Made by a program: the position numbers and the translations under genes | Notes under the pieces: generated by a model | What the model saw: the letters and a program-made list of their open reading frames with translations, nothing else | What the model was told of the DNA's origin: nothing | The model's database searches: none | NCBI GenBank assembly: GCA_963839295.1 | Contig: CAWIUK010000010.1 | Coordinates: 160,101 to 224,100, forward strand | Length of the DNA stretch: 64,000 nt | Reading direction: 5' to 3' | Source of the DNA: an uncultured Acidobacteriota bacterium | GTDB lineage: Bacteria; Acidobacteriota; Thermoanaerobaculia; UBA5066 | Shown: one piece after another, positions 1-64,000 of the stretch | How positions within the stretch are numbered: position 1 is the stretch's first letter | Layout of the letters: each line of letters starts with the position of its first letter

Positions 1-1355
1 GAGGAGAGGACGTCTCCGTAGCCCCGGAGTGCGCCCGGCACGTCGCCCGAGGCCTCCGCCACGCGGCCCCGCCAGAAAGGGAGCTCGCCCTTCCACGGCT
101 CGGGCAGCCGGTGCGCGCGGGCGAGCTCCTCGACGACGCCAAGGGCGCGCCGCGCACCGGCGCCGTCCCCCGTCTCGGCCCTTCGTTCGGCGAGGTGGAG
201 GAGGCCTTCGGTGCGGCCGGGCTCCTTCGCGAGCGACGGGCGAAGGAGGATCTTCTCGGCCTCGTCGAAGCGGCCGCGGCGCATCTCGAGGCGCGCGCGC
301 TGGAGGGCCGCGAGTCCCGAGGGCCCCACGCGGCCCGCCTCCACGCGCTGGAACTCCCTCGCCGCGGCGTCGGGATCGTTCAGCTTCTCGAGGACCGCGC
401 CGAGGTTGAAGCGCACGCGCGCGAAGAAAGCCGCCGTGCCCGGGGAATCGTCCTTCTTCCGGGCGGGCTTCTTCTTCCGGGCGGGTTCGCTGTCGAGGAT
501 GGACCGGAACGAGGCCGCGGCCTCCGCGAAGTGCCCGCGCGAGGCCTGGAGGCGCCCGAGGTCGAAGCGCGCACCCCAGCGCGCGGCCGCGTCGGCGCCC
601 GCCTCGGCGCGGCGGTCGCCTTCGGCGAGCAGGCGCTCGGCAAGGTCGAGGTCGCGCTGGGCTTTTGCGGTCTCGACGAGGAGGGGGAGAAGCCTGTCGG
701 GAACGTCCTTCGGCTCGCGGCCGCGGATCTCGCGGGCGAGGACGATCGCGGCCGCGTCGTCGCGGCGGGCCTCGCGGAGGAGCGTCTCCCGGAGCGCTTC
801 CGCGCCGCCGGCGTCCCCGGCCTGGTCGAGCCCTTCGGCGCGGAGGGCCGCGAGGCGCCGTCTCTCGCGCGGGGCGGCGGATGGATGCGCGGACACGAGG
901 CGCTGGAGGGCGGCCGCGTCGAGGCGCGTTTCCAGCGCGTCCAGCGCGATCCTGAGGGCTCGCCGCGAGACGGCGCCGCCCTTTCGCTGCAGAAGCGGGA
1001 GGAGGAGCTCCATCGCGCCGAGGCCGTCGCCCGCCTCGAAGCGCAGGGAGCCCGACGCGAGGCGTGCGGGCACGTCGAAGAGGTCGTCGGGCGAGACGTA
1101 GCGCTCGAAGAGGGCGATCGCGGCGTCCCTTCGGCCCGTGGCCGCGAGGGCGCGCGCCGCGAGATAGTCGAATCGGCCGTCCGCATAGCGCTCGGGCGCC
1201 TCGGCCTTCAGGGCCGCCAGCTTCTCGAGGACGTCGTTCCACCGGCCCGCACGCGCCGCGGCGGCGAGCGCCTGTTCGCGTCCGGGCTCGGCGCCCGCGA
1301 GAGGCGAGGCGACGAGGACGGCGGCGAGGACGGCGGAGGGAAGGGCCGCCCTCAA
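1..1355 (-). CDS. Secreted helical-repeat protein (TPR-like or Slt lytic-transglycosylase U-domain-like), partial; 3' end runs off the window
   Basis: Absent from the ORF track because it has no stop inside the window. Minus strand from TTG 1355..1353 reads open for 451 codons: LRAALPSAVLAAVLVASPLAGAEPGREQALAAAARAGRWNDVLEKLAALKAEAPERYADGRFDYLAARALAATGRRDAAIALFERYV... This is a signal-peptide-like N-terminus followed by Ala/Leu/Arg helical hairpins. The TTG overlaps the HIT gene stop (TTGA). Plus-strand ORFs 111..1454 and 211..1101 are its antisense shadows. Confidence 0.55.
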   Translation of the reverse strand, partial: MRAALPSAVLAAVLVASPLAGAEPGREQALAAAARAGRWNDVLEKLAALKAEAPERYADGRFDYLAARALAATGRRDAAIALFERYVSPDDLFDVPARLASGSLRFEAGDGLGAMELLLPLLQRKGGAVSRRALRIALDALETRLDAAALQRLVSAHPSAAPRERRRLAALRAEGLDQAGDAGGAEALRETLLREARRDDAAAIVLAREIRGREPKDVPDRLLPLLVETAKAQRDLDLAERLLAEGDRRAEAGADAAARWGARFDLGRLQASRGHFAEAAASFRSILDSEPARKKKPARKKDDSPGTAAFFARVRFNLGAVLEKLNDPDAAAREFQRVEAGRVGPSGLAALQRARLEMRRGRFDEAEKILLRPSLAKEPGRTEGLLHLAERRAETGDGAGARRALGVVEELARAHRLPEPWKGELPFWRGRVAEASGDVPGALRGYGDVLS

Positions 1356-1708
1356 CCGGGCGGCCAGGCGAACGACCGCCCGCCCATGAGGTGGAAGTGG
1401 AGGTGGAAGACGCTCTGGCCGGCGTCCGCGCCGTCGTTCGAGACGACGCGGTAGCTCGAGAGGCCGAGCGTCCGCGCGAGCTCGGCGACGGCCACCAGGC
1501 ACGAGCCGAGCGCGGCCGCGTGCGCGGCGTCCGTGCCCGAGAGACCGGCGACGTGGACCTTCGGGATCACGAGGACGTGCGTCGGCGCCTTCGGCGCGAT
1601 GTCGTGAAAGGCGAGGACGTGGTCGTTCTCGAAGAGGATCTTCGCGGGGATCTCCCGCCGGCCGATCCGGCAGAAGAGGCACGTGGGGTCGGTAAAGGTC
1701 TGGCTCAC
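1352..1708 (-). CDS. HIT (histidine triad) family nucleotide hydrolase
   Basis: 118 aa. Carries the histidine triad HLHFHLMGG near the C-terminus, with N-terminal CLFCRI and HVLVIPK motifs typical of HinT-like proteins. Confidence 0.9.
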   Translation of the reverse strand: MSQTFTDPTCLFCRIGRREIPAKILFENDHVLAFHDIAPKAPTHVLVIPKVHVAGLSGTDAAHAAALGSCLVAVAELARTLGLSSYRVVSNDGADAGQSVFHLHFHLMGGRSFAWPPG

Positions 1709-1716
1709 GCGCCCGA

Positions 1717-3003
1717 TTATCCGTCGATCCGCTCGACGCGCGCGCCGAGGCTCCGCAGGCGCCCGTCCATGTCCGCGTAGCCGCGGTCGAGGTGGTAGAT
1801 GCGCCTGACCCGCGTCTCACCCTTCGCGACGAGCCCCGCGAGGACGAGCGCCGCCGAGGCGCGCAGGTCCGAGGCCGTGACGGGCGCGCCCTCGAGCGGC
1901 GTCGGGCCGCGCACGATCGCCGTCCTGCCGTCGAGGCGGACGTCCGCGCCGAGGCGCAGGAGCTCGCCCGCGTGGAGGAAGCGGTTTTCGAAGATCGTCT
2001 CCGTGATCCGGCTCGTGCCCGCGGCCTGCGTCATGAGGACGAGGAACTGGGCCTGGAGGTCGGTCGGGAAGCCGGGGTGCGGGGCCGTCTCGACGTCCGT
2101 CGCGGCGAGCGGACGGGGGGCGCGGACGCGGACGCCGGCCGGGCCGGACGTGACCTCCGCGCCGGCGCGCACGAGCGCGTCGAGGAACGCGCCGAGGTCG
2201 GACGCGCGCGCGCCCGTGACGGTCACGTCGCCGCCCGTGATCGCGCCCGCCGCGAGGTACGTGCCCGCCTCGATCCGGTCGGGGACGACTGCGTGCGGCG
2301 CGTCTCCCGTGCCGCCGAGGCGCGCGACGCCCTCGACCGTGATCGTCGACGTCCCGGCCCCGGAGACGCGCGCGCCCATCCGGACGAGGAGCCGCGCCGT
2401 GTCCACGACTTCGGGCTCCCGCGCGGCGTTCTCGATCACGGTCGTCCCGCGCGCGAGAACCGCCGCGAAGAGGACGTTCTCCGTGCCCGTGACCGTCGGC
2501 GCCGGGAACCGCACGGTCGCGCCCGTGAGGCGGCCCCGCGCCGGCGAGACACGCGAGACGTGCGCGTGGATGTAGCCTTTCTCGACCGCGACGCGCGCGC
2601 CCATCGCCTCGAGTGCCATGAGGTGGAGGTCGACCGGCCGGACCCCGATCGCGCAGCCGCCCGGGAGCGAGACGCGCGCCTCGCCGAAGCGCGCGACGAG
2701 CGGCCCGAGGACGAGGATCGAGGCGCGCATCGTCCGGACGAGGTCGTACGGCGCCTCCGTGGACGTGACGCGCGCGGCGTCGAGGACGACGCGTCCGGGT
2801 GCCGGCCGCGCGATCGCGACGCCCATCCCGGCCAGAAGGCGTTCCATCGTGCGGACGTCGGCGAGGTCCGGCACGCCGTCGAGGGCGACGGGCGCGTCCG
2901 CGAGGAGCGCGGCCGCCATCTCCGGGAGCGCGGCGTTCTTGGCGCCGCTCGCGGCGACCGACCCGTGCAGCCGCACGGGGCCCGTCAGGAGGAATGCATC
3001 CAC
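1717..3003 (-). CDS. murA: UDP-N-acetylglucosamine 1-carboxyvinyltransferase
   Basis: The ORF track gives 1717..3219. I trimmed it to GTG 3003..3001, so the protein begins VDAFLLTGPVRLHGSVAASGAKNAALPEMAAALL, the canonical MurA N-terminus. It also has the catalytic-loop motif SLPGGCAIGVRPVDLH. 428 aa. Confidence 0.93.
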   Translation of the reverse strand: MDAFLLTGPVRLHGSVAASGAKNAALPEMAAALLADAPVALDGVPDLADVRTMERLLAGMGVAIARPAPGRVVLDAARVTSTEAPYDLVRTMRASILVLGPLVARFGEARVSLPGGCAIGVRPVDLHLMALEAMGARVAVEKGYIHAHVSRVSPARGRLTGATVRFPAPTVTGTENVLFAAVLARGTTVIENAAREPEVVDTARLLVRMGARVSGAGTSTITVEGVARLGGTGDAPHAVVPDRIEAGTYLAAGAITGGDVTVTGARASDLGAFLDALVRAGAEVTSGPAGVRVRAPRPLAATDVETAPHPGFPTDLQAQFLVLMTQAAGTSRITETIFENRFLHAGELLRLGADVRLDGRTAIVRGPTPLEGAPVTASDLRASAALVLAGLVAKGETRVRRIYHLDRGYADMDGRLRSLGARVERIDG

Positions 3004-3014
3004 GAGGGCGGAGT

Positions 3015-4076
3015 CTAGGGCAGGGGCGGGGCCGCGGGCGCGGCGAGGAGCGCGCGCACGCGGCGCGCCCACGACCCGTCGGGAAGGAAGACCCGCTCCC
3101 TGAGGGCGTGGACGGCGACCCACGCGGGGTGGACCACGTCGTACGCGTCCTCGGGGTCCGCACGCTCCCACGAGCCGTCCGGCCGCTGCGTCTCGAGGAG
3201 GAGCCGCGTGAGCCGGCACACGTCGTCGTCCGCGTCGGTTTCTCCCGTCTGCCTCAGAACGTCGTCGATCTCCGCGGCCGCTTCCGTGTCGCGCGAGGCG
3301 AGGACGGCCGGCACCTGGGCGCGCAGATACGCCGGGATCGGGCCAAGGAGGCCGGGATCGAGCCGGAACCGCGAGTAGTCCGAGAGGACGTAGGCGACGT
3401 GTGTCGCGAGGTAGAAGTCGTCCTCTCCGTCGTCGCCGGGGCCGAGCGCGGCGTACGGCTTCGCGAGCGCGAACCGCAGCACGTCGCCGAGGCCGGGCGC
3501 GGGCGCGGGCAGGGAGGGGAACGCGAGCCGGGCGCGCTCCACGGTGTACGCGTCCACGAGGAGATTGAAGAGCGCGTCCCCGTCGAGCGCGTCGAGGTGC
3601 GCCGGGTCGATGTGCGCGCCGAGGTACGCCCCGCCGGGATCGCGGCCGGAGAGGCGCGAGACGACCGAAGAGACAAGACGAAGAGAAGATTTCTTCGAAA
3701 GGTGAAGGGGACTGGAGTCGGGCAGGAGCGAGAGGGCGCCCAGAAGGCTCTCGTGGGCGTCGAGGCCGCCTTGCTTCACATACGACCGCACGAGCGGCGC
3801 CGCGAGCCGCCGCGCCTCACGGAGCGCGTTCTCCCGAACCTCCGGGTCCGCGGCGGTCTCTCCGAGCTCGAGGAAGATGGACACCGCGTCCGTCCCGAGA
3901 GCCGCCCTCTTCTCTTCCCCTTCAAAGAAGATCTTCAAATACTTCGTTCCCCTGCGCACCGCCTCCTGCCGCGCGGGGGCGAGCGCGCCGCAGGGAATCT
4001 CGGCCGCTCCGGCGAAGCCCGGAAGCAGAAAGAGGGCGATCGCCGCGGCGATCCGCGGGGCGCGGCGCGCGGTCAC
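3015..4076 (-). CDS. Hypothetical secreted protein with terpenoid-cyclase/prenyltransferase-like (alpha/alpha toroid) C-terminal repeat
   Basis: Trimmed from ORF 3015..4907 to GTG 4076..4074, which overlaps the prmC stop (GTGA). Starts VTARRAPRIAAAIALFLLPGFAGAAE (signal peptide). The C-terminus has a QW-like motif, RLLLETQRPDGSWERADPED. The function call is weak. Confidence 0.6.
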   Translation of the reverse strand: MTARRAPRIAAAIALFLLPGFAGAAEIPCGALAPARQEAVRRGTKYLKIFFEGEEKRAALGTDAVSIFLELGETAADPEVRENALREARRLAAPLVRSYVKQGGLDAHESLLGALSLLPDSSPLHLSKKSSLRLVSSVVSRLSGRDPGGAYLGAHIDPAHLDALDGDALFNLLVDAYTVERARLAFPSLPAPAPGLGDVLRFALAKPYAALGPGDDGEDDFYLATHVAYVLSDYSRFRLDPGLLGPIPAYLRAQVPAVLASRDTEAAAEIDDVLRQTGETDADDDVCRLTRLLLETQRPDGSWERADPEDAYDVVHPAWVAVHALRERVFLPDGSWARRVRALLAAPAAPPLP

Positions 4077-4936
4077 GTCCGGATCGCCGTCGCCGTGCGC
4101 GGGATGCCCGCCGCGTCGAGCCGGACTCGCTCGAGGCGGAACCCCGGCGCGGCCTCGACGAGCGCGGAGACCTCGTTCGCCTGGCTGTAGCCGAACTCGA
4201 AGACGAACGGCGCGCCCTTCTCGAGGAACCGCGGAAGCGCCGCGAGGATCGCGCGGAGCGGGTCGAGGCCGTCCGCGCCGCCCCAGAGGGCGACGCCGGG
4301 CTCGTACTCGCTGACGGTCTTCGAGAGGTGCGGCTGGTCCGTGAGCGGGACGTACGGCGGGTTCGCGACGACGAGGTCGAAGCGCGCGGCGCCCCCGAGA
4401 GCCGAGAGCCAGTCGGAGGCGACGACGCGCACCCGGTCCGCGACGCCGTGGCGGCGCGCGTTCGCGGCCGCGAGTGCGAGGGCCGCCGGGGAGCGGTCGA
4501 GCGCGACGACGCGGGCGAGAGGCCGCTCGAGCGCGAGGGAGACCGCGAGGATGCCGCTGCCGGTGCCGAGGTCCGCGAGGCGAAGGGCGGCCGGCGCGGC
4601 CCGGCGGGCTTCCTCCACGATCCCCTCGGTCTCGCCGCGGGGGATGAGGGCGCGCGGGTCCACGGAGAACGTCCGCCCGAGGAACTCCCACTCGCCGAGG
4701 AGGTACTGGAGCGGCTCGCCCGCGGCGCGCCGCGCGACGAGGTCCTCGAACGCCGCCGCGGCGTCCGCCCCGGCCGCCTCGCGCCGACGGGCGAGGAACC
4801 ACGCGCGGGGGCGGCCCGCGGCGCGCGCGAGCAGCTCCTCGGCCTCGTACGGCGCGTGGTCGCGCCCTGCGAGCAGGGCGCGACCACGCGCGAGGAGTTC
4901 CGCCCACGTAACGGGGAGGCTTTCGGGTTCGGCCAT
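4073..4936 (-). CDS. prmC: Peptide chain release factor N5-glutamine methyltransferase
   Basis: 287 aa. SAM-binding LADLGTGSGILAV, catalytic NPPY (VVANPPYVP), and the HemK N-terminal helical domain. Confidence 0.9.
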   Translation of the reverse strand: MAEPESLPVTWAELLARGRALLAGRDHAPYEAEELLARAAGRPRAWFLARRREAAGADAAAAFEDLVARRAAGEPLQYLLGEWEFLGRTFSVDPRALIPRGETEGIVEEARRAAPAALRLADLGTGSGILAVSLALERPLARVVALDRSPAALALAAANARRHGVADRVRVVASDWLSALGGAARFDLVVANPPYVPLTDQPHLSKTVSEYEPGVALWGGADGLDPLRAILAALPRFLEKGAPFVFEFGYSQANEVSALVEAAPGFRLERVRLDAAGIPRTATAIRT

Positions 4937-4962
4937 CGCGTCTGAGGTTCTAAACTGCCGCC

Positions 4963-6495
4963 GTGTCCGGCCCGAGGATTCTCGTCCTTTTCGGGTTGCT
5001 GCTCGTCGCCGGGGCGTTTCTCGCTTCCCCGGCTGCTCCGCTCCTTCCGGGGGCGATCCTCCTCGCGCTCGCCGCCGCCCTCATCCTCGCCGCGTCGTTC
5101 CGGAGCCCGGGCCGGTCGCATGCCGCCGAGACCAGCGTCCGGGCCGCGTTCGGGCCCGCGGTCGACGCGCTCGAGACGCTCGCCGTGTTCACGGTGGACG
5201 TCGACGGACGCGTGGGTTACGTGAACCGCGGCGCCGCGCGCGTCTTCGGCAAGCCGGCGCGCGAGCTCGAGGGCCGTCCGGCGGGCGTCGTCGCGTACTC
5301 CGAGACCGAGGACCCGGAGGTCGCGGCGGCTCTGCGCGAGGTCTTCGAGACGGGCCGTCCGACGCCCGCGCGCCGGCTGCTTCTCTACGCGGGCGGCGGA
5401 CCCCGCATCGAGGCCGTCGTGACGATGGCGCCCGTCGTGCGCTACGGCAAGGTCGTCGAGGTCGCCGTCCTGAGGGCCGACACGCGGGGAGGCGCGCCGC
5501 TCGAGCGGCACGGCCGCCTGCTCGACTCCACGCCCGCCGCCCTCCTCGGCGTGGACTCCGCGGGCCGGATCGACGCCGTGAACCGGCGCCTCGCGGACCT
5601 CTTCGGGCGCCGCGAAGACGTGCTCGAGGGCCTCGACGTCGGCCGGACCGAGGCGCTCCCGGAGGGCGTGCGCGCGCTCCTCAGGACGCACGCCGTGCGC
5701 GCCGGGTCCTCGACGCCGCTGCCCTCCGTCGAGGAGGACCTAGTCCTCGTGACGCCCGGGGGCGTCTCGCGTCCGTACACGGTGTTCGTCTCGGCGCGCC
5801 CGGGGGGCGGGGCCGACGCCGTGTTCGTCGACGGCGCCTCGCGCCGGCGCCTGAGGACGGAGCTCGAGGCCGCGCGTCAGTCGCTTTCCGAGTCGCGCGC
5901 GGCCGCGGCCGAGGCGATCGCGTCGACGACGCACGACCTCCGGGAAAAGGTCGCCCGCATCGTCGAGGCGGCGCGCCTCTCGGCGGACGAGAGCTCCGGT
6001 CCGATCGAGAGGCGGGCGGCCTCGGCCGACCTGAAGGCGACGACGGAACAGCTCCTCGCCCGCGTCGAGGCCGACGCCGCGGAGGCGCTCACCCCCGAGG
6101 TCTTCGGGAGCGGGAGCGGCCGGCCGGCCGTCCTCCTCGTCGAGGACAACGAGGAGAACCGCGAGCTCCTCGCGCACATGCTCCGCTCGCGCGGAGCGGA
6201 CGTCCTCGCGGTCGGCTCCGGCCGCGAGGCCGTCGACGCCGCCGCGCGCCTGAGATTCCGCTTCGTCCTCCTCGACCTTCAGATGCCGGAGATGGACGGC
6301 TTCCAGGTCCTGCGGCGCCTCCGGTCGCTCCCGGGCGGCGACCGCCTGCCCGTGGTCGCGCTCACGGCGCTCACGTCCGACCTCGTGAAGGAGCGCTGCG
6401 AGGCCGAGGGAATGGACGACTTCGTGTCGAAGCCGGTCACGCTCGCGCGCGTCGGCGAGCTCGTCGCGAAGTGGGGGAGCCGGGCGGACGCCTGA
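4963..6495 (+). CDS. Membrane-anchored PAS sensor with H-box-like segment and C-terminal receiver domain (no HATPase domain)
   Basis: 510 aa, GTG start. N-terminal TM helices, then two PAS-like regions (DVDGRVGYVNRGAARVFG, GVDSAGRIDAVNRRLADLFG). These are followed by TTHDLREKVARI (H-box-like) and a CheY-like receiver (LLVEDNEENREL...LLDLQMPEMDG...KPV). Confidence 0.8.
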   Translation: MSGPRILVLFGLLLVAGAFLASPAAPLLPGAILLALAAALILAASFRSPGRSHAAETSVRAAFGPAVDALETLAVFTVDVDGRVGYVNRGAARVFGKPARELEGRPAGVVAYSETEDPEVAAALREVFETGRPTPARRLLLYAGGGPRIEAVVTMAPVVRYGKVVEVAVLRADTRGGAPLERHGRLLDSTPAALLGVDSAGRIDAVNRRLADLFGRREDVLEGLDVGRTEALPEGVRALLRTHAVRAGSSTPLPSVEEDLVLVTPGGVSRPYTVFVSARPGGGADAVFVDGASRRRLRTELEAARQSLSESRAAAAEAIASTTHDLREKVARIVEAARLSADESSGPIERRAASADLKATTEQLLARVEADAAEALTPEVFGSGSGRPAVLLVEDNEENRELLAHMLRSRGADVLAVGSGREAVDAAARLRFRFVLLDLQMPEMDGFQVLRRLRSLPGGDRLPVVALTALTSDLVKERCEAEGMDDFVSKPVTLARVGELVAKWGSRADA

Positions 6496-6504
6496 TCGCG
6501 GGCG

Positions 6505-6924
6505 CTACCAGGTCATCCGGTACAGCATCACGTAGACGACGACGCCCGTCACGGAGACGTAGAGCCAGACCGGGAGCGTCCAGCGGGCGAGGCGCCGGTG
6601 CTTCTCGAAGCGCCCCTTCCACGCGAAGACGAGCGCCGTCACGGCCATCGGCGCGACGGCCGCCGCGAGGACCGTGTGCGTCAGGAGGATGCCGAGGTAG
6701 AGGGTCCGCGCGCCGCCGGTGCCCGGGAACCGCACGCTCCCGACCTGCGCGTGGTACACGAGGTAGGACGTCAGGAAGACGGTCGAACAGACGAACGCGG
6801 CGATCATCGTGCGCCGGTGCGCCTCGCGGTTCTTACGGAGGATGAACGTCCAGCCGAGAAGGAGGAGCGCGGCGCTCGTCGCGTTCAGGAACGCGTTGAG
6901 GGTCGGGAGGTCGCGGACGGTCAT
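6505..6924 (-). CDS. DUF420 family membrane protein (commonly linked to heme-copper oxidase and heme A loci)
   Basis: Trimmed from ORF 6505..7599 to ATG 6924..6922 (MTVRDLPTLNAFLNATSAALLLLGW...). 139 aa with 4 predicted TM helices. The ATGA overlaps the upstream permease stop. Confidence 0.8.
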   Translation of the reverse strand: MTVRDLPTLNAFLNATSAALLLLGWTFILRKNREAHRRTMIAAFVCSTVFLTSYLVYHAQVGSVRFPGTGGARTLYLGILLTHTVLAAAVAPMAVTALVFAWKGRFEKHRRLARWTLPVWLYVSVTGVVVYVMLYRMTW

Positions 6925-7694
6925 GCCGGTCCCGCCTTTCCGCCGCGCCGCTCGGGACCGGAGGGCATCCTCGCGACGACGGCCGTCGCGGCGGCGAACA
7001 TGAGGACCGCGAACGCGGCGGTCACGGTGAAAGAGAGGCTGAGCGAGGGCAACGACTCTGAAGCTCCGCCGAGCGCGCGCCGCAGCGCGGCGACGCCGTA
7101 GGTGAGCGGGTTGACCGCCATCGCCGCGCGCAGCCAGGCGGGCGCGCCGTCCATCGGGAAGAACGACCCGGAGAGGAGCCACATGGGGATCAGGAAGAGA
7201 TTCATGATCGCGTGGAAGCCCTGCGTCGACTCGAGGGACCACGCGATCGTAAAGCCGAGCGACGTCAGGGCGAAGGCGAGAAGGACGAGGACCGCCGTGG
7301 CGCCGAGGAGGCCGCTCACGTCGGTCGAGAGCCCCGCGACGGGAACGAGCACGAGGAGCGGCAGCCCCTGCAGCAGGCCGAGGACGCTGCCGCCGAGAAC
7401 CTTCCCGAACGCGATCGACGCGGGCGCGACGGGCGCGACGAGGACGCCCTGCAGGAAGCCTTCGCGGCGGTCCTCGATGACGGAGATCGTCGCGAAGATG
7501 GCCGCAAAGAGGACGACGAGGACGACCGTGCCCGGGAAGAAGTAGCCGAAGGAATCCCCGCGGAACGAGCCCTTGAAGCCCGAGCCCACGAGGAGCCACA
7601 TGACGATCGGCGGCGCGACGGCGCCGACGACGCGGCTCTTCTGCCTGAGGAACCGCACGATCTCGCGCCGGGCGAGAGCGAGGCCGGCGTTCAC
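6921..7694 (-). CDS. ABC-2 type transporter permease
   Basis: Trimmed from ORF 6921..8633 to GTG 7694..7692 (VNAGLALARREIVRFLRQKSRVVGAV...). 257 aa, 6 TM, ABC-2 style. The GTGA overlaps the ATPase stop. Confidence 0.8.
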   Translation of the reverse strand: MNAGLALARREIVRFLRQKSRVVGAVAPPIVMWLLVGSGFKGSFRGDSFGYFFPGTVVLVVLFAAIFATISVIEDRREGFLQGVLVAPVAPASIAFGKVLGGSVLGLLQGLPLLVLVPVAGLSTDVSGLLGATAVLVLLAFALTSLGFTIAWSLESTQGFHAIMNLFLIPMWLLSGSFFPMDGAPAWLRAAMAVNPLTYGVAALRRALGGASESLPSLSLSFTVTAAFAVLMFAAATAVVARMPSGPERRGGKAGPA

Positions 7695-8668
7695 GCGGCG
7701 CCTCCCGCCGGAGCGGGCTCGTCGGCGTCGGCCTCGCGGAACGCGCGGCCGGTCCTGTCGATGAATACGTCCTCGAGCGACGGCGCGCCGAGCGTGAGCG
7801 AGCGGAAGCGGCCCGGGAAGGCCTCGACGAGCGCCGGGACGAAGCGGTGGGCCTCCCGGCGCTCGACGCGCACGGTGTTCGCCACCGCCGCGACCTTGCC
7901 GGCCTCCGCGCCGAAGCGCGTCTCGATCTCGCGGGCGAGCGCGGGCGCGCCGCCGTCCTCGCGGGCCTCGACCGTCACGACGTCCCCGCCGACCTCGGCC
8001 TTGAGAGCCGCGGGCGCGCCGAGGGCGACGAGGCGCCCGCGGTCGAGGATGCCGATCCGGTGCGCCGCGTCGGCCTCGTCGAAGAGGTGCGTCGTGAGGA
8101 GGACGCCCGTGCCGGCCGTCGCGAGGTCCCTGAGGAGCGCCGTCAGGTCGCGGCGGGCTCCCGGGTCGAGGCCCGTCGAGGGCTCGTCGAGGAGGAGGAC
8201 GGGCGGCTCGTGGAGCAGCGCCTTCGCGATCTCGACGCGGCGCGCGAGCCCCCCGGACAGCGTCTCGACGAGGTCGTTCGCGCGGTCTTCGAGACGGAAG
8301 GTCCGCAGGAGTTCCCGGATACGCCCGGAGAGGAGCGACGCGGGAACGGAGAGCAAGGCGCCCTGGAGCGCGAGGTTCTCCCTCACCGTGAGCTTCCGGT
8401 CGAGGCCCGGCGCCTGGAAGACGACGCCCAGCCGGCGGCGCACGGCGCGGACGTTTACGGCGGGATCGAGGCCGTCGACGCGGAACGTCCCCGACGTGGC
8501 CCGGAGCAGGGTCGCGAGGATGCGGAAGAGCGTCGTCTTGCCGCCCCCGTTCGGCCCGAGGAGGGCGAAGATCTCGCCGCGCGCCACGGACAAAGTCGCG
8601 CCGTCCAGGGCGAGGCGGGCGCCGTAGGCGCACGAGAGCGCGTTGGTCTCGACGGCGGGAGCGGTCAC
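7691..8668 (-). CDS. ABC transporter ATP-binding protein
   Basis: 325 aa. Walker A GPNGGGKTT, signature LSGGLARRV, Walker B LLLDEPSTGLD. Confidence 0.9.
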   Translation of the reverse strand: MTAPAVETNALSCAYGARLALDGATLSVARGEIFALLGPNGGGKTTLFRILATLLRATSGTFRVDGLDPAVNVRAVRRRLGVVFQAPGLDRKLTVRENLALQGALLSVPASLLSGRIRELLRTFRLEDRANDLVETLSGGLARRVEIAKALLHEPPVLLLDEPSTGLDPGARRDLTALLRDLATAGTGVLLTTHLFDEADAAHRIGILDRGRLVALGAPAALKAEVGGDVVTVEAREDGGAPALAREIETRFGAEAGKVAAVANTVRVERREAHRFVPALVEAFPGRFRSLTLGAPSLEDVFIDRTGRAFREADADEPAPAGGAA

Positions 8669-8678
8669 GTGCGGCCGG

Positions 8679-9488
8679 TCAGACCCGGTTGGCCACGAGG
8701 AGCGCGAGCACGGCCGGGAGCCACGCGATCGAGGCGAGGAAGAGCGACCGCGCGCGGGCGTCGGACACCTCGCGGGCGAACTTCACGGACGCCGCGAGGA
8801 AGAGGAGCGTCATCGCGAAGGCCCCGAAGGCGTAGGCGAAACCGGCGGAGCCGACGAGCGACGGGAGGAGGCTGATCGGGAGCAGGACGGCGGTCCAGAG
8901 AAGCGTCTGGCGCGCCGTGGAGCGCCCCGAAGGGTCGACGACCGGAAGGATCACGACGCCGGCCTTCGCGTAGTCCTTGCGGTGGCGCCAGCCGATCGCG
9001 AAGAAGTGCGGGAGCTGCCACACGAAGAGGATTGCGAAGAGGGCGAGGCCCGCGAGGCCGATCGCGCCTCCGGCCGCGGCCGTGTACCCGCCGAGCGGCG
9101 GAAGCGCGCCCGGGACGGCCCCGACGATCGTCGAGGCCGGCGAGCGCGTCTTCATGGGCGTGTAGACGAGGACGTACGAGACGAGCGTGAACGCGGCGAG
9201 CGCGGTGGTCACGGGGTCCGTGAAGAGCCAGAGCTCGGCGAGGCCGGCGAGCGAGAGCGCGCCCGCGAAGAGCGCGGCGCCGGAGAGCGGAATCCGGCCC
9301 GAAGGGAGCGGACGCGAGGCGGTGCGCGCCATCCGGCCGTCCAGCTCCTTCTCCCAGACCTGGTTGAACGCGCTCGTCCCCGAGGCGACGAACGCCGTCC
9401 CGAGGAGCGTGTGAAGGAGGAGCGCGAGGTTCATCCCCGAGAGGGGGCCCGCCGTGCCGGCCACGAAACCGACGAACGCCGTCATCAC
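8679..9488 (-). CDS. ctaB: Protoheme IX farnesyltransferase (heme O synthase)
   Basis: UbiA-family motifs NQVWEKELDGRMARTASRPLPSG and YTPMKTRSP, with multiple TM helices. The listed start (GTG 9488) cuts off the conserved YLSLTKPRI motif, which is encoded in frame just upstream (9489..9530). The true start is probably upstream and non-canonical (see findings). Confidence 0.88.
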   Translation of the reverse strand: MMTAFVGFVAGTAGPLSGMNLALLLHTLLGTAFVASGTSAFNQVWEKELDGRMARTASRPLPSGRIPLSGAALFAGALSLAGLAELWLFTDPVTTALAAFTLVSYVLVYTPMKTRSPASTIVGAVPGALPPLGGYTAAAGGAIGLAGLALFAILFVWQLPHFFAIGWRHRKDYAKAGVVILPVVDPSGRSTARQTLLWTAVLLPISLLPSLVGSAGFAYAFGAFAMTLLFLAASVKFAREVSDARARSLFLASIAWLPAVLALLVANRV

Positions 9489-9561
9489 GACGAAGACGGT
9501 GATCCGGGGCTTCGTCAGGGAGAGGTAGGCGGCGGGGAGGGACTGGCTCAGAGACGCATCC

Positions 9562-10527
9562 TCAATCGCGCCCGAGCTTATCCGAAAACCCGGCCGCGAG
9601 CGCGACCGAGGCCAGGACGCCCGTGACCCAGCAGAGGGCTCCCACGGCGAGGTGCGCGACGGTCAGGGGCACGGCCTTCGCGGACCAGATCGAGGAGGCG
9701 CCCAGGAAGGCCTGAAGGCAGACGAGGCCGGCCCAGGCGGCTCCGAGGGTGGCGAAACGGGGCTGGAGGCCAGAGAGCGCTTTGGCGGCCAGAAAGACGA
9801 GCACGACCACGACGGCCGCCCCGAGACGGTGGGCGAGGTGGATCGGAACGCCGGGACGGGAGATTTCTTCGAACGTGGGGAGAAGGCCGCCGAACGAGGT
9901 GGGGAAATCCGGGATCGCGAGGCCCGCGCCCGTGTGGCGCATGACGGCGCCGAGGACGATCTGGACGTAGATCGCACCCGTGGCGAGAACCGTCCACCGA
10001 AACGCCTTCCTCGCTTCTTCGCCATTCGAAGAAATCCGGAGATTTTTTTCGAGTGGAAGAGGAAGAGGGGAGGTCGGGCGCGCGGCGAGCTCGGTCCAGG
10101 TCTTTGAGCACATGAGTGCGACGACGGCGGTGAGGGCGAAGACGATCTCGGCGAGGCCGGCGTGCGCGGAGGAGACGGCGGGCGGGAGCAGGAAGAGGAC
10201 CGTCAAGCCGCCCAGGAGAGCTTGCAGCAGGATTGCGAGGAACGCGGCCGCCGCGAGGACCTTGACCGTCTTTCTTCCCTTCAGAAGAAGAAGAAGCGCG
10301 CCGAGCTCCAGACCCACCAGTGTGGAGACGGCCGCCGCCACGAGCCGGTGGCCGTGCTCGTAGAGGATCCCGCCGACCATCGGCGGCATGACCCTGCCGT
10401 ACGACAGCGGCCAGTCCGGGACCGCGAGGCCGGACTGGGTCGACGTGACGAGGGCGCCCGCGATCAGGAGCAGGAAGACGCAGGCCGCGACGGTCCGCGT
10501 GCCGACGCCGAGGAACGCTTCAGGCAC
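9562..10527 (-). CDS. ctaA: Heme A synthase (COX15/CtaA family)
   Basis: 321 aa, 8 TM. Conserved His-containing motifs (YEHGHRLVAA, VMRHTGAGLA, HLAHRLGAAV) and the PDWPLSYG loop. Confidence 0.85.
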   Translation of the reverse strand: MPEAFLGVGTRTVAACVFLLLIAGALVTSTQSGLAVPDWPLSYGRVMPPMVGGILYEHGHRLVAAAVSTLVGLELGALLLLLKGRKTVKVLAAAAFLAILLQALLGGLTVLFLLPPAVSSAHAGLAEIVFALTAVVALMCSKTWTELAARPTSPLPLPLEKNLRISSNGEEARKAFRWTVLATGAIYVQIVLGAVMRHTGAGLAIPDFPTSFGGLLPTFEEISRPGVPIHLAHRLGAAVVVVLVFLAAKALSGLQPRFATLGAAWAGLVCLQAFLGASSIWSAKAVPLTVAHLAVGALCWVTGVLASVALAAGFSDKLGRD

Positions 10528-11362
10528 CGGCCTTGAACGTGAACGGCACGGCCTTCGAGTCCGTCGCCCCCACCGTCACCTGCTGCGTCTGCGTGCCGAA
10601 CTTCTCGTGCCACGCCTCGATCGTGTACGTGCCCGCGGGGAGGTTCTTGATCGTGTACGTGCCGTCCGCGGCCGTCACCGCGAAGAAGGGATGCGCGACG
10701 ACGCCGCAGAACGCCGACATCCAGCCGTGGACGTCGCACTTGATCCGGACCATGACCTCGGGCTTGTCGAACTTCTTCGTGTACTTCATCCCCTGCACGG
10801 GCATCCCGAGGTTGAACGCCTCGTTCTTCTCGGGCAGCGAGTGGATGTTGTGGAGCGTCGCGTCGCTGTTGAGGATCTCGATGTCCTGGCCGGCGACGAC
10901 GCCGAAGACGTGGGGGTGGTACGTGCAGCCCTTCTGGTCGATCAGGGCGGGGGTCGCGGGCGGCGGGTACGTGCCCGTGATGCCGGACTTCACGTAGACG
11001 AAGACGTCCTTGAGTCCGCGGTCGGGCCCGATCTCGATGTCCTGCTTCGCCGTTTCTCCGGGGTGCGCCTTCGCGCAGAAGGCGTCGGCGGTCATCTTGA
11101 ATTTCTCGGGCGAGGGGATGGGCCCGTCGAAGACGATCTTTCCGGTGATCGAGGCGGCGCCGGTGGCGCCCGCCGCGGGGCCGGCGGCGGCCGCGGACGC
11201 GGCGGCGGGGGCGGCGGCGTCCTTCGGGGCGCCGGCGGCGCGCGAGGACTTCGGCTGGTCCTCGTCGTCGTCCTTGCCGCCGCAGCCCGCGAGGGCGGCG
11301 ACGCCGAGGAGAACGGCGGCGCACAGGGGAGCGAGGCGGGAGCGGAACCTGACACCGGTCAT
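10520..11362 (-). CDS. Lipoprotein with cupredoxin-like Cu-site motif and carboxypeptidase-regulatory-like C-terminal domain
   Basis: Trimmed from ORF 10520..11527 to ATG 11362, which is preceded by a strong SD (GAAGGAGGACCGC-ATG). Lipobox LAGC in MTGVRFRSRLAPLCAAVLLGVAALAGCGG. Candidate type-1 Cu ligands CTYHPH ... CDVHGWM. C-terminus ADGTYTIKNLPAGTYTIEAWHEKFG. Confidence 0.65.
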   Translation of the reverse strand: MTGVRFRSRLAPLCAAVLLGVAALAGCGGKDDDEDQPKSSRAAGAPKDAAAPAAASAAAAGPAAGATGAASITGKIVFDGPIPSPEKFKMTADAFCAKAHPGETAKQDIEIGPDRGLKDVFVYVKSGITGTYPPPATPALIDQKGCTYHPHVFGVVAGQDIEILNSDATLHNIHSLPEKNEAFNLGMPVQGMKYTKKFDKPEVMVRIKCDVHGWMSAFCGVVAHPFFAVTAADGTYTIKNLPAGTYTIEAWHEKFGTQTQQVTVGATDSKAVPFTFKAGA

Positions 11363-11441
11363 GCGGTCCTCCTTCGGGCGCTTCTTTTTCTCGGGACGGT
11401 CCCCTCTCGGAGAAGGGAAAGCGATGATAGACAATCGACCC

Positions 11442-12548
11442 ATGCGCGTCGAATCCGCGGTCCTCCGCCACGTCGAGATGCCGCTCAGGTTCCGTTTCCG
11501 GACGTCCTTCGGCGAGACGTCCGTCAAGAAGTTCCTCCTTCTCGAGCTGCGCGGCGACGGGCTCTCCGGCTGGGGGGAATGCGTCGCCGAGGAGGCGCCG
11601 TTCTACTCGCCGGAGACTCTCTCCACGGCGGCGCCGATCCTCACGAAGTATCTCGTTCCCCTCGTCCTCGGCAAGAACGTCGCGTCGCCCGCCGCCTTCG
11701 ACGACGCCGCGCGGCGCGTGAGGGGCAACCGGATGGCGAAGGCGACCGTCGAGTGCGCGCTCCGCGACCTCCACGCGCGGGCCGCGGGCGTCGCGCTCGG
11801 AAGGTCGCTCGGGGGCGTGCGCGAGGCGATCGAGGTCGGCGTCTCGCTCGGCATCTCGCCGACCGCGAAGGACGCCGTGGAGAACGTGAGGAAGCACGTC
11901 GAGCAGGGCTACCGGCGGATCAAGCTCAAGATCGAGCCGGGCTGCGACGCCGAGCGCCTGGCGGCGGTCCGCGAGGAATTTCCGGACATCACGCTCACCG
12001 TGGACGCGAACGCGGCCTACACGCTGGCCGACGCGGACGCGCTGCGCGCGCTCGACGCTTTCCGCCTCGACTACATCGAACAGCCGCTCCACCACGAGGA
12101 CCTCGTCGCCCACGCGGAGCTCGCAAAGACCCTGAAGACGCCGATCTGCCTCGACGAGTCGATTCGCTCGGAAGCCGACGCGAAGGCCGCGATCCTCCTG
12201 GGGGCGTGCCGGGTCCTCAACGTGAAGATCGGCCGTGTCGGCGGCCACGGTGAGGCCGTGCGGATCCACGACGCGGCGCGCGAGGCCGGCGTCCCGGTCT
12301 GGTGCGGCGGCATGCTCGAGTCGGGCGTCGGGCGCGCGCACAACGTCGCGATCGCGAGCCTGCCCGGCTTTTCGAAACCCGGGGACACGGCGTCCTCGTC
12401 GCGCTACTTCGAGGAGGACGTCGTGGAGCCGCCCCTCGAGGCCGTCGCCGGGCTCATGCCGGTCCCGAAGGGTCCCGGGACGGGCGTCACGGTGCGCCAC
12501 GACGTCCTCGCCCGGTACACGACGGACGTCGCGGAGCTGCGCGCGTGA
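11442..12548 (+). CDS. Enolase-superfamily o-succinylbenzoate synthase / N-succinylamino acid racemase family enzyme
   Basis: Trimmed from ORF 11010..12548 to ATG 11442 (MRVESAVLRHVEMPLRFRFRTSFGE...). Has KLKIEPG, TVDANAAY, DYIEQPL, LDES and NVKIGRVGG motifs of the MLE/OSBS subgroup. 368 aa. Confidence 0.85.
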   Translation: MRVESAVLRHVEMPLRFRFRTSFGETSVKKFLLLELRGDGLSGWGECVAEEAPFYSPETLSTAAPILTKYLVPLVLGKNVASPAAFDDAARRVRGNRMAKATVECALRDLHARAAGVALGRSLGGVREAIEVGVSLGISPTAKDAVENVRKHVEQGYRRIKLKIEPGCDAERLAAVREEFPDITLTVDANAAYTLADADALRALDAFRLDYIEQPLHHEDLVAHAELAKTLKTPICLDESIRSEADAKAAILLGACRVLNVKIGRVGGHGEAVRIHDAAREAGVPVWCGGMLESGVGRAHNVAIASLPGFSKPGDTASSSRYFEEDVVEPPLEAVAGLMPVPKGPGTGVTVRHDVLARYTTDVAELRA

Positions 12549-13687
12549 GCCGGGCGGGCGTCCTCTCGGCCCTCTTTGCCGCGCGGAACGAGCGCCTCCT
12601 CGGGGATCTCGAGGCACTCGTCGTCCGCGAGAGCCCGTCCGACGAGCCGGCGCGCGTCTCGCAGCTGGCGATCTGGGTCGCCGAGCGCCTGTCGCACGTG
12701 GGCGTCCCGGCCGTCTGCGTCCCGTGCGAGGGCCGCGGCGACGCCGTGCGCGTGCGCATCGGCGAGGAGCGCGGCGGCACGCTCCTCCTCGGCCACCTCG
12801 ACACGGTCTGGCCCGCAGGCACGCTGGCGGACATCCCGTTCTCGGTCGAGGACGGCGTGGCCCGGGGGCCGGGCGTTTTCGACATGAAGGGCGGGATCGC
12901 CGTCGCGATTGCAGTCCTCGAGTCCGTCGCGAAGGGCGACGTGAACCCCGCGGGCGGCGTCTCCTTCGTCCTGACGCCGGACGAGGAGATCGGCAGCGGC
13001 GCTTCGAGCGGGCTCCTCCTGGAGGAGGCGCTCCGCCGCGACCGCGTCCTCGTCCTCGAGCCCTCGGGCGACGCGGGCGCCGCGAAGGTCGCGCGAAAAG
13101 GCACGGGTCTCGTCAGGGTCCGCTTCGGCGGTGTCGCGTCCCACGCGGGGCTCGAGCCCGAGAAGGGAGCCTCGGCGCTCCTCGAGCTGGCGCGCTTCGC
13201 GCTGTACGCCGACGCGCTCGGGGACAAGCCGGCGGGGACCTCCGTCGTGCCGACCGTCGCCGCCTCGGGAAAGGTCACGAACGTCGTGCCCGAGCGGGCG
13301 GAGCTCACCGTGGACTTCCGCGTCTGGACGCGGGCGGAAGCCGAGCGCGTCATGGCCGGACTCCGCGCCTACCGCCCCGCGGAGCCCCGCGTGGCGGTCG
13401 AGATCGACGGCGGCGCCAACCGGCCGCCCATGGAGCAGACGGAGGCCTCGCTCGGCCTCTACCGGCGCGCGGCGGCCCTCGCGCACGCGCTGGGCTTCGA
13501 TCTGCCGGCGGCGCGGGTGGGCGGCGGCTCGGACGGCAACCTCACGGCGGCCGCGGGCGTCCCGACGCTGGACGGCCTCGGGCCGGCCGGCGGCGGCGCG
13601 CACGCGCGCACGGAGCACGTCCTCGTCGACGACCTCCCGCGCCGGGCGGCGCTCGTCGCGGGCCTCCTCGAGGACCTCGCGCCGTGA
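12545..13687 (+). CDS. M20 family metallopeptidase/amidohydrolase (carboxypeptidase G2-like)
   Basis: Trimmed from ORF 12302..13687 to GTG 12545 (GTGA overlap with the upstream stop). Motifs LLLGHLDTVWP, GPGVFDMKGG, TPDEEIGS and GGGSDGN are typical M20 metal and catalytic residues. Confidence 0.85.
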   Translation: MSRAGVLSALFAARNERLLGDLEALVVRESPSDEPARVSQLAIWVAERLSHVGVPAVCVPCEGRGDAVRVRIGEERGGTLLLGHLDTVWPAGTLADIPFSVEDGVARGPGVFDMKGGIAVAIAVLESVAKGDVNPAGGVSFVLTPDEEIGSGASSGLLLEEALRRDRVLVLEPSGDAGAAKVARKGTGLVRVRFGGVASHAGLEPEKGASALLELARFALYADALGDKPAGTSVVPTVAASGKVTNVVPERAELTVDFRVWTRAEAERVMAGLRAYRPAEPRVAVEIDGGANRPPMEQTEASLGLYRRAAALAHALGFDLPAARVGGGSDGNLTAAAGVPTLDGLGPAGGGAHARTEHVLVDDLPRRAALVAGLLEDLAP

Positions 13688-14475
13688 GCGGGCGGAAGGA
13701 CTGCCTCGTCGTCCGCGAGCTCCGGACGCCTGAGGAGTTCATCGAGACGACGCACGTCTCGAAGGCGGCCTGGGGCTTCTCCGAGCGCGCCGTCTCGCCG
13801 GCGAGCGACCTCGTCGCGGCGACGCACGCCGGCGGCCTCACGGCCGGCGCGTTCCTCGGCCGGAAGATGGTCGGGTTCGTCCACGGCTTCCCGCGCACGA
13901 ATCTCGACGAGCCGTGCCAGTACTCGCACCTCCTCGCCGTCCTCCCGGAGGCGCAGGGCCGCGGTCTCTCCGTCGTCCTCAAGCTCTACCAGCGGGAGTG
14001 GTGCCTCGAGCGCGGAATCCGGCTCGTCACGTGGATGTACGACCCGTTCCTCCTCCGGAACGCGACGCTGAACCTCGAGCGACTCGCGGGGGTCGTCCGG
14101 ACGTTCCACCCGAACCTCTACGGCTCCCTGGGAGGCCTGTACGCCGGGCTCCCGACGGACCGGTTCGAGCTCACGTGGCGCCTGACCGCCTCCGAGGTCG
14201 TCCGTGCTGCCGCGGGCGAGGCGCGGCCGCGGCCGGACGTCTCGGGCCTGCCCGCCGCGAGGGACCCGCGCGCTCTGCCCGCGGCCCCGCGCGTCCTCCT
14301 CCCGTTCCCCGCGGGCGCTCCGCGCATCTACCGGACGGACCGCGCCGGGACGCTCCGTGCCCGCCGCCGGTTCGCGGCCCTCGCGAAGGCGCTCTTTTCG
14401 GGCGGCTACGCGGTGACGCACGTCGTCCCCGACGCGGGCGGCTCGCCCGCCTACGTTCTCGACCGGGCCGGGTGA
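13684..14475 (+). CDS. GNAT-superfamily acyltransferase-like protein (COG3375-like)
   Basis: Real part of ORF 12235..14475, starting at GTG 13684 (GTGA overlap). VSGRKDCLVVRELRTPEEFIETTHVSKAAWGF...LLAVLPEAQGRGLSVVLKLYQREWCLERGIRLVTWMYDP has a GNAT-like Q/RxxGxG/A segment. The call rests on pattern recognition only. Confidence 0.6.
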   Translation: MSGRKDCLVVRELRTPEEFIETTHVSKAAWGFSERAVSPASDLVAATHAGGLTAGAFLGRKMVGFVHGFPRTNLDEPCQYSHLLAVLPEAQGRGLSVVLKLYQREWCLERGIRLVTWMYDPFLLRNATLNLERLAGVVRTFHPNLYGSLGGLYAGLPTDRFELTWRLTASEVVRAAAGEARPRPDVSGLPAARDPRALPAAPRVLLPFPAGAPRIYRTDRAGTLRARRRFAALAKALFSGGYAVTHVVPDAGGSPAYVLDRAG

Positions 14476-14495
14476 TAGGATTTTTCGAAAGGAGA

Positions 14496-14795
14496 ATGAC
14501 CATGAAGAAGATCTTCCGAGCGATGATCCCCGCCGCGTTCCTGCTCTTCTCCGGCGCCGCGCTCGCCGTCGACGACTTCCAGGTGACGGGCAACGTCACG
14601 GAGAAGACCGCCGACTCGATCACGGTCATGAAGGGCAAGGAGCGCTTCCAGATCGCAATCGACAAGGACACGAAGGGCGATGCCAAGGTCGGTGACAAGG
14701 TCACGATCAAATACAAGATGCACGGTTCGTCGATCGAGGTGAAGGGCGCCAAGGAAGCGAAGCCCGCAAAGTCCACGACGAAGAAGGCCGCCTGA
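14496..14795 (+). CDS. Small secreted protein, unknown function
   Basis: MTMKKIFRAMIPAAFLLFSGAALAVDDFQVTG... is a signal peptide followed by a Lys-rich beta-type domain. SD AAAGGAGA lies at 14488-14495. The second ATG at 14502 is the better-spaced start. Confidence 0.6.
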   Translation: MTMKKIFRAMIPAAFLLFSGAALAVDDFQVTGNVTEKTADSITVMKGKERFQIAIDKDTKGDAKVGDKVTIKYKMHGSSIEVKGAKEAKPAKSTTKKAA

Positions 14796-14812
14796 AAGAC
14801 AGAGATTCCTGC

Positions 14813-14840
14813 GGGGCGGCTGTGCGCCGCCCCATCTTCA
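14813..14840. terminator. Bidirectional hairpin terminator between convergent genes
   Basis: GGGGCGGC (14813-14820), loop TGTGC, GCCGCCCC (14826-14833), then a T-containing tail ATCTTCA. Sits between the small secreted protein gene (+) and prfA (-). Confidence 0.5.
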
Positions 14841-14873
14841 CCTTCTAAGAAATCTCCCTCTTTCTCTTCGTCT

Positions 14874-15956
14874 TCAGGCCTTGGCGAGTTCCTGCTTGAG
14901 CTTCTCGGCCTGGAAGTGCGCGACGAGCGGGTCGACGAGCTCGTCGAGGCGCCCGTCCATGATGTCCTGAAGCCGGTGGGACGTGAACCCGATCCTGTGG
15001 TCCGTCACGCGGCTCTGCGGGAAGTTGTAGGTCCGGATCTTCTCGGACCGGTCGCCCGAGCCGACCATCTTCTTGCGGTCGGCCGCGTAGGCCGCTTCCT
15101 TCCGCTCGCGCTCGGCCTCGAAGAGGCGCGCCTTCAGGACGCGCATCGCCTTCGCCTTGTTCTTGACCTGCGAGCGCTCGTCCTGGCACTGGACGACGAC
15201 GCCGGTCGGAAGGTGCGTGAGCCGGACGGCCGAGTACGTCGTGTTGACGCCCTGCCCTCCGGGGCCGGACGCGCAGAAGAGGTCGACCCTCACGTCCTTG
15301 TCGGCCACGACGACGTCGACGTCCTCGGCCTCGGGCAGGACGGCGACGGTCGCGGCCGACGTGTGGATCCGGCCCGCGGACTCGGTCGCGGGGACCCGCT
15401 GGACGCGGTGGACGCCGCCCTCGTACTTCAGGCGCGAGTACGCGCCCTCGCCCTCGATGATCGCCTGGACGTCCTTCAGGCCGCCGACGCCGCCGGAGTC
15501 GCTCCGGTCGATGACCTCGACCTTCCAGCCGCGGCTCTCGGCGTAGCGCACGTACATCCGGAAGAGCTCCTCGGCGAAGAGGGCGGCCTCGTCGCCGCCC
15601 GTGCCGGCTCGGATCTCGAGGACGACGTTCTTCGCGTCGTTCGGGTCCTTCGGGAGCAGGAGGAGGCGCAGGTCCTCGTCGATGGCGGCGCGCCGCGCGC
15701 TCAGGGCCTCGAATTCGGCCTGGGCGATCTCGCGCAGCTCGTCTCCCGGCGGCAGCGTGTCGAGCATCTCGCGGGCGCCCGCGAGCTGGCCTTCGATCTT
15801 CTTCCGCTCGCGGTTCTTTTCGACGACGGGCGCGATCTCGCGCATCGCGCGGGCGGTCTTCGTCGCGAGGGCGTGATCCGCGAGCACTTCGGGCGAGGCG
15901 GCGCGGGCTTCGAGGTCCGCGTACCGTCGTTCGATGTCGTCGAGCTTCTGGAACAT
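14874..15956 (-). CDS. prfA: Peptide chain release factor 1
   Basis: 360 aa. GGQ motif (SGPGGQGVNTT) and the RF1-type tripeptide PAT (RVPATESAGRIHTS). Confidence 0.95.
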   Translation of the reverse strand: MFQKLDDIERRYADLEARAASPEVLADHALATKTARAMREIAPVVEKNRERKKIEGQLAGAREMLDTLPPGDELREIAQAEFEALSARRAAIDEDLRLLLLPKDPNDAKNVVLEIRAGTGGDEAALFAEELFRMYVRYAESRGWKVEVIDRSDSGGVGGLKDVQAIIEGEGAYSRLKYEGGVHRVQRVPATESAGRIHTSAATVAVLPEAEDVDVVVADKDVRVDLFCASGPGGQGVNTTYSAVRLTHLPTGVVVQCQDERSQVKNKAKAMRVLKARLFEAERERKEAAYAADRKKMVGSGDRSEKIRTYNFPQSRVTDHRIGFTSHRLQDIMDGRLDELVDPLVAHFQAEKLKQELAKA

Positions 15957-15997
15957 GGCGGGTGGAGGCGGCTCACGGAGCCGCGCCGGTCACCGGC

Positions 15998-16240
15998 TCA
16001 GGCCGGGGTCGCGGGAGCCTTGGCCTTCGGGGCGGGCTTCGCCACGTTCGCGTAGCGCTTCTGGAAGCGTTCGACGCGGCCCGCGGTGTCGACGAGCTTG
16101 CTCTTCCCGGTGAAGAACGGGTGGCAGTTCGAGCAGATCTCGAGCCGGAGCTCCTTGTTCGTGCTCTTCGTCTTCCACGTGGTCCCGCACGCGCAGTGGA
16201 CGTCGACCTCGTGGTACTCGGGGTGGATCTTTTCCTTCAT
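15998..16240 (-). CDS. rpmE: 50S ribosomal protein L31
   Basis: 80 aa. [27 protein letters not shown]...[11 protein letters not shown] is the classic L31 type A Cys motif. Confidence 0.95.
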
Positions 16241-16305
16241 GGGGGAGCCCTTTCGTCGGCCGGCCGCGTCGTGAGCCGAACCGGAACCGGGGAGGATAAC
16301 ACGCC

Positions 16306-18003
16306 TTGCGAGCCCGTGCCCCGGCCCGGAAGGCCGGTTACACTCCCGCCGTGCTCATCCTGAACGTGAGGGTGCCCGGGGAACCGGCGCGCCGCATCCG
16401 CCTCGACCGGCCCGTGCTGACCCTCGGGCGCTCCTCGACGAACGACGTGCCGCTCGCGGACCGCACGCTCTCCCGCGTCCACGCGCGCCTCGAGGTCAGC
16501 GACACGGCCGTCCGCCTCGTCGACCTCGGCTCGCGGAACGGGACCTCGCTGAACGGCTCGCGCATCTCCGAGCCCACGGTCCTTGCCGCGGGCGACCGCA
16601 TCCAGCTCGGCGAGACGCTCGTGGACATCCTCGAGGAGTCCACGACCCGCGTCGTGATCGACGGGCTGGAGGAGACCTCGCGGAAGACGACGTTCCTCCA
16701 GTCGTCCAAGGACCTCCTCCGGCCCCACAAACAGGCCTGGGACGCGAAGCTCGGAGCCGAGGAGCTCGCGCGCCTGAACGCGTCGCTCCGGATGCTGAAC
16801 GAGATCTCGGTCGAGCTCCTCGGCGACATCCCGCTCCAGAAGCTCCTCGAGCTCATCCTCGAGAAGACGTTCACGTTCCTGCAGCCCGACCGCGGCCTCC
16901 TGATGCTCGCGGACGAGTCGGGCGAGCTGAAGGCGGAGAAGGTCAAGTACGCCGCGGGCGTCGACCCGTCGGACATCCGGCTCAGCAAGACGCTCATCCA
17001 GTCGGTCGTGGAGAAGAAGAACGGCGTGCTCCTGATCGACGCCGCGACGGACGCCGGCCTCGGCGCCGCCGAGTCCATCCGGATCCAGGGCATCACGTCG
17101 TGCATGGCGGCCCCGCTCTTCGTCGAGGACAAGGTCATCGGCCTCATCTACCTCGAGGTCCGCCTCGGCCGGAAGAGCTTCAGCGAGGAGGACCTCCGGC
17201 TCCTCACGTCGCTCGCGAACACCTCGGCGATCAAGATCCAGAACCTGCGCCTGCAGGAGAGCAACGCCTCGCGCCAGCGCATCGAGCGCGAGATGGCGCT
17301 CGCGTGGGACATCCAGCGGCGGATGCTGCCCGAGGCCGAGCCGGTGCTCGTGCGCACGGAGATCCTCGGACGCACGATCCCGTCGCGGACGGTCTCGGGC
17401 GACTACTACGACTTCTACGAGCGCCCCGACAGGACGCTCGACGTCGTCGTCGCCGACGTCTGCGGCAAGGGCATGGGGGCGTCGCTCCTCGCCGCGCTCG
17501 TCCAGTCCGCGTTCCAGGTCTGGGCGGGCGAGAACTTTCCGCCCGACAGGCTCTGCTCGCGACTGAACGACCTCGTCTACCGCCGGACGAGCCCGGAGAA
17601 ATTCGTCACGTTCATCCTCGCGCTCTACGACCCGGAGTCCGGGACGGTCGTCTACACGAACGCGGGCCACAACCCCGGCATCCTCGTGCGCACCGACGGG
17701 TCGGTCGAGATGCTCGGCGCCCACGGCCCGCCGCTCGGGCTCTTCCCGGGCAAGACGTACGCCTCGGGGACCTTCACGATGCAGCCCGGCGACCTGCTCG
17801 CCCTCTACACGGACGGCGTGACGGAGGCGGCGAACGGCGACGACGAGGAGTTCGGGACGGACCGGCTCGTGGCGACGCTGAAGGACCTCCGGACGAAGCC
17901 CCTGAAGGATCTCGAAACCTCCCTCGCCTCGACGCTCCTCACGTTCACGGGCGGGACGCCGTTCGGGGACGACCGGACGCTCGTCCTCCTCAGGCGCGGC
18001 TAG
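16306..18003 (+). CDS. FHA - GAF - PP2C (SpoIIE-type) serine/threonine phosphatase
   Basis: TTG start, with SD GGAGGA at 16291-16296. FHA: [26 protein letters not shown]...[14 protein letters not shown]: [11 protein letters not shown]...SCMAAPL. PP2C: SGDYYDFY...[16 protein letters not shown]...LYTDGVTEA. Confidence 0.85.
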
Positions 18004-19387
18004 CGGGCTCGGGCTCGGTTTCCTTCGCGTCGCGCGGGAGCATCCCGTGGCGCTTGAGCATCTCGTTGAGCGTCGTCGGCTTGAGGCCGAGCAGCTCGGC
18101 GGCGCGTTTCTGGACGCCGTTGGCCCGGCCGAGAGCCGCCGCGAGGAGCGCCCGCTCGTACGCGCCGACCGCGTCCTTGAAGTTCAGGCCGTCGGCCGGG
18201 AAGGCGGCCGCGCGCGGGACGGAACGGCGCACGGCGTCCGGCAGCTGGTCGAGGTCGATGACGCCGTGGCCGAGGACGAGGGCGCGCTCGAGGACGTTCT
18301 CGAGCTCGCGCACGTTCCCGGGCCAGTCGTGGTCGAGGAGGGCCTTCATCGCCGCCGGCGTCACGGACGGCACGGCGCGCCCGTTCTCGGCCGCGGCCCG
18401 CGCGAGGAGCGTCTCGACGAGGAGAGGGACGTCGTCCTTGCGTTCGCGCAGCGGCGGCAGGTTCACCGTGATGACGCAGAGCCGGTAGAAGAGGTCCTCG
18501 CGGAAACGCCCCTCGGCGACGGCCTTCGTCAGGTCGGCGTTCGTCGCCGCCAGGACGCGCACGTCGGCGTGGATGGGCTCCACGGCGCCGACGGGTGTGA
18601 ACTCGCGCTCCTGCAGGACGCGCAGCAGCTTCGCCTGCGTCTCGACCGGGACCGTCCCGATCTCGTCGAAGAAGATCGTGCCGCCGTCGGCGGCCTTGAA
18701 GAGCCCCTTCTTGTCCGCGACGGCGCCCGTGAACGAGCCGCGGACGTGGCCGAAGAGGTTCGACTCGAGGAGGTCCGTCGGGAGCGCCCCGGAGTGGACC
18801 GTGATGAACGCCCCGGCGGCCCGCGGCGACAGCCGGTGGAGCGCCTTCGCGACGAGCTCCTTGCCCGTCCCGCTCTCGCCCGTGATGAGGACCGTCGAGC
18901 GCGCGGCCGCCGCCTGGCGCACGGTCTCGAAGACGCGCTCCATCGAGGCCGAGCGGCCGACGAGCTCGCGGAAGCTCCCGGGCGGCTCGAGCTTCGCGCG
19001 CAGGGCGCGGTTCTCGGCGACGAGGCGGCGCTTCTCGAGAGCCTGCTTGACGACGTGGACGACTTCCTCGTTGCGGAACGGCTTCGGGATGTAGTGGAAC
19101 GCGCCCTCGCGCATCGCCGCGATCGCGCTCTCGACCGAGGAATAGGCCGTCACGACGACGACGGGGATCTCCGGATGCCGCGCGCGCACGTCGACGAGGA
19201 CCTCGAGGCCGGGCCGGTCCGGCAGCATGAGGTCGAGGAGGAGGAGGTCGATGGGCTCCCTCTCGAGGCGCGCGAGGCCCTCGGCGGCCGTCGCGGCCTC
19301 GCGCGTCGCGTGCCCCGCCTTCGCGAGGACCGCCCCGAGCACCTCGCGGATGACGGGCTCGTCGTCGAGGATGAGGACCGTGGCCAT
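17990..19387 (-). CDS. Sigma-54-dependent response regulator (NtrC family enhancer-binding protein)
   Basis: 465 aa. Receiver (LILDDE...LLLDLMLPD...KPF), AAA+ core (GESGTGKE, GSFTGA = GAFTGA variant, ESNLFGH), and a C-terminal Fis-type HTH. Confidence 0.93.
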   Translation of the reverse strand: MATVLILDDEPVIREVLGAVLAKAGHATREAATAAEGLARLEREPIDLLLLDLMLPDRPGLEVLVDVRARHPEIPVVVVTAYSSVESAIAAMREGAFHYIPKPFRNEEVVHVVKQALEKRRLVAENRALRAKLEPPGSFRELVGRSASMERVFETVRQAAAARSTVLITGESGTGKELVAKALHRLSPRAAGAFITVHSGALPTDLLESNLFGHVRGSFTGAVADKKGLFKAADGGTIFFDEIGTVPVETQAKLLRVLQEREFTPVGAVEPIHADVRVLAATNADLTKAVAEGRFREDLFYRLCVITVNLPPLRERKDDVPLLVETLLARAAAENGRAVPSVTPAAMKALLDHDWPGNVRELENVLERALVLGHGVIDLDQLPDAVRRSVPRAAAFPADGLNFKDAVGAYERALLAAALGRANGVQKRAAELLGLKPTTLNEMLKRHGMLPRDAKETEPEPASRA

Positions 19388-19390
19388 GCT

Positions 19391-22120
19391 TCAGGTCGCG
19401 GCGGGAAGCGTGACCGTGAAACGGGCGCCGGGCGCCCCGGACGTCGCGGTCAGCGTGCCGCCGTGCGCGCGGATGATATCCCGCGCCATGGACAGGCCGA
19501 GGCCGGTCCCGCCCTGCGCCGTCTTCGTCGAGAAGAACGGCTCGAAGACGCGCGACGCGTCCTCGGGCGCGAGGCCGGGGCCGTTGTCGGTCACGTCGAA
19601 CCGCACGCTCCCTCCGCAGGCCGACACGGCGAGGACGACTTCCGGCGCCGCGGGCCGCGCGGGCCCGGGCGCGGTGACGGACTCGATGCCGTTCTTGACG
19701 AGGTTCACGAGGACCTGCACGAGCGCGTCGCGGTGGCCCGCGACGGCCGGCACGCGCCCCGGGAGCGCGAGGCGCACGGTGGCGCCGCGCGCGGCGCCCT
19801 CGTCCTCGAGCGCGCGCAGGGCCTCCCGCGCGACGTCCCCCGGGTCGAGAGGCGCGATCTCGCGCGGGCGCCCGCGGGCGAGGTCGAGGAGGCTGCCGAC
19901 GAGGCGCGAGGCGCGGAAGGCCTGGCGCTCGATCTTCTCGACGAGGGGCCGGCGCGGGTCGTCGCCCGCCGTCTCGTCGAGGAGGAGGCGCGCGAAGCCC
20001 GCGACGCCCGCAAGAGGCGTGTTCACCTCGTGGGCGACGCCCGCCGAGAGGGTCCCGAGCGCCGTGAGGCGCTCGCGGTCGGCGAGGGCCCGCTCGAGCC
20101 GCGCGGTCTCCGTCGCGTCGACGAGGACGAGGACGCGTGCGTTCGAGCCCTCGGGCGCGCCGGGGAACGGCGACACGGCCACGTTCAGGACGCGGGCGCC
20201 GGAGCCGAGGTCGGCCTCGACGCGCGCGGGCGGGTGCGGGGACGAGAGCGCGGGCGGCAGGACGTCCGCGGCGCGTGCGCCGAGGAGCGAGGCCGCGCTC
20301 CGCCCGAGGAGCGCCGCGAAGGCCGGGTTGACGGACGTGAAGCGCCCGTCGCCGTCCGTCGCCGCGATCGCGGCCGCCGAGCCGGCGACGACGTTCTCGT
20401 GGAACTCCTGGAGGCTCCGGTAGCGGTCGGCCTGCGTCTTGAGCTCGTCGAAGAGCCGCGCGTGGTCGAGGGCGAGCGCCGCCGGAGCGAGAACGGTTTC
20501 CAGGAGCTCGGCGTCGTCGGTCGACAGCGGGACCCGGCCCGCGCGGTCGGCGACCGCGAACAGGGCGAGGAGACGCCCGCTCACCGTGAGGGGCGCGAGC
20601 GTGCGGAAGCCCGCCCGCCTGAGGCGCGCGACCGCGGGCGTCGGGCGCTCCGCGAAATCCTGTCGCGAGAGCCGCGTCGCCCTCAGGCGCGCCGCGGCCG
20701 GAAGCTCGGCGAGCGGCAGGCCGCCGCCGCCGTCCACGGGGCCGCCGTCCGCGGCGTCGCCGGCCACGCCGAGCAGGGCCGCGCGCGGGACGCCGAGGCC
20801 GCGCGTGACGCGGGCGACGAGGAGGTCCGTGAGCTCGCCGAGCGGGCGCGGGGACGGCAGCTCGCGCAGCAGCGCGAGGAGGCCGTTGCGGTCGTGCACG
20901 CCGTCGCGGTACTGGAGCCGCAGGAACGCCGCCGAGAGTCCGCGGCGGACGGGCACGAAGCTCAGGGCCATGAGAAGGCCGGCGGACGTCTGGAGCGCGC
21001 CCCGCGCGTGGGGGACCGCGACCGCGAGCGGGTTCGCGAGGAGCACCTCCGCGAGCGTGAAGAATCCGGCTCCGACGAGGAGCGCGCCCGTGACCGATGC
21101 CGCCTCGCGCCCGAGGACCTCGACGTCCCAGAGCCGGTAGCGCGTCAGCGCCGCCAGGAACGCGGCGGGCACGAGGGCGAGCGGGAGGAGCGCGAGCGTC
21201 GAGAGAATCGGGATCGAGCCGCCGAGGAGGCGGGGCACGAGGTTCAGGACGACGAGAGGGAGCAGGCCGACCGCGGTGCCGAGGAGGAGGAACCGGACCT
21301 GCTTCTCCGTGAGGAGGTCGGTCGGGCGCCGGGAGACGAGAACGAGACGCGCGGCGGCGAGCGCGGCGCCGGCCGCCATCCACGCGATCTGCGCGCGGTC
21401 GAGCGCGGCGACGGCGGACGGCGCGTCGGCGATCGGGCCGAAGTAGACGCGGGCCGTCGCCGCGAGGAGCGCCGCCGCCGGGACGAACGGGAGCCATGCC
21501 CTCACGCGGCGGGCGCGGCGCGGGAACGTGAGGACGAGGGCGAGAAGGAACGCGGGGAAGAGGGCCCGGGCCGCGTCCTCCGCGAGGACCGAGACGCGGT
21601 AGAACCCGTCGAAGGGCGGCGCGGGCGTCAGCGTCAGGACGAGGCCGACGGAGATCGCGAACGCGGCGAAGAGGAGGGCTTCCCGCGAGGGGACCGGCGG
21701 GCGCAGCGTCGCCAGCGCAGAGGCGAGGAACGCTCCACCCACCGCGAAGAGGAACAGGTACCGGAGGTCCCAGGGCGCAGGCGCGGGCGTCGTGCGGAGG
21801 CGCCGCACCGCGCCGCCGCGCAGGAGGACGACGTCGGCGGCCCTGTCCGCGAAGAGCCTCGCGGGCTCGAGGGCCTCGCGGGCGCTCGCCCCGTCCACGA
21901 CGAGGAGGAGGTCCCCGGGCACGAGTCCGGAGGCGGACGCGGTGGGACCGACGCGGTGAACGCGCAGTCCGTCGCCCTCGGGGGCGACGAGGACGTCGGC
22001 GCGGCCGACGGCCTCGGTCTTGCGCACCAGGCACACGGCCGACGGGATGAGGCCCGCGAAGAGAACGGACACGAGCCCGGCGCGCGCCAGCGCGCGTCCC
22101 GTCGAGACGCTCGGATCCAT
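19391..22120 (-). CDS. Multi-pass membrane sensor histidine kinase (PDZ-like, ~10 TM, GAF, PAS, HisKA, HATPase)
   Basis: 909 aa. H-box LGTLSAGVAHEVNTPL, N-box LVNLVKNGIES, G-boxes DNGPGL and GGTGLGLS. The stop lies 3 nt from the ntrC-like start. Confidence 0.9.
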   Translation of the reverse strand: MDPSVSTGRALARAGLVSVLFAGLIPSAVCLVRKTEAVGRADVLVAPEGDGLRVHRVGPTASASGLVPGDLLLVVDGASAREALEPARLFADRAADVVLLRGGAVRRLRTTPAPAPWDLRYLFLFAVGGAFLASALATLRPPVPSREALLFAAFAISVGLVLTLTPAPPFDGFYRVSVLAEDAARALFPAFLLALVLTFPRRARRVRAWLPFVPAAALLAATARVYFGPIADAPSAVAALDRAQIAWMAAGAALAAARLVLVSRRPTDLLTEKQVRFLLLGTAVGLLPLVVLNLVPRLLGGSIPILSTLALLPLALVPAAFLAALTRYRLWDVEVLGREAASVTGALLVGAGFFTLAEVLLANPLAVAVPHARGALQTSAGLLMALSFVPVRRGLSAAFLRLQYRDGVHDRNGLLALLRELPSPRPLGELTDLLVARVTRGLGVPRAALLGVAGDAADGGPVDGGGGLPLAELPAAARLRATRLSRQDFAERPTPAVARLRRAGFRTLAPLTVSGRLLALFAVADRAGRVPLSTDDAELLETVLAPAALALDHARLFDELKTQADRYRSLQEFHENVVAGSAAAIAATDGDGRFTSVNPAFAALLGRSAASLLGARAADVLPPALSSPHPPARVEADLGSGARVLNVAVSPFPGAPEGSNARVLVLVDATETARLERALADRERLTALGTLSAGVAHEVNTPLAGVAGFARLLLDETAGDDPRRPLVEKIERQAFRASRLVGSLLDLARGRPREIAPLDPGDVAREALRALEDEGAARGATVRLALPGRVPAVAGHRDALVQVLVNLVKNGIESVTAPGPARPAAPEVVLAVSACGGSVRFDVTDNGPGLAPEDASRVFEPFFSTKTAQGGTGLGLSMARDIIRAHGGTLTATSGAPGARFTVTLPAAT

Positions 22121-22132
22121 CCCTCCGCCTAC

Positions 22133-22148
22133 AGCAAGGCGAATGCCA
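22133..22148 (-). promoter_or_regulatory. Candidate sigma-54 (-24/-12) promoter of the kinase / NtrC-like operon
   Basis: The minus strand reads TGGCAT-TCGCC-TTGCT, against the consensus TGGCAC-N5-TTGCW. It sits in the 147-nt gap upstream of the kinase gene. Only 12 nt (GTAGGCGGAGGG) separate it from the annotated ATG. Confidence 0.45.
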
Positions 22149-22267
22149 GCGATCCGGTACTTTGAATCACGAAAAACGCTTCTATTCCAGGCAGTTATGG
22201 GATTGCGGCCGCTCCGCTTCCAGGAGGGAAAACGGAATCTTGAACGGGACTATGGGGGAATGGAGGC

Positions 22268-24205
22268 CTAGAAGGAAAGCGCGAGGCCGCCCGCCAGACG
22301 CCGGTCGGTCTTCTCGTCGTCCTCGCCCTGGCGGCGCTTGCCGAACTCGACCGAGAAGAGAGCCCGCCAGTCGCTCCCGATCGCCCGCAGCATGGGGATC
22401 GGAAGACCCTGTGCGAGCGTGACGTCCATCGTGTCGATGTCGTTGCGAAGCGTCATGCCCGACCGGACGAGCGACTGCGTGACCGAGCGGTAGCCGAGGC
22501 CGATCGAGGTGTCCGTCGCGCGCACCCGGAGCGCGGCCTGCGCGACGCCCCAGCTCGCCTCGTCGGAGCCGATGACGCCGTCCCGCGAGCCCGAGAGCAT
22601 CCCCGCGCGCACGGTGACGCGTCCGTCGAACCCACGCCCGAGGCGCGCCGAGACCGTGACCGCCGCGTCCGTGGCGACGTCGTTGGGAAAGAAGTAGAGC
22701 GAGTCGAGCCGGTCGAGGAAGTCCGCGTCGAAGAGCAGACGGTACGTGCCGTTGAGCTCGCGGCGCGAGACGTCGAGCGAGATCTCCTCGCCGTCGTGGT
22801 TCTGCCAGCCGGCGCCCGCGCGGTAGAAGGAACGCGAGAGGCGCGTCAGGTCCGCTTCGTCGGCGCCGGCCTCGCCGGGCCGCACGAACCCGTCCGCGAG
22901 GCTCTCGAAGCGGCGGGACGCGAACCCGTACAGGCGCCAGCCGTCGGGCGTGTGGACCGCGACCGTCAGCTCGGGGGTGACGCCGCGGCCGTAGATCGAG
23001 GTGTCGCCCGTCGCGCCCCCCTCGACGACGAGAACGTCGCCGAGGCGCAGGCCCGCGATGCCGCCCGCGCGCGTCTCGTGCGCGATCGGGACGGTGCTGC
23101 CCGCGTAGTCGGCCGTCGTCGCCCGGTAGCCCACGGACACGCGCGCGTAGCTCGACGTGCCGAGGTCGGTCTGGTAACGGGCCGTCACGTCCACGGCGTC
23201 GGAGTTGCGCGCGAAGAGGTCCGCGGCGGGGCCCGTCGCGAGGAGGTGCGACTGGGTGATCACGCGCGCCGAGACGGCGGCCTGGGCGTTCGGGGAGACG
23301 GAGCCGCTCCAGTCGAGCGCCTGCGCCGAGAAGTGCGCCGGGTCCGTCTCGGCCGTGAGGCTCTGCTGGCGCGTCGAGATGTGGACGGACTGAGAGGAGC
23401 CGGCGTCGACGTCCAGCGCGATGCTCGAGCCGTCGCCCGTCTTCTCGCCCGAGAGGTCCGCGAGGCGCGCGTACTGTCCCGACGCGCCCCACTTCACGCC
23501 CGCGCCGAGAGCGCCCCGGACGTCGAGCTGGGTGCGCGAGAGCGAGGAGGTGCCGAGAGCCCCGAACCCCGCGGTCGTCGTGACGGCGGCGTGGAGCGGC
23601 AGCGCGACGCGCGTGTCGCGCGAAGAGGCGAGGAGCGTGGCCGGCGCCGCGGGAGCGGGCGTCGCGTCGAGCGCCGCCAGGAGTGCGGGCACGTCGCGCA
23701 GGACGTCCCCCGCGACGACCGCGCGGGCGCTCCACGGGTCCAGGGCTCCGTCCGGGGTCTCGGGCAGGACGCCGGTCGGGCGCTCGAGGTCGATGCGCAT
23801 GAACGAGAGCGTTCCGTCGTCGGAGGCCGGCCGATGGAAGAGGCGCGCGACGGCGGGGCGGAAGCCCGGGACGACCGAGAGAACCGTGTAGAGCCCCTCG
23901 GCGGCGTTCGGGATGACGAACGTCCCGTCGGGCTCGCTCTTGATGAGGCGCAGGAACGTCGCCCCGCCTGCCGTCACGCCGCGCACGATGAGCGACGCGC
24001 CGGGCATCGGGCGGCCGTTGGCCCGGACGACGCCGGAAAGGGGAGCGACGACGGCCGCGGGAGCGGCGGGCGGCGCCGCGGCGGCCGCGCGCCCCGGCAA
24101 CGACGCGACCACGAGGCCGGCAAGGAGGGCGGCGGAGGGGCGAATCGTTCGCGGCACGGGGCTACCGGTCCGGGTATCTTCCGCCCGTTTTCTGCGCGGC
24201 GTCAA
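22268..24205 (-). CDS. Outer-membrane beta-barrel protein with N-terminal carboxypeptidase-regulatory-like domain
   Basis: 645 aa. Signal region, then GVVRANGRPMPGASLIVRGV...PDGTFVIPNAAEGLYTV (CarboxypepD_reg-like), then alternating beta-strand-like sequence. Ends with the C-terminal GGLALSF (terminal Phe). Confidence 0.7.
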   Translation of the reverse strand: MTPRRKRAEDTRTGSPVPRTIRPSAALLAGLVVASLPGRAAAAAPPAAPAAVVAPLSGVVRANGRPMPGASLIVRGVTAGGATFLRLIKSEPDGTFVIPNAAEGLYTVLSVVPGFRPAVARLFHRPASDDGTLSFMRIDLERPTGVLPETPDGALDPWSARAVVAGDVLRDVPALLAALDATPAPAAPATLLASSRDTRVALPLHAAVTTTAGFGALGTSSLSRTQLDVRGALGAGVKWGASGQYARLADLSGEKTGDGSSIALDVDAGSSQSVHISTRQQSLTAETDPAHFSAQALDWSGSVSPNAQAAVSARVITQSHLLATGPAADLFARNSDAVDVTARYQTDLGTSSYARVSVGYRATTADYAGSTVPIAHETRAGGIAGLRLGDVLVVEGGATGDTSIYGRGVTPELTVAVHTPDGWRLYGFASRRFESLADGFVRPGEAGADEADLTRLSRSFYRAGAGWQNHDGEEISLDVSRRELNGTYRLLFDADFLDRLDSLYFFPNDVATDAAVTVSARLGRGFDGRVTVRAGMLSGSRDGVIGSDEASWGVAQAALRVRATDTSIGLGYRSVTQSLVRSGMTLRNDIDTMDVTLAQGLPIPMLRAIGSDWRALFSVEFGKRRQGEDDEKTDRRLAGGLALSF

Positions 24206-24230
24206 CGGCCTTTGGAAAGAGTCTCCGTTC

Positions 24231-25142
24231 TCAGGAGGCGGGCGGCCCCAGGCCCGCCATGGACCTCAGGACGTGCCGGGCGATCGAGGGGTTCTCCTTG
24301 AGCCGCCGCGTGGAATAGGCATACCAGTCCCGCCCGTACGGGACGTAGACGCGCAGCCGGTGGCCGGCGTCGAGAAGGCTCTTGCGGAGGACCGGGTCCA
24401 CGCCGAGGAGCATCTGGAACTCGTAGCGGTCCTTCGGGATCCGGAGGCGGTCGATCGTCGCGAGGGCGAGCTGGACGCAGGCCTCGTCGTGCGTCGCGAT
24501 CGCGGCGTACGCGCCGCCGGAGAGCTGCTTGTCCACGAGGGCCGCGAACGCGCGGATGATCGTCTGGCGGTCCTTCCAGGCGATCGTGGCGGGCTCGACG
24601 TAGATGCCCTTGCAGATCCTCACGTTCACGTTCTTCTCGAGGAGGCGTCCGAGGTCGCCGAGACTGCGCCTGAGGTAGGCCTGCAGGACGGCGCCGACGT
24701 CGAAGCGCTCCTTCAGGGCGAGGACGAGCTTCACGGTGGACTCCGTGTACGGGCTGTCCTCCATGTCGAGGCGCACGAACATCCCGTGCGCCTGCGCCCG
24801 GGTGCAGATGGCCGTGCAGTTCTCGAGCGCGAGCGCGGGGTCGATCGCGAGGCCGACGGCGGTCGGTTTCACGGAGACGTTCGCGGAGAGGCCCGACGCG
24901 GCGATCGCGTCGATCGTCTTCAGGTACTGCTCGCGCGTGGCGACCGTCTGGTCCGGGTGTGTGACGCTCTCGCCGAGGACGTCCACGGTCCCCATGGCGC
25001 CCTCGGCGGCGAGGCGGCGCATCGTGTCGAGCGCGGACTCGAGCGTGTCGCCCGCGACGTAGCGCGAGGCGACCTGTTTGACGATCGCCTTCGGGACGAG
25101 CGGAAGCGTCGTGACGACGAGACGGTCGAAGAGTGCGGTCAT
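24231..25142 (-). CDS. Proline dehydrogenase (monofunctional PRODH)
   Basis: 303 aa. Motifs SVKPTAVG, VRLDMEDS, AVLQAYLRRS, RICKGIY, ATHDE and YEFQMLLG are typical of the PutA PRODH barrel. Confidence 0.9.
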   Translation of the reverse strand: MTALFDRLVVTTLPLVPKAIVKQVASRYVAGDTLESALDTMRRLAAEGAMGTVDVLGESVTHPDQTVATREQYLKTIDAIAASGLSANVSVKPTAVGLAIDPALALENCTAICTRAQAHGMFVRLDMEDSPYTESTVKLVLALKERFDVGAVLQAYLRRSLGDLGRLLEKNVNVRICKGIYVEPATIAWKDRQTIIRAFAALVDKQLSGGAYAAIATHDEACVQLALATIDRLRIPKDRYEFQMLLGVDPVLRKSLLDAGHRLRVYVPYGRDWYAYSTRRLKENPSIARHVLRSMAGLGPPAS

Positions 25143-25942
25143 GAAGGCTCCGGTTCCGGCGTGCGGGCGAGGACGAGCCCGCGGATCTCGGCGGCGCCCG
25201 CGCGAGCGAGCGCGCCTGCGGCGGAAAAAAGGGTGGCGCCCGTGGTCGCGACGTCGTCCACGAGGACGAGGACGCGGCCCCGCGCGGATTCCGACGCGGC
25301 GAACGCTCCGTCGACGTTCGCGCGCCGGCGCGCTGCAGGCAGTTCAAACTGGGGCTGCGTGTCCCGCGTGCGCGCGAGGAGACCCCGGGCGGGAAGGTGC
25401 AGGCGGCGCGCCGCGGACTCCGCGAGGAGGGCCGCGGGGTCGTAGCCGCGCGCGCGGTTGCGCCGCGGCGTCGAGGGCACCGGGACGAGGGCGTCGGCGC
25501 CCTCCGCGAGACCCGCGGCGCGGGCCGCGTCGGCGAGGCGGGCGCCGCAGGGTGCGGCGAGGAGGTCCCAGCCCCGGAACTTGAAGGCGTGGAGGAGCGT
25601 CTTCAGGCCGTCCGCATAGAGACCGAAGGCGGCGCTCCGCGCGACGGGCGGCGGCTCGCGCCGGCAGGAGGCGCAGGGACCGCCGTCGCCGGGCAGCGCG
25701 CAGCGCGGGCACGCGGCGTCCGGGGCGAGCCGGGGCAGGGCGGCCCAGCACGCGGGGCAAACGCCTCCTCCGCCGGTCTCCAGGCGGGGCGCGTCGCACA
25801 CGGCGCAGCGCGAGGGCACGAGCAACGCGAGGAGGGAGGCGATTGCGGGCGCGCCGGGGAGAAGGCGAGGCGGCTCCGGACCGGGCACGGCGCCGATTCT
25901 AGACGAGCGAGAAGCGGCGTCCGTATGATCGGCATGCCTCAT
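25139..25942 (-). CDS. ComF family protein (phosphoribosyltransferase domain)
   Basis: Trimmed from ORF 25139..26554 to ATG 25942. N-terminal Cys clusters (CAVC...CPACW...CPRC...CASC) and PRTase motif VLVLVDDVATTGATL. The ATGA overlaps the PRODH start. The start codon is uncertain. Confidence 0.78.
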   Translation of the reverse strand: MRHADHTDAASRSSRIGAVPGPEPPRLLPGAPAIASLLALLVPSRCAVCDAPRLETGGGGVCPACWAALPRLAPDAACPRCALPGDGGPCASCRREPPPVARSAAFGLYADGLKTLLHAFKFRGWDLLAAPCGARLADAARAAGLAEGADALVPVPSTPRRNRARGYDPAALLAESAARRLHLPARGLLARTRDTQPQFELPAARRRANVDGAFAASESARGRVLVLVDDVATTGATLFSAAGALARAGAAEIRGLVLARTPEPEPS

Positions 25943-25966
25943 TGCGTTGACGTATCCTCGCGCTCG

Positions 25967-26560
25967 ATGCGCAGGCTTTTTCTCTCCGCCGCCGGGCTCG
26001 TCCTCCTCGCCGCCGCGTCCTCCGCACGGGCCCAGATCGGGCCGCCGCGATCGATGAATTACCCGTTCGCGGTCGGCGCGGGAGGGGAGTGGGTCACGGA
26101 CACCGGCCAGGCCTCCGACGTCACGTCGTTCTCGAGCGGGGGCTACCATTTCTTCGCCGAGGTCGTCCTCGAGCAGGGCGTCTTCCTCCAGTTCCGCTAC
26201 ATGAACTTCTCGCTCCCGGGCACGCCGGTGGTCCCCCCGTTCGCGGCGCCGACGTCGGCGCCCGACGTCCGCGTGAACGCGGGCCTCGCGTCGGTCGGCT
26301 ACCTTTTCCGCGAGCCGTGGTGGGACGCGGGCTTCTTCGGCGGCGTCGGCGTCTACGCGCTGGACCCGAGGCCGCCCACGGGCGACCAGACCTCGACGGA
26401 CGTGAGGGAGACCGTGCTCGGCTGGCACGCCGGCCTCGTCACGTCGTTCCACGTCGCGCAGCGCTGGGACGTGCGCCTCGAGGCCACGGGCTACCTCCTG
26501 CGCACGGACGCGAACCACAAGCCGATCACCCTGGGCGGGTCTGTGGCTTATCACTTCTGA
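25967..26560 (+). CDS. Small outer-membrane beta-barrel protein (OmpW/OmpA-barrel-like)
   Basis: Real part of ORF 25397..26560, from ATG 25967: MRRLFLSAAGLVLLAAASSARAQ (signal peptide). Aromatic-rich alternating strands and a C-terminal GGSVAYHF. Confidence 0.7.
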   Translation: MRRLFLSAAGLVLLAAASSARAQIGPPRSMNYPFAVGAGGEWVTDTGQASDVTSFSSGGYHFFAEVVLEQGVFLQFRYMNFSLPGTPVVPPFAAPTSAPDVRVNAGLASVGYLFREPWWDAGFFGGVGVYALDPRPPTGDQTSTDVRETVLGWHAGLVTSFHVAQRWDVRLEATGYLLRTDANHKPITLGGSVAYHF

Positions 26561-26595
26561 GACGAAGAGAAGAATCTCTTAGAAGGCAAGAGAGT

Positions 26596-26812
26596 TGGGA
26601 GCCCTCCCGCTGCGAGGTTAGAGGGGGGCAGAGGGGGGAGCGAGACAGCCTCTCACCCGAAGTCCGTTCCTTCTACGCTCCCCCCGTACAAAGGTGGGCT
26701 CCCACCCGACCTTGCGGTCGGGCGGGGATTGCGGCGGTGGGATGGACTAACTGAGGGTTACTGTGTGGAGGGAAGAAAGTGTGGAGGGCCCGTCGGCCGG
26801 AAGGCCGCCGGG
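26596..26812. ncRNA. Candidate structured RNA / structured intergenic element (unclassified)
   Basis: Lies within a 500-nt non-coding gap between convergent genes. Nested stems: TGGGAGCCC (26596-26604) with GGGCTCCCA (26696-26704), and GGGGGGAGCG (26633-26642) with CGCTCCCCCC (26676-26685). Then hairpin CCCGACC-TTGC-GGTCGGG (26705-26722) and hairpin 26789-26812 with a GGAA loop. The strand is unknown. Confidence 0.25.
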
Positions 26813-26950
26813 AAATAGGGAGGAAGTGAAGACCGGCGTTTTCATTTGACTTTGCATCGAATGCCCGTTTCGATCTCCTGCCCAGGTATACGCAAGCGCG
26901 ATGCCTCTGGTTTACTTCTCGAGCGTTTAGCCCCCAAACGTCTTACCTGC

Positions 26951-26964
26951 AATACTTAAGTATT
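26951..26964. promoter_or_regulatory. Perfect 14-nt AT-rich palindrome (possible protein-binding site)
   Basis: AATACTTAAGTATT is its own reverse complement. It lies in the lowest-GC stretch of the window, about 100 nt downstream of the Lrp gene stop. Confidence 0.3.
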
Positions 26965-27060
26965 ACGCGACGCATAATCACGTGTCGGACCGGCACTCCG
27001 AAACGCGCCTTCCAGGGGACGATTTGGTGCGAAATCGACACCCGGGCGTGAGACGTTGTC

Positions 27061-27519
27061 TCAGGTGCCTTCGGCCAGAGGCAGGAGCGTCGAGTCCTTC
27101 TTGATCGAGAGGGAGAGCTCGACGCGGGTTCGGACGACGCCGCGCAGCGTCTGGAGCTTCTCCCGGAGGATCCTCTCGAAGTGCTCCACGTCACGGGCGC
27201 GGATCTTCAGCCGGTACCCGAAATCGCCCGAGATCGCGTAGCACTCCTGGACGTCGAGGAGATTCTCGATCTCCTCGAGAAACGGCCTCTCGAAGCGTGG
27301 ATGCTCCAGCATGACGTCGACGTGAGCCACGAGCGGCATCCCGACCAGGAGGGGGTCGAGGAGCGCCGTGAAGCGCCGGATGAAGCCCTTCGTCTCGAGC
27401 TTCTTGATCCGCTCGTTCACCGACGGGGTCGTGAGACCCACGGTCTCGGCGATCCGCGCCTGCGAGATCTTGGCGTCCCGCTGGAGGATGTCGAGGATCC
27501 GGCGATCGATGTCGTCCAT
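27061..27519 (-). CDS. Lrp/AsnC family transcriptional regulator
   Basis: 152 aa. MDDIDRRILDILQRDAKISQARIAETVGLTTPSVNERIKKLE (HTH_AsnC) followed by a RAM/AsnC_trans_reg domain. Confidence 0.93.
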   Translation of the reverse strand: MDDIDRRILDILQRDAKISQARIAETVGLTTPSVNERIKKLETKGFIRRFTALLDPLLVGMPLVAHVDVMLEHPRFERPFLEEIENLLDVQECYAISGDFGYRLKIRARDVEHFERILREKLQTLRGVVRTRVELSLSIKKDSTLLPLAEGT

Positions 27520-27599
27520 ATAAAATTCGGCTCTTGGGTCTGGAACCCGAACTTTATACGGTCATCGGGACCGAGGCAACCGGAAACGCGGCCCCGGTG

Positions 27600-29977
<2,378 letters not shown>

Positions 29978-30061
29978 GGCGCAGGCGCGAAGCGCCGGGC
30001 GGAAGGGAGCGAGCGCAGCGAGCGTCGGAAACCCGCCTGACGGGTTTCCCGAATGCGGCCG

Positions 30062-31180
30062 CTACTGCTTGTCGGTCATCGACCGGACGGCGGCCAGCGC
30101 GCTGTCGAGCTGGAAGTCCGGGCGGAGCGTGACGCTCTGCGGCGCCTGCGCGAGGGAGGCGGCGTCGCCGGACAGGTAGTTCAGCGCGCCGTTCTGGGAC
30201 CACCAGTACGTGGGCACGTCCGACGGCGAGACGATCGTGCCGACGACGACCATGAAGGGCAGGTCGATCCCCGCCGGGAGCGGGAACCCGCGCGCGCCGC
30301 GCCCGATCGGGGTCGTCCGCGAGTTGGCGGCCTTGCCCGAGGCGTTCCACTCGGGCGTCGTGTAGTCGTCGGGGAAGGCGATGTGCAGGACCTGCTGCGT
30401 CCGCGTCGCCAGGTCCGCGAAGGACGCGACGATGCCGCCGTTCGTCGCGGGATCCCGCTGCACCGCGGGATACATGTACGCGGACGCCGGGAGGTTCCGG
30501 TTGTCCGTCGGGCCGGCGGCACCCGCGAGCTCGTTGAGGTTCAGCGCGACGACCGTGTCGACGTTCAGCGCGCCGTCCTCGATGAAGAGGGACGCGTAGC
30601 GGGCCTGCGAGAGGGCGGCCTCCTCCCACCACACGAGCGAGAGGATCGAGCGCGACTTCATCACGACGTCGCCCGTCGAGTCGAAGTCCCGATAGGTCTG
30701 GCGCGTCACGAGGATCCGGGGGTTCACCGAGAAGTACATCCCCGAGTTCGGAAGGAAGCGGCCGTCGGCCCAGCCGCCGTCGCGCCAGATCGAGACGTGG
30801 ACGTCCGCGACGAATCCCTGGACCTGGAGGCTCGTGTAGACGACGAAGATCGTCTGGGTCGAGTCGTCGAACTCGAGCGCCTCCCCGAACTTGATGAGGG
30901 AGCTGAAGCTGCCGCCCACGACCTCGACCGTCGGCGTCTGCCCGGGGAGCGTCCGGCGCAGGGCGACGACGGGGGTGGCGGCATCGGTCGCGTTCGCGCC
31001 GCTGACCACCTCGCCGTAGCTCGCCGCGAAGACCTCGTAGAGCGTCCCGTTCTTCGCGAGGACCGCGCTGGCCGCGTCCGCTCGCGGGGCCGCAGCGCAG
31101 CCGAGGACCGCGAGCCCGAGGAGGGCGGCGCGGAACCGGGATGCGAACGGGCGGGACGAGGCGATCGCGGCGGTGTTCAC
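30062..31180 (-). CDS. Hypothetical lipoprotein
   Basis: 372 aa. Lipobox in LLGLAVLGCAAAP. Non-biased composition with no motif I recognise. Starts 1 nt after the TPR gene stop. Confidence 0.6.
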   Translation of the reverse strand: MNTAAIASSRPFASRFRAALLGLAVLGCAAAPRADAASAVLAKNGTLYEVFAASYGEVVSGANATDAATPVVALRRTLPGQTPTVEVVGGSFSSLIKFGEALEFDDSTQTIFVVYTSLQVQGFVADVHVSIWRDGGWADGRFLPNSGMYFSVNPRILVTRQTYRDFDSTGDVVMKSRSILSLVWWEEAALSQARYASLFIEDGALNVDTVVALNLNELAGAAGPTDNRNLPASAYMYPAVQRDPATNGGIVASFADLATRTQQVLHIAFPDDYTTPEWNASGKAANSRTTPIGRGARGFPLPAGIDLPFMVVVGTIVSPSDVPTYWWSQNGALNYLSGDAASLAQAPQSVTLRPDFQLDSALAAVRSMTDKQ

Positions 31181-31181
31181 G

Positions 31182-32105
31182 TCAGCTCCGGAGGTTGATG
31201 ACGTTGCGGAAGTCGAAGACGTCGAGATACGCGCGCAGGTTCCGGAAGTCCGGATAGAGGCGCGCGAGGCGGTCGAAGTAGTCCTGCGACGCGGCGGCGT
31301 CGCCCGAGAGGTGCGAGGCCTCGCCGAGGAGGTAGAGGAGGTTCTTCTCGGCCTCGAGGTCGCCGGCGACGGCGACGCGGGCGAGGCCCTCCTCGCCGAA
31401 CCAGCGGGCCTGCTCGTAACGGTCCTGCTTGAGGTAGCCGAAGCAGAGGTCGAGGAGCGGGTAGACGGTGAACCCGCGGGCGGCTTCCTTCTCGAGCGTG
31501 TCGAGCGCCGCGTGCACGAGGGCGAGCCCGTCGGCGACGCGGTCCTCGGCGATCTGGCAGTAGCCGAGGTTGTCGGACCACTGTGCGCGCGGCACGGAGA
31601 GAAGCGCGGCCTCTCCGGCCGTGCACTCCAGGGCCGAGCGGTACGCGGCGGCCGCCTCGCCGAAACGGCTGTCGGCCGCCAGGGCGTTGCCGACCTCGTT
31701 GAAGCAGGCGCCGATCAGGCGGACGTCGCCGATCTCCTCGGCGTGGCGCCGCGCGAGGTTCGCGTAGAAGAAGACCTTGCTCCGCTCCTTCCGGAGGCGG
31801 TAGATCGCGGCGCTCGAATAGGCCGCGCGGAACGCCGTCTGCGGCTCGCGCGAGCGCAGGAGGATCCGCTTGAGCTCGACGAGCTCGTCGGCGGCCGGAC
31901 CGGTCTCGGCGGCCGCGGCGGCGCGGCAGACGTAGATCCAGTCGACGAACGCCGGGTCGGCCGTCTCGCGCGCGGAGGCGAGCGCCGCGTCGTAGCACGC
32001 GAGGGCGGCCGCGAACGCGCCCTTCTCGAGCTGGACGAGGGCGTCGCGGCGCGAGGCCTCGGCGGCGGCGCGGGCCGCGGCGGCTTCCGTCGTCGCCTCA
32101 GCCAT
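31182..32105 (-). CDS. Cytoplasmic TPR-like helical-repeat protein
   Basis: 307 aa. Repeated A/Y/L helical hairpins (AFAAALACYDAALA, AYRSALECTAG, YEQARWFGEEGLA, SQDYFDRLARLYPD). The start overlaps the XRE gene end by 8 nt. Confidence 0.65.
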   Translation of the reverse strand: MAEATTEAAAARAAAEASRRDALVQLEKGAFAAALACYDAALASARETADPAFVDWIYVCRAAAAAETGPAADELVELKRILLRSREPQTAFRAAYSSAAIYRLRKERSKVFFYANLARRHAEEIGDVRLIGACFNEVGNALAADSRFGEAAAAYRSALECTAGEAALLSVPRAQWSDNLGYCQIAEDRVADGLALVHAALDTLEKEAARGFTVYPLLDLCFGYLKQDRYEQARWFGEEGLARVAVAGDLEAEKNLLYLLGEASHLSGDAAASQDYFDRLARLYPDFRNLRAYLDVFDFRNVINLRS

Positions 32106-32505
32106 TGGTGTCGTCTCCCGGGTCCTCGTCGTTGCGCGCCTTCTCGACCTGCATCCGCTTGAAGGCGATGAACTCGCTCACCTCGCGGCGCGTCTCCGGC
32201 GGCAGGGCCGCCCAGTCCTCGAACGGAGCGGTGACGCCGGCGTCTTCTCCGGCGTTCGCGCGCGCGGCGTCCGCGGCGGCGGGCTCCTCGAAAAAGTGGC
32301 TCATCGACAGCTCGAAGACCTGAAGGATCCGGAAGAGAGTGTCGAGGCCGACCTTGTACTCACCGTTTTCCATCCGGGAGAGGTCGGATTGCGTGACGCC
32401 GATGCGCGCGGCGAGATCCGCCTGGGTCAGATGCCGGCTCTTCCGGATCTGACGGATCTTCTGCCCCACGAGGAGGATCTGGGACGCACGCGGCACGGCA
32501 CTCAT
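32098..32505 (-). CDS. XRE-family helix-turn-helix transcriptional regulator
   Basis: Trimmed to ATG 32505: MSAVPRASQILLVGQKIRQIRKSRHLTQADLAARIGVTQSDLSRMENGEYKVGLDTLFRIL (HTH_3). Acidic C-terminal tail. Confidence 0.8.
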   Translation of the reverse strand: MSAVPRASQILLVGQKIRQIRKSRHLTQADLAARIGVTQSDLSRMENGEYKVGLDTLFRILQVFELSMSHFFEEPAAADAARANAGEDAGVTAPFEDWAALPPETRREVSEFIAFKRMQVEKARNDEDPGDDTNG

Positions 32506-32583
32506 GAGCGCTGACCAAGTAAGATAGACCTTCGGCCCGGCCATTTCAAGCTCGTTCCGAGCTCTCCGAGGGACGCTACTTCA

Positions 32584-33351
32584 TTGAAGAACAAGATCTT
32601 CCTGCTCTCCGAGCTGCTCCGCCGGGACCTCGCGGCCCGGTACGCCGGGAGCTTCGCGGGCCCCTTCTGGGCGGTCCTGAATCCGGCCATCATCTGCGCC
32701 CTCAACGCCTTCGTTTTCGCCTACGTCCTGAAGATCCCCACCCCGAGGGGATTCGGAGGGACGTACGTCGAATTCCTCCTCGCGGGGATGCTCCCCTGGC
32801 TGGGAGTGCAGGAGGCTATCGTCCGGGGCACGACCTCGATCACCGACCAGGCGCACCTCGTCAAGAAGCTGAGGTTCCCGGTCGCGCTCCTGACGCTCTC
32901 CTCGGTCGGCGCGGCCCTCGTCATCCAGACGATCGGCATCGCGCTCCTGTCGGCGTTCCTCGTCGTCTCGGGCCGGGGGCACGTCCAGCCCCTCCTCCTC
33001 CTCGTCGCGTTCGCGTTCGAGCTCCTCGTCCTCGCGGGCCCCGCGCTCATCCTCGCCTCGCTCAACCCGTTCTTCCGCGACCTCGCGCAGATCCTCCCGC
33101 CCGTCCTCATGATCGCGTTCTACGTGACGCCGATCCTCTACGCCGAGGAGCTCGTCCCGGCGTTCGCGGCCCCCGTCCTCGCGGTGAATCCCCTGCGCGA
33201 CGTCGTCGCGCTCTTCCGCGCGGCGCTCTTCGGCATGGCGCCGCCTCCGGTGCGCCGTCTCGGCGTCGAAACCGCGGCATTCATCGTGCTAGGCTTTGCG
33301 GGACGTCAGCTGTATCGCCGGCTCCGGCCGGCATTCGCCGACCTTCTCTAG
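32584..33351 (+). CDS. wzm: ABC-2 type polysaccharide/O-antigen export permease
   Basis: 255 aa, TTG start. LLRRDLAARYAGSFAGPFWAVLNP is the typical Wzm/TagG N-terminal motif. 6 TM. Confidence 0.85.
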   Translation: MKNKIFLLSELLRRDLAARYAGSFAGPFWAVLNPAIICALNAFVFAYVLKIPTPRGFGGTYVEFLLAGMLPWLGVQEAIVRGTTSITDQAHLVKKLRFPVALLTLSSVGAALVIQTIGIALLSAFLVVSGRGHVQPLLLLVAFAFELLVLAGPALILASLNPFFRDLAQILPPVLMIAFYVTPILYAEELVPAFAAPVLAVNPLRDVVALFRAALFGMAPPPVRRLGVETAAFIVLGFAGRQLYRRLRPAFADLL

Positions 33352-33415
33352 GCCCGAATTTGCGCTCGCCCGCCGGCCGAAGGCCGCCGGGTTCCGTGCG
33401 TCGACAGGAGATCTC

Positions 33416-35131
33416 GTGAAATCGTCCGTGTCCGTCCTCCTCGTGGCTGCGGTGCTCGGCGTCGCCGGCTGTTCCACCTCGCCCAAAGCGGCGTCCCCGT
33501 CACCCACCCCGTCGCCGTCGCCCGCTTCGAAAGAAGCGCAGGCGAAGACGAACCAGCGGGCCGAGTCGCTCCTCGGAGTGAGACCCCCCGTGGAGAACGC
33601 AGGGGAGGAAGACGGCCAGGTCGCGGCCCCGGTTCCGTACGTCGACCCCGAGACCGGAAGGCGCGTCCTCAGCATCCCGAAGGGCGGCGTCGGCACGCAG
33701 TACTACGAGAAGAACGGCCGCCTGTTCCTGGCGATGGTCTCGAGCGGAGGCGTCCCGATCCTCCGGCAGGACGACAAGGCGTGGATCGTCGAGGCGCCGG
33801 CCGAGCCGAAGAAGCGCGACCCGAATGCCGCGCCCGCGGTCGAGGACCAGGAGCCGATTTACGAGGTGCCGAAGATCGAGGCCGAGGTCGTCGCGCCGAA
33901 GACGTCGAAAGACCCCTTCCGGTTCGAGGAGATCTCGGCGGGCCTGCCCCGGACCGGCATGTGGCGCGAGAACTTCGACCTCGGCGACGTGCTCGGGGAC
34001 GGGCGTCCGCAGATCGTCGCGCCGCCCGCCCGGATGACGGGCCAGTCGCTCATGGTGTTCAAGCTCGGCAAGGACGACAAGGGCGCGCCGCGCTGGAGCC
34101 AGGCCCGGATCGAGCTCGAGAACCCCGACCAGCTCGACGCCGAATACGGCTTCGCGGCCGTCGCCGACGTCGACGGCGACGGGAAGCCGGACATCGTCTA
34201 CGGCGGACACGGCGCCGGTCCGGCCGTCGCCTTCAACAAGGGGGGCGGCAAGTTCGTCGCCGAGGCGCGGGGGCTCCCGCGGCCGATGTCCACGCGGGCG
34301 GTCGCCATCGGCGATCTCGACGGGGACGGACACAAGGACCTCGTCGTCATCTCCGACACGGGGGAGTGGGGGATTTCGGGCGGCAGGCCCGCCCTCGACA
34401 AGGACTCCACGTACGTGCGCGGGTACGACGTCCGCGCGTTCCTGAACGACGGGACGACCTTTCGCGAGGTCCACAAGGGCCTCGAGGGCGCGTGCTTCGG
34501 GTACGCGATCGCCCTGGCCGTCCCGAAGGACGCGAGCGGCGGCCTGCCCTTCTACAACTCCGCGTGCCGGTACTTCGGCGGGGCGCCGAACCTCTTCGAG
34601 TTCGACGCGAAGGCGGGAGAATTCCGCTACGCCGGCGGCGCCGCCGTCGAGGGCTTCGGCCAGCAGGTCGGCGCGGCGGCCGGCACCTACCGGGGCCGGC
34701 CCGCGATCTACGCGTCGTATTTCAAGCGCACGCCCGGCAACGGCGTGCCGAAGATCGACGGCCAGGGCGTGACGGTCTACTTCCGCGGCGCGGACGGGAA
34801 GATGGAAGCCAGGCGCGTCGTCAAGACGCTCCGGTTCGACACGGGCTCGCCGGCCATCGCGGCCGGCGACCTCAACGGCGACGGCCTCGACGACGTGGCC
34901 TGGGCCGACGAGTCCACGCACCGCATCCGCGTCTTCTTCCAGACCGCGGCGGGCGACTTCGAGGAGCTGGCCGAGGAGCGCGAGCCCACGTTCGTGAACC
35001 ATCCCACCTGCATGAGGATCGGCGACGTGGACGGGGACGGGCGCCCGGACCTCGTCCTCATGTACCAGTACCTGACGGGGGACGAGACGCGGTCGGGCGG
35101 TTTCCGGGTGTTCCGCGGCCTCGCGAAGTGA
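33416..35131 (+). CDS. FG-GAP/VCBS-repeat lipoprotein (integrin-alpha-like beta-propeller)
   Basis: Trimmed from ORF 33296 to GTG 33416, with SD AGGAG at 33406-33410. VKSSVSVLLVAAVLGVAGCS (lipobox), a PS-rich linker, and repeated DVDGDGKPDIV, GDLDGDGHKDLVV, GDLNGDGLDDVAW and GDVDGDGRPDLVL motifs. Confidence 0.8.
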   Translation: MKSSVSVLLVAAVLGVAGCSTSPKAASPSPTPSPSPASKEAQAKTNQRAESLLGVRPPVENAGEEDGQVAAPVPYVDPETGRRVLSIPKGGVGTQYYEKNGRLFLAMVSSGGVPILRQDDKAWIVEAPAEPKKRDPNAAPAVEDQEPIYEVPKIEAEVVAPKTSKDPFRFEEISAGLPRTGMWRENFDLGDVLGDGRPQIVAPPARMTGQSLMVFKLGKDDKGAPRWSQARIELENPDQLDAEYGFAAVADVDGDGKPDIVYGGHGAGPAVAFNKGGGKFVAEARGLPRPMSTRAVAIGDLDGDGHKDLVVISDTGEWGISGGRPALDKDSTYVRGYDVRAFLNDGTTFREVHKGLEGACFGYAIALAVPKDASGGLPFYNSACRYFGGAPNLFEFDAKAGEFRYAGGAAVEGFGQQVGAAAGTYRGRPAIYASYFKRTPGNGVPKIDGQGVTVYFRGADGKMEARRVVKTLRFDTGSPAIAAGDLNGDGLDDVAWADESTHRIRVFFQTAAGDFEELAEEREPTFVNHPTCMRIGDVDGDGRPDLVLMYQYLTGDETRSGGFRVFRGLAK

Positions 35132-35196
35132 GGTTCGGGGGCGTCCCGACACTCAATGGGTGATATGCGGCCCCAACATAATTTTTCGAAATGGCC

Positions 35197-35225
35197 TTGA
35201 CACCTTGGAATTTCGCCCCTATCGT
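35197..35225 (+). promoter_or_regulatory. Candidate sigma-70 promoter of the 35409 gene
   Basis: TTGACA (35197-35202), a 17-nt spacer, then TATCGT (35220-35225), in a low-GC gap. It implies a leader of about 175 nt before ATG 35409, which has SD TAGGAGA. Confidence 0.5.
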
Positions 35226-35408
35226 TCCGGCAGTGTTCGGGATATCTCTATCCGATTCGGTGCTCCCTTTGCCCCAGGGCGATGGGGGCGTTGCCTCTAA
35301 AAAAATTGCGGGAGGTGATTCGATATCGCAGGCGGCGAGCGCCCACGTTCCTCTAGTCATGATCGACGTAATCACACGTTTCAATCGAAATCACCGGTAG
35401 GAGAAAAA

Positions 35409-37058
35409 ATGAAGAAGTTTTCCGTTCTGATCGTGCTCGCGCTGCTCGCGGTTGCGGGTACGGGCTACGCGGTCACCTGCGCGTACGACAACGTGCCCGC
35501 GGCGACCCTCCTCGTCCCGTACTGGAAGGTGACGCTCAACGGCGCCACCGACTACCCGATTCCGACCGGCGGCACGGACACGCTCGTCTCCGTCGTCAAC
35601 GTCTCCACCCCCGGCGTGATCGCTCACGTCACGGTGTGGAACAAGTACTCCAAGGCCGTCGTCGACTTCAACATCCCGCTCACGGGCAAGGACGTCGTGT
35701 CCTTCTCCATGCGCGACGTCATGAACGGCAAGCTCAGCCCGAACCTTCCCCAGTACAACACGACGCTGTTCCCCGATGATCCGTGCGGCCTCATCAACCC
35801 GGGCGCCACGAACGCGATCTACCAGCCCTCCATCGGCTGGGCGGCGAACCAGTTCATCCGCTTCTCGAACCCTGACGCCGTCGCGGGCCCGTCCATCACG
35901 TCCGACACGTACCGCTCGATCTCGCAGTACAACCTGACGAACCCCGACGCCATCGGGCCGCTCTTCCGCCCGACCGTGTGGCACTCCCTCGACCAGTCCG
36001 GCGACATCACGACGTTCACGTCGTCCGGCGGCGCCAACATCCTCGACACGGACAACCCGGCGTGCAGCTCCAGCTGGAGCGGGGACTCGGTCTACAAGGA
36101 CGCCCTCTCGGGCTACCTGACGATCGACGTCGTCAACTACTGCACGAACTTCTTCCCCGACCAGCCCGACTTCTACGACAAGGACGCCATCGCGACGATG
36201 GGCTGGGGCCCGGCCAACGGCCTGACCTACACGCCGAACGTCCTGATCGGCGACATCTTCTACGTCGACTCGGCTGCCAACGGCGGCAACATCTCGGGCG
36301 ACCCGGCCGTCGCGGTCGAGTTCGACATGCGCCTGCCCTTCACGCCGACCACGAAGACCTTCTTCGGCAAGTTCGTCGCCTCGACGACGCCCACGCAGTG
36401 CGTCGCTGAGACGACCGGCGGCGTCACCGGCTGCACGAGCTACATCAGCGGCTACGCCCCGACGTTCCAGTTCGCCGGCGACGGCCGCGAGCCCCTCGGC
36501 GACCGCTACGGCTTCCGCTACCTCGCCGACTCGGCCAACGGCCTCCAGTCCTGGATCCAGGTCTGGCGCTCCGACTACTACAACGGCGCGGCGATCAACC
36601 TCTGCAACTGGGCGAACCCGGGCTCCGGCTTCGGCAAGGGCGCGGCGAGCACGACCGGTGCGAACTCCGGCATGTACGACGCCCTCCACCAGGTGCAGAT
36701 CTTCACGTACGACAACGACGAGAACGTCTACCAGGGCCAGGGCATCCCGCCCGGACCGTCCGGCCCCGGCCTGACGCCGCCCTCGAACACGTACATCTTC
36801 CTCGAGTCGCAGCGCATCAACCTGCTCACCGCCACCGGCTGGAACCCGTCGAACTTCGTCGGCGGCTGGGTCGACCTGACCCTCCGCGGCGCGACGATGA
36901 CGGGCGTCGATGCGGCGAACGGCCTCTACAACATGGGTTGGGTCGGTGTCATGCACACCGCGCCCGGCGCGTTCATCAGCGTCGGCCACGCGACGGCGAA
37001 CCTCAACAACCAGATGCAGTGCGCGCCGAACTTCACTGCACCAGGTACCCTCAACTAA
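35409..37058 (+). CDS. Orphan secreted Cys-containing surface protein (S-layer-like / major coat protein candidate), unknown family
   Basis: 549 aa. Signal peptide MKKFSVLIVLALLAVAGTGYA. Composition is rich in T/N/G/S/Y/W and poor in R/K/E, unlike its neighbours. 8 Cys. Own promoter, strong SD and a textbook terminator, so it is monocistronic. I recognise no motif. Confidence 0.8.
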   Translation: MKKFSVLIVLALLAVAGTGYAVTCAYDNVPAATLLVPYWKVTLNGATDYPIPTGGTDTLVSVVNVSTPGVIAHVTVWNKYSKAVVDFNIPLTGKDVVSFSMRDVMNGKLSPNLPQYNTTLFPDDPCGLINPGATNAIYQPSIGWAANQFIRFSNPDAVAGPSITSDTYRSISQYNLTNPDAIGPLFRPTVWHSLDQSGDITTFTSSGGANILDTDNPACSSSWSGDSVYKDALSGYLTIDVVNYCTNFFPDQPDFYDKDAIATMGWGPANGLTYTPNVLIGDIFYVDSAANGGNISGDPAVAVEFDMRLPFTPTTKTFFGKFVASTTPTQCVAETTGGVTGCTSYISGYAPTFQFAGDGREPLGDRYGFRYLADSANGLQSWIQVWRSDYYNGAAINLCNWANPGSGFGKGAASTTGANSGMYDALHQVQIFTYDNDENVYQGQGIPPGPSGPGLTPPSNTYIFLESQRINLLTATGWNPSNFVGGWVDLTLRGATMTGVDAANGLYNMGWVGVMHTAPGAFISVGHATANLNNQMQCAPNFTAPGTLN

Positions 37059-37080
37059 ATCTTCCCTGCATTCAGGGCGA

Positions 37081-37113
37081 GCGGGCGGCTTCGGCCGCCC
37101 GCTTTTTTTCTTT
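37081..37113 (+). terminator. Rho-independent terminator
   Basis: GCGGGCGGC-TTCG-GCCGCCCGC followed by TTTTTTTCTTTT, 23 nt after the stop of the 35409 gene. Confidence 0.85.
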
Positions 37114-37300
37114 TGTCGGGGGAAAGGTCGGCTCGCGCGGCGGCACTCCCTGCGGAAGCTCGGTCCCCGGGCGCCTTTGAATCCTGTGCGTCTTTACAGG
37201 CGCGGTTCGGGAGGATACGATCGCTATGTCTCGTTTTATCAGCTCCTTGGCCGAGAGGAACTCAACGCGAAGCCAACCCCAGAGGGAAGCCCCTGAGCCA

Positions 37301-40300
37301 ATGAATGCGTCCTCGATGACCAAACCCCGCTCCGCACGAGTCCTCGGCGCGGCCGCAGCGCTGATTCTCGGCTCGCTCGCCTTTGCACCGGGCCGGGCCG
37401 ACGGCCAGTCGCAGTCGGCGTGCACGCTCACGGCGTCGCCGACGAAGTTCGAGGCGTATCCGCCCGGCGCGGCGCGCCCCGGCACGCTGGCGGCCACCTT
37501 CAGCTCGGCGCTCGTCCTCTTCCAGAACGCCGCCGGCGCGAACCGGATGATGATGAACGAGACGTTCGGGTACTCGATCCTCGACCTGACGAACCCGGCG
37601 AGCCCGTACGCGCTCAAGTACGACGACTTCCGCTTCGACCCCGCGAGCTCGACGACGAACCCCCTCACGCAGTCCGGCGACGGCCAGAGCGCGATCCAGA
37701 CGTTCGGCGTCTCGCCCGACGGCCAGCGCGCGGCGATCGCCGTCAACGGGCCCTTCGGCGCGTGGAACACGCTCGCGGCCCGGTCGGACGGGGGCGACGG
37801 GTTCGGCCTCTGGGGCGACTTTCCGCCGAGCCGGCCCTACGGCACGGTGGTCCAGCACGTCAACGGGCGGTACATCGCGTACGCGGTCCACCAGTCGAAC
37901 GGCATGACGGCGGCGGACATCACCACGCTCCCGACGTCCGTTCCCCAGCCGCTCCCGAGTCTGAACATCCCGTACGACCAGACGGCCCTGCCGCCGGCCT
38001 ACGCGCCGCCTCTCCTCCTCAAGGGGAACTACCTCGTCTACCGGACGGGAACGTACCCCAACGCGGCCGTCACGGTCATCGACGCCTCGAACCCGGGGAA
38101 CCCGGGCGCGATCGCGTCGGCGTTCAAGACGGTCTCGATCCCGTACCTGACGAGCGACCCGAACCACCGCGCGCCGGCCAACTTCACGGCGGCGCTCGAC
38201 CCCGGGGACGCGACGAAGCTCTGGATCCTCATCGAGGTGAGCGCCGCGAGCGGCGAGAAGGCTCCGAGCTACGGCCTCGTCGCGGTCACGAAGGACGGGA
38301 CGGGCAACCTCACGGCGGCGGCCGCCCCTGGCCTCTTCGGGGTCCCGTGGCAGCCCGCCGAGACCTGGGGGAACGCCGGTTACGCTTCGGCGCTCGTCGC
38401 GCAGAACGGGAATCTCTTCGTCGTCATGTGGGCGCAGCGCTCCCTGCCGAGCCAGCAGTTCGGGTTCTACGCGACCACGGCCTCCGCCTGGACACAGACC
38501 CCACCGGCAGGCCTTCCGTTCCAGCAGGTGGCCGCGCCCGGCTTCAACCTCCCCGCGACCAACGCGTCGGCGCTCGGGGGCGGCGGCGTCGCTCCCGCGG
38601 CGAACGTCTTCCAGTACTTCCCGACGGGCCTCGCCGCCTACGCCGATCCCGCTCGCGTGCGCGCCCGTCAACCCGAAGGCGACGAGCACGCTCACGGCGC
38701 ACGTCCGTACGGCGTCGCGGTCCCGAACAACGGCACGGTGTTCATCGGCGACGAGGTGGACATCACCGCCGGCCGTCGTCCCGCCGCCGATCGCAGACCC
38801 CGCTGGTTGGCGGCGGCGGGTGGTCAACTGCGGCTGGAACTTCGACTTCGACTTCCACTCGGGCGCCGCGCTCGAGGACGCCGGCGCGACGCCGCGAATC
38901 AAGCTCCCGACAACGCCGCGTTCGGCAGTCCGGGTCCGACCCCGTCCTCGCCATCTTCCTCGTCGGACCGTGCGACCCGGCATACACGGACTTCCGGCTT
39001 CCCCGTCGACCGGGACCGGTGCTGGACAGTCGGTCCTGAGCAACGCCTCCACCGGCGGCTCCGGACTTCACAGGGGCCGAAGCAGCCGGGACGTCGAAGC
39101 CCACGACGCATCGCGATGGAGGCGCAACAACCAGTACGGGACGAGCGGCACGGCGACGTTCACGATCAACTGGAAGGTCCCGGCCGCGAAGGTCGCGTCC
39201 ACGCAGATCCTCGTCGGCGCGCCTCGCTCGTCGAGCGCGTCGGACGGCCACCCGACGCGAACGGGTACAAGTGGTATTTCGGCGACACGCCGACGAACTC
39301 TCACGGTCTGCTCACCGGCGAGCTGCGACGGACTGCTTCGTGCGTCCCGTCGCGAACCAGCCGTCGGGACGCACTACTACTGGCTGACGGCGACATACGC
39401 CAACGGCTTCTCGACGCCGGACTACGACGGGCACGACGACGTCGGCCTGCCGTTCACGATCGCGAACTTCGTCGCCGGCGTTCACGGTCAACGGCTCCGC
39501 GTGCGGCCCCATCACCGCGCTCGATCAACAACCCCGTCAACGTCGTCAACAACTCGCAGCGCGGCAGCGGGATCACGCGCGACGTACCAGTACAGCCTCT
39601 GCCGCCGGCGGGTCCGTGCGCGGACAACTACCTCCCGTTCACGATCAACGACTCCTCCGGGGCGACGGGCACGATCCCGATCCCGGCAACGACCGGCGAC
39701 ATACGCCCTCAAGATCAAGGCGACGTACACGGGTGGGACGGGCGGAACGGTGTCCTGGCCTGACCCGGCCGGCGCCGCGTACTTCACGGTCAACGCCGTG
39801 AACATCCCCGCGACCACGGTTTCCTCGATCATCCCGAACCCCGTTCCCGCCGGCAGCAACGTCACGCTGACGTGCTCGGCGGTCGGCGGGTCCGGGTCTT
39901 ACACGGGATGGGCGTGGTACAGCAACGGAAACCAGGTCAGCACGCAGAATCCGTACACGTTCACGGCGACGAACGGCGGGACCGACGCGACGTCACGTAT
40001 CCGGTGACGTGCACCGCGACCGACAGCAACGGGCAGACGAGCCAGCAGAGCCCCGTCGCGAACGCTGACGATCCTCCACTCCGTCAAGCCCGTGGTCTCG
40101 GCATCCGTCAACCCGTCCAACATCGTGGGCGGCCAGTCCGCCACGTTCACGTGCAGCGCGACCGGCGGGACGGGGAGTTACACGCTCTACCAGTGGGCCA
40201 CGGGCCTTCGGAGTGGTCTCGGGCCAGAACCAGAGCACGTACGCGGTCACGATCAACGAATACGACGGGCTCGACGATGACCCAGCAGCTCTCCTGCAGC

Positions 40301-42763
40301 GTGACGGACACCGCGAGCGCGGTCGGCACGTCGTCGTCGCCTGCAACCCTGACGATCACGTCGTCCACCTCGGGACCGCCGAGCGGCGGCGCGCTGGCGG
40401 TGACGGCGAGCGCGACGCCGAACCCCGTGCCGGGCGGCCAGTCGAGCACGTTCTCGTGCTCGGCGAGCGGCGGGACGCCTCCCTACAACTACGCGTGGAC
40501 CGTGCCCGGGCTGCCCGGGAGCATCGCGGGTCCGCAGGTCACCTACCCCACGACCAACGTGTCGACGACGCAGACCGCGCAGATCGCCTGCACGGCGAGT
40601 GACTCCGGGGGTCACAACGGAACGTCCATCGTCACGCTGACGATCAATCCTTCGGGTCCGCCCTGTCCGTCGATGGACTTCACGGTGCTTCGGAACGGCT
40701 TCGCGCTCGCGCCGCCGATGGCCTCGAACGCGGGAGAAACCCTGGTCTTCTCGGTCTCGTCGGGCTTCGCGGCGGGCTCCGCGCCGTCGTACAAGTGGGA
40801 CTTCGGCGACGGCAGCCCGACCGTTTCCGGCGCGGACGCGACGTACGAGACGCACGCGTTCACCGCCGCGGGCACGTACACGGTCACGCTCCAGCCGACG
40901 AACTCGCTCGGCCTCTACTGCGGGGGCAAGTCGTACCAGATCACGGTCGCCGGGCCGAGCGGCAACTTCACGCCCTCCTACGACGACGGGTCGATCTTCG
41001 TCACGACGAACGTGACCGCAGGCAAGGTCGTGCGCTTCACGGCGGCCGAGCCCTCCGCGGATTCCTACGACTGGGACTTCGGCGACGGGACGGCCCACGG
41101 GACGGGACCGACCGTGCTGCACATCTTCGCCGCCGGGACGCCGGCCGTGACGCTCCACGTTTCGAAGGGCGGCGCCACGGCGACGTCGACGCCGCTCACG
41201 CTCACCGTGATCGCGCCCCCCGAGCCCCCGAAGTGGGTCGTGCCGGGCATGGCCTACGTGCAGGGGCAGGTCGCGGGCACGACCTGGCAGTCCGACGTGA
41301 CGATCATGAACCCCTCGACGCTCGCGGCGACCTACTCGGTCGCGCTGCTCGACGCGCGCCACCCCGTCACCGACTACTCGCAGCTGTCGTGGACGACGTT
41401 CACGGTGCCGGCGCTCGGCACCATCTCCGACTCCAACGTCCTTCCCGACGTCTTCGGCCAGCCGCTCGGGGCGTACGGCGCCCTCATGGTGCGCGGAGAC
41501 CTCGCGCCGCTGCCGCCGGTCATCACGGCGCGCACGTTCAACAACGGCGATCCGACGAAGGGCACGTTCGGCCTGTCGGTGCCGCAGTCGTCCGTTGCGG
41601 GCGGCGTCTCGACGCAGGCGGCGCCCGCCGCGTCGGTCCTGATCGGCCTCAAGCAGAATGCGGCCGCGTACACGAATCTCGGCCTCGTGAACCTCCACAA
41701 CGACTGGGCGACGGTCGAGCTCGACTTCTCCGACGGGACCTCGGCCGCCGATCTCGGCACGCTGACCGTGCAGATCAACCCCTACCAGTCGTACCAGATC
41801 AACAAGGCCCTGCAGGACGGCCGCCTCGTGGCGGGCGCGGGCTTCTTCGGCACGAACGGCCCCCCGACGAGCGACCTGTACACCGTCAAGGTGAAGGTGC
41901 TCGAGGGCACCGCGGTCTACCCGTACGCGACCGTCATCGACACGGCTTCGACCGACGCGACCGTCGTGACGCCGACGGCGAGCCCGTCGAATTCCTACCG
42001 CCTTCCGGGCATCGTCCGGCTGACGGGCGCAAACGGCGAGAAGTTCCGCAGCCGGGTCACGATTTCGAACCCGTCGTTCGCGTCGCGGACGGTCCACCTC
42101 GTCTTCTCGTACGTCGCCTGCAAGGGAGGCGTCTGCGCGAACCCCACGACGAACTTCGTCGACGTCAAGATGTCCCCGGCGCAGACGCAGACGTGGGACG
42201 ACTTCGTCAGGGTCTGGCTCACCGCCAACCTCATCCCCGTGGACGACGCGGCGAGCTACCAGACCTCGTTCCTCGACGTCTCGCCCGCGCCCGGCGACAC
42301 GAATTCCGACCCGCTCGTCGTCATCGGCGAGACGTACAACGACCTCGGCCTGGCGACCGACGGCGCGTCGAACGGCCACGTCGGGCTCCAGATCCCGGGT
42401 TACACGCCGCTCGACGGCGCGAGCTCGACGGGCGCGTACAAGCGCCTCGCCTTGACGGGGCTCGCATCCACGGCGAGCACGAGGAGCAACCTCGTCCTCT
42501 TCGTCATCGGCGGCGCGACGGGCAAGTGGGCGAACATCCACCTGTACTCGCCGGAGGGCACGCTGCTCAGGAGCATTCCGGTTCCCGTGGACGGCTTCAC
42601 GGTGTCGAACGGGACGCTCTTCTCCGGCCTCTCCGGCGACCTGAGCCGGGTCTCGGCGGTCATCGACAACATCGACGCCGGCGTGACCGTGGGCGCCTAC
42701 GCGACGATCATCGACAACAAGTCGGGCGACTCCACGTTCGTGAGGGCGACGCCCGTCCCCTGA
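37301..42763 (+). pseudogene. Giant secreted surface protein: LVIVD-type beta-propeller + Ig-like/PKD repeats + duplicated C-terminal ~250-aa module. The reading frame is broken about 20 times in the middle
   Basis: Signal peptide MNASSMTKPRSARVLGAAAALILGSLAFAPGRADG. LVIVD-like motifs (YSILDLTNPASP, VTVIDASNPGNP). PKD signatures (YKWDFGDGSP, YDWDFGDGTA). The frame is clean over 37301-38640 and 40275-42763, both in the same frame. Between these, protein-like sequence hops among all three frames. Track ORFs 37226..39763, 38820..40007, 40092..40280, 40213..40602 and 39872..42763 are pieces of it. Confidence 0.8.
38640..40275 (+). other. Frameshift-dense segment inside the giant surface-protein gene
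   Basis: Protein-like segments alternate between frames. Examples: IPLACAPVNPKATSTLTAHV (f0), RPYGVAVPNNGTVFIGDEVDIT (f2), VVNCGWNFDFDFHSGAALEDAGA (f0), DPVLAIFLVGPCDPAYTDF (f1), NNQYGTSGTATFTINWKVPAAKVASTQILVG (f0). Further examples: DANGYKWYFGDTPTNSHGLLTG (f2), THYYWLTATYANGFSTPDYDG (f0), FTVNGSACGPITAL (f1), INNPVNVVNNSQRGSGIT (f2), and so on. Confidence 0.85.
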
Positions 42764-42789
42764 TCCCCCCGAAGGAACCGCGCGTGACC

Positions 42790-42823
42790 AGGCCCGGACC
42801 CCGCGTCCGGGCCTGACGTTTTC
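42790..42823 (+). terminator. Rho-independent terminator candidate
   Basis: AGGCCCGGA-CCCCGCG-TCCGGGCCT followed by GACGTTTTC, 27 nt after the giant gene stop. Confidence 0.6.
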
Positions 42824-42865
42824 GGGGCCGGGGGAACCGGGGTGCGGCTAACATTCCGGCGACCG

Positions 42866-44078
42866 ATGCCCGAGACCCCCACGGCGTACTCCTTCAGGAA
42901 TCTCTCGAAGGTCTACCGCCTCTACGCCGCGCCGCGCGACCGCCTCCTCGAGGCCCTCACGGGCCGGTCGCGGCACGCCGAGGTGCACGCGCTCCGGAAC
43001 GTCTCCGGGGTCGATCGAGAAGGGCGCCGTCCTCGGCGTCATCGGCGAGAACGGCTCCGGCAAGAGCACGCTGTTCAAGATCCTCGCGGGCACGACGGCC
43101 GCGACGTCGGGCTCGGTGAACATCTCCGGACGGATCGCGTCGATCCTCGAGCTGGGCTCGTCCTTCCACCCGGACGACACGGGCCGCCGCAACGTGATCC
43201 TGCAGGCGGCGCTCGCGGGCCTCTCGCGCGAGGAGGTGGCCGACGCGCTCCCCGAGATCGAGGAGTTCGCCGAGCTCGGCGACTTCTTCGACCGGCCGGT
43301 GAAGACGTACTCCTCGGGCATGCAGATGCGGCTCGCGTTCGCGGTCGCGACCGCGGTCCTCCCGGACGTGATCCTCCTCGACGAGGCGCTCGCGGTCGGC
43401 GACGGGCGCTTCCAGAAGAAGTGCGTGGACCGGATCTTCGAGCTCAAGGCCTCCGGGAAGACGATCTTCTTCTGCAGCCACGCGATGTACTACGTCTCGA
43501 CGCTCTGCGACCGCGCCCTGTGGCTCAACGCGGGCCGCGTCGAAGCCGACGGGAGCGCGCAGACCGTCGTCCTCGAGTACGAGCGGTTCCTCGCGCGGAA
43601 GGACCGCGCGGTGCCGCCGCACGGGGCCGAGGCGGCCGTCCCCGCCGGGACGCACGCCAAGCTGCGCGAGGTCGTCGTGACCGGGGCGGACGGGACGCCG
43701 AAAGAGGAGTTCCGGCCCGGCGAGCCGTGGGCGGTCGAGCTGGAGTTCGCCGCGGACGAGCCGGCCCGGCCGCTGCAGATCCACCTCGCCGTCTCGTCGC
43801 GGGACAACGTCGTCTGCTTCTCGGCGGATTCCCGCCTCGACGGGTCGGGCCCGTTCGTCGGGCAGGGCGTCTACCGCGTCCGCATCGGCATCGACTCCCT
43901 GCCGCTCGGCAAGGGGGAGTTCGTCGTCTACGCGTACGTCGGCGACGAGCACGGCCTCGCGCTCTTCGACGCGCGGAGCGACCGCACGTTCCGCGTCGAG
44001 TCGGACACGTGGCGGAGCGGCCTCCTGACCCTCCCGGCGGTGTGGCGCACGCTCGCCCCGCACGGCGGCCCCGCGTGA
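42866..44078 (+). pseudogene. wzt: O-antigen/polysaccharide export ABC ATPase with C-terminal carbohydrate-binding-type extension, interrupted by a +1 frameshift
   Basis: The N-terminus (MPETPTAYSFRNLSKVYRLYAAPRDRLLEALTG...ALRNVSG) is in one frame. After the GGGG run at 43007-43010, the sequence continues in the +1 frame: SIEKGAVLGVIGENGSGKSTLFKIL (Walker A), YSSGMQMRLAFA, ILLDEALAVGD. A ~165-aa beta-rich C-terminal domain follows. Confidence 0.8.
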
Positions 44079-45076
44079 AGATCGTCTACGTTCTCGACTC
44101 GCTCGGGCTCTCGGGCGGCGTGAAGGTCGTCGTCGAGCAGGCGGAAGGGCTGCGCGCGCGAGGCCACGACGTGACGCTCGTGACCCGCGAGGCGGAGCAC
44201 GGATGGCTCGACATCGGCGTTCCGGTCGTCGAGGTGCCCGTGTTCGACCGGACGACGCTTCCGGAGGCGGACGTCCACGTCGCGACGTGGTTCCCGACGG
44301 TCGCCCCCACCGTCCGGGCCCGGCGCGCGCGCCGCGTCTTCCATTTCTGCCAGGGCTACGAGGCTCCCCACCCGCACACGCTCCACCGCCTGGACGAGAT
44401 CGACGAGGCCTACCGCCAGCCGATCCCGAAGCTCCTCGTGTCGGCCCACCTCGAGTCCATCCTCGCCCCGCGCTACCCCGGGACGTACCACGTGCTCCCG
44501 CAGGCGATCCCGGCGAAGGACTTCGCGCCGTCGGACCCCCAGCGCGCCGCGCCGCACCGGCCGCCGGTCGTGGGCGTCACGGGACTGTTCGAGGCGCCGC
44601 TCAAGGGCGTCGCGGTCGCCCTGCGCGCCGTCGCGAAGCTGCGCGAGGCCGGACGCGACGTGCGTCTCTTCCGCTCGAGCTCGCAGCCGCCGTCGGACGC
44701 CGAGCGCAGCCTTCTCCTCGCGGACGTGTACGGCCACATGCTCCCGGCCCACGTGATGCCGATCTGGTACCACGCGTGCGACGTGCTCCTGCACCCGTCC
44801 TTCGACGCCGAGGGGTTCCCGCTCCCGCCGCTCGAGGCGATGGCCGCCGGAGTCCCGGTCGTCCTCACGGACATCCCGTCCTTCCGGGTCTTCGCGGACG
44901 ACGTGGTCTCGCGGGTCCCTCCCGGCGACGCCTCGGGAATGGCGCGCGAGACGGCGCGGCTCCTCGACGAGCCGTGGCTCTGGGCGACGCGCCGGGCGAA
45001 GGGAATCGAGGTGTCGCAGGCGTTCTCGCTCGACCGCGTCCTCGACCGGCTCGAGCGCATCTTCTCGGAAGGCTAG
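44075..45076 (+). CDS. Glycosyltransferase family 4 (GT-B)
   Basis: GTG 44075 (GTGA overlap with the wzt stop). VKIVYVLDSLGLSGGVKVVVEQAEGLRARGHDVTLV... and EGFPLPPLEAMAAGVPVV (GT4 E-x7-E region). 333 aa. Confidence 0.85.
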   Translation: MKIVYVLDSLGLSGGVKVVVEQAEGLRARGHDVTLVTREAEHGWLDIGVPVVEVPVFDRTTLPEADVHVATWFPTVAPTVRARRARRVFHFCQGYEAPHPHTLHRLDEIDEAYRQPIPKLLVSAHLESILAPRYPGTYHVLPQAIPAKDFAPSDPQRAAPHRPPVVGVTGLFEAPLKGVAVALRAVAKLREAGRDVRLFRSSSQPPSDAERSLLLADVYGHMLPAHVMPIWYHACDVLLHPSFDAEGFPLPPLEAMAAGVPVVLTDIPSFRVFADDVVSRVPPGDASGMARETARLLDEPWLWATRRAKGIEVSQAFSLDRVLDRLERIFSEG

Positions 45077-46038
45077 AAGATCTCGTGGTCGCCGAAGCGG
45101 TAGTCGAAGCCCCGGCTCGCGCGGTCGAAGTCGACGCCCGGGTCGAAGGCGCGCATCACGATGGTCGTGTCGGAGGCGCGCGGCGAGAAGCCCATCTCCG
45201 GCCCGCGCGCCGCGAGACCCGAGCGCGAGGCGGCCCTCAGCTCGAGCGTCTTCACGGGCGTGCCGCGCAGGGAATCCGAGATCGCGTCCAGGAGGTCGAC
45301 GAGGACGCCGGAACGTTCGTCGTCGGCCTGAAGGTCTACGAGGAGCGCCCGGTCGGCGACGAGGCGGACGACGGCGTACGCGCGGGAGCGGCCGCGCCGG
45401 TCGAGCACCTGCCACGTCCGGTAGGGGACGCCGGGGCGCGCCCCGTAGCGCCAGTTCAGGACGCTCCGCGAGCGGTCGGTGCGCCAGCCCGGGCGCGCGT
45501 GGAGGATCTCGGCGAGCGCGTCGTGGGGCGCGCCGAACGGTTCGCCGGCCGCAATCCGCAGGAAGCGCCGCCGGAGGCGCGCGAGGGCCGACGCGGGCGC
45601 GAGGGGCTTCACCCACTCCGTCACGGGCTCGACGATCTTGTAGTCGCCCGTCCTCACGCCGACGAGGACGTGACGCTGGTGGGGAAACCCGAATCCGAAC
45701 GGGATTCCGGCCTCGTGGCACTGGCGGTACCACTCGAAGACGAGCGTCCTGAAGATGCTCTGGCGGCCGAGCCTGCGCGCCTTCGGGTCCGTCATGACGT
45801 CGGTGGCCGAGACGCCGGGGTACGACCCCTCGGCCCCGCGGTACCGCGTCCCCCAGCTTCCGTAGAAACCGACGAGGCTCCCGTCCGCGAACGCGACGAT
45901 CGACGGGGCCGGGTTCGGGTTGCGGCCGTACTTCCAGTCCCACGTGTCGACGTCGACGGGGCTCCCGAAGGCGGCCGGGAAGAGCGCGAAGACGGCGGGC
46001 CGGTCGGCTTCGGCGGCCCGGCGGACGGATACGGCCAT
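45073..46038 (-). CDS. GNAT-family acyltransferase (two-domain, Eis/FemAB-like layout)
   Basis: 321 aa. MAVSVRRAAEADRPAVFALFPAAFG...TDVMTDPKARRLGRQSIF (GNAT motif A-like). Its stop shares the palindrome CTAG (45073-45076) with the convergent GT4 gene. Confidence 0.72.
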   Translation of the reverse strand: MAVSVRRAAEADRPAVFALFPAAFGSPVDVDTWDWKYGRNPNPAPSIVAFADGSLVGFYGSWGTRYRGAEGSYPGVSATDVMTDPKARRLGRQSIFRTLVFEWYRQCHEAGIPFGFGFPHQRHVLVGVRTGDYKIVEPVTEWVKPLAPASALARLRRRFLRIAAGEPFGAPHDALAEILHARPGWRTDRSRSVLNWRYGARPGVPYRTWQVLDRRGRSRAYAVVRLVADRALLVDLQADDERSGVLVDLLDAISDSLRGTPVKTLELRAASRSGLAARGPEMGFSPRASDTTIVMRAFDPGVDFDRASRGFDYRFGDHEIF

Positions 46039-46073
46039 GAGCCGATCGAGTCTAGCGCGGCGGGCGTGCGCCC

Positions 46074-47141
46074 GTGATCTCGTTCGTCGTCGTCGACTAC
46101 CGCTCGTCCGCGCTCGCGCGGCGCGCGGCCGCGTCCTTCCGGGCGGCCGCGCGCGAGGCCGGCGTGGACGCCGAGGTCGTCGCCGTGGACAACTCCGGCG
46201 AGGCGGGCGCCCTCGCGGCGCACGTCGACCGGCTCGTGGCGCCGGGCCGGAATCTCGGCTTCGCCGGCGGCCTCAACGCGGGCGTTCGCGCCTCGCGCGG
46301 CGGGACGCTGCTCCTCGGGAACCCGGATCTCGTCTTCGGACGCGGCTCGGTCGCCGCGCTCGTCGACGCGCTCGCGCGCGAGGGGGACGGCGCGGCGGCC
46401 GGACCGGCCCTCTTTCACGACGAGGGGACGACGATCCTGCTCCCGCCGGCCGAGGAGCCGACGCCGATGGACCTCGCCCGCCGCCGCCTCTCGATGGATC
46501 CGGCGACGGCGGAGGGCCCTTTCCGGCGCCGCCTGCGGCGGGTGCTCCGGGTCCACGCCGCGGTCGCGCGGGGGGCCGCGCTCCGCGCCGAGGCGCTGTC
46601 GGGCGCGCTCATCGCCACGACGCGGCGCACGCTCGAGCGCGTCGGAGAGTTCGACGAACGGTACCGGCTCTACTACGAGGAGAACGACTGGCAGAGGCGC
46701 CTGAGGGCGCGCGGAGGACGGCTCGTCTTCGCCGCCGGATCCCGCGTCGTCCACGCCTGGTCCCAGAGCACGCGGCTCGAGCCGCGCGCCGCCGCGTGGT
46801 TCGCGGACTCCGAGCGCCTCTACTTCGGCGAGCACTTCGGAGCCCGGGGCCTCGCCGGGCTCGAGGCGCTCGCGCAGGCGCCGCCGTGGACGAGGCCGGC
46901 GCCCCCGCCGCTCCGCGGGGCGCTCTCGTGGCGCGCTTCCGGAGACGCCGGGATCGCCATTTCGCCGCTGCCGTGGTTCGCGCCGTTCGGCTGGGTGAAG
47001 CTGCCTTCCGGGGCCTCGGAGTGGGCGCCGCCGCCCGAGTACGCGCAGCTCCTCCCGGGGACCCTGTACGTGCGCGCCGTGGACCCGTCGACCGGCGCGG
47101 TCCTCGCCGAGGCGACGATCGCGGCGGCGCCGGCGACCTGA
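46074..47141 (+). CDS. Glycosyltransferase family 2 (rhamnosyltransferase-like)
   Basis: 355 aa. ISFVVVDYRS...VVAVDNSGE...GRNLGFAGGLNAG...NPDLVF...YYEENDW (GT2 fold with DxD-type and ED motifs). Confidence 0.8.
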   Translation: MISFVVVDYRSSALARRAAASFRAAAREAGVDAEVVAVDNSGEAGALAAHVDRLVAPGRNLGFAGGLNAGVRASRGGTLLLGNPDLVFGRGSVAALVDALAREGDGAAAGPALFHDEGTTILLPPAEEPTPMDLARRRLSMDPATAEGPFRRRLRRVLRVHAAVARGAALRAEALSGALIATTRRTLERVGEFDERYRLYYEENDWQRRLRARGGRLVFAAGSRVVHAWSQSTRLEPRAAAWFADSERLYFGEHFGARGLAGLEALAQAPPWTRPAPPPLRGALSWRASGDAGIAISPLPWFAPFGWVKLPSGASEWAPPPEYAQLLPGTLYVRAVDPSTGAVLAEATIAAAPAT

Positions 47142-47272
47142 CCGCCGCCCCGGGGATCGTCCCGAGAATTCGTCTCAACGTTAGGCAGAAGGGGGGTGCC
47201 GCACTCCCCGCGTAACGTGTCCGCTTCCCGGGCCTCAGGAGTACCGGCGGAGCTCCATCTAAAGGAGAGTAT

Positions 47273-49237
47273 ATGGTTAAGAAGTATTCACTTCTCCTCC
47301 TGGCGGCCTCGGCCGGGCTCCTCCTCCTGGCGTTCCGCCCCGGAGGCGCGGCCGGGCCGACCGGCTGGACCGTGGTCGCGTGGAACAACCTCGGGATGCA
47401 CTGCATGGACGCGGACTTCGGCGTCTTCGCGATCCTCCCGCCCTACAACACGATCCAGGCGCAGGTCGTGAACGCGGCGGGCGCCCTCGTCACGGACCCC
47501 GCGCAGGCCGTGCTGACGTACGAGGCCGTCGCGGACGCGACGGGCTCGATCAACCGCACGTCCGCCGGAAAGACGAACTTCTGGGCGAACGTCCAGAGCC
47601 TCTTCAAGGCGTCCCTTCCCGTGGACACGGGCCTCCTCGGCCTGAAGATGCCCGGCACGGCCAACGTGCCGCAGGCGATGGGCTGGGACGCGACGCGCCA
47701 GTGGTGGATCGCGGAGGGAATTCCGCTGACGCCCTACGACGACAAGGGGGCGAAGAACACCTATCCGCTCATGAAGGTCACGGCGAAGAGCCCGGCGGGC
47801 GCCGTCCTCGCCTCCACGAACATCGTCCTGCCGGTGTCGGACGAGATGGATTGCAGCTCCTGCCACTCCTCGACGTCCGGCCTCGCGGCGCGGCCGTACG
47901 CGGGCTGGGTCTACGACACGGACCCGCAGCGCGACACCCGCCGCAACATCCTCCGGCTCCACGACGACATGAACCTCCCCGACCCGGTCTACGTCGCGGC
48001 CCTCGCGGCGAACGGCTACTCCGCGACCGGCCTCGAGGCGACGGCCGCCGGCGGCCGCGCGATCCTGTGCGCGTCGTGCCACCTCTCCGAGGCGCTCGCC
48101 GGCAGCGGCCGCGCCGGGATCGAGCCGCTCACGCAGGCGGTTCACGCGCGCCACGCGCGCGTCGTCGACCCGACCACGGGCCTGGCGCTCGACTCGACCG
48201 CGAACCGCTCGTCCTGCTACCGCTGCCACCCGGGCGCCGTCACGAAGTGCCTGCGCGGCGCGATGGGGTCGGCCGTCATGGCCGACGGCTCGATGCTCAT
48301 GCAGTGCCAGAGCTGCCACGGCTCGATGAGCGCCGTCGGCGCCGCGGGGCGCACGGGCTGGCTCCAGGAGCCCTCCTGCCAGCAGTGCCACACGGGGACC
48401 GCGACGCAGAACTCCGGCCAGATCCGCTACACGTCCGTCTTCGACGCGTCGGGCGCGCCGCGCGCCGCGGCGAGCACGGTCTTCGCGACGACCGCGAACG
48501 TGCCGGCCGCGGGCTTCTCCCTCTACCGCTTCTCGACGGGGCACGGCGGCCTGCAGTGCGCCGCCTGCCACGGCTCGACGCACGCGGAGTACCCGTCCGC
48601 CGAGGCGAACGACAACCTCCAGAGCATCGCGCTGCAGGGGCACGCGGGGCCGATCGCCGAGTGCTCCGCCTGCCACGCGACCATCCCGTCCCCGTGGAAC
48701 GGCGGCCCGCACGGCATGCATCCCGTGGGCTCGAGCTGGGTGAGCCAGCACGACGGCGTCGCGGGCTCGAACCGGGCGGCGTGCCAGGCCTGCCACGGCA
48801 CCGACTACCGCGGGACCGTCCTCTCGGCCACGTTCACGAACCGCTCGTTCTCGACCGAGCGCGGCACCGTGACGCTCGCCGCCGGGACCCTCGTCGGCTG
48901 CTACACGTGCCACAACGGGCCGTCCGGCGAGGGCGCGCCGCCCACGCCCACGCCGTCCGGGACGCCGGCCGCGACGCCGACGCCCACGCCGCGGTCGACG
49001 GCCACGCCGCCGGCGCCGACGCCGACGCCGGGACGCACGCCCACGCCGCCTCCGCCGACGGCGACGCCCACGCCGCGTCTGACGTCCACGCCGACGCCGC
49101 CTCCGCCGACGGCGACGCCGACCGCCCGGCCGACGTCGACGCCCACGCGCCGGCCGACCGCGACCGCGACGCCGGTCCCGACGCGGCGGTGGGTGGAGGA
49201 GAGCGACAACTACCAGCCGGTCGTGCGCCGCAACTAG
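47273..49237 (+). CDS. Secreted nine-heme c-type cytochrome with Pro/Thr-rich C-terminal tail
   Basis: 654 aa. Signal peptide MVKKYSLLLLAASAGLLLLA, strong SD AAAGGAGA. Nine CxxCH motifs: CSSCH, CASCH, CYRCH, CQSCH, CQQCH, CAACH, CSACH, CQACH, CYTCH. The C-terminal ~85 aa are PT-rich (TPTPSGTPAATPTPTPRSTATPPAPTPTPG...). Confidence 0.85.
   Translation: MVKKYSLLLLAASAGLLLLAFRPGGAAGPTGWTVVAWNNLGMHCMDADFGVFAILPPYNTIQAQVVNAAGALVTDPAQAVLTYEAVADATGSINRTSAGKTNFWANVQSLFKASLPVDTGLLGLKMPGTANVPQAMGWDATRQWWIAEGIPLTPYDDKGAKNTYPLMKVTAKSPAGAVLASTNIVLPVSDEMDCSSCHSSTSGLAARPYAGWVYDTDPQRDTRRNILRLHDDMNLPDPVYVAALAANGYSATGLEATAAGGRAILCASCHLSEALAGSGRAGIEPLTQAVHARHARVVDPTTGLALDSTANRSSCYRCHPGAVTKCLRGAMGSAVMADGSMLMQCQSCHGSMSAVGAAGRTGWLQEPSCQQCHTGTATQNSGQIRYTSVFDASGAPRAAASTVFATTANVPAAGFSLYRFSTGHGGLQCAACHGSTHAEYPSAEANDNLQSIALQGHAGPIAECSACHATIPSPWNGGPHGMHPVGSSWVSQHDGVAGSNRAACQACHGTDYRGTVLSATFTNRSFSTERGTVTLAAGTLVGCYTCHNGPSGEGAPPTPTPSGTPAATPTPTPRSTATPPAPTPTPGRTPTPPPPTATPTPRLTSTPTPPPPTATPTARPTSTPTRRPTATATPVPTRRWVEESDNYQPVVRRN
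48935..49185 (+). repeat. In-frame Pro/Thr-rich low-complexity coding repeat with a 26-nt perfect direct repeat
   Basis: ACGCCGCCTCCGCCGACGGCGACGCC occurs at 49043-49068 and again at 49094-49119 (51 nt apart, 17 codons). Each copy encodes TPPPPTATP. Confidence 0.7.
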
Positions 49238-49267
49238 GCGCGGCCGCAGGTCCGGATCGCTCTCCCT

Positions 49268-51283
49268 CTAGCGGGGGAGGGCGCTCCGGAGCCGGTCCCT
49301 CAGGCCGCGGAAGCGCTGCGCGGCCTTCCACGCCTTCGAGTTCGCGATCGCGTGCAGCGTCGTCCCGAGCGTGTGCCGCTCGGCCACGAGGGCCGTGCGC
49401 GTGCGGTGCTCGAACGCGAGGAGCTCGAGCGCCGCTCGCTCGCCGGCCGGAACCGTCCGGGCCGGCGGGAGGGAGCCCATGAACGCGCGGAAGCGTGCCG
49501 CCGCGAGCGCCCACGTGAAGCCGCGGGCCGTCTCGACGCCCTTCGCCGCGAGGCGCTCGCGGAGCGCCGGGTCGTCGAGGAGGCGCCGGATGCCCGCCGC
49601 GAGGGCCGCCGCGTCGCGCGGCGGCACGAGGAGCGCGTTGACGCCGTCGACGGCGTATTCGGACGCGCCGCCCGAGTCCGTCAGGACGCACGCGGCGCCG
49701 CTCGCCATGCCCTCGAGCCCGATGAGGCCGAAGCCCTGGAAGAGCGAGGGGTCGATCACGACGTGCACCGTGGAGAGGAGCTTCGGCACGTCCCCGCGCT
49801 GCAGCGTCCCGAGGTGCGTGTGGCGGAAGCGGGGCGCGTCGGCCGGCATCGCCGCGTGCCCGAAGAGGACGACCTCGACGTCCGCCCGGCCCGCGATCTC
49901 CGCGAGCGCGGGCAAGAGGAAGCGCATGCCGCGGCGCTCGTCCTGCCGCAGCATCGCCGCGACGCGGACGGGCGGCGCCGCGGGGCGGTCGCCGCGCGGG
50001 TAGTACACCTCGGGATCCGCGCTGATCGGGATCGGCGTCGCGACGTGGCCGTGCCGCGCCTCGATCTCGCGCGCGATCCAGGACGAGATCGTGACGATGC
50101 GCGGGATGAGGTCGTACGTCTTCGCGACGTACTCGGGCGGGTCGAACCCGAACCAGCCCTCGTAGTCCTGGACGTAGTAGGCCGTCTGGATCCCGCGGGA
50201 CGCCGCGGCCGCCGCGACGTGGGCCGCCGTCTGGTAGCCGGTGGCGACGAGGAGCTTCGCGGGAGGGCAGCGCTCGAGGAGCTCGGCCGACGAGAGACGC
50301 AGCGGCCGGAAGAAGAGCTCCAGGTCGATTTCCGGCGGGACGGTCTCGAGGACGACGACGCCGGCGCGCACGCCCTCGAGGACGAGCGCGTTCGCGAGCT
50401 CGAGGACGTCGGCGACGCCGCCGTAGATCCCCATGAGCGGCAGGACGAAGAGGACGTCGTACGGCGCGGGAGGCTCGGGGTCGGGCAGCGTCCACTCGAA
50501 CGTGGTCGCGTCGCGCACCGCGCCGAGCGCGTTCTTCGCGTTGAACTCGGCGATCTCCCGCTCGTGCCGGTCCTTCCAGCGGGACATCAGGATCCTGAGA
50601 TTCGCCGCGATGCGCTCGTCGGAGTCGGAGAAGCTCGCGCCCTGGCGGTGGTGGATCCACGTGTCGTCCGCGACCACGCAGCGCCAGCCCGCCGCGCGCG
50701 CGCGGTAGTGGAGGTCGGTCTCCTCGCAGTAGCCGCGTCCGAAGATCTCGTCGAAGACGCCGAGCGTCGCGATCACCTCGCGCCTCACGAGGAGGCAGTG
50801 GCCGACGACCGTCGTCGCGTCGGGGTAGAGCGCGGGGCTCGTGCGCGCGACGCGGCGCGCGAAGGAGAAGACGTCCTCGCCCGCGGGCAGCGCCACGGAG
50901 AGGTTGACGGCGCTCGACGCGAGCGGGCAGCACAGGCCGATCGAGGGGTCCTTCTCGCAGCGCGCGACCATCCGCTCGAGGGCGCCCTCCGTGAGAAGCG
51001 TGTCGCTGTTCAGGAGGCAGACCCACGGGGCGTTCGAGTACAGGAGCCCGCGGTTCGCGGTCTTCACGAAGCCGAGGTTCGTCCCGTTCTCGAGGAGGAC
51101 GATCCCGTCCTGCGCGCGCAGGAACTCCGTCGTCCGCGCGTCGCTCCCGTCGTTGACGACGACGACGCGGGCCCACGGCGGGGCGAAGCGGCGCACGCTC
51201 TCGAGGCAGTCGCGGGTCGAGCGCAGCGCGTTGTAGACCGGGATGACGAGGTCGCAGCGCACCCCGGCGTTCGCGTCCGTCAT
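49268..51283 (-). CDS. Bifunctional glycosyltransferase (N-terminal GT2 + C-terminal GT4)
   Basis: Trimmed from ORF 49268..52888 to ATG 51283 (ATGA overlap). MTDANAGVRCDLVIPVYNALRSTRDCLESV...VVVNDGSD...NLGFVKTAN...LNSDT (GT2), then YDVLFVLPLMGIYGGVADVLE...GFGLIGLEGMASGAACV (GT4). 671 aa. Confidence 0.85.
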   Translation of the reverse strand: MTDANAGVRCDLVIPVYNALRSTRDCLESVRRFAPPWARVVVVNDGSDARTTEFLRAQDGIVLLENGTNLGFVKTANRGLLYSNAPWVCLLNSDTLLTEGALERMVARCEKDPSIGLCCPLASSAVNLSVALPAGEDVFSFARRVARTSPALYPDATTVVGHCLLVRREVIATLGVFDEIFGRGYCEETDLHYRARAAGWRCVVADDTWIHHRQGASFSDSDERIAANLRILMSRWKDRHEREIAEFNAKNALGAVRDATTFEWTLPDPEPPAPYDVLFVLPLMGIYGGVADVLELANALVLEGVRAGVVVLETVPPEIDLELFFRPLRLSSAELLERCPPAKLLVATGYQTAAHVAAAAASRGIQTAYYVQDYEGWFGFDPPEYVAKTYDLIPRIVTISSWIAREIEARHGHVATPIPISADPEVYYPRGDRPAAPPVRVAAMLRQDERRGMRFLLPALAEIAGRADVEVVLFGHAAMPADAPRFRHTHLGTLQRGDVPKLLSTVHVVIDPSLFQGFGLIGLEGMASGAACVLTDSGGASEYAVDGVNALLVPPRDAAALAAGIRRLLDDPALRERLAAKGVETARGFTWALAAARFRAFMGSLPPARTVPAGERAALELLAFEHRTRTALVAERHTLGTTLHAIANSKAWKAAQRFRGLRDRLRSALPR

Positions 51284-52422
51284 CGTGTCAGGAATTCCTT
51301 GAACTTCCACCACGGCGTGAAGAGGCGCCACACGCGCGAGCGGGTGATCTGGTCGATCGTCGCCTGGAGCTTCGCGACGTCGGTCTTCAGGTGGGCGTTC
51401 TGGACCGCGAGAGACTGCTCCCGCGTCGAGGACTCCGAGGTCCGGCGCTCGGCGTCGGCCGCGGAGGAACGCAGGTCGGCCTCGCGGGCGGACGCCGCGG
51501 CGAGGGCCGCGCGCCCCGCCTCCACCTGGGCCCGCGCCTCGGCGAGCGCGTGCCGGAGGGCCTCCGCCTCCGCACGGGACGCCGCGGTCTCCGCGCGGGA
51601 CGCTGCCGCCGCGTCGCGGAGGGCGTAGAGGTCGGTCTCGAGGCTGTCGACGAGGGCCATCTCCGTCGAGGCCGACCGGCGCGCCGCGTGCTTCTCGAAG
51701 AGGCGGCGCCGGGCCGTCTGCGCGTCCCCGGAGTGCCAGGGCTGGGCGGCCGTGATGTTCGACCCGTCGTTCCGGAGCCGGTAGACCGCCGTCACGGACG
51801 GCAGGTGGTGGAACCGCGTCTTCGCCGAGAGCCGGATGAGGAAATCCCAGTCCTCGAACTGGTCGAACGTCTCGTCGAAGCCGCCGATCTCCTGAGCGAG
51901 CGCGCGGCGGTGCGCGAGGGCGATCAGCGGAATGTCGTTCTTGTAGAGGAGGCGCGCGGCGTCGAACGTCCGGCCGTAGACGGTGATCTCTCTGCCGTCC
52001 GTGTAGCGTCCGTCGTCGCCCAGCGCCTGCTCGAGCTGGCGGACGGACGTGTAGGCGGCCTTGTACTCGTCGCTGCCGTCCAGGAAGCGGACGAGCGTCT
52101 CGAGGTGGGCGGGCAGGTAGAGATCGTCGTCGTCGAGGTACGTCAGGTACGTGCCGCGGGCGGCCGCGAGGCCCGCGTTCAGGGCGCGCGTGCGGCCTCC
52201 GGGAGCGGGCGGGACGATCACCCGGAGGGCGCGTCCGGGCGGGGACTCGAGGAGCGCGGCCGGGATCTCGCCGCCGTCGTTCACGACGACCGTCTCGAAG
52301 TCCGTGAACGTCTGGCCGCGGAGGCTCGCGAGGGCCTCGGAGAGGAGGCCGGGCCGGTCCTTCGTCCGGAGAAGCACGGAAACCCGCGGCGCATCCGCCT
52401 GGTGATCGGCCACGGATCTCAT
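51280..52422 (-). CDS. Glycosyltransferase family 2 with C-terminal coiled coil
   Basis: Trimmed from ORF 51280..52860 to ATG 52422. VSVLLRTKDRPGLLSEALASLRGQTF...VVVNDGG...YLDDDD...FEDWDF (GT2). About 110 aa of Ala/Glu/Arg heptad-like coiled coil follow, ending ITRSRVWRLFTPWWKFKEFL. Confidence 0.85.
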   Translation of the reverse strand: MRSVADHQADAPRVSVLLRTKDRPGLLSEALASLRGQTFTDFETVVVNDGGEIPAALLESPPGRALRVIVPPAPGGRTRALNAGLAAARGTYLTYLDDDDLYLPAHLETLVRFLDGSDEYKAAYTSVRQLEQALGDDGRYTDGREITVYGRTFDAARLLYKNDIPLIALAHRRALAQEIGGFDETFDQFEDWDFLIRLSAKTRFHHLPSVTAVYRLRNDGSNITAAQPWHSGDAQTARRRLFEKHAARRSASTEMALVDSLETDLYALRDAAAASRAETAASRAEAEALRHALAEARAQVEAGRAALAAASAREADLRSSAADAERRTSESSTREQSLAVQNAHLKTDVAKLQATIDQITRSRVWRLFTPWWKFKEFLTR

Positions 52423-52443
52423 TGTAGGCGGTAAGCTTCCCGG

Positions 52444-53268
52444 ATGCGGCCTCCGGAACTTCCCGACGAGCGGACGCTCGTGCCGTACTCGGCGTCCACG
52501 TTCGCGGCCCGGCGGGTCCTCGTCCTCGCCCCGCATCCCGACGACGAGGTGTTCGGCTGCGGGGGTGCGATCGCGGATCTCGCCGCGCGCGGCGCGGAGG
52601 TCGACGTCCTCCTCGTGACGGACGGGGCCGCGGCGGCCTCGGACGAGGAGGGGCGCCGCGCGATCGCCGCCCGGCGGGCGGGGGAGTCGCGCGAGGCCCT
52701 CGCGATCCTCGGCGGGGGCGCGTTGCACGAGGGCGGGCTGAGGGACCGCGGACTCGGCGGCCGTCCCGCGGAGCTCGAGGACCTGATCGCGTCCTGGCTC
52801 GCCAAGACGTCGCCGGATCTCGTCTTCGCGCCGTCGCCCGTCGAGACGCATCCCGATCACCGCGCGGTCGCGTACGCGCTCCTCGCAATCGCGCGCCGGC
52901 CCGCCACGGACGCGGGCGCCGCGGCGCTCGCGCGCGCGACGGTCGCCTTCTTCGAGGTCTCGCAGCCCTTCCGCCCGAACTTCCTCTTCGACCTGACGCC
53001 GGTCCTCGAACGGAAGAGGAAGGCGGTCTACGCCTTCGTGTCGCAGACGGCCGAACGCGACTACGCCGGGTTCGGAGACGGTCTGAGCGCGTTTCGGCGC
53101 CTCACGCTGCCGCCCGCCGCCCTCGCGGCGGAGGCCTTCGCCGTGTTTCCGGGCTCGCTCCTGGCCTCTCCCGCGGCGGTCCTCGCCGCGCTCCTGCCGG
53201 TGGCTCCGAGGGCCGCCTTGAGCCTCAGGGAGCGCATCGGGATCCTATTCTCGGGACGACTGCCCTGA
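52444..53268 (+). CDS. PIG-L/LmbE family deacetylase
   Basis: 274 aa. VLVLAPHPDDEVFGCGG and VETHPDHRAV motifs (PIG-L zinc site). Confidence 0.85.
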   Translation: MRPPELPDERTLVPYSASTFAARRVLVLAPHPDDEVFGCGGAIADLAARGAEVDVLLVTDGAAAASDEEGRRAIAARRAGESREALAILGGGALHEGGLRDRGLGGRPAELEDLIASWLAKTSPDLVFAPSPVETHPDHRAVAYALLAIARRPATDAGAAALARATVAFFEVSQPFRPNFLFDLTPVLERKRKAVYAFVSQTAERDYAGFGDGLSAFRRLTLPPAALAAEAFAVFPGSLLASPAAVLAALLPVAPRAALSLRERIGILFSGRLP

Positions 53269-53338
53269 CGCCGCCTCCGGACCTATCATGTGCGTGACCA
53301 GCCGCACGTAAAGCCGTCCGAAAGGGGGGACGGGGACG

Positions 53339-53354
53339 CGGCAGGGGGTTTGCT
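53339..53354 (+). promoter_or_regulatory. Weak sigma-54-like -24/-12 element upstream of the Gly/His-rich PEGA gene
   Basis: cGGCAg-GGGGT-TTGCt, with GG at 53340-41 and GC at 52-53, giving the correct GG-N10-GC spacing. It lies ~50 nt upstream of ATG 53403. The GGCAG is part of a 13-nt direct repeat GGGGACGCGGCAG (53332-53344 and 53368-53380). Confidence 0.3.
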
Positions 53355-53402
53355 TCTTGCGGGAGTGGGGGACGCGGCAGACGGTCCCCGGGAGTCACGA
53401 AA

Positions 53403-54755
53403 ATGCGTCAGAACATCGTTCCCCGGGCTTTCCGAAGGGTCGGCCTCGTCGGCGCCCTCGCGCTCGCGGGGGCTTCTCTCGTTCTCGCTCCTGCGGCGCT
53501 CGCGCAGCACGGCGGTGGCGGCGGCCACGGTGGTGGTGGCGGCGGTGGCAGCCACGGTGGCGGCGGAGGCGGTGGCGGCCACTTCGGTGGCGGCGGCGGG
53601 GGCCACTTCAGTGGCGGCGGCGCCAGGTCCTTCGGTGGCGGCGGTGGCCGGTCCTTCAGCGGTGGCCGGTCCTTCAGCGGCAGTTACGGGTACCGCGGCT
53701 CGGCCCGCAGCAGCGGCTGGGTCACGCACTCCTCGGGAATGCACTACTCGGCGTCCGGCGCGCGCACATCGGCGGGCCACGGCGGTGGACAGCATCCCGG
53801 CAACGGCGGAGGTCATTACGGCAGCGGCCATTACAACGGCGGCCACTATTACGGAGGCCACTACTACGGCGGCCACTACGGGGGCTACCCGGGCGGCTGG
53901 TACAGCCCGTACTACTGGGGATGGAACAGCTGGGGCTGGGGCTGGGGATGGGGATGGGCGCCTTACTGGTCCACGTGGTGGTGGGGCGGACCGTGGGGCG
54001 GCTCGACGATCTACGTCTCGCCTGAGGCCGCGGATACGGACGACGGAGACGGCGGTGGCGGCGGTGGCGGCGGCGACGTGCGTAGCAGCCGGTACGCGAT
54101 CGTGAAGACGGACGTGACTCCCGAGGAGGCGCAGATCTACCTCGACGACAAGTACATCGGCGCGGCCAGCGACTTCGACGGCTTCCCGGACTACCTCTAC
54201 CTCGGGCCGGGCACGTATCACCTCGAGTTCAGGCTTCCGAACTACCAGACCTACGCGACCGACCTCGACGTCACGCGCGGCCAGCAGGTGCGCGTCGCGC
54301 AGGAGCTCAAGCTGGAGCCCGGCAAGAGCGCGCTCGACGCGTTCCCGCCCGAAAGCAAGGGCACGCCGCTCGGCCGCGTCTTCACGAAGGGCGGCGACGC
54401 CGCCGCCGGGGCCGCGCCGCGCGGCGACGACGGCTGGAGCGACCGGAACGCGGGGCAGGCCTGGCGCGACCCCGCCGGCGACAGCCGCGCGGACGCGCGC
54501 GTGGCGCCCGCGCCGCGGCCGTCCAGTCGCGCGCGGATCAACTTCCGCGTGAGCCCGGACGACGCGGCCGTCTACATGGACGACAAGTATCTCGGCGCCG
54601 CCGACGACCTCGCCGCGAACACGCGCGGCGTCGTCGCCGAGCCCGGCACGCACTCGATCACCGTGACACGCCCCGGGTTCAAGAGCAGGACCCTGGAAGT
54701 CACGGCGCACGCGGGCGGCCAGCCGGTGGACGTCGTCGTCGAGCTCGAGAAGTAA
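53403..54755 (+). CDS. Secreted Gly/His/Tyr/Trp-rich low-complexity protein with two PEGA domains
   Basis: 450 aa. Signal peptide ...LALAGASLVLAPAALAQ. Then HGGGGGHGGGGGGGSHGGGGGGGGHFGGGGGGHF..., then GHYYGGHYYGGHYGGYPGGWYSPYYWGWNSWGWGWGWGWAPYWSTWWWGGPWGG. Two PEGA-like domains follow (YLDDKYIGA...GPGTYHLEF and YMDDKYLGA...EPGTHSITVTRPGF). Confidence 0.8.
   Translation: MRQNIVPRAFRRVGLVGALALAGASLVLAPAALAQHGGGGGHGGGGGGGSHGGGGGGGGHFGGGGGGHFSGGGARSFGGGGGRSFSGGRSFSGSYGYRGSARSSGWVTHSSGMHYSASGARTSAGHGGGQHPGNGGGHYGSGHYNGGHYYGGHYYGGHYGGYPGGWYSPYYWGWNSWGWGWGWGWAPYWSTWWWGGPWGGSTIYVSPEAADTDDGDGGGGGGGGDVRSSRYAIVKTDVTPEEAQIYLDDKYIGAASDFDGFPDYLYLGPGTYHLEFRLPNYQTYATDLDVTRGQQVRVAQELKLEPGKSALDAFPPESKGTPLGRVFTKGGDAAAGAAPRGDDGWSDRNAGQAWRDPAGDSRADARVAPAPRPSSRARINFRVSPDDAAVYMDDKYLGAADDLAANTRGVVAEPGTHSITVTRPGFKSRTLEVTAHAGGQPVDVVVELEK
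53505..54000 (+). repeat. In-frame simple-sequence (GGN)n / GGCCAC-rich coding tract
   Basis: Runs of GGCGGTGGCGGCGGCCAC-type triplets encode the Gly/His block. GGCCACTAC / TGGGGC repeats encode the (GHYY)n and (GW)n blocks. Confidence 0.65.
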
Positions 54756-54782
54756 CTCCCGCCGCGGACGCGGCGAAGGACG

Positions 54783-54808
54783 AGGGCCCGGGAAACCGGG
54801 CCCTTTTT
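54783..54808 (+). terminator. Rho-independent terminator
   Basis: AGGGCCCGG-GAAA-CCGGGCCCT followed by TTTT, 28 nt after the stop at 54755. Confidence 0.8.
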
Positions 54809-54850
54809 CGTTGCGGGGCGGCGACGCCTGGCGCGGAACCCTCAACTATC

Positions 54851-55588
54851 ATGAGAACGTCCATGTGGAGTTTCCTGCGAGTCGCGAAGGCGGAGCGGAG
54901 CCGGAATGTCGATGAGCATTTCGTGCCCGGCAGCGGGCTGACCCTCGCTGAAGCGATTCGAGCGGGCGAGAGGGACGCCGTCCACCACCTCATTCGCTAC
55001 GAATGGGCTGCGCGCTGCCTCGCGGACGTTCCCGCCGGGAGCCTGCTGGATCTCGCGACGGGTTCCGGGTATGGGGCCTACGAGCTTGCGACCCGCCTTC
55101 CGTCGGCGCGAGTGGTCGGTGTGGATTACGACACCGCCGCGGTCGAGCAGGCGAGGAGCCGATATGCGCGCCGGAACCTGGAGTTCCGCACCGGAGACGC
55201 GACGCGGTGGGGCGAAACGATCGGCTCCGAGGCGTTCGACGTGATCGTCAGCTTCGACATGGTCGAGCACGTCGTCCACCGCGAGATCATGATGGAGAGC
55301 CTCGTCCGTCACCTCGCGCCCGGAGGCGCTCTCCTGATGTCCACGCCGTGCGGACAGCTCGAGAACGACTTGAAGCCCCTGTGGAGCCATCATCGGATCG
55401 AGTACTCGTCCGCGAGCCTCTACGACTTCCTTCGGCGGTATTTCGGGGTCATCGTCAGGCCCGACGGCCCGGGCTTTCCGCACCGCGACGTTTTCGATCT
55501 GCTCGCGGAGGGGCCGGTCGACTATTTCCTGAAGATGAATCCGGTCATCTGCCGCGAGCCGATCCTCGTCGAGAACCCGTATCGGTGA
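54851..55588 (+). CDS. Class I SAM-dependent methyltransferase
   Basis: 245 aa. Motif I LLDLATGSGYGAYELA, with post-I VVGVDYD and FDVIVSFDMVEHV. Confidence 0.85.
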   Translation: MRTSMWSFLRVAKAERSRNVDEHFVPGSGLTLAEAIRAGERDAVHHLIRYEWAARCLADVPAGSLLDLATGSGYGAYELATRLPSARVVGVDYDTAAVEQARSRYARRNLEFRTGDATRWGETIGSEAFDVIVSFDMVEHVVHREIMMESLVRHLAPGGALLMSTPCGQLENDLKPLWSHHRIEYSSASLYDFLRRYFGVIVRPDGPGFPHRDVFDLLAEGPVDYFLKMNPVICREPILVENPYR

Positions 55589-55625
55589 CGTCGGCCGGCG
55601 CGCGCGGCCCTTACAATCCGGCTGC

Positions 55626-57645
55626 TTGAGCGATCATTCCGACGACCTTCGCGAGGAGCTGGAGCAGACGCGCGCGGAGCTCGCCGCGGCGCGGGCGCGC
55701 ATCACGGCGATGGAGATGAGCTTCTTCTGGAAGCTCCGCAACGCGTGGTGGAGGCTGAAGGACGTCCTCGCGGGCCGCGCGTCCGCCGCGTCGCCGACGC
55801 CGCCGCCCGTCGCGGACGCCGGCCTCGTGCGGCTTCCGGGCTTTTCGCCCGTGCGCTTCCGCGGGCCCGGGCTCGATCGCTCGACGGAGTCCGTGGACGT
55901 CGTCGTTCTCGCGCAAGGCGATCTGCCGGTTCTCGAAACCTGTCTCGACGCGCTGATCCGGCACGCTCGTCCGCCGTACGCGCTCGTCCTCGCCGACCCC
56001 GGCGTTCCGTCCGCCGCGCGCGAGTGGCTGGAAGGCTTCGCGCGCGACCAGGGCGCGCGTCTCGAATCCGGCGCGGACGCCTTCGCGCGGGCTCTCGCCG
56101 CCGGCTCGTCGCGCCACGTCCTTCTCCTCGACGGGCGCGCGCGCGTCGCCGAGAACGTGCTGGACCGGCTGCTCGCGTGTCTCACATCGGACGAAAATGC
56201 CGCGGGGGCCGTCCCGCTCGCGGCCGACGTTCCGGGCGCGGGAGCGGCCTTCGAGCGCGCGGCGCGCGAGATGGCGCTCGCGGACGCCGAGGCCGCGACG
56301 CTCCTCGCCGCCGAGTCGGCGCGCCTCTTCCCGAAGTCCACCGACGGCGGCGGATGCGCGCATCCTCGTCAGGCGCGGCGCGCTGCCCGCGGGCGCCGAG
56401 CGCTCGCCGCGGCAGGTGCTCGAGGTGCTCCGGGCCGGCGGCAGGCTCGTGCTCCTCGCGGACGACACGTGGGTCGAGGGTGCCGCGCGGGCGGAAGGCG
56501 GGCCGCCGGACCGCGTCGTGGCCGGCGTCGCCGCCCGCTTCGCCGTCCTGCCGGAGCGCCTCGCCCTCCGCGAACGCGCGCAGCGCCTCTGGGAGGGCAA
56601 GCGCGTCCTCTACGTGCTGCCCGTCCTCGAGCGCGGCGGCGGGTCGAACGTCGTCCTCTCCGAGGCGCGCGCGATGACGCGGATGGGCGTCGAGACACGC
56701 GTCTTCAACCTCGCGGCCCACCGCGCCGTCTTCGAGAAGAGCTACCCGGCGCCGGGGGTCCCGGTCGTTTACGGGCGCGAGGGCGACCTCGCCGAGGCGG
56801 CCCGCGGCTTCGACGCGGTGATCGGGACGGCGCACTACTCGGTGCCATGGATGGCGCCGCTCGCGCGGCTCCCGAAGCCTCCCGCGCTCGGCTACTGCAT
56901 CCAGGACTACGAGCCGCTCTTCTACGCCGAGGGCACCGCGGACTGGACCCGCGCGTTCGCCTCGTACGGGCTCGTGCCCGGGATGAAGCGATTCTCGAAG
57001 TCGAAGTGGAACGCGGACGAGGTGACCGCGAAGACGGGCCTCGACTGCGCGCTCGTCTCCGCGAGCTTCGACGCGGAGGTCTTCCGCCCGCGCCTGCCGG
57101 CGCCCGCGGAGAGCCCCGTGAGGATCGCCGCGATGGTGCGCCCCTCCACGCCGCGGCGGCAGCCGGGCCTCACGGTGGACGTGATGCGCTCCCTCGCGCG
57201 GAAGCTCGGCGGCAGGGTCGAGATCGTCCTCTTCGGCTCGGAGCCGTCGGACCCCGCCCTCGAGGCGTTCCGCCTCGACTTCCCGCACGTGTTCGCGGGC
57301 GTCCTCGACGACCGGCAGCTCTCGGCGCTCCTGTCGCAGGTGCATGTCTTCGCGGACCTCTCGACGTACCAGGCGCTCGGCGTCGCCTCTCTCGAGGCGA
57401 TGGCGTCGGGTGCCGCCGTCGTCGTCCCCCTCGCGGGCGGCGCGGGCACGTTCGCGGCGCACGAGGGGAACGCGCTCGCCGTCGACACGTCGTCGCCCGG
57501 CGCGTGCGTCGCGTGCCTCGAACGCCTCGCGACGGACCCGGCGCTCCTCGCTTGCCTCTCCGCGCAGGCGATCGCCGATGCCGGCCTCCACACGCCCGAC
57601 CGCGCGGCGGCGGGCATCCTGGAGGTCCTTTTTGGCGAAGCGTAG
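55626..57645 (+). pseudogene. Coiled-coil + GT2 + GT4 fusion glycosyltransferase, interrupted by a +1 frameshift
   Basis: TTG 55626. MSDHSDDLREELEQTRAELAAARARITAMEMSFFWKLRNAWWRLKDVL, then a GT2-like region (VDVVVLAQGDLPVLETCLDAL...) in frame 0 up to ...ARLFPKSTDGG (~56350). The sequence continues in frame +1 (ADARILVRRGAL...GKRVLYVLPVLERGGGSNVV...GVASLEAMASGAAVV, GT4) to the stop at 57645. Confidence 0.75.
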
Positions 57646-58705
57646 GGTCCACGTCCTCCACGGCTTCTACGGCGCGGAGATCCCGTACAGCTGCACGTAC
57701 ATCCGGCTCCTCTGCCCGCTGACCCACCCGGCTCTCGCGGGGGAGGTCGAGCTGACGCACGGGACGGCGGAGGCGATCCCCGACTGCGACCTCCTCGTCG
57801 TCGAGCGCCACACGCTGTGGCCGTACGAGAGGCAGCTCGACGGCTTCCAACGGCTGCTCTCGCGGTGCCGGCAGCGGGGCGTCCCGGTCGTTTACGAGCT
57901 CGACGACAACCTGCTCGACCTGCACCGGGGCGAGCCGTGGGAGGTTTACCCCGGCCCGTTCCTCCGCGGGGTCGTCTCGTTCCTGACGCGTGAGGCCGAC
58001 GGCGTGATCGTCTCGACGCCGGCGCTCGCCGAGCGCCTCCAACGCCTCAGGCCCGGCGTCCTCGTCGTGCCGAACGCCCTCGACGAGTGGCTCTTCGGGT
58101 CCGGGCCGGTGCCGGCGTCCCCGCGCGGCCCGGCGGTGACGATCGGCTACATGGGGACGCTGACGCACGAGGCCGACCTCCGCATGGTGCTCGCGCCGCT
58201 GCGCGCGCTCCTCCGGCGCCACGCCGGCCGCGCGCGGTTCGAGCTCGTGGGCGGGGCAGAGGGGGACCGGGTCGCGTCGCTCTTCGCGGGCCTGCCGTTC
58301 CGGTCGCTGCACCCGCGGCACGAGGATTCGTACCCGAGCTTCGTCCCATGGATGCGGCGGCACCTCGGGTGGGACGTCGCGATCGCGCCGCTCGAGGACG
58401 ACGCGTTCACGCGGTGCAAGTCGGACCTGAAATACCTCGACTACGCGGCGCTCGGGATCCCGGGCGTCTTCAGCGACGTGCGCCCCTACCGCGACACCGT
58501 GCGCCACCGCGAGAACGGCCTCCTCGCCGCGAACGAGCCGAAGGCGTGGGCGGACGCGCTCGAGGAGATCGTGGGCGACGCCGCGCTGCGCGCGCGGCTC
58601 GCGGAGGCCGCGAAAGCCGAGGTGCTCGGCGGCCGGATGCTGAGGACGAACGCCATGCGCTGGCGCGAGGCGATCGAGGCGATCGTGCCCGGGCTCTTCG
58701 GCTAG
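57632..58705 (+). CDS. Glycosyltransferase (GT-B-like, family unassigned)
   Basis: Real part of ORF 57344..58705, from TTG 57632: LAKRRVHVLHGFYGAEIPYSCTYIRLLCPLTHP...VVYELDDNLLDL...KSDLKYLDYAALGIPGVFSD. 357 aa. Overlaps the upstream stop by 14 nt. Confidence 0.72.
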   Translation: MAKRRVHVLHGFYGAEIPYSCTYIRLLCPLTHPALAGEVELTHGTAEAIPDCDLLVVERHTLWPYERQLDGFQRLLSRCRQRGVPVVYELDDNLLDLHRGEPWEVYPGPFLRGVVSFLTREADGVIVSTPALAERLQRLRPGVLVVPNALDEWLFGSGPVPASPRGPAVTIGYMGTLTHEADLRMVLAPLRALLRRHAGRARFELVGGAEGDRVASLFAGLPFRSLHPRHEDSYPSFVPWMRRHLGWDVAIAPLEDDAFTRCKSDLKYLDYAALGIPGVFSDVRPYRDTVRHRENGLLAANEPKAWADALEEIVGDAALRARLAEAAKAEVLGGRMLRTNAMRWREAIEAIVPGLFG

Positions 58706-58709
58706 CCGT

Positions 58710-60500
58710 TCAGCGCACGAGTCGTAATTCGATCCTCGGGGCCTCGAGGACGAGCGGCTTTCCGCCCTCGGCCTCCTCGGCGGTCAGCTTCAGCGTCACG
58801 GTCTTTCCGGCGAACGCCTCGAGGTCCAGAGAGAGCGATTCTCTTCCGCCGGCCGGGACGAGGGCCCGCGCGTCGACGGGCTCGCCGGCGCCGTTCACGA
58901 CCTCGACGCGCGCGCCGCGCGCGAGCATCGGGTCGTCCCTGGATGCGGAAACGCGCGTCTCGAACCGCGCGGACTTCAGGTGCGGCGGCAGGTCCACGCG
59001 CCACGTGACGGCGGCGTCCGGCCCGAGCACGAGGTCGAGGCGGTGGAAGTCGTCCGGGTCGCCGGGCGTCCTACCGTCGCGCGAGAGAAATGCCGCCGCC
59101 TTCGATGGGTCGGTCCCGACGCGCCCGACGGCGACGTCGCCCTGGAGGAGGTACGTGCGGCGAGGACCGAAGACGGACAGCCCGTGCCGCTCCAGGAGTT
59201 CTCCGAGTAATGCCAGCTCGTCCTTCCGGTAGCCGTTCTCCCCCCACTGAAAGACGCGGGCATGACATCCCGGCGGCGCCGTCCGCCATTCCCGCAGACA
59301 CGCGGCCGAGGCCGGTGCGCGCGACGGGAGGTAGAAGGACTTGTCCTCCCAGGTGCGATTCGAATAGACGAGGCCGGAAACGATCGTCGCGAAGCCCGCG
59401 ACCGCGATCGGACGGGGCGCAGCGGCGAGAAGAACGGCGAGGGCAAGCCAGAACACGGTCATCGGTGCGATGTACCAGGGTGTGATGCCCTCGCGGAAGA
59501 AGCCGATTTGAAATGCGAGAAGGAGACCCCACGCGAGGAACGCAAGGGCCGCAATCCTCTGCCTCATCGCGTGTCGTGCGCTCCACACGGAGGCGGCCGC
59601 GAGAACGAGGCCGGCGGCCCCGAAGACGATTGCAGATCGGCGGGGGCCGAAGTCAAGACCGGTCCCGTTCGCGAACGGGCGTCCCAGGAGACCAAGAACG
59701 CCCAGAAGGCCGCGCAGCCCCGGACTCTTCACGACGCTTGGATTCGGGGCGACGAGAAGGAACCACACGTACTGCGAAAGGGCGAGCGCGGCAACGGCGG
59801 GCAGGACGGCCCAGCGTCGAACGCTCCGTTCGCCGGCCGCGAACAGGGCGACGGCGAAGACGGGCCATGCCAGCACGCCGCCCCCCCAGGACCACGACGC
59901 GAGCAGGCCACAGCCCGCGAGGAGCGTCACGCGCAGGCCGGGCCGGTCCGCGAGGCGCGTCGCGGCGAGCGCTCCGGCCGCGAGAGCGACCTGTGCGAGC
60001 TGCATCTGCAGGACGGACTCTCCGAACGTGAACGACGTGACATTCGATGCGGAGAAGGCGAGCGTCGTGAGAACGGGAAGGATCGCCCATCGTGCCGCGC
60101 TCGTCGTGAAGGCGGACGCCATGCACCACACGAGCGCGACCTTGAGCGCCGTCAGGCACAGGCCGAGGCCGAGCTCGACGCGCAGATCCCACGCGAACCA
60201 CCGCGCCTCGGTCCAGTAGATCGGCAGGAGACCCAGCCACGAGTGTCCACCCCAGATCCAGGTGTCGGAGAAAAGGCTCGCGAGCGGGTAGTGCCCCTCG
60301 AGGAGGGCGACGACGATCGGGGCCCTGCCGACATAATCGTTCGACAGGTTGTTCTCGCCGACCGTGAAGACGATCCACGCCATCCTCAGCGGCGAAACGA
60401 GGGCCAGCACCAGCGAGACCGCCTTGCCCGTGCGGCTGACGGGCGGTCCGTCCGGCGTTCCGGCCCCGGCGATCGTGTCCTCGCGGCGGTGGCTCGACAT
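58710..60500 (-). CDS. Polytopic (~13 TM) membrane protein with ~190-aa C-terminal soluble domain; GT-C-like / oligosaccharyltransferase-like candidate (paralog 1)
   Basis: Trimmed from ORF 58710..62360 to ATG 60500 (MSSHRREDTIAGAG...). Has a first-loop motif GENNLSNDY and a C-terminal domain with a Cys pair (ASAACLREWRTAPPGCHARVF). 596 aa. Colinear with the next gene. Confidence 0.75.
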   Translation of the reverse strand: MSSHRREDTIAGAGTPDGPPVSRTGKAVSLVLALVSPLRMAWIVFTVGENNLSNDYVGRAPIVVALLEGHYPLASLFSDTWIWGGHSWLGLLPIYWTEARWFAWDLRVELGLGLCLTALKVALVWCMASAFTTSAARWAILPVLTTLAFSASNVTSFTFGESVLQMQLAQVALAAGALAATRLADRPGLRVTLLAGCGLLASWSWGGGVLAWPVFAVALFAAGERSVRRWAVLPAVAALALSQYVWFLLVAPNPSVVKSPGLRGLLGVLGLLGRPFANGTGLDFGPRRSAIVFGAAGLVLAAASVWSARHAMRQRIAALAFLAWGLLLAFQIGFFREGITPWYIAPMTVFWLALAVLLAAAPRPIAVAGFATIVSGLVYSNRTWEDKSFYLPSRAPASAACLREWRTAPPGCHARVFQWGENGYRKDELALLGELLERHGLSVFGPRRTYLLQGDVAVGRVGTDPSKAAAFLSRDGRTPGDPDDFHRLDLVLGPDAAVTWRVDLPPHLKSARFETRVSASRDDPMLARGARVEVVNGAGEPVDARALVPAGGRESLSLDLEAFAGKTVTLKLTAEEAEGGKPLVLEAPRIELRLVR

Positions 60501-60511
60501 TCGTCCTCGAA

Positions 60512-62254
60512 TCAGTGTACGAGGTGCAGCTCGATCTTCGGCGCCTCGAAGACGAGCGGCGCGCCGGCGGCGGCTTCCCCGGTGCTCAGCCTCAGCGTCA
60601 CGGTCCGTCCGGCGAATGCCCCGAGGTCCAGCGAAAGCGGCGCCCGGCCGCCGGCCGGCACGAGCGCCCGCGCCTCGGCGGTCTCGCCCGCAACCGTCAC
60701 ACGCGCGCCGCGCGCGGGCGGCGCGCCGTCTCCCGAGGCCCGCACGCGCGTGGCGAACCGCGCCGACTCGAGGTCCGGCGGCAGGTCGACGCGCCACGTG
60801 ACCGCGGCGCCGCAAGGGAGGACGAGGTCGAGGCGGCGGAAGTCGTCGGGGTCGCCGCGCGTCCCGCCGTCGCGCGAGAGGAACGCCGTCGCCCCCGGGT
60901 TTTCGTTCGTGACGCGCCCGACGGCGAGGTCGCCCTGGAGGAGGTACGTGCGACGTGGACCGAAGACGGACAGCCGGTGTCGCTCCAGCGGCTCTCCGAG
61001 CATCGCGAGCTCGTTCCGCCTGTACTCTTCCTCGCCCCACAGGAAGACGCGGGCGTGACACCCGGTCGGCGCGGTCCGCCACTCGCGCAGGCACGCGGCC
61101 GACGCGGGCGAGCGCGACGGGAGGAAGAAGGACTTGTCCTCCCAGGTCCGGTTCGAGGTGAGGAATCCGGCCGCGACCACCGCGAAGCCCGCCGCCGCGA
61201 GCGGGCGCGGCGCGGCGGCGAGGAGGCCCGCGAGACCGAGCCAGAAGACGGTCATCGGCACGGTGTACCAGGGCGTGACGTCCGAACGGAACATGGAGAT
61301 CTGGCCCGCGAGGAGAAGGCTCCACGCGAGGAAGGCCAGCGCCGGGAGCCTCTCGCGCAGGGCGCGGCGCGACGCCCAGAGCGCGGCCCCGGCGAGCACG
61401 AGGCCGGCGGTCCCGAAGAGGAACGCCGCCGGGAGGGGGCCGAAGGCGGTGCCCGTGCCGTTTGCGAACGGCCGCCCGAGGAGGTCGGGGACGTGGAGGA
61501 GCCCGCGCGGCCCCGGTGGGCCCACGACGCGCGGAAGCGGCCGCACCGCGAGATACCAGACGTACTGGGAAAGGCCAAGGGCCGCCGCGGCCGGCAGGAG
61601 GGCCCATCGCCGGACGCTCCTCTCGCCCGCCGCGAAGAGCGCGGCCGCAAAGACCGGCCACGCCATCGCGCCTCCGCCCCACGACCACGAGGCGAGAACG
61701 CCGCAGGCCGAGAGGCTGGCGGCCCGCAGGGCGGGCCGGTCCGCGAGGCGCTCGAGGGCGCAGGCCCCCGCCGCGACGGCGACCACCGCGAGCTGCAGCT
61801 CGAGGGTCGACTCGCCGAACGTGAAGGAGGCGGTCTGCGCCACCGAGAACGCGAGCGCCGAGAGCACCGGCAGGAGAAGCCAGCGCCGGCGCGCGGAGAG
61901 CGCCGGGGTCAGCGCGAGCCAGACGAGGAAGGTCCTGAGGGCCGCGAGCGCGAGGCCGATCCCGAGATCGACCCGGACGTCCCACGCGAAGAACCGCGCG
62001 TCGAACCAGTAGATCGGCAGGAGCGCGACCCACGAGTGGCCGGTCGCGACCCACGTGTGGCGGAAGAGAGGCCCGGGCGGGAAGCGTCCCTCGAGAAGCG
62101 CGGCGACGACGGGAACCCGCGCGAGATAGTCGTTCGACAGGTTGTTCTCGCCGTAGTGGAAGACGATCCACGCCATGCGCGCGGGCGCGAGAAGCGCAAG
62201 ACCGATCGACAGGGTCTTCGCGGCCCGGGAAACGGGCCGGTCGTCCGTGCTCAA
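60512..62254 (-). CDS. Polytopic (~13 TM) membrane protein, GT-C-like candidate (paralog 2)
   Basis: Trimmed from ORF 60512..62539 to TTG 62254 (TTGA overlap with the holB stop). LSTDDRPVSRAAKTLSIGLALLAPARMAWIVFHYGENNLSNDYLARVP... shows the same architecture and motifs as 58710..60500. 580 aa. Confidence 0.75.
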   Translation of the reverse strand: MSTDDRPVSRAAKTLSIGLALLAPARMAWIVFHYGENNLSNDYLARVPVVAALLEGRFPPGPLFRHTWVATGHSWVALLPIYWFDARFFAWDVRVDLGIGLALAALRTFLVWLALTPALSARRRWLLLPVLSALAFSVAQTASFTFGESTLELQLAVVAVAAGACALERLADRPALRAASLSACGVLASWSWGGGAMAWPVFAAALFAAGERSVRRWALLPAAAALGLSQYVWYLAVRPLPRVVGPPGPRGLLHVPDLLGRPFANGTGTAFGPLPAAFLFGTAGLVLAGAALWASRRALRERLPALAFLAWSLLLAGQISMFRSDVTPWYTVPMTVFWLGLAGLLAAAPRPLAAAGFAVVAAGFLTSNRTWEDKSFFLPSRSPASAACLREWRTAPTGCHARVFLWGEEEYRRNELAMLGEPLERHRLSVFGPRRTYLLQGDLAVGRVTNENPGATAFLSRDGGTRGDPDDFRRLDLVLPCGAAVTWRVDLPPDLESARFATRVRASGDGAPPARGARVTVAGETAEARALVPAGGRAPLSLDLGAFAGRTVTLRLSTGEAAAGAPLVFEAPKIELHLVH

Positions 62255-63195
62255 AGTCCGAGCGCGAACGCTTCCGCGGCGAGGCGGACGTTGCGGCGCG
62301 AGTCCGAGAGGCTGCCGGCGAGCGCGAGCGCGGCTTCGGCGGCCTCGAGGAGCCGCGCACCGGGCGCGGCGCCGAGGCGCGCGAGGTCGGCGAAGCGCTC
62401 GCGGAAGACGACGTGCACCCCAGCCGGGTCGACGGTCGCGGCCGCCGCGTCGCGCAGGAGCTGGCCGAGGAGCTGCAGGCGGCGCCCGGCCTCGGCCGCG
62501 TCGTCGGCGGCGAGGAGGCCCGCGAGGGCGAGCGCCCACGAGCGCGAGCGCGTCAGGAAGATCCCGGAGACGGCCTCGAGCAGCGCGTCGCGCGTCGCCC
62601 GCGCCTCGGCGAGGTCGAGCTCCGCGGCCTCGTCGGCGTCGTGCGGCACGAAGGCCGCGCGCGCCTCCGCGTCCTCGCGGGAGGCGCCGCGCGCCGCGAG
62701 GGCGGCGGCGGTCCCGGAGCGCGAGGAGCCGGGCAGCGGCCTGACCACGACGCGCGAGAGGATCGTCGGCGGCAGGAGCCGCGGCCGCGTCGCCGTGAGG
62801 AGGAAGCGCGTCTTCGTGGGCGGCTCCTCGAGGATCTTCAGGAGCGCGCTGAACGCCGCGCTCTCCGTCCGGTCCACGTCAAGGAACACGATCGCGCGCA
62901 GCGGCGCCTCGTAGGGGAGCCGCGTGGAATCCGCGGCGACGGCCCTCACGAGCGCCGTCGGGATGCTGGTCTCCTTCGTCTCGGTCTCCTCGAAGTGAGG
63001 GGCGTTCACGCGGCGCCGCCGCTCGGGCGCGGCCACCATCAGGTCCGGGTGCTCCCTGCGGAAGACGCGCCGCGCGGCGCTCGACCCGGGATCGAAGCCG
63101 CGCCCGCAGATCGCCGCGGCGGCCTCCTCGAGCGCGGCGGCCTCGAGCCGCTTCGAGCCCGGGCCCGCGAGGAGGACGACGGGCGCGCCGCTCAC
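62251..63195 (-). CDS. holB: DNA polymerase III delta-prime subunit
   Basis: 314 aa. LLKILEEPPTKTRFLLTATRPRLLPPTILSRV is the clamp-loader delta-prime SRC-region motif. GTG start overlaps the tmk stop (GTGA). Confidence 0.85.
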   Translation of the reverse strand: MSGAPVVLLAGPGSKRLEAAALEEAAAAICGRGFDPGSSAARRVFRREHPDLMVAAPERRRRVNAPHFEETETKETSIPTALVRAVAADSTRLPYEAPLRAIVFLDVDRTESAAFSALLKILEEPPTKTRFLLTATRPRLLPPTILSRVVVRPLPGSSRSGTAAALAARGASREDAEARAAFVPHDADEAAELDLAEARATRDALLEAVSGIFLTRSRSWALALAGLLAADDAAEAGRRLQLLGQLLRDAAAATVDPAGVHVVFRERFADLARLGAAPGARLLEAAEAALALAGSLSDSRRNVRLAAEAFALGL

Positions 63196-63908
63196 TTGCG
63201 CCTCCGGGCCGGGAAGAAGAGGGATTCAAGATCTTCTTCGAGTGAAAGAAAGACGGAGTCGGCCGAGGGCGACGCATCGATGATCACGAATCGCTTCGGC
63301 TCCATTCGGGCGCGCCGGCGGTACGCCGCGCGCACCTTTCGATGGAAATCTTCGTTTTCGCCTTCGAATCGGTCATAGGACGCGCCGTGGCGCTTCGCGA
63401 CGCGCGCGAGCGCGAGCTCGACGGGCAGGTCGAGGAGGTACGTCCGGTCCGGGTCGCGGCGGCACCATCGTTCGTGGAGCTCGTCGACCCTCTTTTCCCC
63501 GAGGCCGCGCCCCGCGCCCTGGTACGCGCGGGAGGCGTCCGTGTACCGGTCGCAGAGGACGTGCGTGCCTTCGGCGAGCGCGGGCTCGATCACCGTCGCG
63601 AGGTGGTGGCGCCGGTCGGCCATCATGAGGAGGAGCTCCGCCCCCGCGTCAATGTGGCCCCTCGAGTGGAGGAGCGCGTCCCTCAGGAGCAGCCCGAGCT
63701 CGGTGCCGCCCGGGTTCCGGGTCGCGAGGACGGGCAGGCCCCGGGCCTTCATCCACTCGGCCGTCCGCGCGATCTGAGAGGTCTTTCCGGAGCCCTCGAT
63801 GCCCTCGAAGGTGATGAAAAGGCCCCGAGAGCCGGCCCGGTTCCTGCGCGTCACGGCGCGGATTCTCACACGCGGCGGGCCGTCCGCGGCCCGGAACGTC
63901 TCTGGCAC
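63192..63908 (-). CDS. tmk: Thymidylate kinase
   Basis: P-loop FITFEGIEGSGKTSQ, DRY motif (LCDRYTDASRAYQG), and lid region. The start is uncertain: ATG 63908, or GTG 63869 or 63854, which would give a more typical short N-terminus. Confidence 0.9.
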   Translation of the reverse strand: MPETFRAADGPPRVRIRAVTRRNRAGSRGLFITFEGIEGSGKTSQIARTAEWMKARGLPVLATRNPGGTELGLLLRDALLHSRGHIDAGAELLLMMADRRHHLATVIEPALAEGTHVLCDRYTDASRAYQGAGRGLGEKRVDELHERWCRRDPDRTYLLDLPVELALARVAKRHGASYDRFEGENEDFHRKVRAAYRRRARMEPKRFVIIDASPSADSVFLSLEEDLESLFFPARRRK

Positions 63909-64000
63909 GCCGTTCGTATACTGGACCCGAGAATGTCCGCCTTGTCGCCGGCTCTGAGCTCCGCACCGGGCGCCGTCGACGCGTCCGGTGCGCCGCGGCG

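What the first reader, a model, noticed from the sequence alone, without database searches (positions are those of the whole stretch)
32584..62254. 30-kb cell-surface island: wzm and wzt split by three secreted-protein genes, then a dense glycosylation toolkit ending in two GT-C-like membrane proteins
Seen in sequence:
- wzm (32584) and wzt (42866) normally sit next to each other. Here they are 9.5 kb apart, and the gap holds an FG-GAP lipoprotein, an orphan monocistronic secreted protein and a ~1820-aa Ig/PKD surface protein.
- Downstream lie GT4, GNAT, GT2, a 9-heme cytochrome with a Pro/Thr tail, two GT2-GT4 fusions, and a coiled-coil GT2.
- These are followed by a PIG-L deacetylase, a Gly/His/Tyr/Trp PEGA protein, a SAM methyltransferase, another GT, and two tandem ~13-TM proteins with periplasmic-type C-terminal domains.

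Established knowledge: ABC-transporter-dependent glycan clusters next to the structural S-layer gene, which include an O-oligosaccharyltransferase, are known from Gram-positive S-layer glycosylation (slg) loci such as Geobacillus stearothermophilus wsa genes.

Inference: this island could be a comparable surface-protein O-glycosylation/coat system in a high-GC diderm, with the tandem membrane proteins as the transferase step. I do not recognise any described system with this composition.
Basis: partly seen in the sequence, partly recalled or inferred. Interest (0 to 1): 0.75.

Follow-up and report, generated by a model that had tools for sequence, protein, structure and literature searches.

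The report
Conserved acidobacterial surface glycan locus
Uncultured soil Acidobacteria of the class Thermoanaerobaculia keep this 30-kb block of genes in the same order: it builds and exports a sugar polymer, sits among genes for three secreted envelope proteins, and includes an undescribed family of membrane glycosyltransferases, but nothing yet shows that the sugars are attached to those proteins.

Summary
Three genes are not open as read. The ~1820-aa surface protein has at least 9 frame changes within 38.8-40.26 kb, and wzt and one GT2-GT4 fusion each carry a 1-nt insertion.

The block is not a mobile island. Its GC content matches its flanks, it lies between housekeeping genes, and its order recurs across Thermoanaerobaculia MAGs. 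wzm and the FG-GAP gene precede the "orphan" (OrfX) in 37 of 39 loci. wzt follows the giant protein in 17 of 19 closer relatives. OrfX has more than 310 homologues, so it is not an orphan.

The tandem membrane proteins model confidently (pLDDT 88.6) as 13-TM GT-C-fold enzymes with a CBM-like C-terminal β-sandwich. The best structural matches are EmbC, EmbA/B, AftD, Stt3 and PglB. They match no Pfam, NCBIfam or PDB sequence. Their family has 811 representatives, often beside Wzm/Wzt or other polysaccharide genes.

My best reading is an ABC-transporter-dependent, class-conserved envelope glycan with a periplasmic GT-C step, co-inherited with coat proteins. Protein glycosylation remains possible but has no direct support. 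This is a new variant of a known kind, of moderate interest.

The parts
30062..32105 (-). Two conserved upstream genes. u2 (30062-31180) is a putative lipoprotein with no Pfam match. u1 (31182-32105) has a weak TPR match.
   Evidence: Syntenic with the locus in most related loci. Pfam; N-terminus.
32098..32544 (-). XRE-type HTH regulator, transcribed divergently from wzm.
   Evidence: NCBIfam HTH matches. Present next to wzm in 36 of 38 loci.
32584..33351 (+). wzm, an ABC-2 glycan-exporter permease.
   Evidence: PF01061, E 7e-12. Best NCBIfam match is galactan-export Wzm/RfbD, below cutoff.
33416..35131 (+). FG-GAP repeat lipoprotein with a Pro/Ser/Thr linker after the lipobox.
   Evidence: FG-GAP_3, E 3e-30. 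Lipobox LGVAGC.
35197..35225 (+). Sigma-70-like promoter site upstream of OrfX (TTGACA-17-TATCGT).
   Evidence: 10 of 12 positions match; 3 sites found against 0.4 expected in the region.
35409..37058 (+). OrfX: a secreted, acidic, Cys-containing, beta-rich protein of an unnamed family. It is conserved across the class.
   Evidence: No Pfam, NCBIfam or PDB match. 310 homologues. Signal peptide. AF2 model poor, pLDDT 46.
37079..37104 (+). Intrinsic terminator after OrfX.
   Evidence: 11-bp stem with 9 GC pairs, followed by a T-rich tail.
37301..42763 (+). Giant secreted surface-protein gene. Domains in order: unassigned N-terminal domain, three Ig-like repeats, PKD repeats, unassigned C-terminal domains. 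It is disrupted in this sequence.
   Evidence: Ig_3 and two PKD domains. Orthologues are single ORFs of 1700-1900 aa. Repeats.
38800..40260 (+). Segment of the giant gene with at least 9 frame changes and the stop at 39761-39763.
   Evidence: The same profile interval is broken in L004, while short-read orthologues read in one frame.
42866..44078 (+). wzt, the ABC ATPase with a C-terminal Wzt_C carbohydrate-binding domain. It carries a 1-nt insertion at about 43005.
   Evidence: ABC_tran E 3e-19 and Wzt_C E 2e-9. Frameshift.
44075..45076 (+). GT4 glycosyltransferase.
45073..46038 (-). GNAT acyltransferase (Acetyltransf_9).
   Evidence: Same position and strand in related loci.
46074..47141 (+). 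GT2 glycosyltransferase.
47273..49237 (+). Secreted cytochrome with nine CxxCH motifs and a Pro/Thr repeat tail. It is a lineage-specific insertion, not a core part of the locus.
   Evidence: Pfam; haem motifs; repeats. Absent between GT2 and GT2-GT4 in L010, L011, L015, L029 and L037.
49268..51283 (-). GT2-GT4 fusion (671 aa).
51280..52422 (-). GT2 with a C-terminal coiled coil. Its stop codon overlaps the start of the downstream GT2-GT4 fusion.
52444..53268 (+). PIG-L/LmbE-type de-N-acetylase.
   Evidence: PF02585, E 5e-26.
53403..54755 (+). Secreted protein with a Gly/His/Tyr/Trp-rich low-complexity region and two PEGA domains.
54851..55588 (+). SAM-dependent methyltransferase, a candidate chain-capping enzyme.
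   Evidence: 98% identical in L001.
55626..57645 (+). Second GT2-GT4 fusion, with an N-terminal coiled coil. It carries a 1-nt insertion at about 56360.
   Evidence: The orthologue in L001 is intact at 672 aa.
57647..58705 (+). GT4 glycosyltransferase.
58710..60500 (-). TMB, a GT-C-fold membrane protein and paralogue of TMA.
   Evidence: 68% identical to TMA. No Pfam or NCBIfam match.
60512..62254 (-). TMA, a GT-C-fold membrane protein. It has 13 TM helices, a conserved GENNLSNDY loop after TM1 and a C-terminal CBM-like beta-sandwich.
   Evidence: AF2 model, Foldseek, invariant residues. The TTG start overlaps the holB stop.
62251..63908 (-). holB (DNA polymerase III delta prime) and tmk, upstream in the same operon as TMA.
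   Evidence: DNA_pol3_delta2 and Thymidylate_kin in the syntenic loci, with the same 4-nt overlap.

Best explanation
This is a vertically inherited, class-wide envelope locus of Thermoanaerobaculia (Acidobacteriota). It makes a conserved surface glycan by the ABC-transporter-dependent route.

Proposed steps:
1. Soluble GT2, GT4 and GT2-GT4 enzymes build the polymer on a polyprenol carrier at the cytoplasmic face. This is inferred from the families present.
2. PIG-L, the GNAT and the SAM methyltransferase modify or cap it (inferred).
3. Wzm/Wzt exports it. The Wzt C-terminal carbohydrate-binding domain presumably recognises the capped end, as in E. coli O8/O9a (established knowledge for that family).
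4. At the periplasmic face, one or two members of a previously undescribed GT-C family act on the exported glycan. Their own CBM-like domain would hold the glycan while they branch, extend or transfer it. The fold is shown here; the acceptor is inferred.

The FG-GAP lipoprotein, OrfX, the giant Ig/PKD protein and the PEGA protein are the protein components of the same coat. They are co-inherited with the glycan genes and most likely associate with the glycan non-covalently, rather than being its covalent acceptors (inferred).

The frame disruptions in this copy are most likely consensus errors of a long-read metagenome assembly.
For: Gene families. wzm and wzt match glycan-exporter models, and Wzt_C scores above its Pfam cutoff.

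GT-C fold:
- AF2 model with pLDDT 88.6 and 13 TM helices.
- Foldseek matches EmbC at E 1.3e-5, plus EmbA/B, AftD, Stt3 (TM-score 0.41-0.44 on the query) and PglB. The C-terminal domain matches CBM11, 22, 35, 61 and 6.
- Invariant E36 and D42 lie just after TM1.
- The most conserved segments are TM1 plus the first periplasmic loop and the periplasmic stretch after TM13.

Precedent: a GT-C enzyme with a C-terminal CBM acts on an exported O-polysaccharide (PMC11127046).

The wider family (811 representatives) lies in polysaccharide loci in other phyla:
- beside Wzm/Wzt in L054 and L056;
- beside rmlABCD in L053;
- beside MBOAT and DUF1574 genes in L058.

Conserved synteny. The full locus is contiguous in four genomes.

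The GT set is the same across the class at 50-98% identity. This fits a conserved structural glycan rather than a strain-variable O-antigen.

The surface proteins diverge faster than the enzymes. Against L004, the enzymes are 92-94% identical, OrfX 83%, FG-GAP 73% and the giant protein 59-61%.

Frame breaks:
- None were detected in the other ~32 kb of the window.
- Those in the giant gene are clustered in about 1.45 kb of a 5.46-kb gene.
- The same profile interval is broken in an independent long-read relative, while short-read orthologues are intact.
Against: - No initiating phosphoglycosyltransferase, polyprenyl-phosphate-sugar synthase with TM helices, flippase, WaaL or outer-membrane export protein was found in the window. 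The start and end of the pathway are therefore undefined.
- The CBM assignment rests on a predicted structure.
- Stt3 and PglB give TM-scores as good as or better than Emb, so the fold does not settle the acceptor.
- In the most distant clade, wzt and the GTs are not next to wzm and the protein genes. Nothing explains why wzm stays with the proteins.
- OrfX has no assignable fold or function.
- If the frameshifts are real, Wzt and one polymerase-type GT are inactive in this genome.
Confidence: 0.45

Rival explanations
1. Surface-protein glycosylation. The exported polyprenol-linked glycan is transferred en bloc, or sugar by sugar, onto OrfX, the giant protein or the FG-GAP lipoprotein. The GT-C proteins act as oligosaccharyl- or protein-glycosyltransferases, giving a glycoprotein coat.
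For: - The three secreted-protein genes sit inside the glycan cluster and stay there across the class.
- Stt3 and PglB are among the structural matches, with the highest query-normalised TM-scores.
- The GT-C protein diverges at a rate like the secreted proteins, not like the cytoplasmic GTs: 76% against 86-98% in L001, and 50% against 77-81% in L002.
- Pro/Ser/Thr-rich linkers occur in the FG-GAP lipoprotein and the cytochrome tail.
- OrfX has its own promoter-like site, a long leader and a strong terminator, as abundant coat-protein genes often do (the comparison rests on general knowledge).
Against: - No WWDxG motif in 33 of 33 members.
- No Wzy_C, PMT or PglB Pfam match.
- The C-terminal domain is CBM-like and the best E-values are to Emb and AftD.
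- No sequon enrichment in the secreted proteins.
- Relatives of the GT-C family in Chloroflexota sit in polysaccharide loci without OrfX-like genes.
- The distant clade keeps the proteins without adjacent wzt and GT genes.
Confidence: 0.25
2. No functional coupling. This is an ordinary lipid-linked O-antigen or exopolysaccharide cluster in which an ancestral insertion of surface-protein genes separated wzm from wzt. The order persists only because the clade is young or rearranges little.
For: - All glycan genes belong to standard families.
- The cytochrome shows that unrelated genes can be inserted into the block.
- The flanking housekeeping genes are also syntenic.
- wzt and the GTs are elsewhere in the distant clade.
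Against: - The order holds down to 47-50% OrfX identity, in 37 of 39 and 17 of 19 loci. Over the same span other neighbours change: u1 and u2 are absent in L005, and the cytochrome is present or absent.
- wzm stays with the protein genes even when wzt does not, which a neutral insertion does not predict.
- The GT repertoire is conserved, unlike typical O-antigen loci.
Confidence: 0.2
3. The locus is decaying in this genome. On this reading the frameshifts in wzt, the GT2-GT4 fusion and the giant surface gene are real, and the system is inactive or phase-switched off. This concerns the state of this copy and is compatible with any of the functional models.
For: - Three genes of the block are disrupted, while none of about 30 genes in the other 32 kb show a break by the GC3 frame model.
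- The wzt insertion lies in a G/C run and separates the first 48 codons from Walker A.
Against: - At least 9 breaks confined to 1.45 kb of a 5.46-kb gene, with both ends perfectly open, is not what neutral decay gives.
- The same interval is broken in an independently assembled relative.
- Related long-read MAGs show scattered breaks in many genes, whereas short-read MAGs have intact genes.
- Coding signal (GC3 0.93-0.99) is undiminished in the disrupted genes.
Confidence: 0.15

Closest known systems
ABC-transporter-dependent O-polysaccharide assembly with a Wzt carbohydrate-binding domain (E. coli O8/O9a, Klebsiella O-antigens; e.g. PMC9445017, PMC11231755)
   Same: Wzm permease; Wzt ATPase with a C-terminal Wzt_C domain; multi-domain GT fusions; a SAM methyltransferase as candidate chain terminator; coiled-coil segments on GTs.
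   Different: - wzm and wzt are 9.5 kb apart, with three secreted-protein genes between them.
- No WecA-type initiator or WaaL in the window.
- The GT set is conserved across a whole class rather than variable between strains.
- GT-C enzymes are part of the locus.
Three-component extracytoplasmic glycosylation with a GT-C plus CBM enzyme (GT136 ORF12 of Citrobacter youngae O1/O2; PMC11127046)
   Same: A GT-C-fold enzyme with a C-terminal beta-rich CBM, encoded in an O-polysaccharide locus and acting after export. A candidate catalytic acidic residue lies next to TM1.
   Different: - No polyprenyl-phosphate-sugar synthase or MATE/GtrA flippase was found in the window.
- 13 predicted TM helices here against 11 there.
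- The gene is translationally coupled to holB.
Mycobacterial arabinosyltransferases EmbA/B/C and AftD, acting on a Wzm/Wzt-exported galactan
   Same: These are the best structural matches. They are GT-C enzymes with periplasmic CBM-like domains that bind a polysaccharide acceptor, and the glycan is exported by an ABC-2 transporter. The window's wzm and wzt best match the NCBIfam galactan-export models, below cutoff.
   Different: No sequence similarity. The proteins here are much smaller (580 aa against more than 1000 aa) and have a single periplasmic domain. The host is a diderm acidobacterium.
S-layer glycosylation (slg) loci of Geobacillus stearothermophilus and Paenibacillus
   Same: ABC-transporter-type glycan genes with a methyltransferase and multi-domain GTs lie next to a surface-protein gene.
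   Different: - The transferase in slg loci is WsaB, of the Wzy_C/O-antigen-ligase type. No such domain is found here.
- No S-layer protein has been identified here.
- The host is a diderm.
- Protein glycosylation has not been shown.
Caulobacter crescentus S-layer locus, where O-antigen genes next to rsaA make the glycan that anchors the S-layer non-covalently (from general knowledge; not checked in papers here)
   Same: In a diderm, a surface-protein gene neighbours genes for a conserved O-polysaccharide. The glycan and the protein form one coat without covalent linkage.
   Different: No RsaA-like protein or type I secretion genes here. The anchoring role is an inference only.

Membership tests
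GT-C fold glycosyltransferase superfamily (TMA, TMB) | Polytopic membrane domain of about 8-15 TM helices with the GT-C architecture, similar to solved GT-C structures. | tested here: met
   AF2 pLDDT 88.6 and pTM 0.89, with 13 TM helices. The top Foldseek PDB matches are EmbC (E 1.3e-5), EmbA/B, AftD, Stt3 and PglB.
GT-C fold glycosyltransferase superfamily (TMA, TMB) | Conserved acidic residue(s) in the first extracytoplasmic loop after TM1. | tested here: met
   G35, E36, N38, S40 and D42 are invariant in 33 sequences, directly after helix 10-34. This loop is one of the two most conserved segments. Catalytic roles were not tested.
GT-C fold glycosyltransferase superfamily (TMA, TMB) | Use of a polyprenyl-phosphate-linked sugar donor at the extracytoplasmic face. 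| not testable with these tools
   Needs an enzyme assay.
Described GT-C sequence families (PMT/PMT_2/ArnT, STT3, Emb, YfhO and others in Pfam or NCBIfam) | Significant match to the family's profile. | tested here: not met
   - No Pfam or NCBIfam family at E<=0.01 for TMA, TMB or ten distant relatives.
- No PDB sequence match at E<=10, by single sequence or by profile.
- hhalign against a PMT_2-like and an ArnT-like neighbour gave probability 0.3%.
- CAZy models such as GT136 were not available.
N-oligosaccharyltransferases (Stt3/PglB/AglB) | WWDxG motif in the periplasmic domain after the last TM helix. | tested here: not met
   0 of 33 family members carry WWD or WW[DE]xG. The conserved stretch after TM13 reads TWEDKSF.
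O-antigen ligase / O-oligosaccharyltransferase family (WaaL, PglL, WsaB) | Wzy_C domain. | tested here: not met
   No such Pfam match in any protein of the block or in the upstream genes scanned.
ABC-transporter-dependent glycan export (Wzm/Wzt) | ABC-2 permease plus ABC ATPase of the TagH/Wzt/KpsT group. | tested here: met
   PF01061 and PF00005. The best NCBIfam matches are TagH and galactan-export Wzt and Wzm, all below the equivalog cutoffs.
ABC-transporter-dependent glycan export (Wzm/Wzt) | Wzt C-terminal carbohydrate-binding domain, coupling export to a capped chain end. | tested here: met
   PF14524 Wzt_C at 38.0 bits against a cutoff of 30.4. Binding specificity was not tested.
ABC-transporter-dependent glycan export (Wzm/Wzt) | Intact reading frames for both subunits. 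| tested here: inconclusive
   wzm is intact. wzt has a 1-nt insertion at about 43005 relative to L004. Whether this is an error or a mutation cannot be decided without reads.
Three-component periplasmic glycosylation system (Gtr / GT136 type) | A polyprenyl-phosphate-sugar synthase and a flippase encoded with the GT-C enzyme. | tested here: not met
   No GT of the block has TM helices, and no MATE, GtrA or other flippase-like gene was found in the window. The GT-C relatives in L054 and L056 do have small GT2 genes nearby, plus an LPG_synthase_TM gene in L054 and Arn-type genes (ArnT- and ArnA-like) in L056.
S-layer glycosylation (slg) locus | An identified S-layer structural protein that carries the glycan. 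| not testable with these tools
   OrfX has no recognisable S-layer domain and its model is poor. No sequon enrichment was found.
Genomic island (horizontally acquired) | Deviant composition, mobility genes, or patchy distribution among relatives. | tested here: not met
   GC content is like the flanks. No tRNA or other Rfam match in the window, and no integrase or transposase among the Pfam matches of the genes scanned. The block is present and syntenic across the class.

The most novel reading that the evidence does not exclude
The unnamed GT-C family is a new kind of oligosaccharyl- or polysaccharyl-transferase. It would take the long, capped glycan exported by Wzm/Wzt and attach it covalently to OrfX and/or the giant Ig/PKD protein. 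That would give a glycoprotein coat in a diderm, built by a route not described so far: ABC-transporter export followed by GT-C transfer to protein. The tandem paralogues would serve different acceptors.
Probability: 0.2. Interest if true: 0.8.

Novelty: new variant of a known kind. Interest (0 to 1): 0.5.

Why it matters
Thermoanaerobaculia are abundant soil and sediment Acidobacteria and are almost entirely uncultured. Nothing is known about their envelope. This locus is a class-wide marker that ties three things together:
- a conserved glycan pathway;
- a large unnamed GT-C family (811 representative clusters, also found in Chloroflexota polysaccharide loci);
- a set of fast-evolving secreted proteins.

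It gives glycobiologists a defined new GT-C family to characterise. It gives microbial ecologists candidate surface antigens and coat components. If the glycan proved to be protein-linked, it would add a new route of bacterial protein glycosylation.

Tried and rejected
- **OrfX structure.** The AF2 model built from 28 homologues was poor (pLDDT 46), so I did not run a fold search on it.
- **OrfX and TM-family profiles against PDB sequences.** No match at E<=10.
- **OrfX profile against the C-terminal domains of the giant protein.** hhalign found no relationship.
- **TM-family profile against neighbouring GT-C proteins.** No relationship to a PMT_2-like or an ArnT-like protein. Each template was a single sequence, so this is a weak test.
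- **Sequon counts.** N-x-S/T, D/E-x-N-x-S/T and D-S/T-hydrophobic motifs are not enriched in the secreted proteins against shuffles.
- **Codon usage as a proxy for expression of OrfX.** Only Gly GGC usage stands out; not decisive.
- **Rfam.** No match in the window.
- **DNA repeats as a cause of the frame breaks.** The Ig and PKD repeats are only 63-83% alike over 36-46 nt, so misassembly by repeats is unlikely.
- **tblastn with the intact but distant L005 orthologue.** At about 30% identity it was too divergent to map the breaks. A profile of closer orthologues worked.
- **Uninformative contexts.** L057, a GT-C relative among haem genes, told nothing. L058 gave only a loose link to polysaccharide acetylation.
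- **Literature.** A search for Thermoanaerobaculia plus S-layer found nothing relevant.
- **Rejected ideas.** I rejected a horizontally acquired island (see the membership test). I also rejected a diversity-generating retroelement as the cause of the variable middle of the giant gene: the changes are indels, and none of the gene products scanned in the window matched a reverse-transcriptase family.

Full report
**1. What is in the sequence**

The window is about 72% GC throughout, and the block does not differ in composition from its flanks. Spurious ORFs abound at this GC content. I therefore called genes with a codon-position GC model and checked them by translation.

- wzm, the FG-GAP lipoprotein, a secreted 549-aa protein with no family (OrfX), and a giant Ig/PKD protein;
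- wzt with a Wzt_C domain, then GT4, GNAT (minus strand) and GT2;
- a cytochrome with nine CxxCH motifs and a Pro/Thr tail;
- a GT2-GT4 fusion and a coiled-coil GT2 (both minus strand);
- PIG-L, a Gly/His/Tyr/Trp-rich PEGA protein and a SAM methyltransferase;
- a second GT2-GT4 fusion and a GT4;
- two tandem membrane proteins on the minus strand, 68% identical to each other.

OrfX has a promoter-like site, a leader of about 180 nt and a strong terminator of its own. The membrane proteins lie downstream of tmk and holB. The TTG start of the first one overlaps the holB stop codon, and three relatives show the same 4-nt overlap.

**2.

Three genes are not open as the sequence stands.
- **The giant gene.** It changes frame at least nine times between about 38.8 and 40.26 kb. 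The stop at 39761-39763 lies in this stretch.
- **wzt.** It has one extra base at about 43005, just before Walker A.
- **The second GT2-GT4 fusion.** It has one extra base at about 56360.

The two single insertions are judged against the intact genes of the closest relative. The frame model found no such break in the roughly 30 genes of the other half of the window.

I think these are mostly assembly errors, for four reasons.
- The breaks in the giant gene are confined to 1.45 kb of a 5.46-kb gene whose two ends are perfectly open.
- The same profile interval is broken in an independently assembled close relative, L004.
- Several related MAGs with long-read-style contig names show scattered breaks in many genes.
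- Orthologues on contigs with short-read-assembler names (L006, L009, L011, L019) and L032 are single ORFs of 1700-1900 aa.

The assembly technology is inferred from contig names only. DNA repeats are too weak to explain the breaks. The broken stretch is also the least conserved part of the protein, so strain mixture in the consensus is a plausible cause. Only the reads can settle this.

**3. Origin and distribution**

All homologues of the membrane proteins in the first search (126) and all listed homologues of OrfX come from metagenomes or MAGs. Where they are named, the names are Thermoanaerobaculia, Acidobacteriota or 'Holophagales'. A scan of species-representative genomes returned 47 loci, nearly all from such MAGs. 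None comes from a named isolate.

tblastn of the window's proteins against these loci gives the following:
- wzm and the FG-GAP gene lie upstream of OrfX in 37 of 39 loci with enough flank. The two exceptions are second copies of OrfX located elsewhere in the genome.
- The HTH regulator is present in 36 of 38 loci.
- The giant gene lies downstream in 30 of 34 loci.
- wzt follows the giant gene, with GT4, GNAT and GT2 after it in most of these loci, in 17 of 19 loci where OrfX is at least 47% identical.
- It does so in only 2 of 8 loci below that identity. In one member of that distant clade (L038), the giant gene is followed by unrelated genes.

The right half of the block is syntenic in three relatives, running tmk, holB, GT-C, then convergently GT4, GT2-GT4, methyltransferase, PEGA, PIG-L, GT2 and GT2-GT4. 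Contig coordinates show that the two halves are contiguous in those same genomes.

The cytochrome is missing from this position in several relatives, so it is a passenger. The block is therefore an ancestral chromosomal locus of the class, not an acquired island.

**4. The membrane proteins**

The AF2 model of TMA is confident (pLDDT 88.6, pTM 0.89). It shows 13 TM helices, short helices in the first periplasmic loop and a C-terminal beta-sandwich.

Foldseek against the PDB puts GT-C enzymes first: EmbC, EmbA/B, AftD, yeast Stt3 and PglB. It matches the C-terminal domain to many carbohydrate-binding modules.

Family-invariant residues G35, E36, N38, S40 and D42 sit directly after TM1, where GT-C enzymes carry their catalytic acidic residue. 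That loop and the stretch after TM13 are the most conserved parts of the protein.

At the sequence level the family is new:
- no Pfam, NCBIfam or PDB match for the window proteins or for ten distant relatives;
- no WWDxG motif;
- no detectable relation to PMT_2- or ArnT-like neighbours.

A profile search of 1.84 billion representative proteins found 811 members. Most are about 800 aa long, and several are named as Chloroflexota. Their contexts are again polysaccharide loci:
- Wzm-Wzt with GT4, a methyltransferase and GT2 genes (L054);
- Wzm, a Wzt_C-type Wzt and Arn-like genes (L056);
- rmlABCD with two tandem family members (L053);
- MBOAT and DUF1574 genes (L058).

In one Thermoanaerobaculia relative, a PMT_2-like GT-C occupies the place of the second paralogue. 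In another, such a module is fused to the GT2-GT4 protein.

**5. How it most likely works**

The cytoplasmic part reads as a standard ABC-transporter-dependent glycan pathway: soluble GTs including polymerase-like fusions, coiled-coil segments, a methyltransferase and a Wzt with a carbohydrate-binding domain. That a Wzt_C domain couples export to a capped chain end is established for the E. coli and Klebsiella systems. It is only inferred here.

The GT-C step would follow export. GT-C enzymes with a CBM that act on exported polysaccharide are known, namely Emb, AftD and GT136. That is why I favour a glycan acceptor.

The same GT set is kept across the class at 50-98% identity, while the secreted proteins and the GT-C protein diverge faster. 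This argues for a conserved structural glycan rather than a variable O-antigen.

The conserved interleaving with four secreted proteins suggests one coat made of glycan and protein. Whether the link between them is covalent is open. I give 0.45 to a glycan acceptor with non-covalent association, 0.25 to protein glycosylation and 0.2 to no functional coupling. Real inactivation of this copy, at 0.15, is a separate question about the state of this genome.

**6. What remains unexplained**

- Why wzm stays with the protein genes when wzt does not.
- What OrfX is. It is acidic, has eight conserved Cys residues and strongly conserved Asp/Asn/Gly motifs, but no usable model.
- Where initiation, ligation and outer-membrane export are encoded. 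No such gene was found in the window.

**7. Verdict**

The GT-C call is right. The protein-glycosylation reading is unproven and is currently the less likely option.

The locus is a new variant of a known kind. The pathway logic is known, while the conserved architecture and an unnamed GT-C family are unusual. Interest is moderate, at 0.5.

Noticed in passing
window 38800-40260: At least 9 frame changes are clustered in the least conserved third of the giant surface gene. The closest relative's independent assembly (L004) is broken in the same profile interval, while short-read orthologues are intact.
   Followed up: yes
window ~43005 and ~56360: There are single-base insertions in wzt (in a G/C run before Walker A) and in the second GT2-GT4 fusion (in a GCGCGC stretch), relative to L004 and L001.
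   Followed up: yes
window 47273-49237: The nine-haem cytochrome with a Pro/Thr tandem-repeat tail is a lineage-specific insertion between GT2 and GT2-GT4. It is absent at this position in L010, L011, L015, L029 and L037.
   Followed up: partly
L055 11740-13359; L002 12814-16383: In one relative a PMT_2-like GT-C occupies the slot of the second paralogue. In another, a PMT_2-like module is fused to the GT2-GT4 protein, giving 1189 aa. Different GT-C families are thus exchanged at this position.
   Followed up: partly
window 60512-63908; L001, L002, L055: The GT-C gene is translationally coupled to holB by a 4-nt overlap and lies downstream of tmk in all genomes checked. This is an odd operon partner for replication and nucleotide genes.
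   Followed up: partly
L036, L038, L039, L042, L043, L045: In the most distant clade (OrfX 41-46% identical), HTH, wzm, FG-GAP, OrfX and the giant gene are kept together, but wzt and the GTs are not downstream. In L038 the next genes are an unknown, a CorC/CBS gene and an Era-like GTPase gene.
   Followed up: partly
L021, L049: Second copies of OrfX (54-59% identical) lie outside the locus context in some genomes.
   Followed up: no
window 58710-62254 versus L001 and L002: The GT-C protein diverges faster than its neighbours. It is 76% identical in L001 where holB and tmk are 93% and the methyltransferase 98%. It is 50% identical in L002 where the GTs are 77-81%.
   Followed up: partly
L053 6408-11177: A Chloroflexota-type locus has two tandem members of the same GT-C family next to rmlABCD. 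Tandem duplication therefore recurs in this family.
   Followed up: partly
window 8682-9566 (-): In the UbiA/CtaB-like gene, the first ATG/GTG/TTG is at 9488 although the coding signal runs to about 9565. This could be an unusual start codon or another indel.
   Followed up: no
window 6508-10527 (-): A second ABC-2 permease/ATPase pair sits with DUF420, ctaB-like and ctaA-like haem A synthesis genes. It is unrelated to the glycan locus.
   Followed up: no
window 51280-52422, 55626-55760 and the C-terminus of 49268-51283: Three GTs carry a coiled-coil segment ending in a Trp/Arg/Lys-rich amphipathic stretch (e.g. RSRVWRLFTPWWKFKEF, MSFFWKLRNAWWRLKD). These could be membrane-association or ruler elements.
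   Followed up: no

Follow-up and report, generated by a model that had tools for sequence, protein, structure and literature searches.

S-layer proteins assemble by themselves into two-dimensional paracrystalline lattices over the cell and rank among its most abundant proteins and transcripts. Genes for S-layer and major coat proteins typically carry long stabilizing leaders and strong terminators, a pattern on which the initial annotation of the DNA described here drew. Stabilizing 5′ UTRs of the E. coli ompA type, and long S-layer leaders such as that of Lactobacillus slpA, act through 5′ hairpins. Geobacillus and Paenibacillus have S-layer glycosylation (slg) clusters, where the S-layer gene has wzm/wzt and glycosyltransferase genes as neighbors. 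The Aeromonas layer is tethered through the O-antigen. In Aeromonas salmonicida the A-layer gene, vapA, and its secretion genes interrupt the O-antigen ABC-transporter cluster, separating wzm from wzt (PMC4483657). A further described system is the STAB-SD of Bacillus thuringiensis cry3A, a Shine-Dalgarno (SD)-like stabilizer in the 5′ leader (Agaisse and Lereclus 1996, reviewed in PMC4113751): this massively expressed gene has an SD-like leader sequence ~100 nt 5′ of the real start which can pair with the 16S rRNA 3′ end.

The window analyzed here is a 64,000-nucleotide stretch of DNA from an uncultured bacterium of the Acidobacteriota class Thermoanaerobaculia. Members of this class are widespread in soils, wetlands and sediments but almost uncultured, and we know of nothing described about their cell surface; a search for literature on S-layers or metaproteomes of Thermoanaerobaculia returned nothing relevant. 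The window encodes a secreted protein, X, whose gene lies in the same sugar-export locus throughout this one class of soil Acidobacteria, and X is therefore probably a major cell-surface coat protein.

Gene X in a wzm/wzt locus

The gene for X is part of a conserved insertion bordered by wzm and wzt:

32584..33351, forward strand: wzm, ABC-2 membrane component, left border of the conserved insertion (Pfam ABC2_membrane; synteny)
33296..35131, forward strand: FG-GAP/VCBS-repeat protein with a lipobox (…LGVAGC), directly 5′ of X (Pfam FG-GAP_3, FG-GAP; synteny)
35409..37058, forward strand: coding sequence of protein X, 549 aa, stop codon within the coordinates (homologue comparison and translation)
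35409-35471, forward strand: signal peptide of X, Sec type, leaving a mature protein of 528 aa
37226..42763, forward strand: gene of a giant secreted PKD/Ig protein, directly 3′ of X, broken into three frames in the assembly
43116..44078 (fragment), forward strand: wzt, ABC ATPase with a Wzt_C glycan-binding domain, right border (Pfam ABC_tran and Wzt_C)

X is encoded by a real stand-alone gene, present in a single copy in the genome. The protein begins MKKFSVLIVLALLAVAGTGYA, and its mature form (56 kDa, pI 4.4) is acidic, rich in Thr, Asn, Gly, Ser and Tyr (G 10.6, T 9.8 and N 7.8%) and poor in Arg and Glu (R 2.1 and E 0.9%), with eight conserved Cys residues that probably form four disulfides. 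The 549-aa reading frame with signal peptide and eight Cys, as well as the T/N/G-rich, Arg/Glu-poor composition, had been recorded in the initial annotation and are in agreement with our translation. S-layer proteins are typically acidic and contain little or no cysteine; the pI of X fits this pattern, whereas its eight conserved Cys do not.

Only the FG-GAP, X and giant PKD genes lie between wzm and wzt. The initial annotation had placed X between the halves of a split wzm/wzt pair and had raised the question of whether its homologues always adjoin giant Ig/PKD proteins. Both points hold: the order Wzm, FG-GAP lipoprotein, X, giant PKD protein, Wzt and glycosyltransferases (GTs) was found in 17/17 loci tested and in a relative with 31% identity, always with the giant gene directly 3′ of X. 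Judged by this gene order, the position of X between wzm and wzt is not accidental. The giant gene is intact in relatives (1575-1817 aa), as is wzt (orthologues of 397-426 aa), the N-terminus of which is in another frame in the window.

In comparison with the closest relative, X is 83% identical, the FG-GAP protein 73% and the giant protein ~60%, versus 92-94% for cytoplasmic and membrane neighbors; the three diverge faster than these neighbors, as exposed proteins do. X is better conserved than its giant neighbor (50% vs ~32% identity). A relationship of X to the duplicated C-terminal modules of the giant protein was rejected, as neither BLAST nor hhalign detected one.

Dedicated type II secretion genes are absent between wzm and wzt, and the window contains no secretion genes; two secretins are encoded elsewhere in the genome. 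The window likewise lacks a Wzy_C-type O-oligosaccharyltransferase, of which the genome has four, all on other contigs. The absence of secretion genes and of Wzy_C near X counts against a coat protein. It could be asked whether X is instead a periplasm-spanning or outer-membrane accessory of Wzm/Wzt export, standing in for missing polysaccharide co-polymerase and outer-membrane export components: it lies between both transporter genes in every locus, and no PCP or OPX-type gene was found among the proteins scanned beside it. However, the gene has its own strong promoter, leader and terminator, which uncouple it from wzm and wzt, whereas machine components are made in small amounts. X also evolves faster than Wzm and Wzt and gave no beta-barrel or Wza-like fold match, and we consider a role in the export machine highly improbable.

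Family, predicted structure and possible functions of X

X had been described in the initial annotation as an orphan of an unrecognized family, of which only the second part stands. At least 310 homologues of X share 50-89% identity with it, and 1040 representative clusters are related to it at E<=1e-3, almost all of them from Thermoanaerobaculia. X is present in 4/4 genomes of the genus. Of the genomes sampled across the class, 21/27 carry family members, as do 4 of ~270 from the rest of the phylum. The family itself is indeed unrecognized: X matched no family in Pfam and NCBIfam at E<=1, none of 79 relatives matched in a Pfam search, and searches of the PDB by sequence and, with the predicted model, by fold returned no match. 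Homology to described S-layer families or anchoring domains (SLH, RsaA, SbsB/SbsC, SLAP and others in Pfam/NCBIfam) was not detected.

A first model of X, built from 43 close sequences, had a pLDDT of 59 and gave meaningless fold matches. The model improved because distant relatives were then added to the alignment, and the resulting AlphaFold model (pLDDT 83, pTM 0.89) predicts one compact, beta-rich globular fold with a beta-sandwich core and long loops. The fold search that had been proposed for this predicted structure matched it to no solved structure and to no enzyme family. The low-confidence, variable loops alternate with a conserved core, which we count in favor of a coat protein. An outer-membrane beta-barrel porin was also considered, given the similar look of ompA-like cassettes, and dismissed: the core is a predicted beta-sandwich with long loops, no porin matched, and the protein ends in ...APGTLN, without the C-terminal aromatic residue of porins.

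Several features of X are less expected of a coat. Four probable disulfides, a single compact globular fold as predicted, and relatives that are tandem or fused are unusual for S-layer proteins, and X is better conserved than S-layer proteins typically are. In distant family members the module is repeated in tandem or joined to a PKD, Calx-beta, P-domain or lipase-like domain; a coat subunit could have such relatives, but a module for binding or catalysis would suit them equally. Moreover, D27, T58, N64, S66, H73, D86, D95, D240, E304, D358, R360, E361, R370, D435, E438 and E466 are near-invariant in homologues down to 27% identity, and the many Asp, Glu, His and Arg residues among them could form an active site. 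X might then be an enzyme with a new fold, either secreted or periplasmic and strongly expressed because needed in bulk, which processes the glycan polymer of the locus or hydrolyzes an environmental polymer. This would be in keeping with its single compact globular unit (pTM 0.89), with a residue constellation invariant or nearly so over that range, with conservation exceeding that of the neighboring surface proteins, and with the fusion of related modules to the above domains, as in many exoenzymes. However, X shows no sequence or fold similarity to any enzyme family, and its conserved acidic residues could equally bind structural calcium. So elaborate a cassette, conserved at the nucleotide level, is rare for enzymes, and an enzymatic function would leave unexplained the fixed place between wzm and wzt together with two other envelope proteins. 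We therefore regard an enzyme as unlikely.

The most widely shared part of the family is the N-terminal beta-sandwich (~95 aa), which is found again in numerous multidomain secreted proteins across the class. This recurrence, the genetic link to a glycan exporter and a composition rich in aromatic residues, Asn and Thr would also be expected of a lectin-like adhesin or extracellular-matrix protein, one that is abundant and binds sugar polymers or surfaces without forming an ordered lattice. The present data fit such a protein and a coat protein alike, but a single-copy, lineage-universal gene in fixed synteny is a better fit to a core envelope component, and an adhesin seems to us quite unlikely.

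We favor, at somewhat less than an even chance, the reading that X is an abundant envelope coat protein tied to the Wzm/Wzt glycan, with its gene arranged like vapA of Aeromonas. X would be the main secreted structural envelope protein of this Thermoanaerobaculia lineage, forming an S-layer-like or matrix coat. Its partners would be the polysaccharide that the flanking Wzm/Wzt transporter exports and, probably, the FG-GAP lipoprotein and giant PKD protein encoded alongside it. Presumably X is produced abundantly, leaves the cytoplasm through Sec, is oxidized to four disulfides, is carried across the outer membrane by some route, and is held on the surface by binding the glycan of the locus. 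If X is the main coat protein, it represents a new protein family with probably a new fold, it could serve as a lineage marker for metaproteomes and metatranscriptomes, and the lineage acquired the layout of a coat gene within an ABC-type O-polysaccharide locus independently of Aeromonas.

The expression cassette and its leader

Gene X is surrounded by the following expression signals:

35174..35196, forward strand: A/T-rich tract CAACATAATTTTTCGAAATGGCC abutting the -35 box, possible UP-like element
35197..35225, forward strand: sigma-70-type promoter TTGACA-N17-TATCGT, consensus score 10/12
35232..35408, forward strand: 5′ leader of ~177 nt, start predicted from the promoter, 7 nt after the -10 box
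35309..35328, forward strand: near-invariant leader element CGGGAGGTGATTCGATATCG (alignment of relatives' leaders)
35325..35408, forward strand: in-frame upstream extension, 28 codons from a near-cognate AUC, no stop before the ATG
35398..35404, forward strand: SD TAGGAGA of the annotated start, inside the nearly invariant GGTAGGAGnAAAAATGAAGAAG (sequence and alignment)
37079..37114, forward strand: intrinsic terminator GCGGGCGGC-TTCG-GCCGCCCGC and T-run, hairpin at 37079-37104 with an 11-bp stem (9 G-C) and a UUCG loop

The promoter is the best sigma-70-like match (10/12) in positions 1-60000 of the window. The same promoter occurs 200-245 nt 5′ of the ATG (297 nt in one locus) in 37/40 distinct genome loci, its spacer (GGAATTT.G.CCC) is also conserved, and relatives keep a CA.CATA(A/T)TTTT tract upstream of the -35 box, where the A/T tract may act as an UP-like element. 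The start region of X is nearly invariant at the nucleotide level in relatives. The terminator, too, is the strongest in positions 1-60000, and a near-identical hairpin lies 3′ of the gene in relatives down to ~55% protein identity. This shared conservation of promoter and terminator points to more than chance. Promoter, SD and the rank of the terminator had all been called in the initial annotation and are upheld, the rank over positions 1-60000, with its leader of ~175 nt becoming ~177 nt if transcription starts 7 nt past the -10 box. The gene it had called monocistronic is a self-contained single-gene cassette, with promoter, leader element, start region and terminator conserved across the lineage.

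The cassette is apparently suited to strong expression. Codon adaptation of X to the ribosomal-protein set is 0.766, ranking 124 among 2684 ORFs (top 5%, not extreme). Gene-sized contigs are found for 20/112 protein clusters of X, compared with 1/101 for an equally long neighboring gene (Fisher p = 1.4e-5). The flanks of 24 such short contigs have a median of 133 nt upstream and 18.5 nt downstream; the longer flank is upstream in 22/24 (p = 3.6e-5), and the upstream flank is <=220 nt in 21/24, too short for the promoter. For one distant cluster there are six assemblies of 1718-1749 nt, and several of the transcript-like contigs start 1-5 nt 5′ of the leader element. The JGI sample numbers of these contigs led to no sample type or metatranscriptome source. 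We considered whether the contig ends are breaks of the assembly graph at conserved 20-30-mers, which could explain the 5′ ends at the leader element but would leave unexplained why 3′ ends fall short of the conserved terminator hairpin. Codon usage and these contigs are indirect indicators of the high expression that the initial annotation had supposed.

The core of the leader element, GGAGGTGAT (35311-35319), is complementary at all 9 nt to the 3′ end of the genome's own 16S rRNA: this end reads ...GGATCACCTCCTTTCT, and the core pairs with ...GGATCACCTCC.... The core lies ~98 nt 5′ of the ATG in the X leader and 85-125 nt 5′ of it in 38/41 loci, and is also present in the leader of a homologue with 32% identity. 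The full 20-mer element is found once in the 4.05-Mb genome.

By contrast with this sequence-level conservation, the Rfam and covariation analysis that had been proposed for the leader (35232-35408) yielded no Rfam match and no covariation. The whole leader does not fold more stably than shuffled sequences (z = -0.49), and RNAalifold on 34 leaders returned no consensus structure, only an invariant 4-bp stem. By eye, small hairpins can be drawn near the 5′ end of the leader and past the element (CGGC-GAGA/AGGA-GCCG). They show one or two compensatory changes, but their registers differ between groups. In predicted folds the element is mostly paired (mean unpaired probability 0.16), which counts against its use as a docking site. 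The partner predicted for it varies by lineage: in the window's group it is GCCUCU, upstream of the element, and in the largest group CCUUUCGA, downstream of it. A conserved helix therefore cannot be claimed.

The AUC at 35325 is placed 5 nt past GGAGGTGAT and is followed by an open frame that continues into X. This main frame is open to the ATG in 73/75 unique leaders, compared with 11/75 and 5/75 for the other two frames; among lineage representatives it is open in 25/26, with a joint chance of ~1e-10. The distance from element to ATG is 2 mod 3 in 66/75 unique leaders, 67/75 have an in-frame ATC, ATA or ACG 5-6 nt past the element, and eight leaders have an in-frame ATG at their very 5′ end that gives a 55-56-codon extension. 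The open frame and the position-conserved AUC suggest that the leader element may initiate translation. A conserved small uORF ending at the TAG inside the real SD was rejected because its frame has internal stops in most leaders.

These observations raise the question of whether the SD-like element marks the true start, in which case translation would always begin at a non-AUG codon, X would be 28-35 aa longer at its N-terminus, and the annotated ATG would be internal. The perfect 9-nt SD with its 5-nt spacer and in-frame AUC, AUA or ACG, the open frame and the eight leaders with a 5′-end ATG are all as expected of this arrangement. Yet the annotated ATG has its own SD, in which not even synonymous sites vary, and a textbook signal peptide comes after it. 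In the bacteria studied, AUC initiates only very weakly. The extension peptide is also poorly conserved, and its codon-position periodicity, which argues against the docking function as well, is weak (0.40/0.52/0.72) or absent (0.50/0.46/0.52). A true start at the element is accordingly very unlikely.

In the leader model we propose, the perfect anti-SD complement, the 5-nt spacing, the AUC and the open frame would together make a strong ribosome-docking site that protects the X transcript and loads it with ribosomes. Occasional initiation at the AUC would stay productive, since the extra residues would only lengthen the n-region of the signal peptide, which is removed by signal peptidase. The initial annotation's long stabilizing leader would be correct as to length, but in place of a simple stabilizer it holds a ribosome-binding-like element with an in-frame open extension. 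Taken together, the full picture is possible but doubtful: X as the subunit of an unrecognized Thermoanaerobaculia coat, disulfide-stabilized and of a fold outside the PDB, borne on the Wzm/Wzt glycan with the FG-GAP and giant PKD proteins, and expressed through a new type of AUC-docking leader ~100 nt upstream whose frame is kept open and whose upstream starts merely lengthen a cleaved signal peptide. The leader would offer a clear example from nature in which selection protects the reading frame of an upstream ribosome-binding site but not the peptide encoded there. It may be of more general interest, as it bears on how very abundant bacterial mRNAs are stabilized and loaded and on the annotation of gene starts.

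Comparison with known systems

The X locus resembles that of the Aeromonas A-layer in having the gene of a secreted surface protein of ~50 kDa between wzm and wzt of an ABC-2-type export cluster, with the structural gene directly followed by wzt-side genes. It differs in that the place of type II secretion genes is taken by those of the FG-GAP lipoprotein and the giant PKD protein. In addition, X has eight Cys, no sequence similarity to a described S-layer family was detected, and any layer that it forms is putative. With the slg clusters, the locus shares the link between a surface-protein gene and an ABC-transporter-dependent glycan pathway with GT2 and GT4, and a Thr/Ser/Tyr-rich protein; unlike them, it has no Wzy_C-type O-oligosaccharyltransferase in the window, and its host is diderm.

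As with ompA and slpA, the X message would be a monocistronic envelope-protein mRNA, abundant by inference, with a long leader and a strong terminator. In the X leader, however, no conserved global structure was found; what is conserved is the sequence of a ribosome-binding-like element. The leader also resembles STAB-SD: a sequence complementary to the 16S 3′ end, GGAGGTGAT at 35311-35319, lies far from the start, and several transcript-like contigs of X begin just before the element, as does the stable cry3A 5′ end. A STAB-SD does not itself direct translation initiation and acts against a 5′-3′ exoribonuclease, RNase J. A search of the 89%-complete genome with the RNase J profile TIGR00649 gave no match, and this counts against the leader model. 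What distinguishes the X element from STAB-SD is that it is followed by a position-conserved near-cognate codon and by a frame that is open into the main ORF.

The X gene, its signals and its locus

The gene under study encodes X, and the following features are found in and around it:

35197-35225, + strand: sigma-70-like promoter TTGACA-17-TATCGT (10/12, top match in window positions 1-60000)
35309-35328, + strand: conserved leader element CGGGAGGTGATTCGATATCG, defined by sequence conservation
35325-35327, + strand: near-cognate codon of the window leader, in frame with X
35398-35404, + strand: Shine-Dalgarno sequence TAGGAGA of the X ATG
35409-37058, + strand: X coding sequence (549 aa, starting MKKFSVLIVLALLAVAGTGYA, 8 Cys)
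37079-37104, + strand: terminator-like hairpin (11-bp stem with 9 G-C pairs, UUCG loop, T-run)

The initial annotation described a 549-aa protein with eight Cys, rich in Thr, Asn, Gly, Ser and Tyr and poor in Arg and Glu. The open reading frame and its composition bear this out: mature X has 528 residues (56 kDa, pI 4.4), with Gly, Thr, Asn, Ser and Tyr abundant and Arg and Glu scarce. The near-consensus promoter, the TAGGAGA and the leader of about 175 nt were likewise found, the leader being ~177 nt if transcription is predicted to start ~7 nt past the -10 box, and the hairpin singled out as the best terminator is indeed the strongest within window positions 1-60000.

Of 40 distinct genome loci, 37 have the promoter 200-245 nt (297 nt at one locus) before the ATG, and an A/T-rich tract precedes its -35 box. 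Because the 17-nt spacer between the two boxes (35203-35219) is itself kept across loci, as GGAATTT[CT]G[CT][CT]CC, it suggests a regulator site overlapping the promoter. The start region of X, GGTAGGAGnAAAAATGAAGAAG, is almost invariant, and the sequence of the terminator hairpin, GCGGGCGGC-UUCG-GCCGCCCGC, hardly differs where the X proteins share just ~55% identity.

Gene order is identical in four long contigs with X at 83, 64, 55 and 50% identity: the minus strand carries XRE-HTH, TPR and unknown lipoprotein genes (the last two missing from the 50% relative), and the plus strand carries wzm (membrane component of an ABC-type polysaccharide exporter), an FG-GAP/VCBS-repeat lipoprotein gene (FG-GAP), X, a giant PKD/Ig gene (~1700 aa), wzt (the exporter ATPase, with Wzt_C), GT4 and then more glycosyltransferases. 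A relative at just 31% identity keeps this order. Each of the 17 loci tested by tblastn with the window proteins contained Wzm, FG-GAP, X, the giant protein and Wzt: the placement of X between the halves of a wzm/wzt pair, reported initially for this locus, is general among them, as is the giant Ig/PKD neighbour that the initial annotation had proposed to look for. The XRE-HTH gene is always divergent, upstream of wzm.

In the closest relative, X, FG-GAP and the giant protein are 83, 73 and ~60% identical to those of the window and the cytoplasmic and membrane neighbours 92-94%, so the three outpace their surroundings in divergence. Envelope-exposed proteins usually diverge faster. X is the best conserved of the three genes between wzm and wzt.

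The giant gene (37226-42763) is split here over three frames (ORFs 37226-39763, 38820-40007 and 39872-42763) and is a single ORF of 1575-1817 aa in relatives; the N-terminus of wzt (42866-44078) is not in frame in the window. A promoter-like TTTACA-17-TACGAT (37193-37221) stands immediately upstream of the giant gene, and the stretch past the X terminator, 37115-37225 (GGGAAAGGTCGGCTCGCG...CACTCCC), is kept in close relatives. Contigs C14 and C16 of the source genome carry four Wzy_C-domain genes, and two of these lie within very long open frames.

Family, distribution and predicted fold of X

X had been called an orphan, which did not hold: a word-indexed search yielded at least 310 homologues, the best 120 of which are 50-89% identical over their full length, and an exhaustive HMMER search of cluster representatives gave 1040 proteins at a threshold of E<=1e-3, of which 396 pass E<=1e-10. 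The few named homologues are all hypothetical proteins from Thermoanaerobaculia MAGs, and a one-genome-per-species scan placed nearly all of 39 loci in Thermoanaerobaculia or Acidobacteriota MAGs. Sampling 301 genomes of the phylum showed strong orthologues in 4/4 genomes of the genus and one other genome of the order, and weaker family members in 21 of 27 genomes of the class but only 4 of ~270 others. X is single-copy in the source genome. MAG MFD05942.bin.2.349 has two copies on separate contigs (L037 and L045), and a pattern search of L045, the second copy, finds neither promoter nor SD-like element.

That no family would be recognised proved correct: none of Pfam, NCBIfam and the PDB holds a match to X, and nothing came up when PDB sequences were searched by profile and Pfam with all 79 family members. 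A first AlphaFold model, from 43 close homologues, was poor (pLDDT 59); a second, from 79 aligned sequences with identities as low as 27%, has pLDDT 83 and pTM 0.89. It shows a single compact unit, with an N-terminal β-sandwich (~residues 30-100), a second β-sandwich core and long, partly variable loops. Foldseek of this model against the PDB, a check proposed at the outset, gave nothing better than E = 0.1 (TM <= 0.12 relative to the query). As the Foldseek, PDB-profile and Pfam searches gave no such match, the family appears undescribed, and the modelled fold is possibly new, judged among Foldseek's candidates only.

Close relatives share Cys24, 126, 219, 245, 331, 342, 399 and 538 with little or no exception, which makes four disulfides in X likely. 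Distant relatives P0186 and P0221 contain the complete X-like module twice in tandem, P0207 has two modules behind a PKD array of ~1400 aa, and others have its N-terminal part ahead of a lipase-like, Calx-beta or P-domain. The tandem pairs and PKD-array fusions mark the family unit as a portable extracellular module of ~400-550 aa. The C-terminal modules that are duplicated in the giant neighbour show no relation to X.

A conserved leader element and an open upstream frame

The leader has no Rfam match, no alifold consensus and no exceptional folding stability (z = -0.49), so the Rfam and consensus-structure analyses suggested earlier were negative. Its conservation lies in the element: the core, GGAGGTGAT (35311-35319), is found 85-125 nt upstream of the ATG in 38/41 loci, and a homologue at 32% identity has it too. 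It is a perfect 9-nt complement of the 16S 3' end of its own genome (...GGATCACCTCCTTTCT), a much stronger match than the real SD of X.

From element to ATG, 73 of 75 distinct leaders have no stop in the main frame (other frames, 11/75 and 5/75), and the distance is 2 mod 3 in 66 of the 75 and for 11 of 16 distinct lengths. Among 26 lineage representatives sharing <15% of 8-mers, 25 are open (single chances 0.12-0.65, product ~1e-10). An in-frame near-cognate codon follows the element by 5-6 nt in 67/75 leaders (ATC in 64, ATA in 2, ACG in 1). Frame openness, spacing and near-cognate codon together give this stretch the character of coding sequence read in the main frame. Conservation of the peptide it would encode is poor, and one group shows weak codon-position periodicity (0.40/0.52/0.72), another none.

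The other eight leaders, of the d = 85, 88 or 112 groups, have an in-frame ATG at the extreme 5' end, giving a 55-56-codon extension. The predicted transcript start (35232-35235 in the window) reads A-ATG or A-GTG in nearly all 34 aligned leaders, and leaderless initiation at a 5'-terminal ATG is conceivable.

We propose that the element would act as a strong ribosome-docking site, serving mRNA protection, ribosome loading or both. Selection may keep the main frame open so that AUC initiations stay productive: these would merely add 28-35 residues to the n-region of the signal peptide, and should be tolerable because the extension goes with a peptide that is cleaved anyway.

Expression, function and comparison with known systems

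The high expression first proposed for X was assessed through indirect indicators. With 20 ribosomal-protein and elongation-factor genes of its own genome as the reference, the codon adaptation of X is 0.766 (rank 124 among 2684 crude ORFs; median 0.59). The TPR gene of the divergent HTH-TPR-lipoprotein operon (31182-32105, minus strand) ranks above it (0.80, rank 37).

Contigs confined to the gene plus 300 nt account for 20 of 112 X clusters, versus 1 of 101 for the equally long FG-GAP neighbour (Fisher p = 1.4e-5). Flanks are asymmetric in 24 gene-sized X contigs, with medians of 133 nt upstream and 18.5 nt downstream and the longer flank upstream in 22 (p = 3.6e-5); 21 have <=220 nt upstream, not enough for the promoter, and 17 end 5-30 nt past the stop codon, shortly before the terminator stem. 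A distant cluster is represented by six separate assemblies of 1718-1749 nt. If the samples are metatranscriptomes, such contigs would be assembled monocistronic transcripts; assembly-graph breaks at conserved sequence are a partial alternative. The gene-sized contigs L069, L072, L082 (= L008), L105, L007 and L056 begin within the CGGGAGGTGAT element or 1-5 nt before it. Such ends could reflect a second start site, RNA processing that leaves a stable 5' end, or a graph break at a conserved word.

We tentatively favour, at slightly under even odds, the view that X is a major coat protein of the envelope, presumably made in large amounts and linked to the polysaccharide of the locus. This reading fits a conserved single-gene cassette with strong signals, Sec export of an acidic, Thr/Asn/Gly/Tyr-rich protein, variable loops around a conserved core, a single-copy, lineage-wide distribution, and the constant position between wzm and wzt beside two other envelope proteins. 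A true crystalline S-layer makes up perhaps half of it: against a classical S-layer stand the eight Cys, the single compact predicted fold, the relatively high conservation, the fusion of X-related modules to other extracellular domains, and the lack of adjoining secretion genes (two secretins lie elsewhere in the genome) and of a nearby O-oligosaccharyltransferase. Some Asp, Glu, His and Arg residues are retained down to 27% identity and may bind calcium, lie at interfaces or form an active site; the last would suit an enzyme of new fold, which we consider unlikely. A lectin-like matrix protein or adhesin is somewhat less likely again, and an accessory of the export machine is improbable.

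The O-antigen cluster of Aeromonas salmonicida offers a published precedent: vapA, which encodes the A-layer protein, is inserted there between wzm and wzt together with its secretion genes (PMC4483657). The X gene is placed likewise. The leader recalls STAB-SD, the 5' mRNA stabiliser of Bacillus thuringiensis cry3A (PMC4113751): the element lies far upstream and can pair with the 16S 3' end, and several transcript-like contigs start 1-5 nt upstream of it. Unlike STAB-SD, it occurs in a genome with no detected RNase J (no TIGR00649 homologue in the 89%-complete assembly), is mostly paired in predicted ensembles (mean unpaired probability 0.16) with partners that vary by lineage, and, most strikingly, is followed by a coding-like main frame up to the ATG. 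A coat-protein cassette within an O-polysaccharide locus is a known kind of arrangement. The X family is described in none of Pfam, NCBIfam and the PDB, a literature search turned up no paper on it, and the new variants are this family, its apparent fold, its partner genes and the frame-protected dual-RBS leader.

Follow-up and report, generated by a model that had tools for sequence, protein, structure and literature searches.

The window, as we call the whole 64-kb stretch of DNA analyzed here, carries on its plus strand a gene at 37301..42763 for a secreted PKD/Ig-like protein of approximately 1,810 amino acids, with codons starting at positions that leave a remainder of 2 on division by three. 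The start ATG is located at 37301 and the stop codon at 42761-42763, and the frame is also open from an upstream in-frame ATG at 37226. Genes for an FG-GAP protein and a 549-aa protein are located upstream, genes for a Wzt-type ABC ATPase and glycosyltransferases are located downstream, and this neighborhood is syntenic in the relative L001. The N-terminus of the PKD/Ig protein, MNASSMTKPRSARVLGAAAALILGSLAFAPGRADG, reads like a signal peptide. After frame correction (see below), the product consists of 1808 amino acid residues and shows 61% identity, at 99% coverage, to the intact ortholog P0001 (1822 aa). Pfam detected PKD_4 (73.6 bits, 1.3e-20), PKD (69.6 bits, 2.3e-19), Ig_2 (38.5 bits, 1.4e-09), and Ig_3 (35.8 bits, 3.6e-07) domains in the corrected protein; these domains exceed the Pfam threshold and the protein is collinear with full-length orthologs, which identifies it as a member of the PKD/Ig-like secreted proteins.

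The N-terminal part of the gene (37301..38641, plus strand) comprises 447 codons in a single clean frame of the above phase with a GC3 of 0.946, and sequence searches with it found no Pfam family and no PDB match. The C-terminal part (40259..42763, plus strand) comprises 834 codons and the stop codon, likewise in a single clean frame of that phase, with a GC3 of 0.953. Pfam placed an Ig-like domain at approximately 40415-40598 and two PKD domains, the first at approximately 40712-40946, on the plus strand of this part; the last ~550 amino acid residues are without a known family, and a PDB sequence search of the C-terminal region gave no match.

Between these two parts, a frameshift cluster of 1,617 nt extends over 38642..40258 on the plus strand; its 20-24 single-frame jumps (approximately 13 per kb) divide it into segments of 15-290 nt switching between all three frames. 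The cluster was located by three independent methods, namely, a GC3 frame plot, a codon-usage Viterbi analysis, and frameshift-aware ortholog alignment, all of which bear out the approximately 20 frame switches in 1.6 kb reported in a preliminary description of this DNA. GC3 is 0.9-1.0 in one phase until ~38600 and again from ~40280, and between these positions the high-GC3 phase jumps across all three frames. The Viterbi analysis, trained on the clean flanks of the PKD/Ig gene, gave 24 switches, every one in 38642-40258. Frameshift-aware protein-to-DNA alignment to an intact ortholog, a check that the preliminary description had proposed, produced no continuous frame with any of four intact reference orthologs of ~1,800 aa each; 20, 21, 23, and 20 shifts were found within 38600-40300 against P0001, P0005, P0010, and P0015, respectively. 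With P0001, the alignment score rose from 4043 to 5292 once frameshifts were permitted, and the junctions were placed at 38645, 38698, 38768, 38905, 38949, 38993, 39060, 39109, 39125, 39256, 39299, 39474, 39523, 39575, 39604, 39701, 39985, 40061, 40203, and 40252. Almost every junction proposed earlier by reading the sequence lies 0-20 nt from one of these. Thirteen of the P0001-based shifts are of the one-extra-base type and seven of the one-missing-base (or two-extra-base) type; the net of 0 mod 3 agrees with the preliminary count, which had given ~12 +1 and 9 -1 shifts. When P0001 was searched against the gene with plain tblastn, the one HSP obtained extended across the cluster in a single frame (49.7% identity, 1931 columns); this result is misleading because the gapped extension was sustained by the strong flanks, and it was replaced by the frameshift-aware dynamic-programming alignment.

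The flanks proved to be clean and in a single frame, as had been described, by both the GC3 plot and the Viterbi analysis, and in the 3.85 kb of the gene outside the cluster, no frame switch was backed by more than one ortholog. Two tightly compensating pairs located there, 37493/37507 and 41808/41833, were each seen with one ortholog and are probably alignment noise. The probability that at least 20 of 22 events fall within 1.6 kb by chance is ~6e-29. The preliminary description also held that this density has no match in the 64 kb and that two other genes have one shift each, and the remaining ~62 kb indeed yielded two candidates: comparison of 14 neighboring genes with a close relative revealed one frameshift, at 43007, an error in the length of a G run (GGG to GGGG), and a stop-distance check of the window gave one further candidate at ~56353. 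Seven other frame changes without a stop nearby, picked up by a window-wide codon-usage scan, were ordinary gene ends.

Because the DNA is ~70% G+C, the nominal frame meets a lone stop in the cluster (39761..39763, plus strand, seen in the ORF list and in the single-frame translation), and the ORF list therefore gives only two long ORFs, 37226..39763 and 39872..42763, as anticipated from the prediction that gene callers would split the locus. Both are partly wrong-frame, with an Arg-rich translation. An Ig-like domain at 39837..40068 on the plus strand (Pfam Ig_2, 1.4e-09, residues 389-465 of the corrected middle segment) is detectable after frame correction only, and the junction at ~39985 lies inside it.

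The cluster could reflect genuine, very recent pseudogenization, in which the ~20 small indels are real and the protein is truncated after ~450 residues. The shifts do stand in the deposited sequence, surface-protein genes of variable islands are often lost or inactivated, and 43007 and ~56353 represent two further single candidates in the same glycan/surface island. However, the corrected segment carries no added substitution load: it is 60.3% identical to P0001, compared with 63.9% for the N-terminal and 64.1% for the C-terminal flank, and intact orthologs dip likewise or more in the middle (0.487 vs 0.581 and 0.543 between P0001 and P0005). Its GC3 is not eroded (0.941 vs 0.946 and 0.953 in the flanks; 0.685 in the nominal frame), and there is no stop in the 527 corrected codons of the cluster. 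The events are all of 1-2 nt and the length is kept (1808 vs 1822 aa); large indels and a deletion bias were looked for in the cluster against P0001, and neither was seen, with insertions to deletions at 13:7. In addition, the events are all confined to 30% of the gene, whereas decay is expected throughout (random chance ~0.3^20 for 20 indels), and the 2.5 kb that follow the cluster, with 834 intact codons, are pristine, which would not fit translation long broken upstream. We therefore disfavor decay, one of three causes that the preliminary description had offered without ranking, on the grounds that there is no substitution excess, GC3 is kept, deletion bias and large indels are absent, and the downstream 2.5 kb is untouched; pseudogenization of this kind is improbable.

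The sequence character of the junctions was then considered with respect to homopolymer errors and functional recoding. Only two of the 13 inserted bases match a neighbor, compared with an expected proportion of 0.84 for homopolymer extension, and runs of at least four bases (6.8 per kb in the cluster) are no denser than in the flanks; ordinary random long-read error thus fits the cluster poorly, and homopolymer error was rejected as its cause. The isolated frameshift at 43007, unlike the cluster, does match the homopolymer type. Examples of inserted bases are GCG[C]AAC against GCC AAC, CTC[G]ATC against CTG ATC, and GGC[T]CCG against GGT CCG in the ortholog, and clear extra bases at third codon sites occur at 39060, 39125, and 39523. 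The junction-adjacent identity statistic scored a third-codon insertion model and random insertion indistinguishably, and the neighbor-identity statistic fitted the third-codon model best but weakly, at ~0.06 (binomial, p=0.4; model value 0.41). Tandem Repeats Finder detected no tandem or simple-sequence repeats at the junctions, whose contexts are non-repetitive; the lone tandem repeat inside the cluster, a 21-nt array of ACTTCG hexamers at 38839-38859, is junction-free and lies within one frame segment. A phase-variable contingency locus, which requires a repeat or homopolymer tract at the junctions, was thus rejected.

Single frameshifts in surface-protein genes of other bacteria can be programmed or phase-variable, and this precedent is what speaks for functional recoding by programmed ribosomal frameshifting, transcriptional slippage, or phase variation. 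Here, however, at least 20 successive two-way shifts would leave essentially no full-length product, no slippery homopolymer or simple-sequence tract is present at the junctions, and the same residues are encoded in one frame in four orthologs. Recoding is effectively refuted by the junction contexts, and we give it almost no credence.

Import of the frameshifts in one event, by gene conversion of the 1.6 kb from a decayed paralog or silent cassette, would account for the sharp boundaries at 38642 and 40258 and for the restored net frame, and the segment encodes repeat-like Ig modules, a recombination-prone type of sequence. By contrast, a decayed donor would bring substitutions and stops, none of which are seen, and no part of 38640-40275 was found to recur in the 64-kb window, where the only match was one of 46 nt between Ig repeats inside the gene. 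The window likewise yielded no large repeat of a kind that might lead to misassembly. Moreover, the similarity to L001 and L002 shows no step at the cluster boundaries, and a patch would leave the pattern in four genes of L002 (see below) unexplained. Such a patch is therefore very improbable, even more so than pseudogenization. A diversity-generating retroelement target was also rejected; there is no template-like second copy in the 64-kb window, and the anomalies are indels rather than adenine-specific substitutions.

The window appears to stem from a Thermoanaerobaculia-like (Acidobacteriota) MAG. Among the three related MAGs, the PKD/Ig gene is by far the most divergent of the neighborhood, with identities of ~61-68% compared with 79-96% for its neighbors, and it thus displays the strain variability expected under collapsed heterogeneity. 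Against L001, the neighboring proteins are 79-96% identical and the PKD/Ig protein ~61-64%. Between MAGs, the gene diverges most at 40401-41200, a stretch that is frameshift-free and does not coincide with the cluster. L002 (MAG MFD04428.bin.1.167, contig_20948; CAWCSP010000004.1, 282060-304554) contains 49 frameshifts over four island genes, 42 of which are one-base insertions; the ABC-2, FG-GAP, 553-aa, and PKD genes have 1, 12, 3, and 33, respectively, so that 48 of the 49 are in the three divergent ones, and no frameshift was found in ten other flanking genes. One-base insertions are as dense in its PKD gene as in the gene in the window but lie at different positions; pseudogenization would thus need two independent indel bursts. 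L002 appears, from isolate and contig naming, to belong to the Microflora Danica Nanopore-only set, and on this attribution the same signature is present in a long-read-only assembly. Microflora Danica long-read assemblies are described as Nanopore-only and as made with Flye and one round of Medaka (PMC12313526). No near-identical intact copy of the gene was found, the best protein match having 61% identity, and the middle segment alone as a query retrieved nothing closer. Metagenome contigs contained no match to a degenerate DNA pattern across two junctions, scanning them with a peptide pattern revealed no relatives, and a scan of the genome collection returned L002 as the only relative.

Taken together, we consider it likely, with a probability of roughly 80%, that the ~20 switches are a long-read consensus artefact arising from strain differences or thin coverage and that the gene is intact in the cells, a judgment made from the sequence. 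In reality, the gene most likely consists of one continuous ORF of ~5.45 kb. This reading is supported by the indels without a substitution load (identity, GC3, and stops in the cluster all fit an artefact in this respect), their confinement to 1.6 kb, the pristine downstream region, and the precedent of L002, together with the hypervariability of the gene and the background error of long-read type at 43007. The other two causes listed in the preliminary description, consensus error in a strain-variable region and collapsed heterogeneity, are both favored by these results and represent two sides of one artefact. ORF-breaking residual indels are recognized in long-read assemblies and MAGs, and microdiverse regions are a recognized assembly problem (PMC9262707, PMC9426551, PMC8812927, PMC13543314).

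We infer that the window derives from a long-read assembly of a sample with several strains, and the behavior of the polisher is deduced likewise. In the mixed-strain mechanism that we propose and favor, reads of co-occurring strains that differ in the segment would be stacked on a single draft, from which the long-read polisher would yield a consensus matching no strain, with single bases added or lost, often next to third codon positions. Alternatively, the version of the segment private to the assembled strain might be covered by only a few reads of that strain, or unpolished long-read sequence might have been used to bridge it; by either route, raw indel errors would survive.

The MAG of the window and, independently of it, L002 both show at this locus a pattern that fits failure of the consensus. 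It is conceivable, although rather doubtful, that the Ig-like middle is extremely diverse among cells of one Thermoanaerobaculia population, as a 'constant-diversity' island and perhaps a target of phages or predators, on which the consensus fails repeatedly; in a bolder version, a dedicated diversification mechanism may act on the Ig-like segment.

The main value of these results is in quality control, and no new biological mechanism is implied. Gene callers convert the locus into two or more false, partly wrong-frame, Arg-rich proteins, and annotation may then list an intact surface protein of 1,810 aa among the pseudogenes. At least one public MAG, L002, has the same fault; therefore, hypervariable surface-protein islands in long-read metagenomes may be systematically mistranslated, which, if true, would introduce bias into pangenome and pseudogene counts. 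Where a genome is rich in GC, the problem can be recognized without reads by GC3 frame plots or by frameshift-aware alignment.

P0001, P0005, P0010, and P0015 are PKD/Ig-like secreted proteins of ~1,700-1,900 aa from Thermoanaerobaculia-type MAGs, and the protein in the window is collinear with them over 98-100%, sharing the Ig and PKD domains and the gene neighborhood; the identity is only 38-61%, and no member of the family is of studied function. With decaying bacterial pseudogenes, the locus shares many frameshifts in one former coding sequence, but such genes also show substitutions, stops, deletion bias, and varied indel sizes over their whole length, none of which are found in this gene. 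As in the residual-indel errors of long-read assemblies and MAGs (the kind measured by IDEEL-type scores; PMC9262707, PMC9426551, PMC8812927), one-base indels occur in a conserved ORF without substitutions, and the G-run error at 43007 is a textbook residual long-read indel. Typical residual errors, however, affect homopolymer length and number a few per 100 kb, whereas the cluster has ~13 per kb in 1.6 kb and 11 of its 13 insertions extend no run. Unlike collapsed microdiversity in hypervariable islands, the cluster occupies the middle third only, the flanks being equally divergent between MAGs. The locus nevertheless resembles such 'metagenomic island' genes in that the shifts lie in the most divergent gene, beside genes for a Wzt-type ABC transporter and glycosyltransferases, and in that the errors of L002 are confined to the same island genes.

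The window has a G+C content of ~70%, and the gene for a secreted PKD/Ig-like protein runs on its plus strand from an ATG at 37301 to a stop codon at 42761-42763; an open in-frame ATG also lies upstream at 37226. The product begins with a signal-peptide-like N-terminus and ~450 residues without a known family; Ig-like modules form its middle region, followed by two PKD domains and a C-terminal end of ~550 residues without a known family or solved relative. Because third codon positions are almost always G or C at this G+C content, a GC3 frame plot reveals the coding frame directly. GC3 was 0.9-1.0 in a single phase (pos%3=2) over ~37340-38600 and ~40280-42760, and the high-GC3 phase hopped across all three frames between ~38600 and ~40280. 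Viterbi segmentation, with codon usage trained on both clean parts of the gene, placed 24 frame switches, every one within 38642-40258 (hereafter the cluster). Single-frame translation gave plausible protein alternating with Arg-rich wrong-frame text. With stop codons infrequent in such G+C-rich DNA, only one (39761-39763) interrupts the nominal frame across the cluster, and ORF finders therefore give two ORFs, 37226..39763 and 39872..42763.

The frame-corrected translation comprised 1808 amino acid residues, and its best match was the intact ortholog P0001 (1822 residues, 61% identity, 99% query coverage). Three further proteins, P0005, P0010, and P0015, were collinear, and the names of the homologs point to Thermoanaerobaculia (Acidobacteriota). 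Plain tblastn was misleading for this gene, its gapped extension having crossed the cluster in one frame; we therefore wrote a custom protein-to-DNA alignment that allows frameshifts. Once these were allowed, the score for P0001 rose from 4043 to 5292, with 20 shifts at 38645, 38698, 38768, 38905, 38949, 38993, 39060, 39109, 39125, 39256, 39299, 39474, 39523, 39575, 39604, 39701, 39985, 40061, 40203, and 40252. Short segments between junctions matched P0001 strikingly (IAMEA, 5/5; PDFTGAEAAGTSKPTT, 14/16; PAFTVNGSACGPITAL, 14/16). With the other three orthologs, the shifts falling within this interval numbered 21, 23, and 20, and outside it only two short compensating shift pairs were found, each with one ortholog only. 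The preliminary description had reported dense frame switching in the middle of the gene, which the frame plot, the segmentation, and the alignments confirm in detail; its junction list agrees almost one-for-one with the alignment-placed shifts, and its rough balance of directions holds, with 13 one-extra-base and 7 one-missing-base shifts (net 0 mod 3).

The 14 other gene products of L001, the related contig carrying P0001, were aligned to the window by the same method. They showed one frameshift, at 43007 in a Wzt-type ABC ATPase gene (~42866-44078, +), where an extra G (TCC[G]GGGTCG, GGGG versus GGG) splits a gene whose product otherwise shares 95% identity with that of L001. The error here is of the classic homopolymer-length type, unlike those of the cluster. 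When all remaining same-strand frame changes in the window were checked for their distance to the next stop, one more candidate was left, near 56353. Here, in genes 55626-57645 (+), the coding signal passes from phase 0 to phase 1 at ~56351-56356, and the old frame stays stop-free for a further 1.37 kb; downstream of the change lies a group-1 glycosyltransferase, while the 242 residues upstream match no Pfam family. A further single frameshift is the probable cause, and this is likely the other one-shift island gene mentioned in the preliminary description. Two events in ~62 kb compare with 20-24 in 1.6 kb, a concentration with a chance probability of ~6e-29.

Ordinary homopolymer error did not account for the cluster: the density of runs of at least four identical bases was not raised (6.8 per kb, against 13.4 and 6.8 per kb in the flanks), and only 2 of 13 skipped bases were identical to a neighboring base. 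Flank runs of up to six bases were correctly read. Simulation through the same alignment procedure gave an expected neighbor identity of 0.84 under homopolymer extension, 0.55 under random insertion, and 0.41 if an alternative base follows a third codon position. Several junctions resemble the retention of both alleles of a synonymous site, as suggested by GCG[C]AAC, CTC[G]ATC, and GGC[T]CCG against GCC AAC, CTG ATC, and GGT CCG in the ortholog. The conservation of junction-adjacent residues did not separate the insertion models.

The gene lies 3' of genes for an FG-GAP repeat protein and a 549-residue protein, and 5' of genes for the Wzt ATPase and glycosyltransferases. L001 is syntenic with 29.4-54.8 kb of the window, with protein identities of 79-96% for neighboring genes and 61-64% for the PKD/Ig gene, which is the hypervariable gene of its neighborhood. 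L002 (CAWCSP010000004.1), a 3.67-Mb contig of the related MAG MFD04428.bin.1.167, has 87% DNA identity to 30272-52714. Among the three MAGs, protein identity over 33422-42763 was 89-96% for flanking genes, ~79-82% for the FG-GAP and 549-residue genes, and ~61-68% for the PKD/Ig gene, a gradient that marks a hypervariable surface-protein island adjoining glycan-export genes. The protein collection, the genome collection, and the metagenome contigs contained no still closer relative and no intact, nearly identical copy. Further downstream, a multihaem cytochrome-like gene (47294-49225, +) with Cytochrome_C7 and MtrC/MtrF domain matches contains a Thr/Pro-rich ACGCCG-type repeat tract (48921-49178); 47140-49271 is bypassed by the L001 alignment and covered by that of L002. 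Direct repeats ~1.8 kb apart (58710-59180 with 60512-60973, and 60126-60425 with 61919-62218; 71-79% identity) fall inside a long ORF without a Pfam match (58710..62360, -), suggesting a tandemly duplicated gene or module.

By its isolate and contig names, L002 matches the Microflora Danica long-read set, whose assemblies are described as Nanopore-only and made with Flye and one round of Medaka polishing (PMC12313526). Four consecutive island genes of L002 (2296-12495) carried 49 frameshifts (PKD/Ig gene, 33; FG-GAP, 12; 553-residue, 3; ABC-2, 1), 42 of them one-base insertions, at positions different from those of the window; ten other flanking genes had none. Proteins predicted from these four genes will be fragments. 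The same type of cluster thus appears in the same variable island of a second, apparently long-read-only assembly, as would be expected if consensus building fails where strains vary in sequence.

We infer strongly (probability about 0.8) that the cluster is not a real genomic feature but a consensus or assembly artefact in a gene that is intact in vivo. The reads behind the window assembly were probably long ones, from a community in which several related strains live together. Wherever these strains are near-identical, a deep and consistent pile-up would give a good consensus; the background is ~2 frameshifts in 62 kb, one a G-run error. Where they differ, as they may in this segment, reads mixed at polishing would yield a consensus of no strain; alternatively, only a few reads of one strain may have been usable, or the segment may be an unpolished bridge. 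We favor mixed strains because the error density is ~1.3% and the errors are insertion-rich and non-homopolymer. Such a density is as high as that of raw reads from modern instruments. Nevertheless, 40401-41200, where the gene diverges most between MAGs, is clean, so that between-species divergence is no direct proxy for within-sample heterogeneity. The artefact possibly marks a segment of a surface protein that is genuinely hyperdiverse in natural populations.

We consider genuine recent inactivation improbable; real mutation would need two independent insertion bursts, in the window and in L002. Identity to P0001 was 60.3% in the frame-corrected middle versus 63.9% and 64.1% in the N- and C-terminal parts, and intact orthologs compared mutually showed an equal or larger dip there. 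GC3 of the cluster was 0.941 corrected and 0.685 uncorrected (flanks, 0.946 and 0.953), and no stop occurred among the 527 frame-corrected codons. Overall protein length is conserved, all events are of 1-2 nt (39985 possibly 5 nt), insertions outnumber deletions in the cluster, and the 2.5 kb 3' of it is untouched. Among the causes first proposed, the artefact explanations are supported, and a decaying pseudogene is disfavored by all these features. We regard a patch recombined from a decayed copy as more doubtful still than recent inactivation, and recoding of any form as scarcely conceivable. Natural pseudogenes accumulate substitutions and stops, together with deletions that vary widely in size, along their whole length. 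By contrast, the cluster has twenty indels, all in the middle 30% of the gene, with no measurable substitution load, a pattern characteristic of a measurement process prone to indels.
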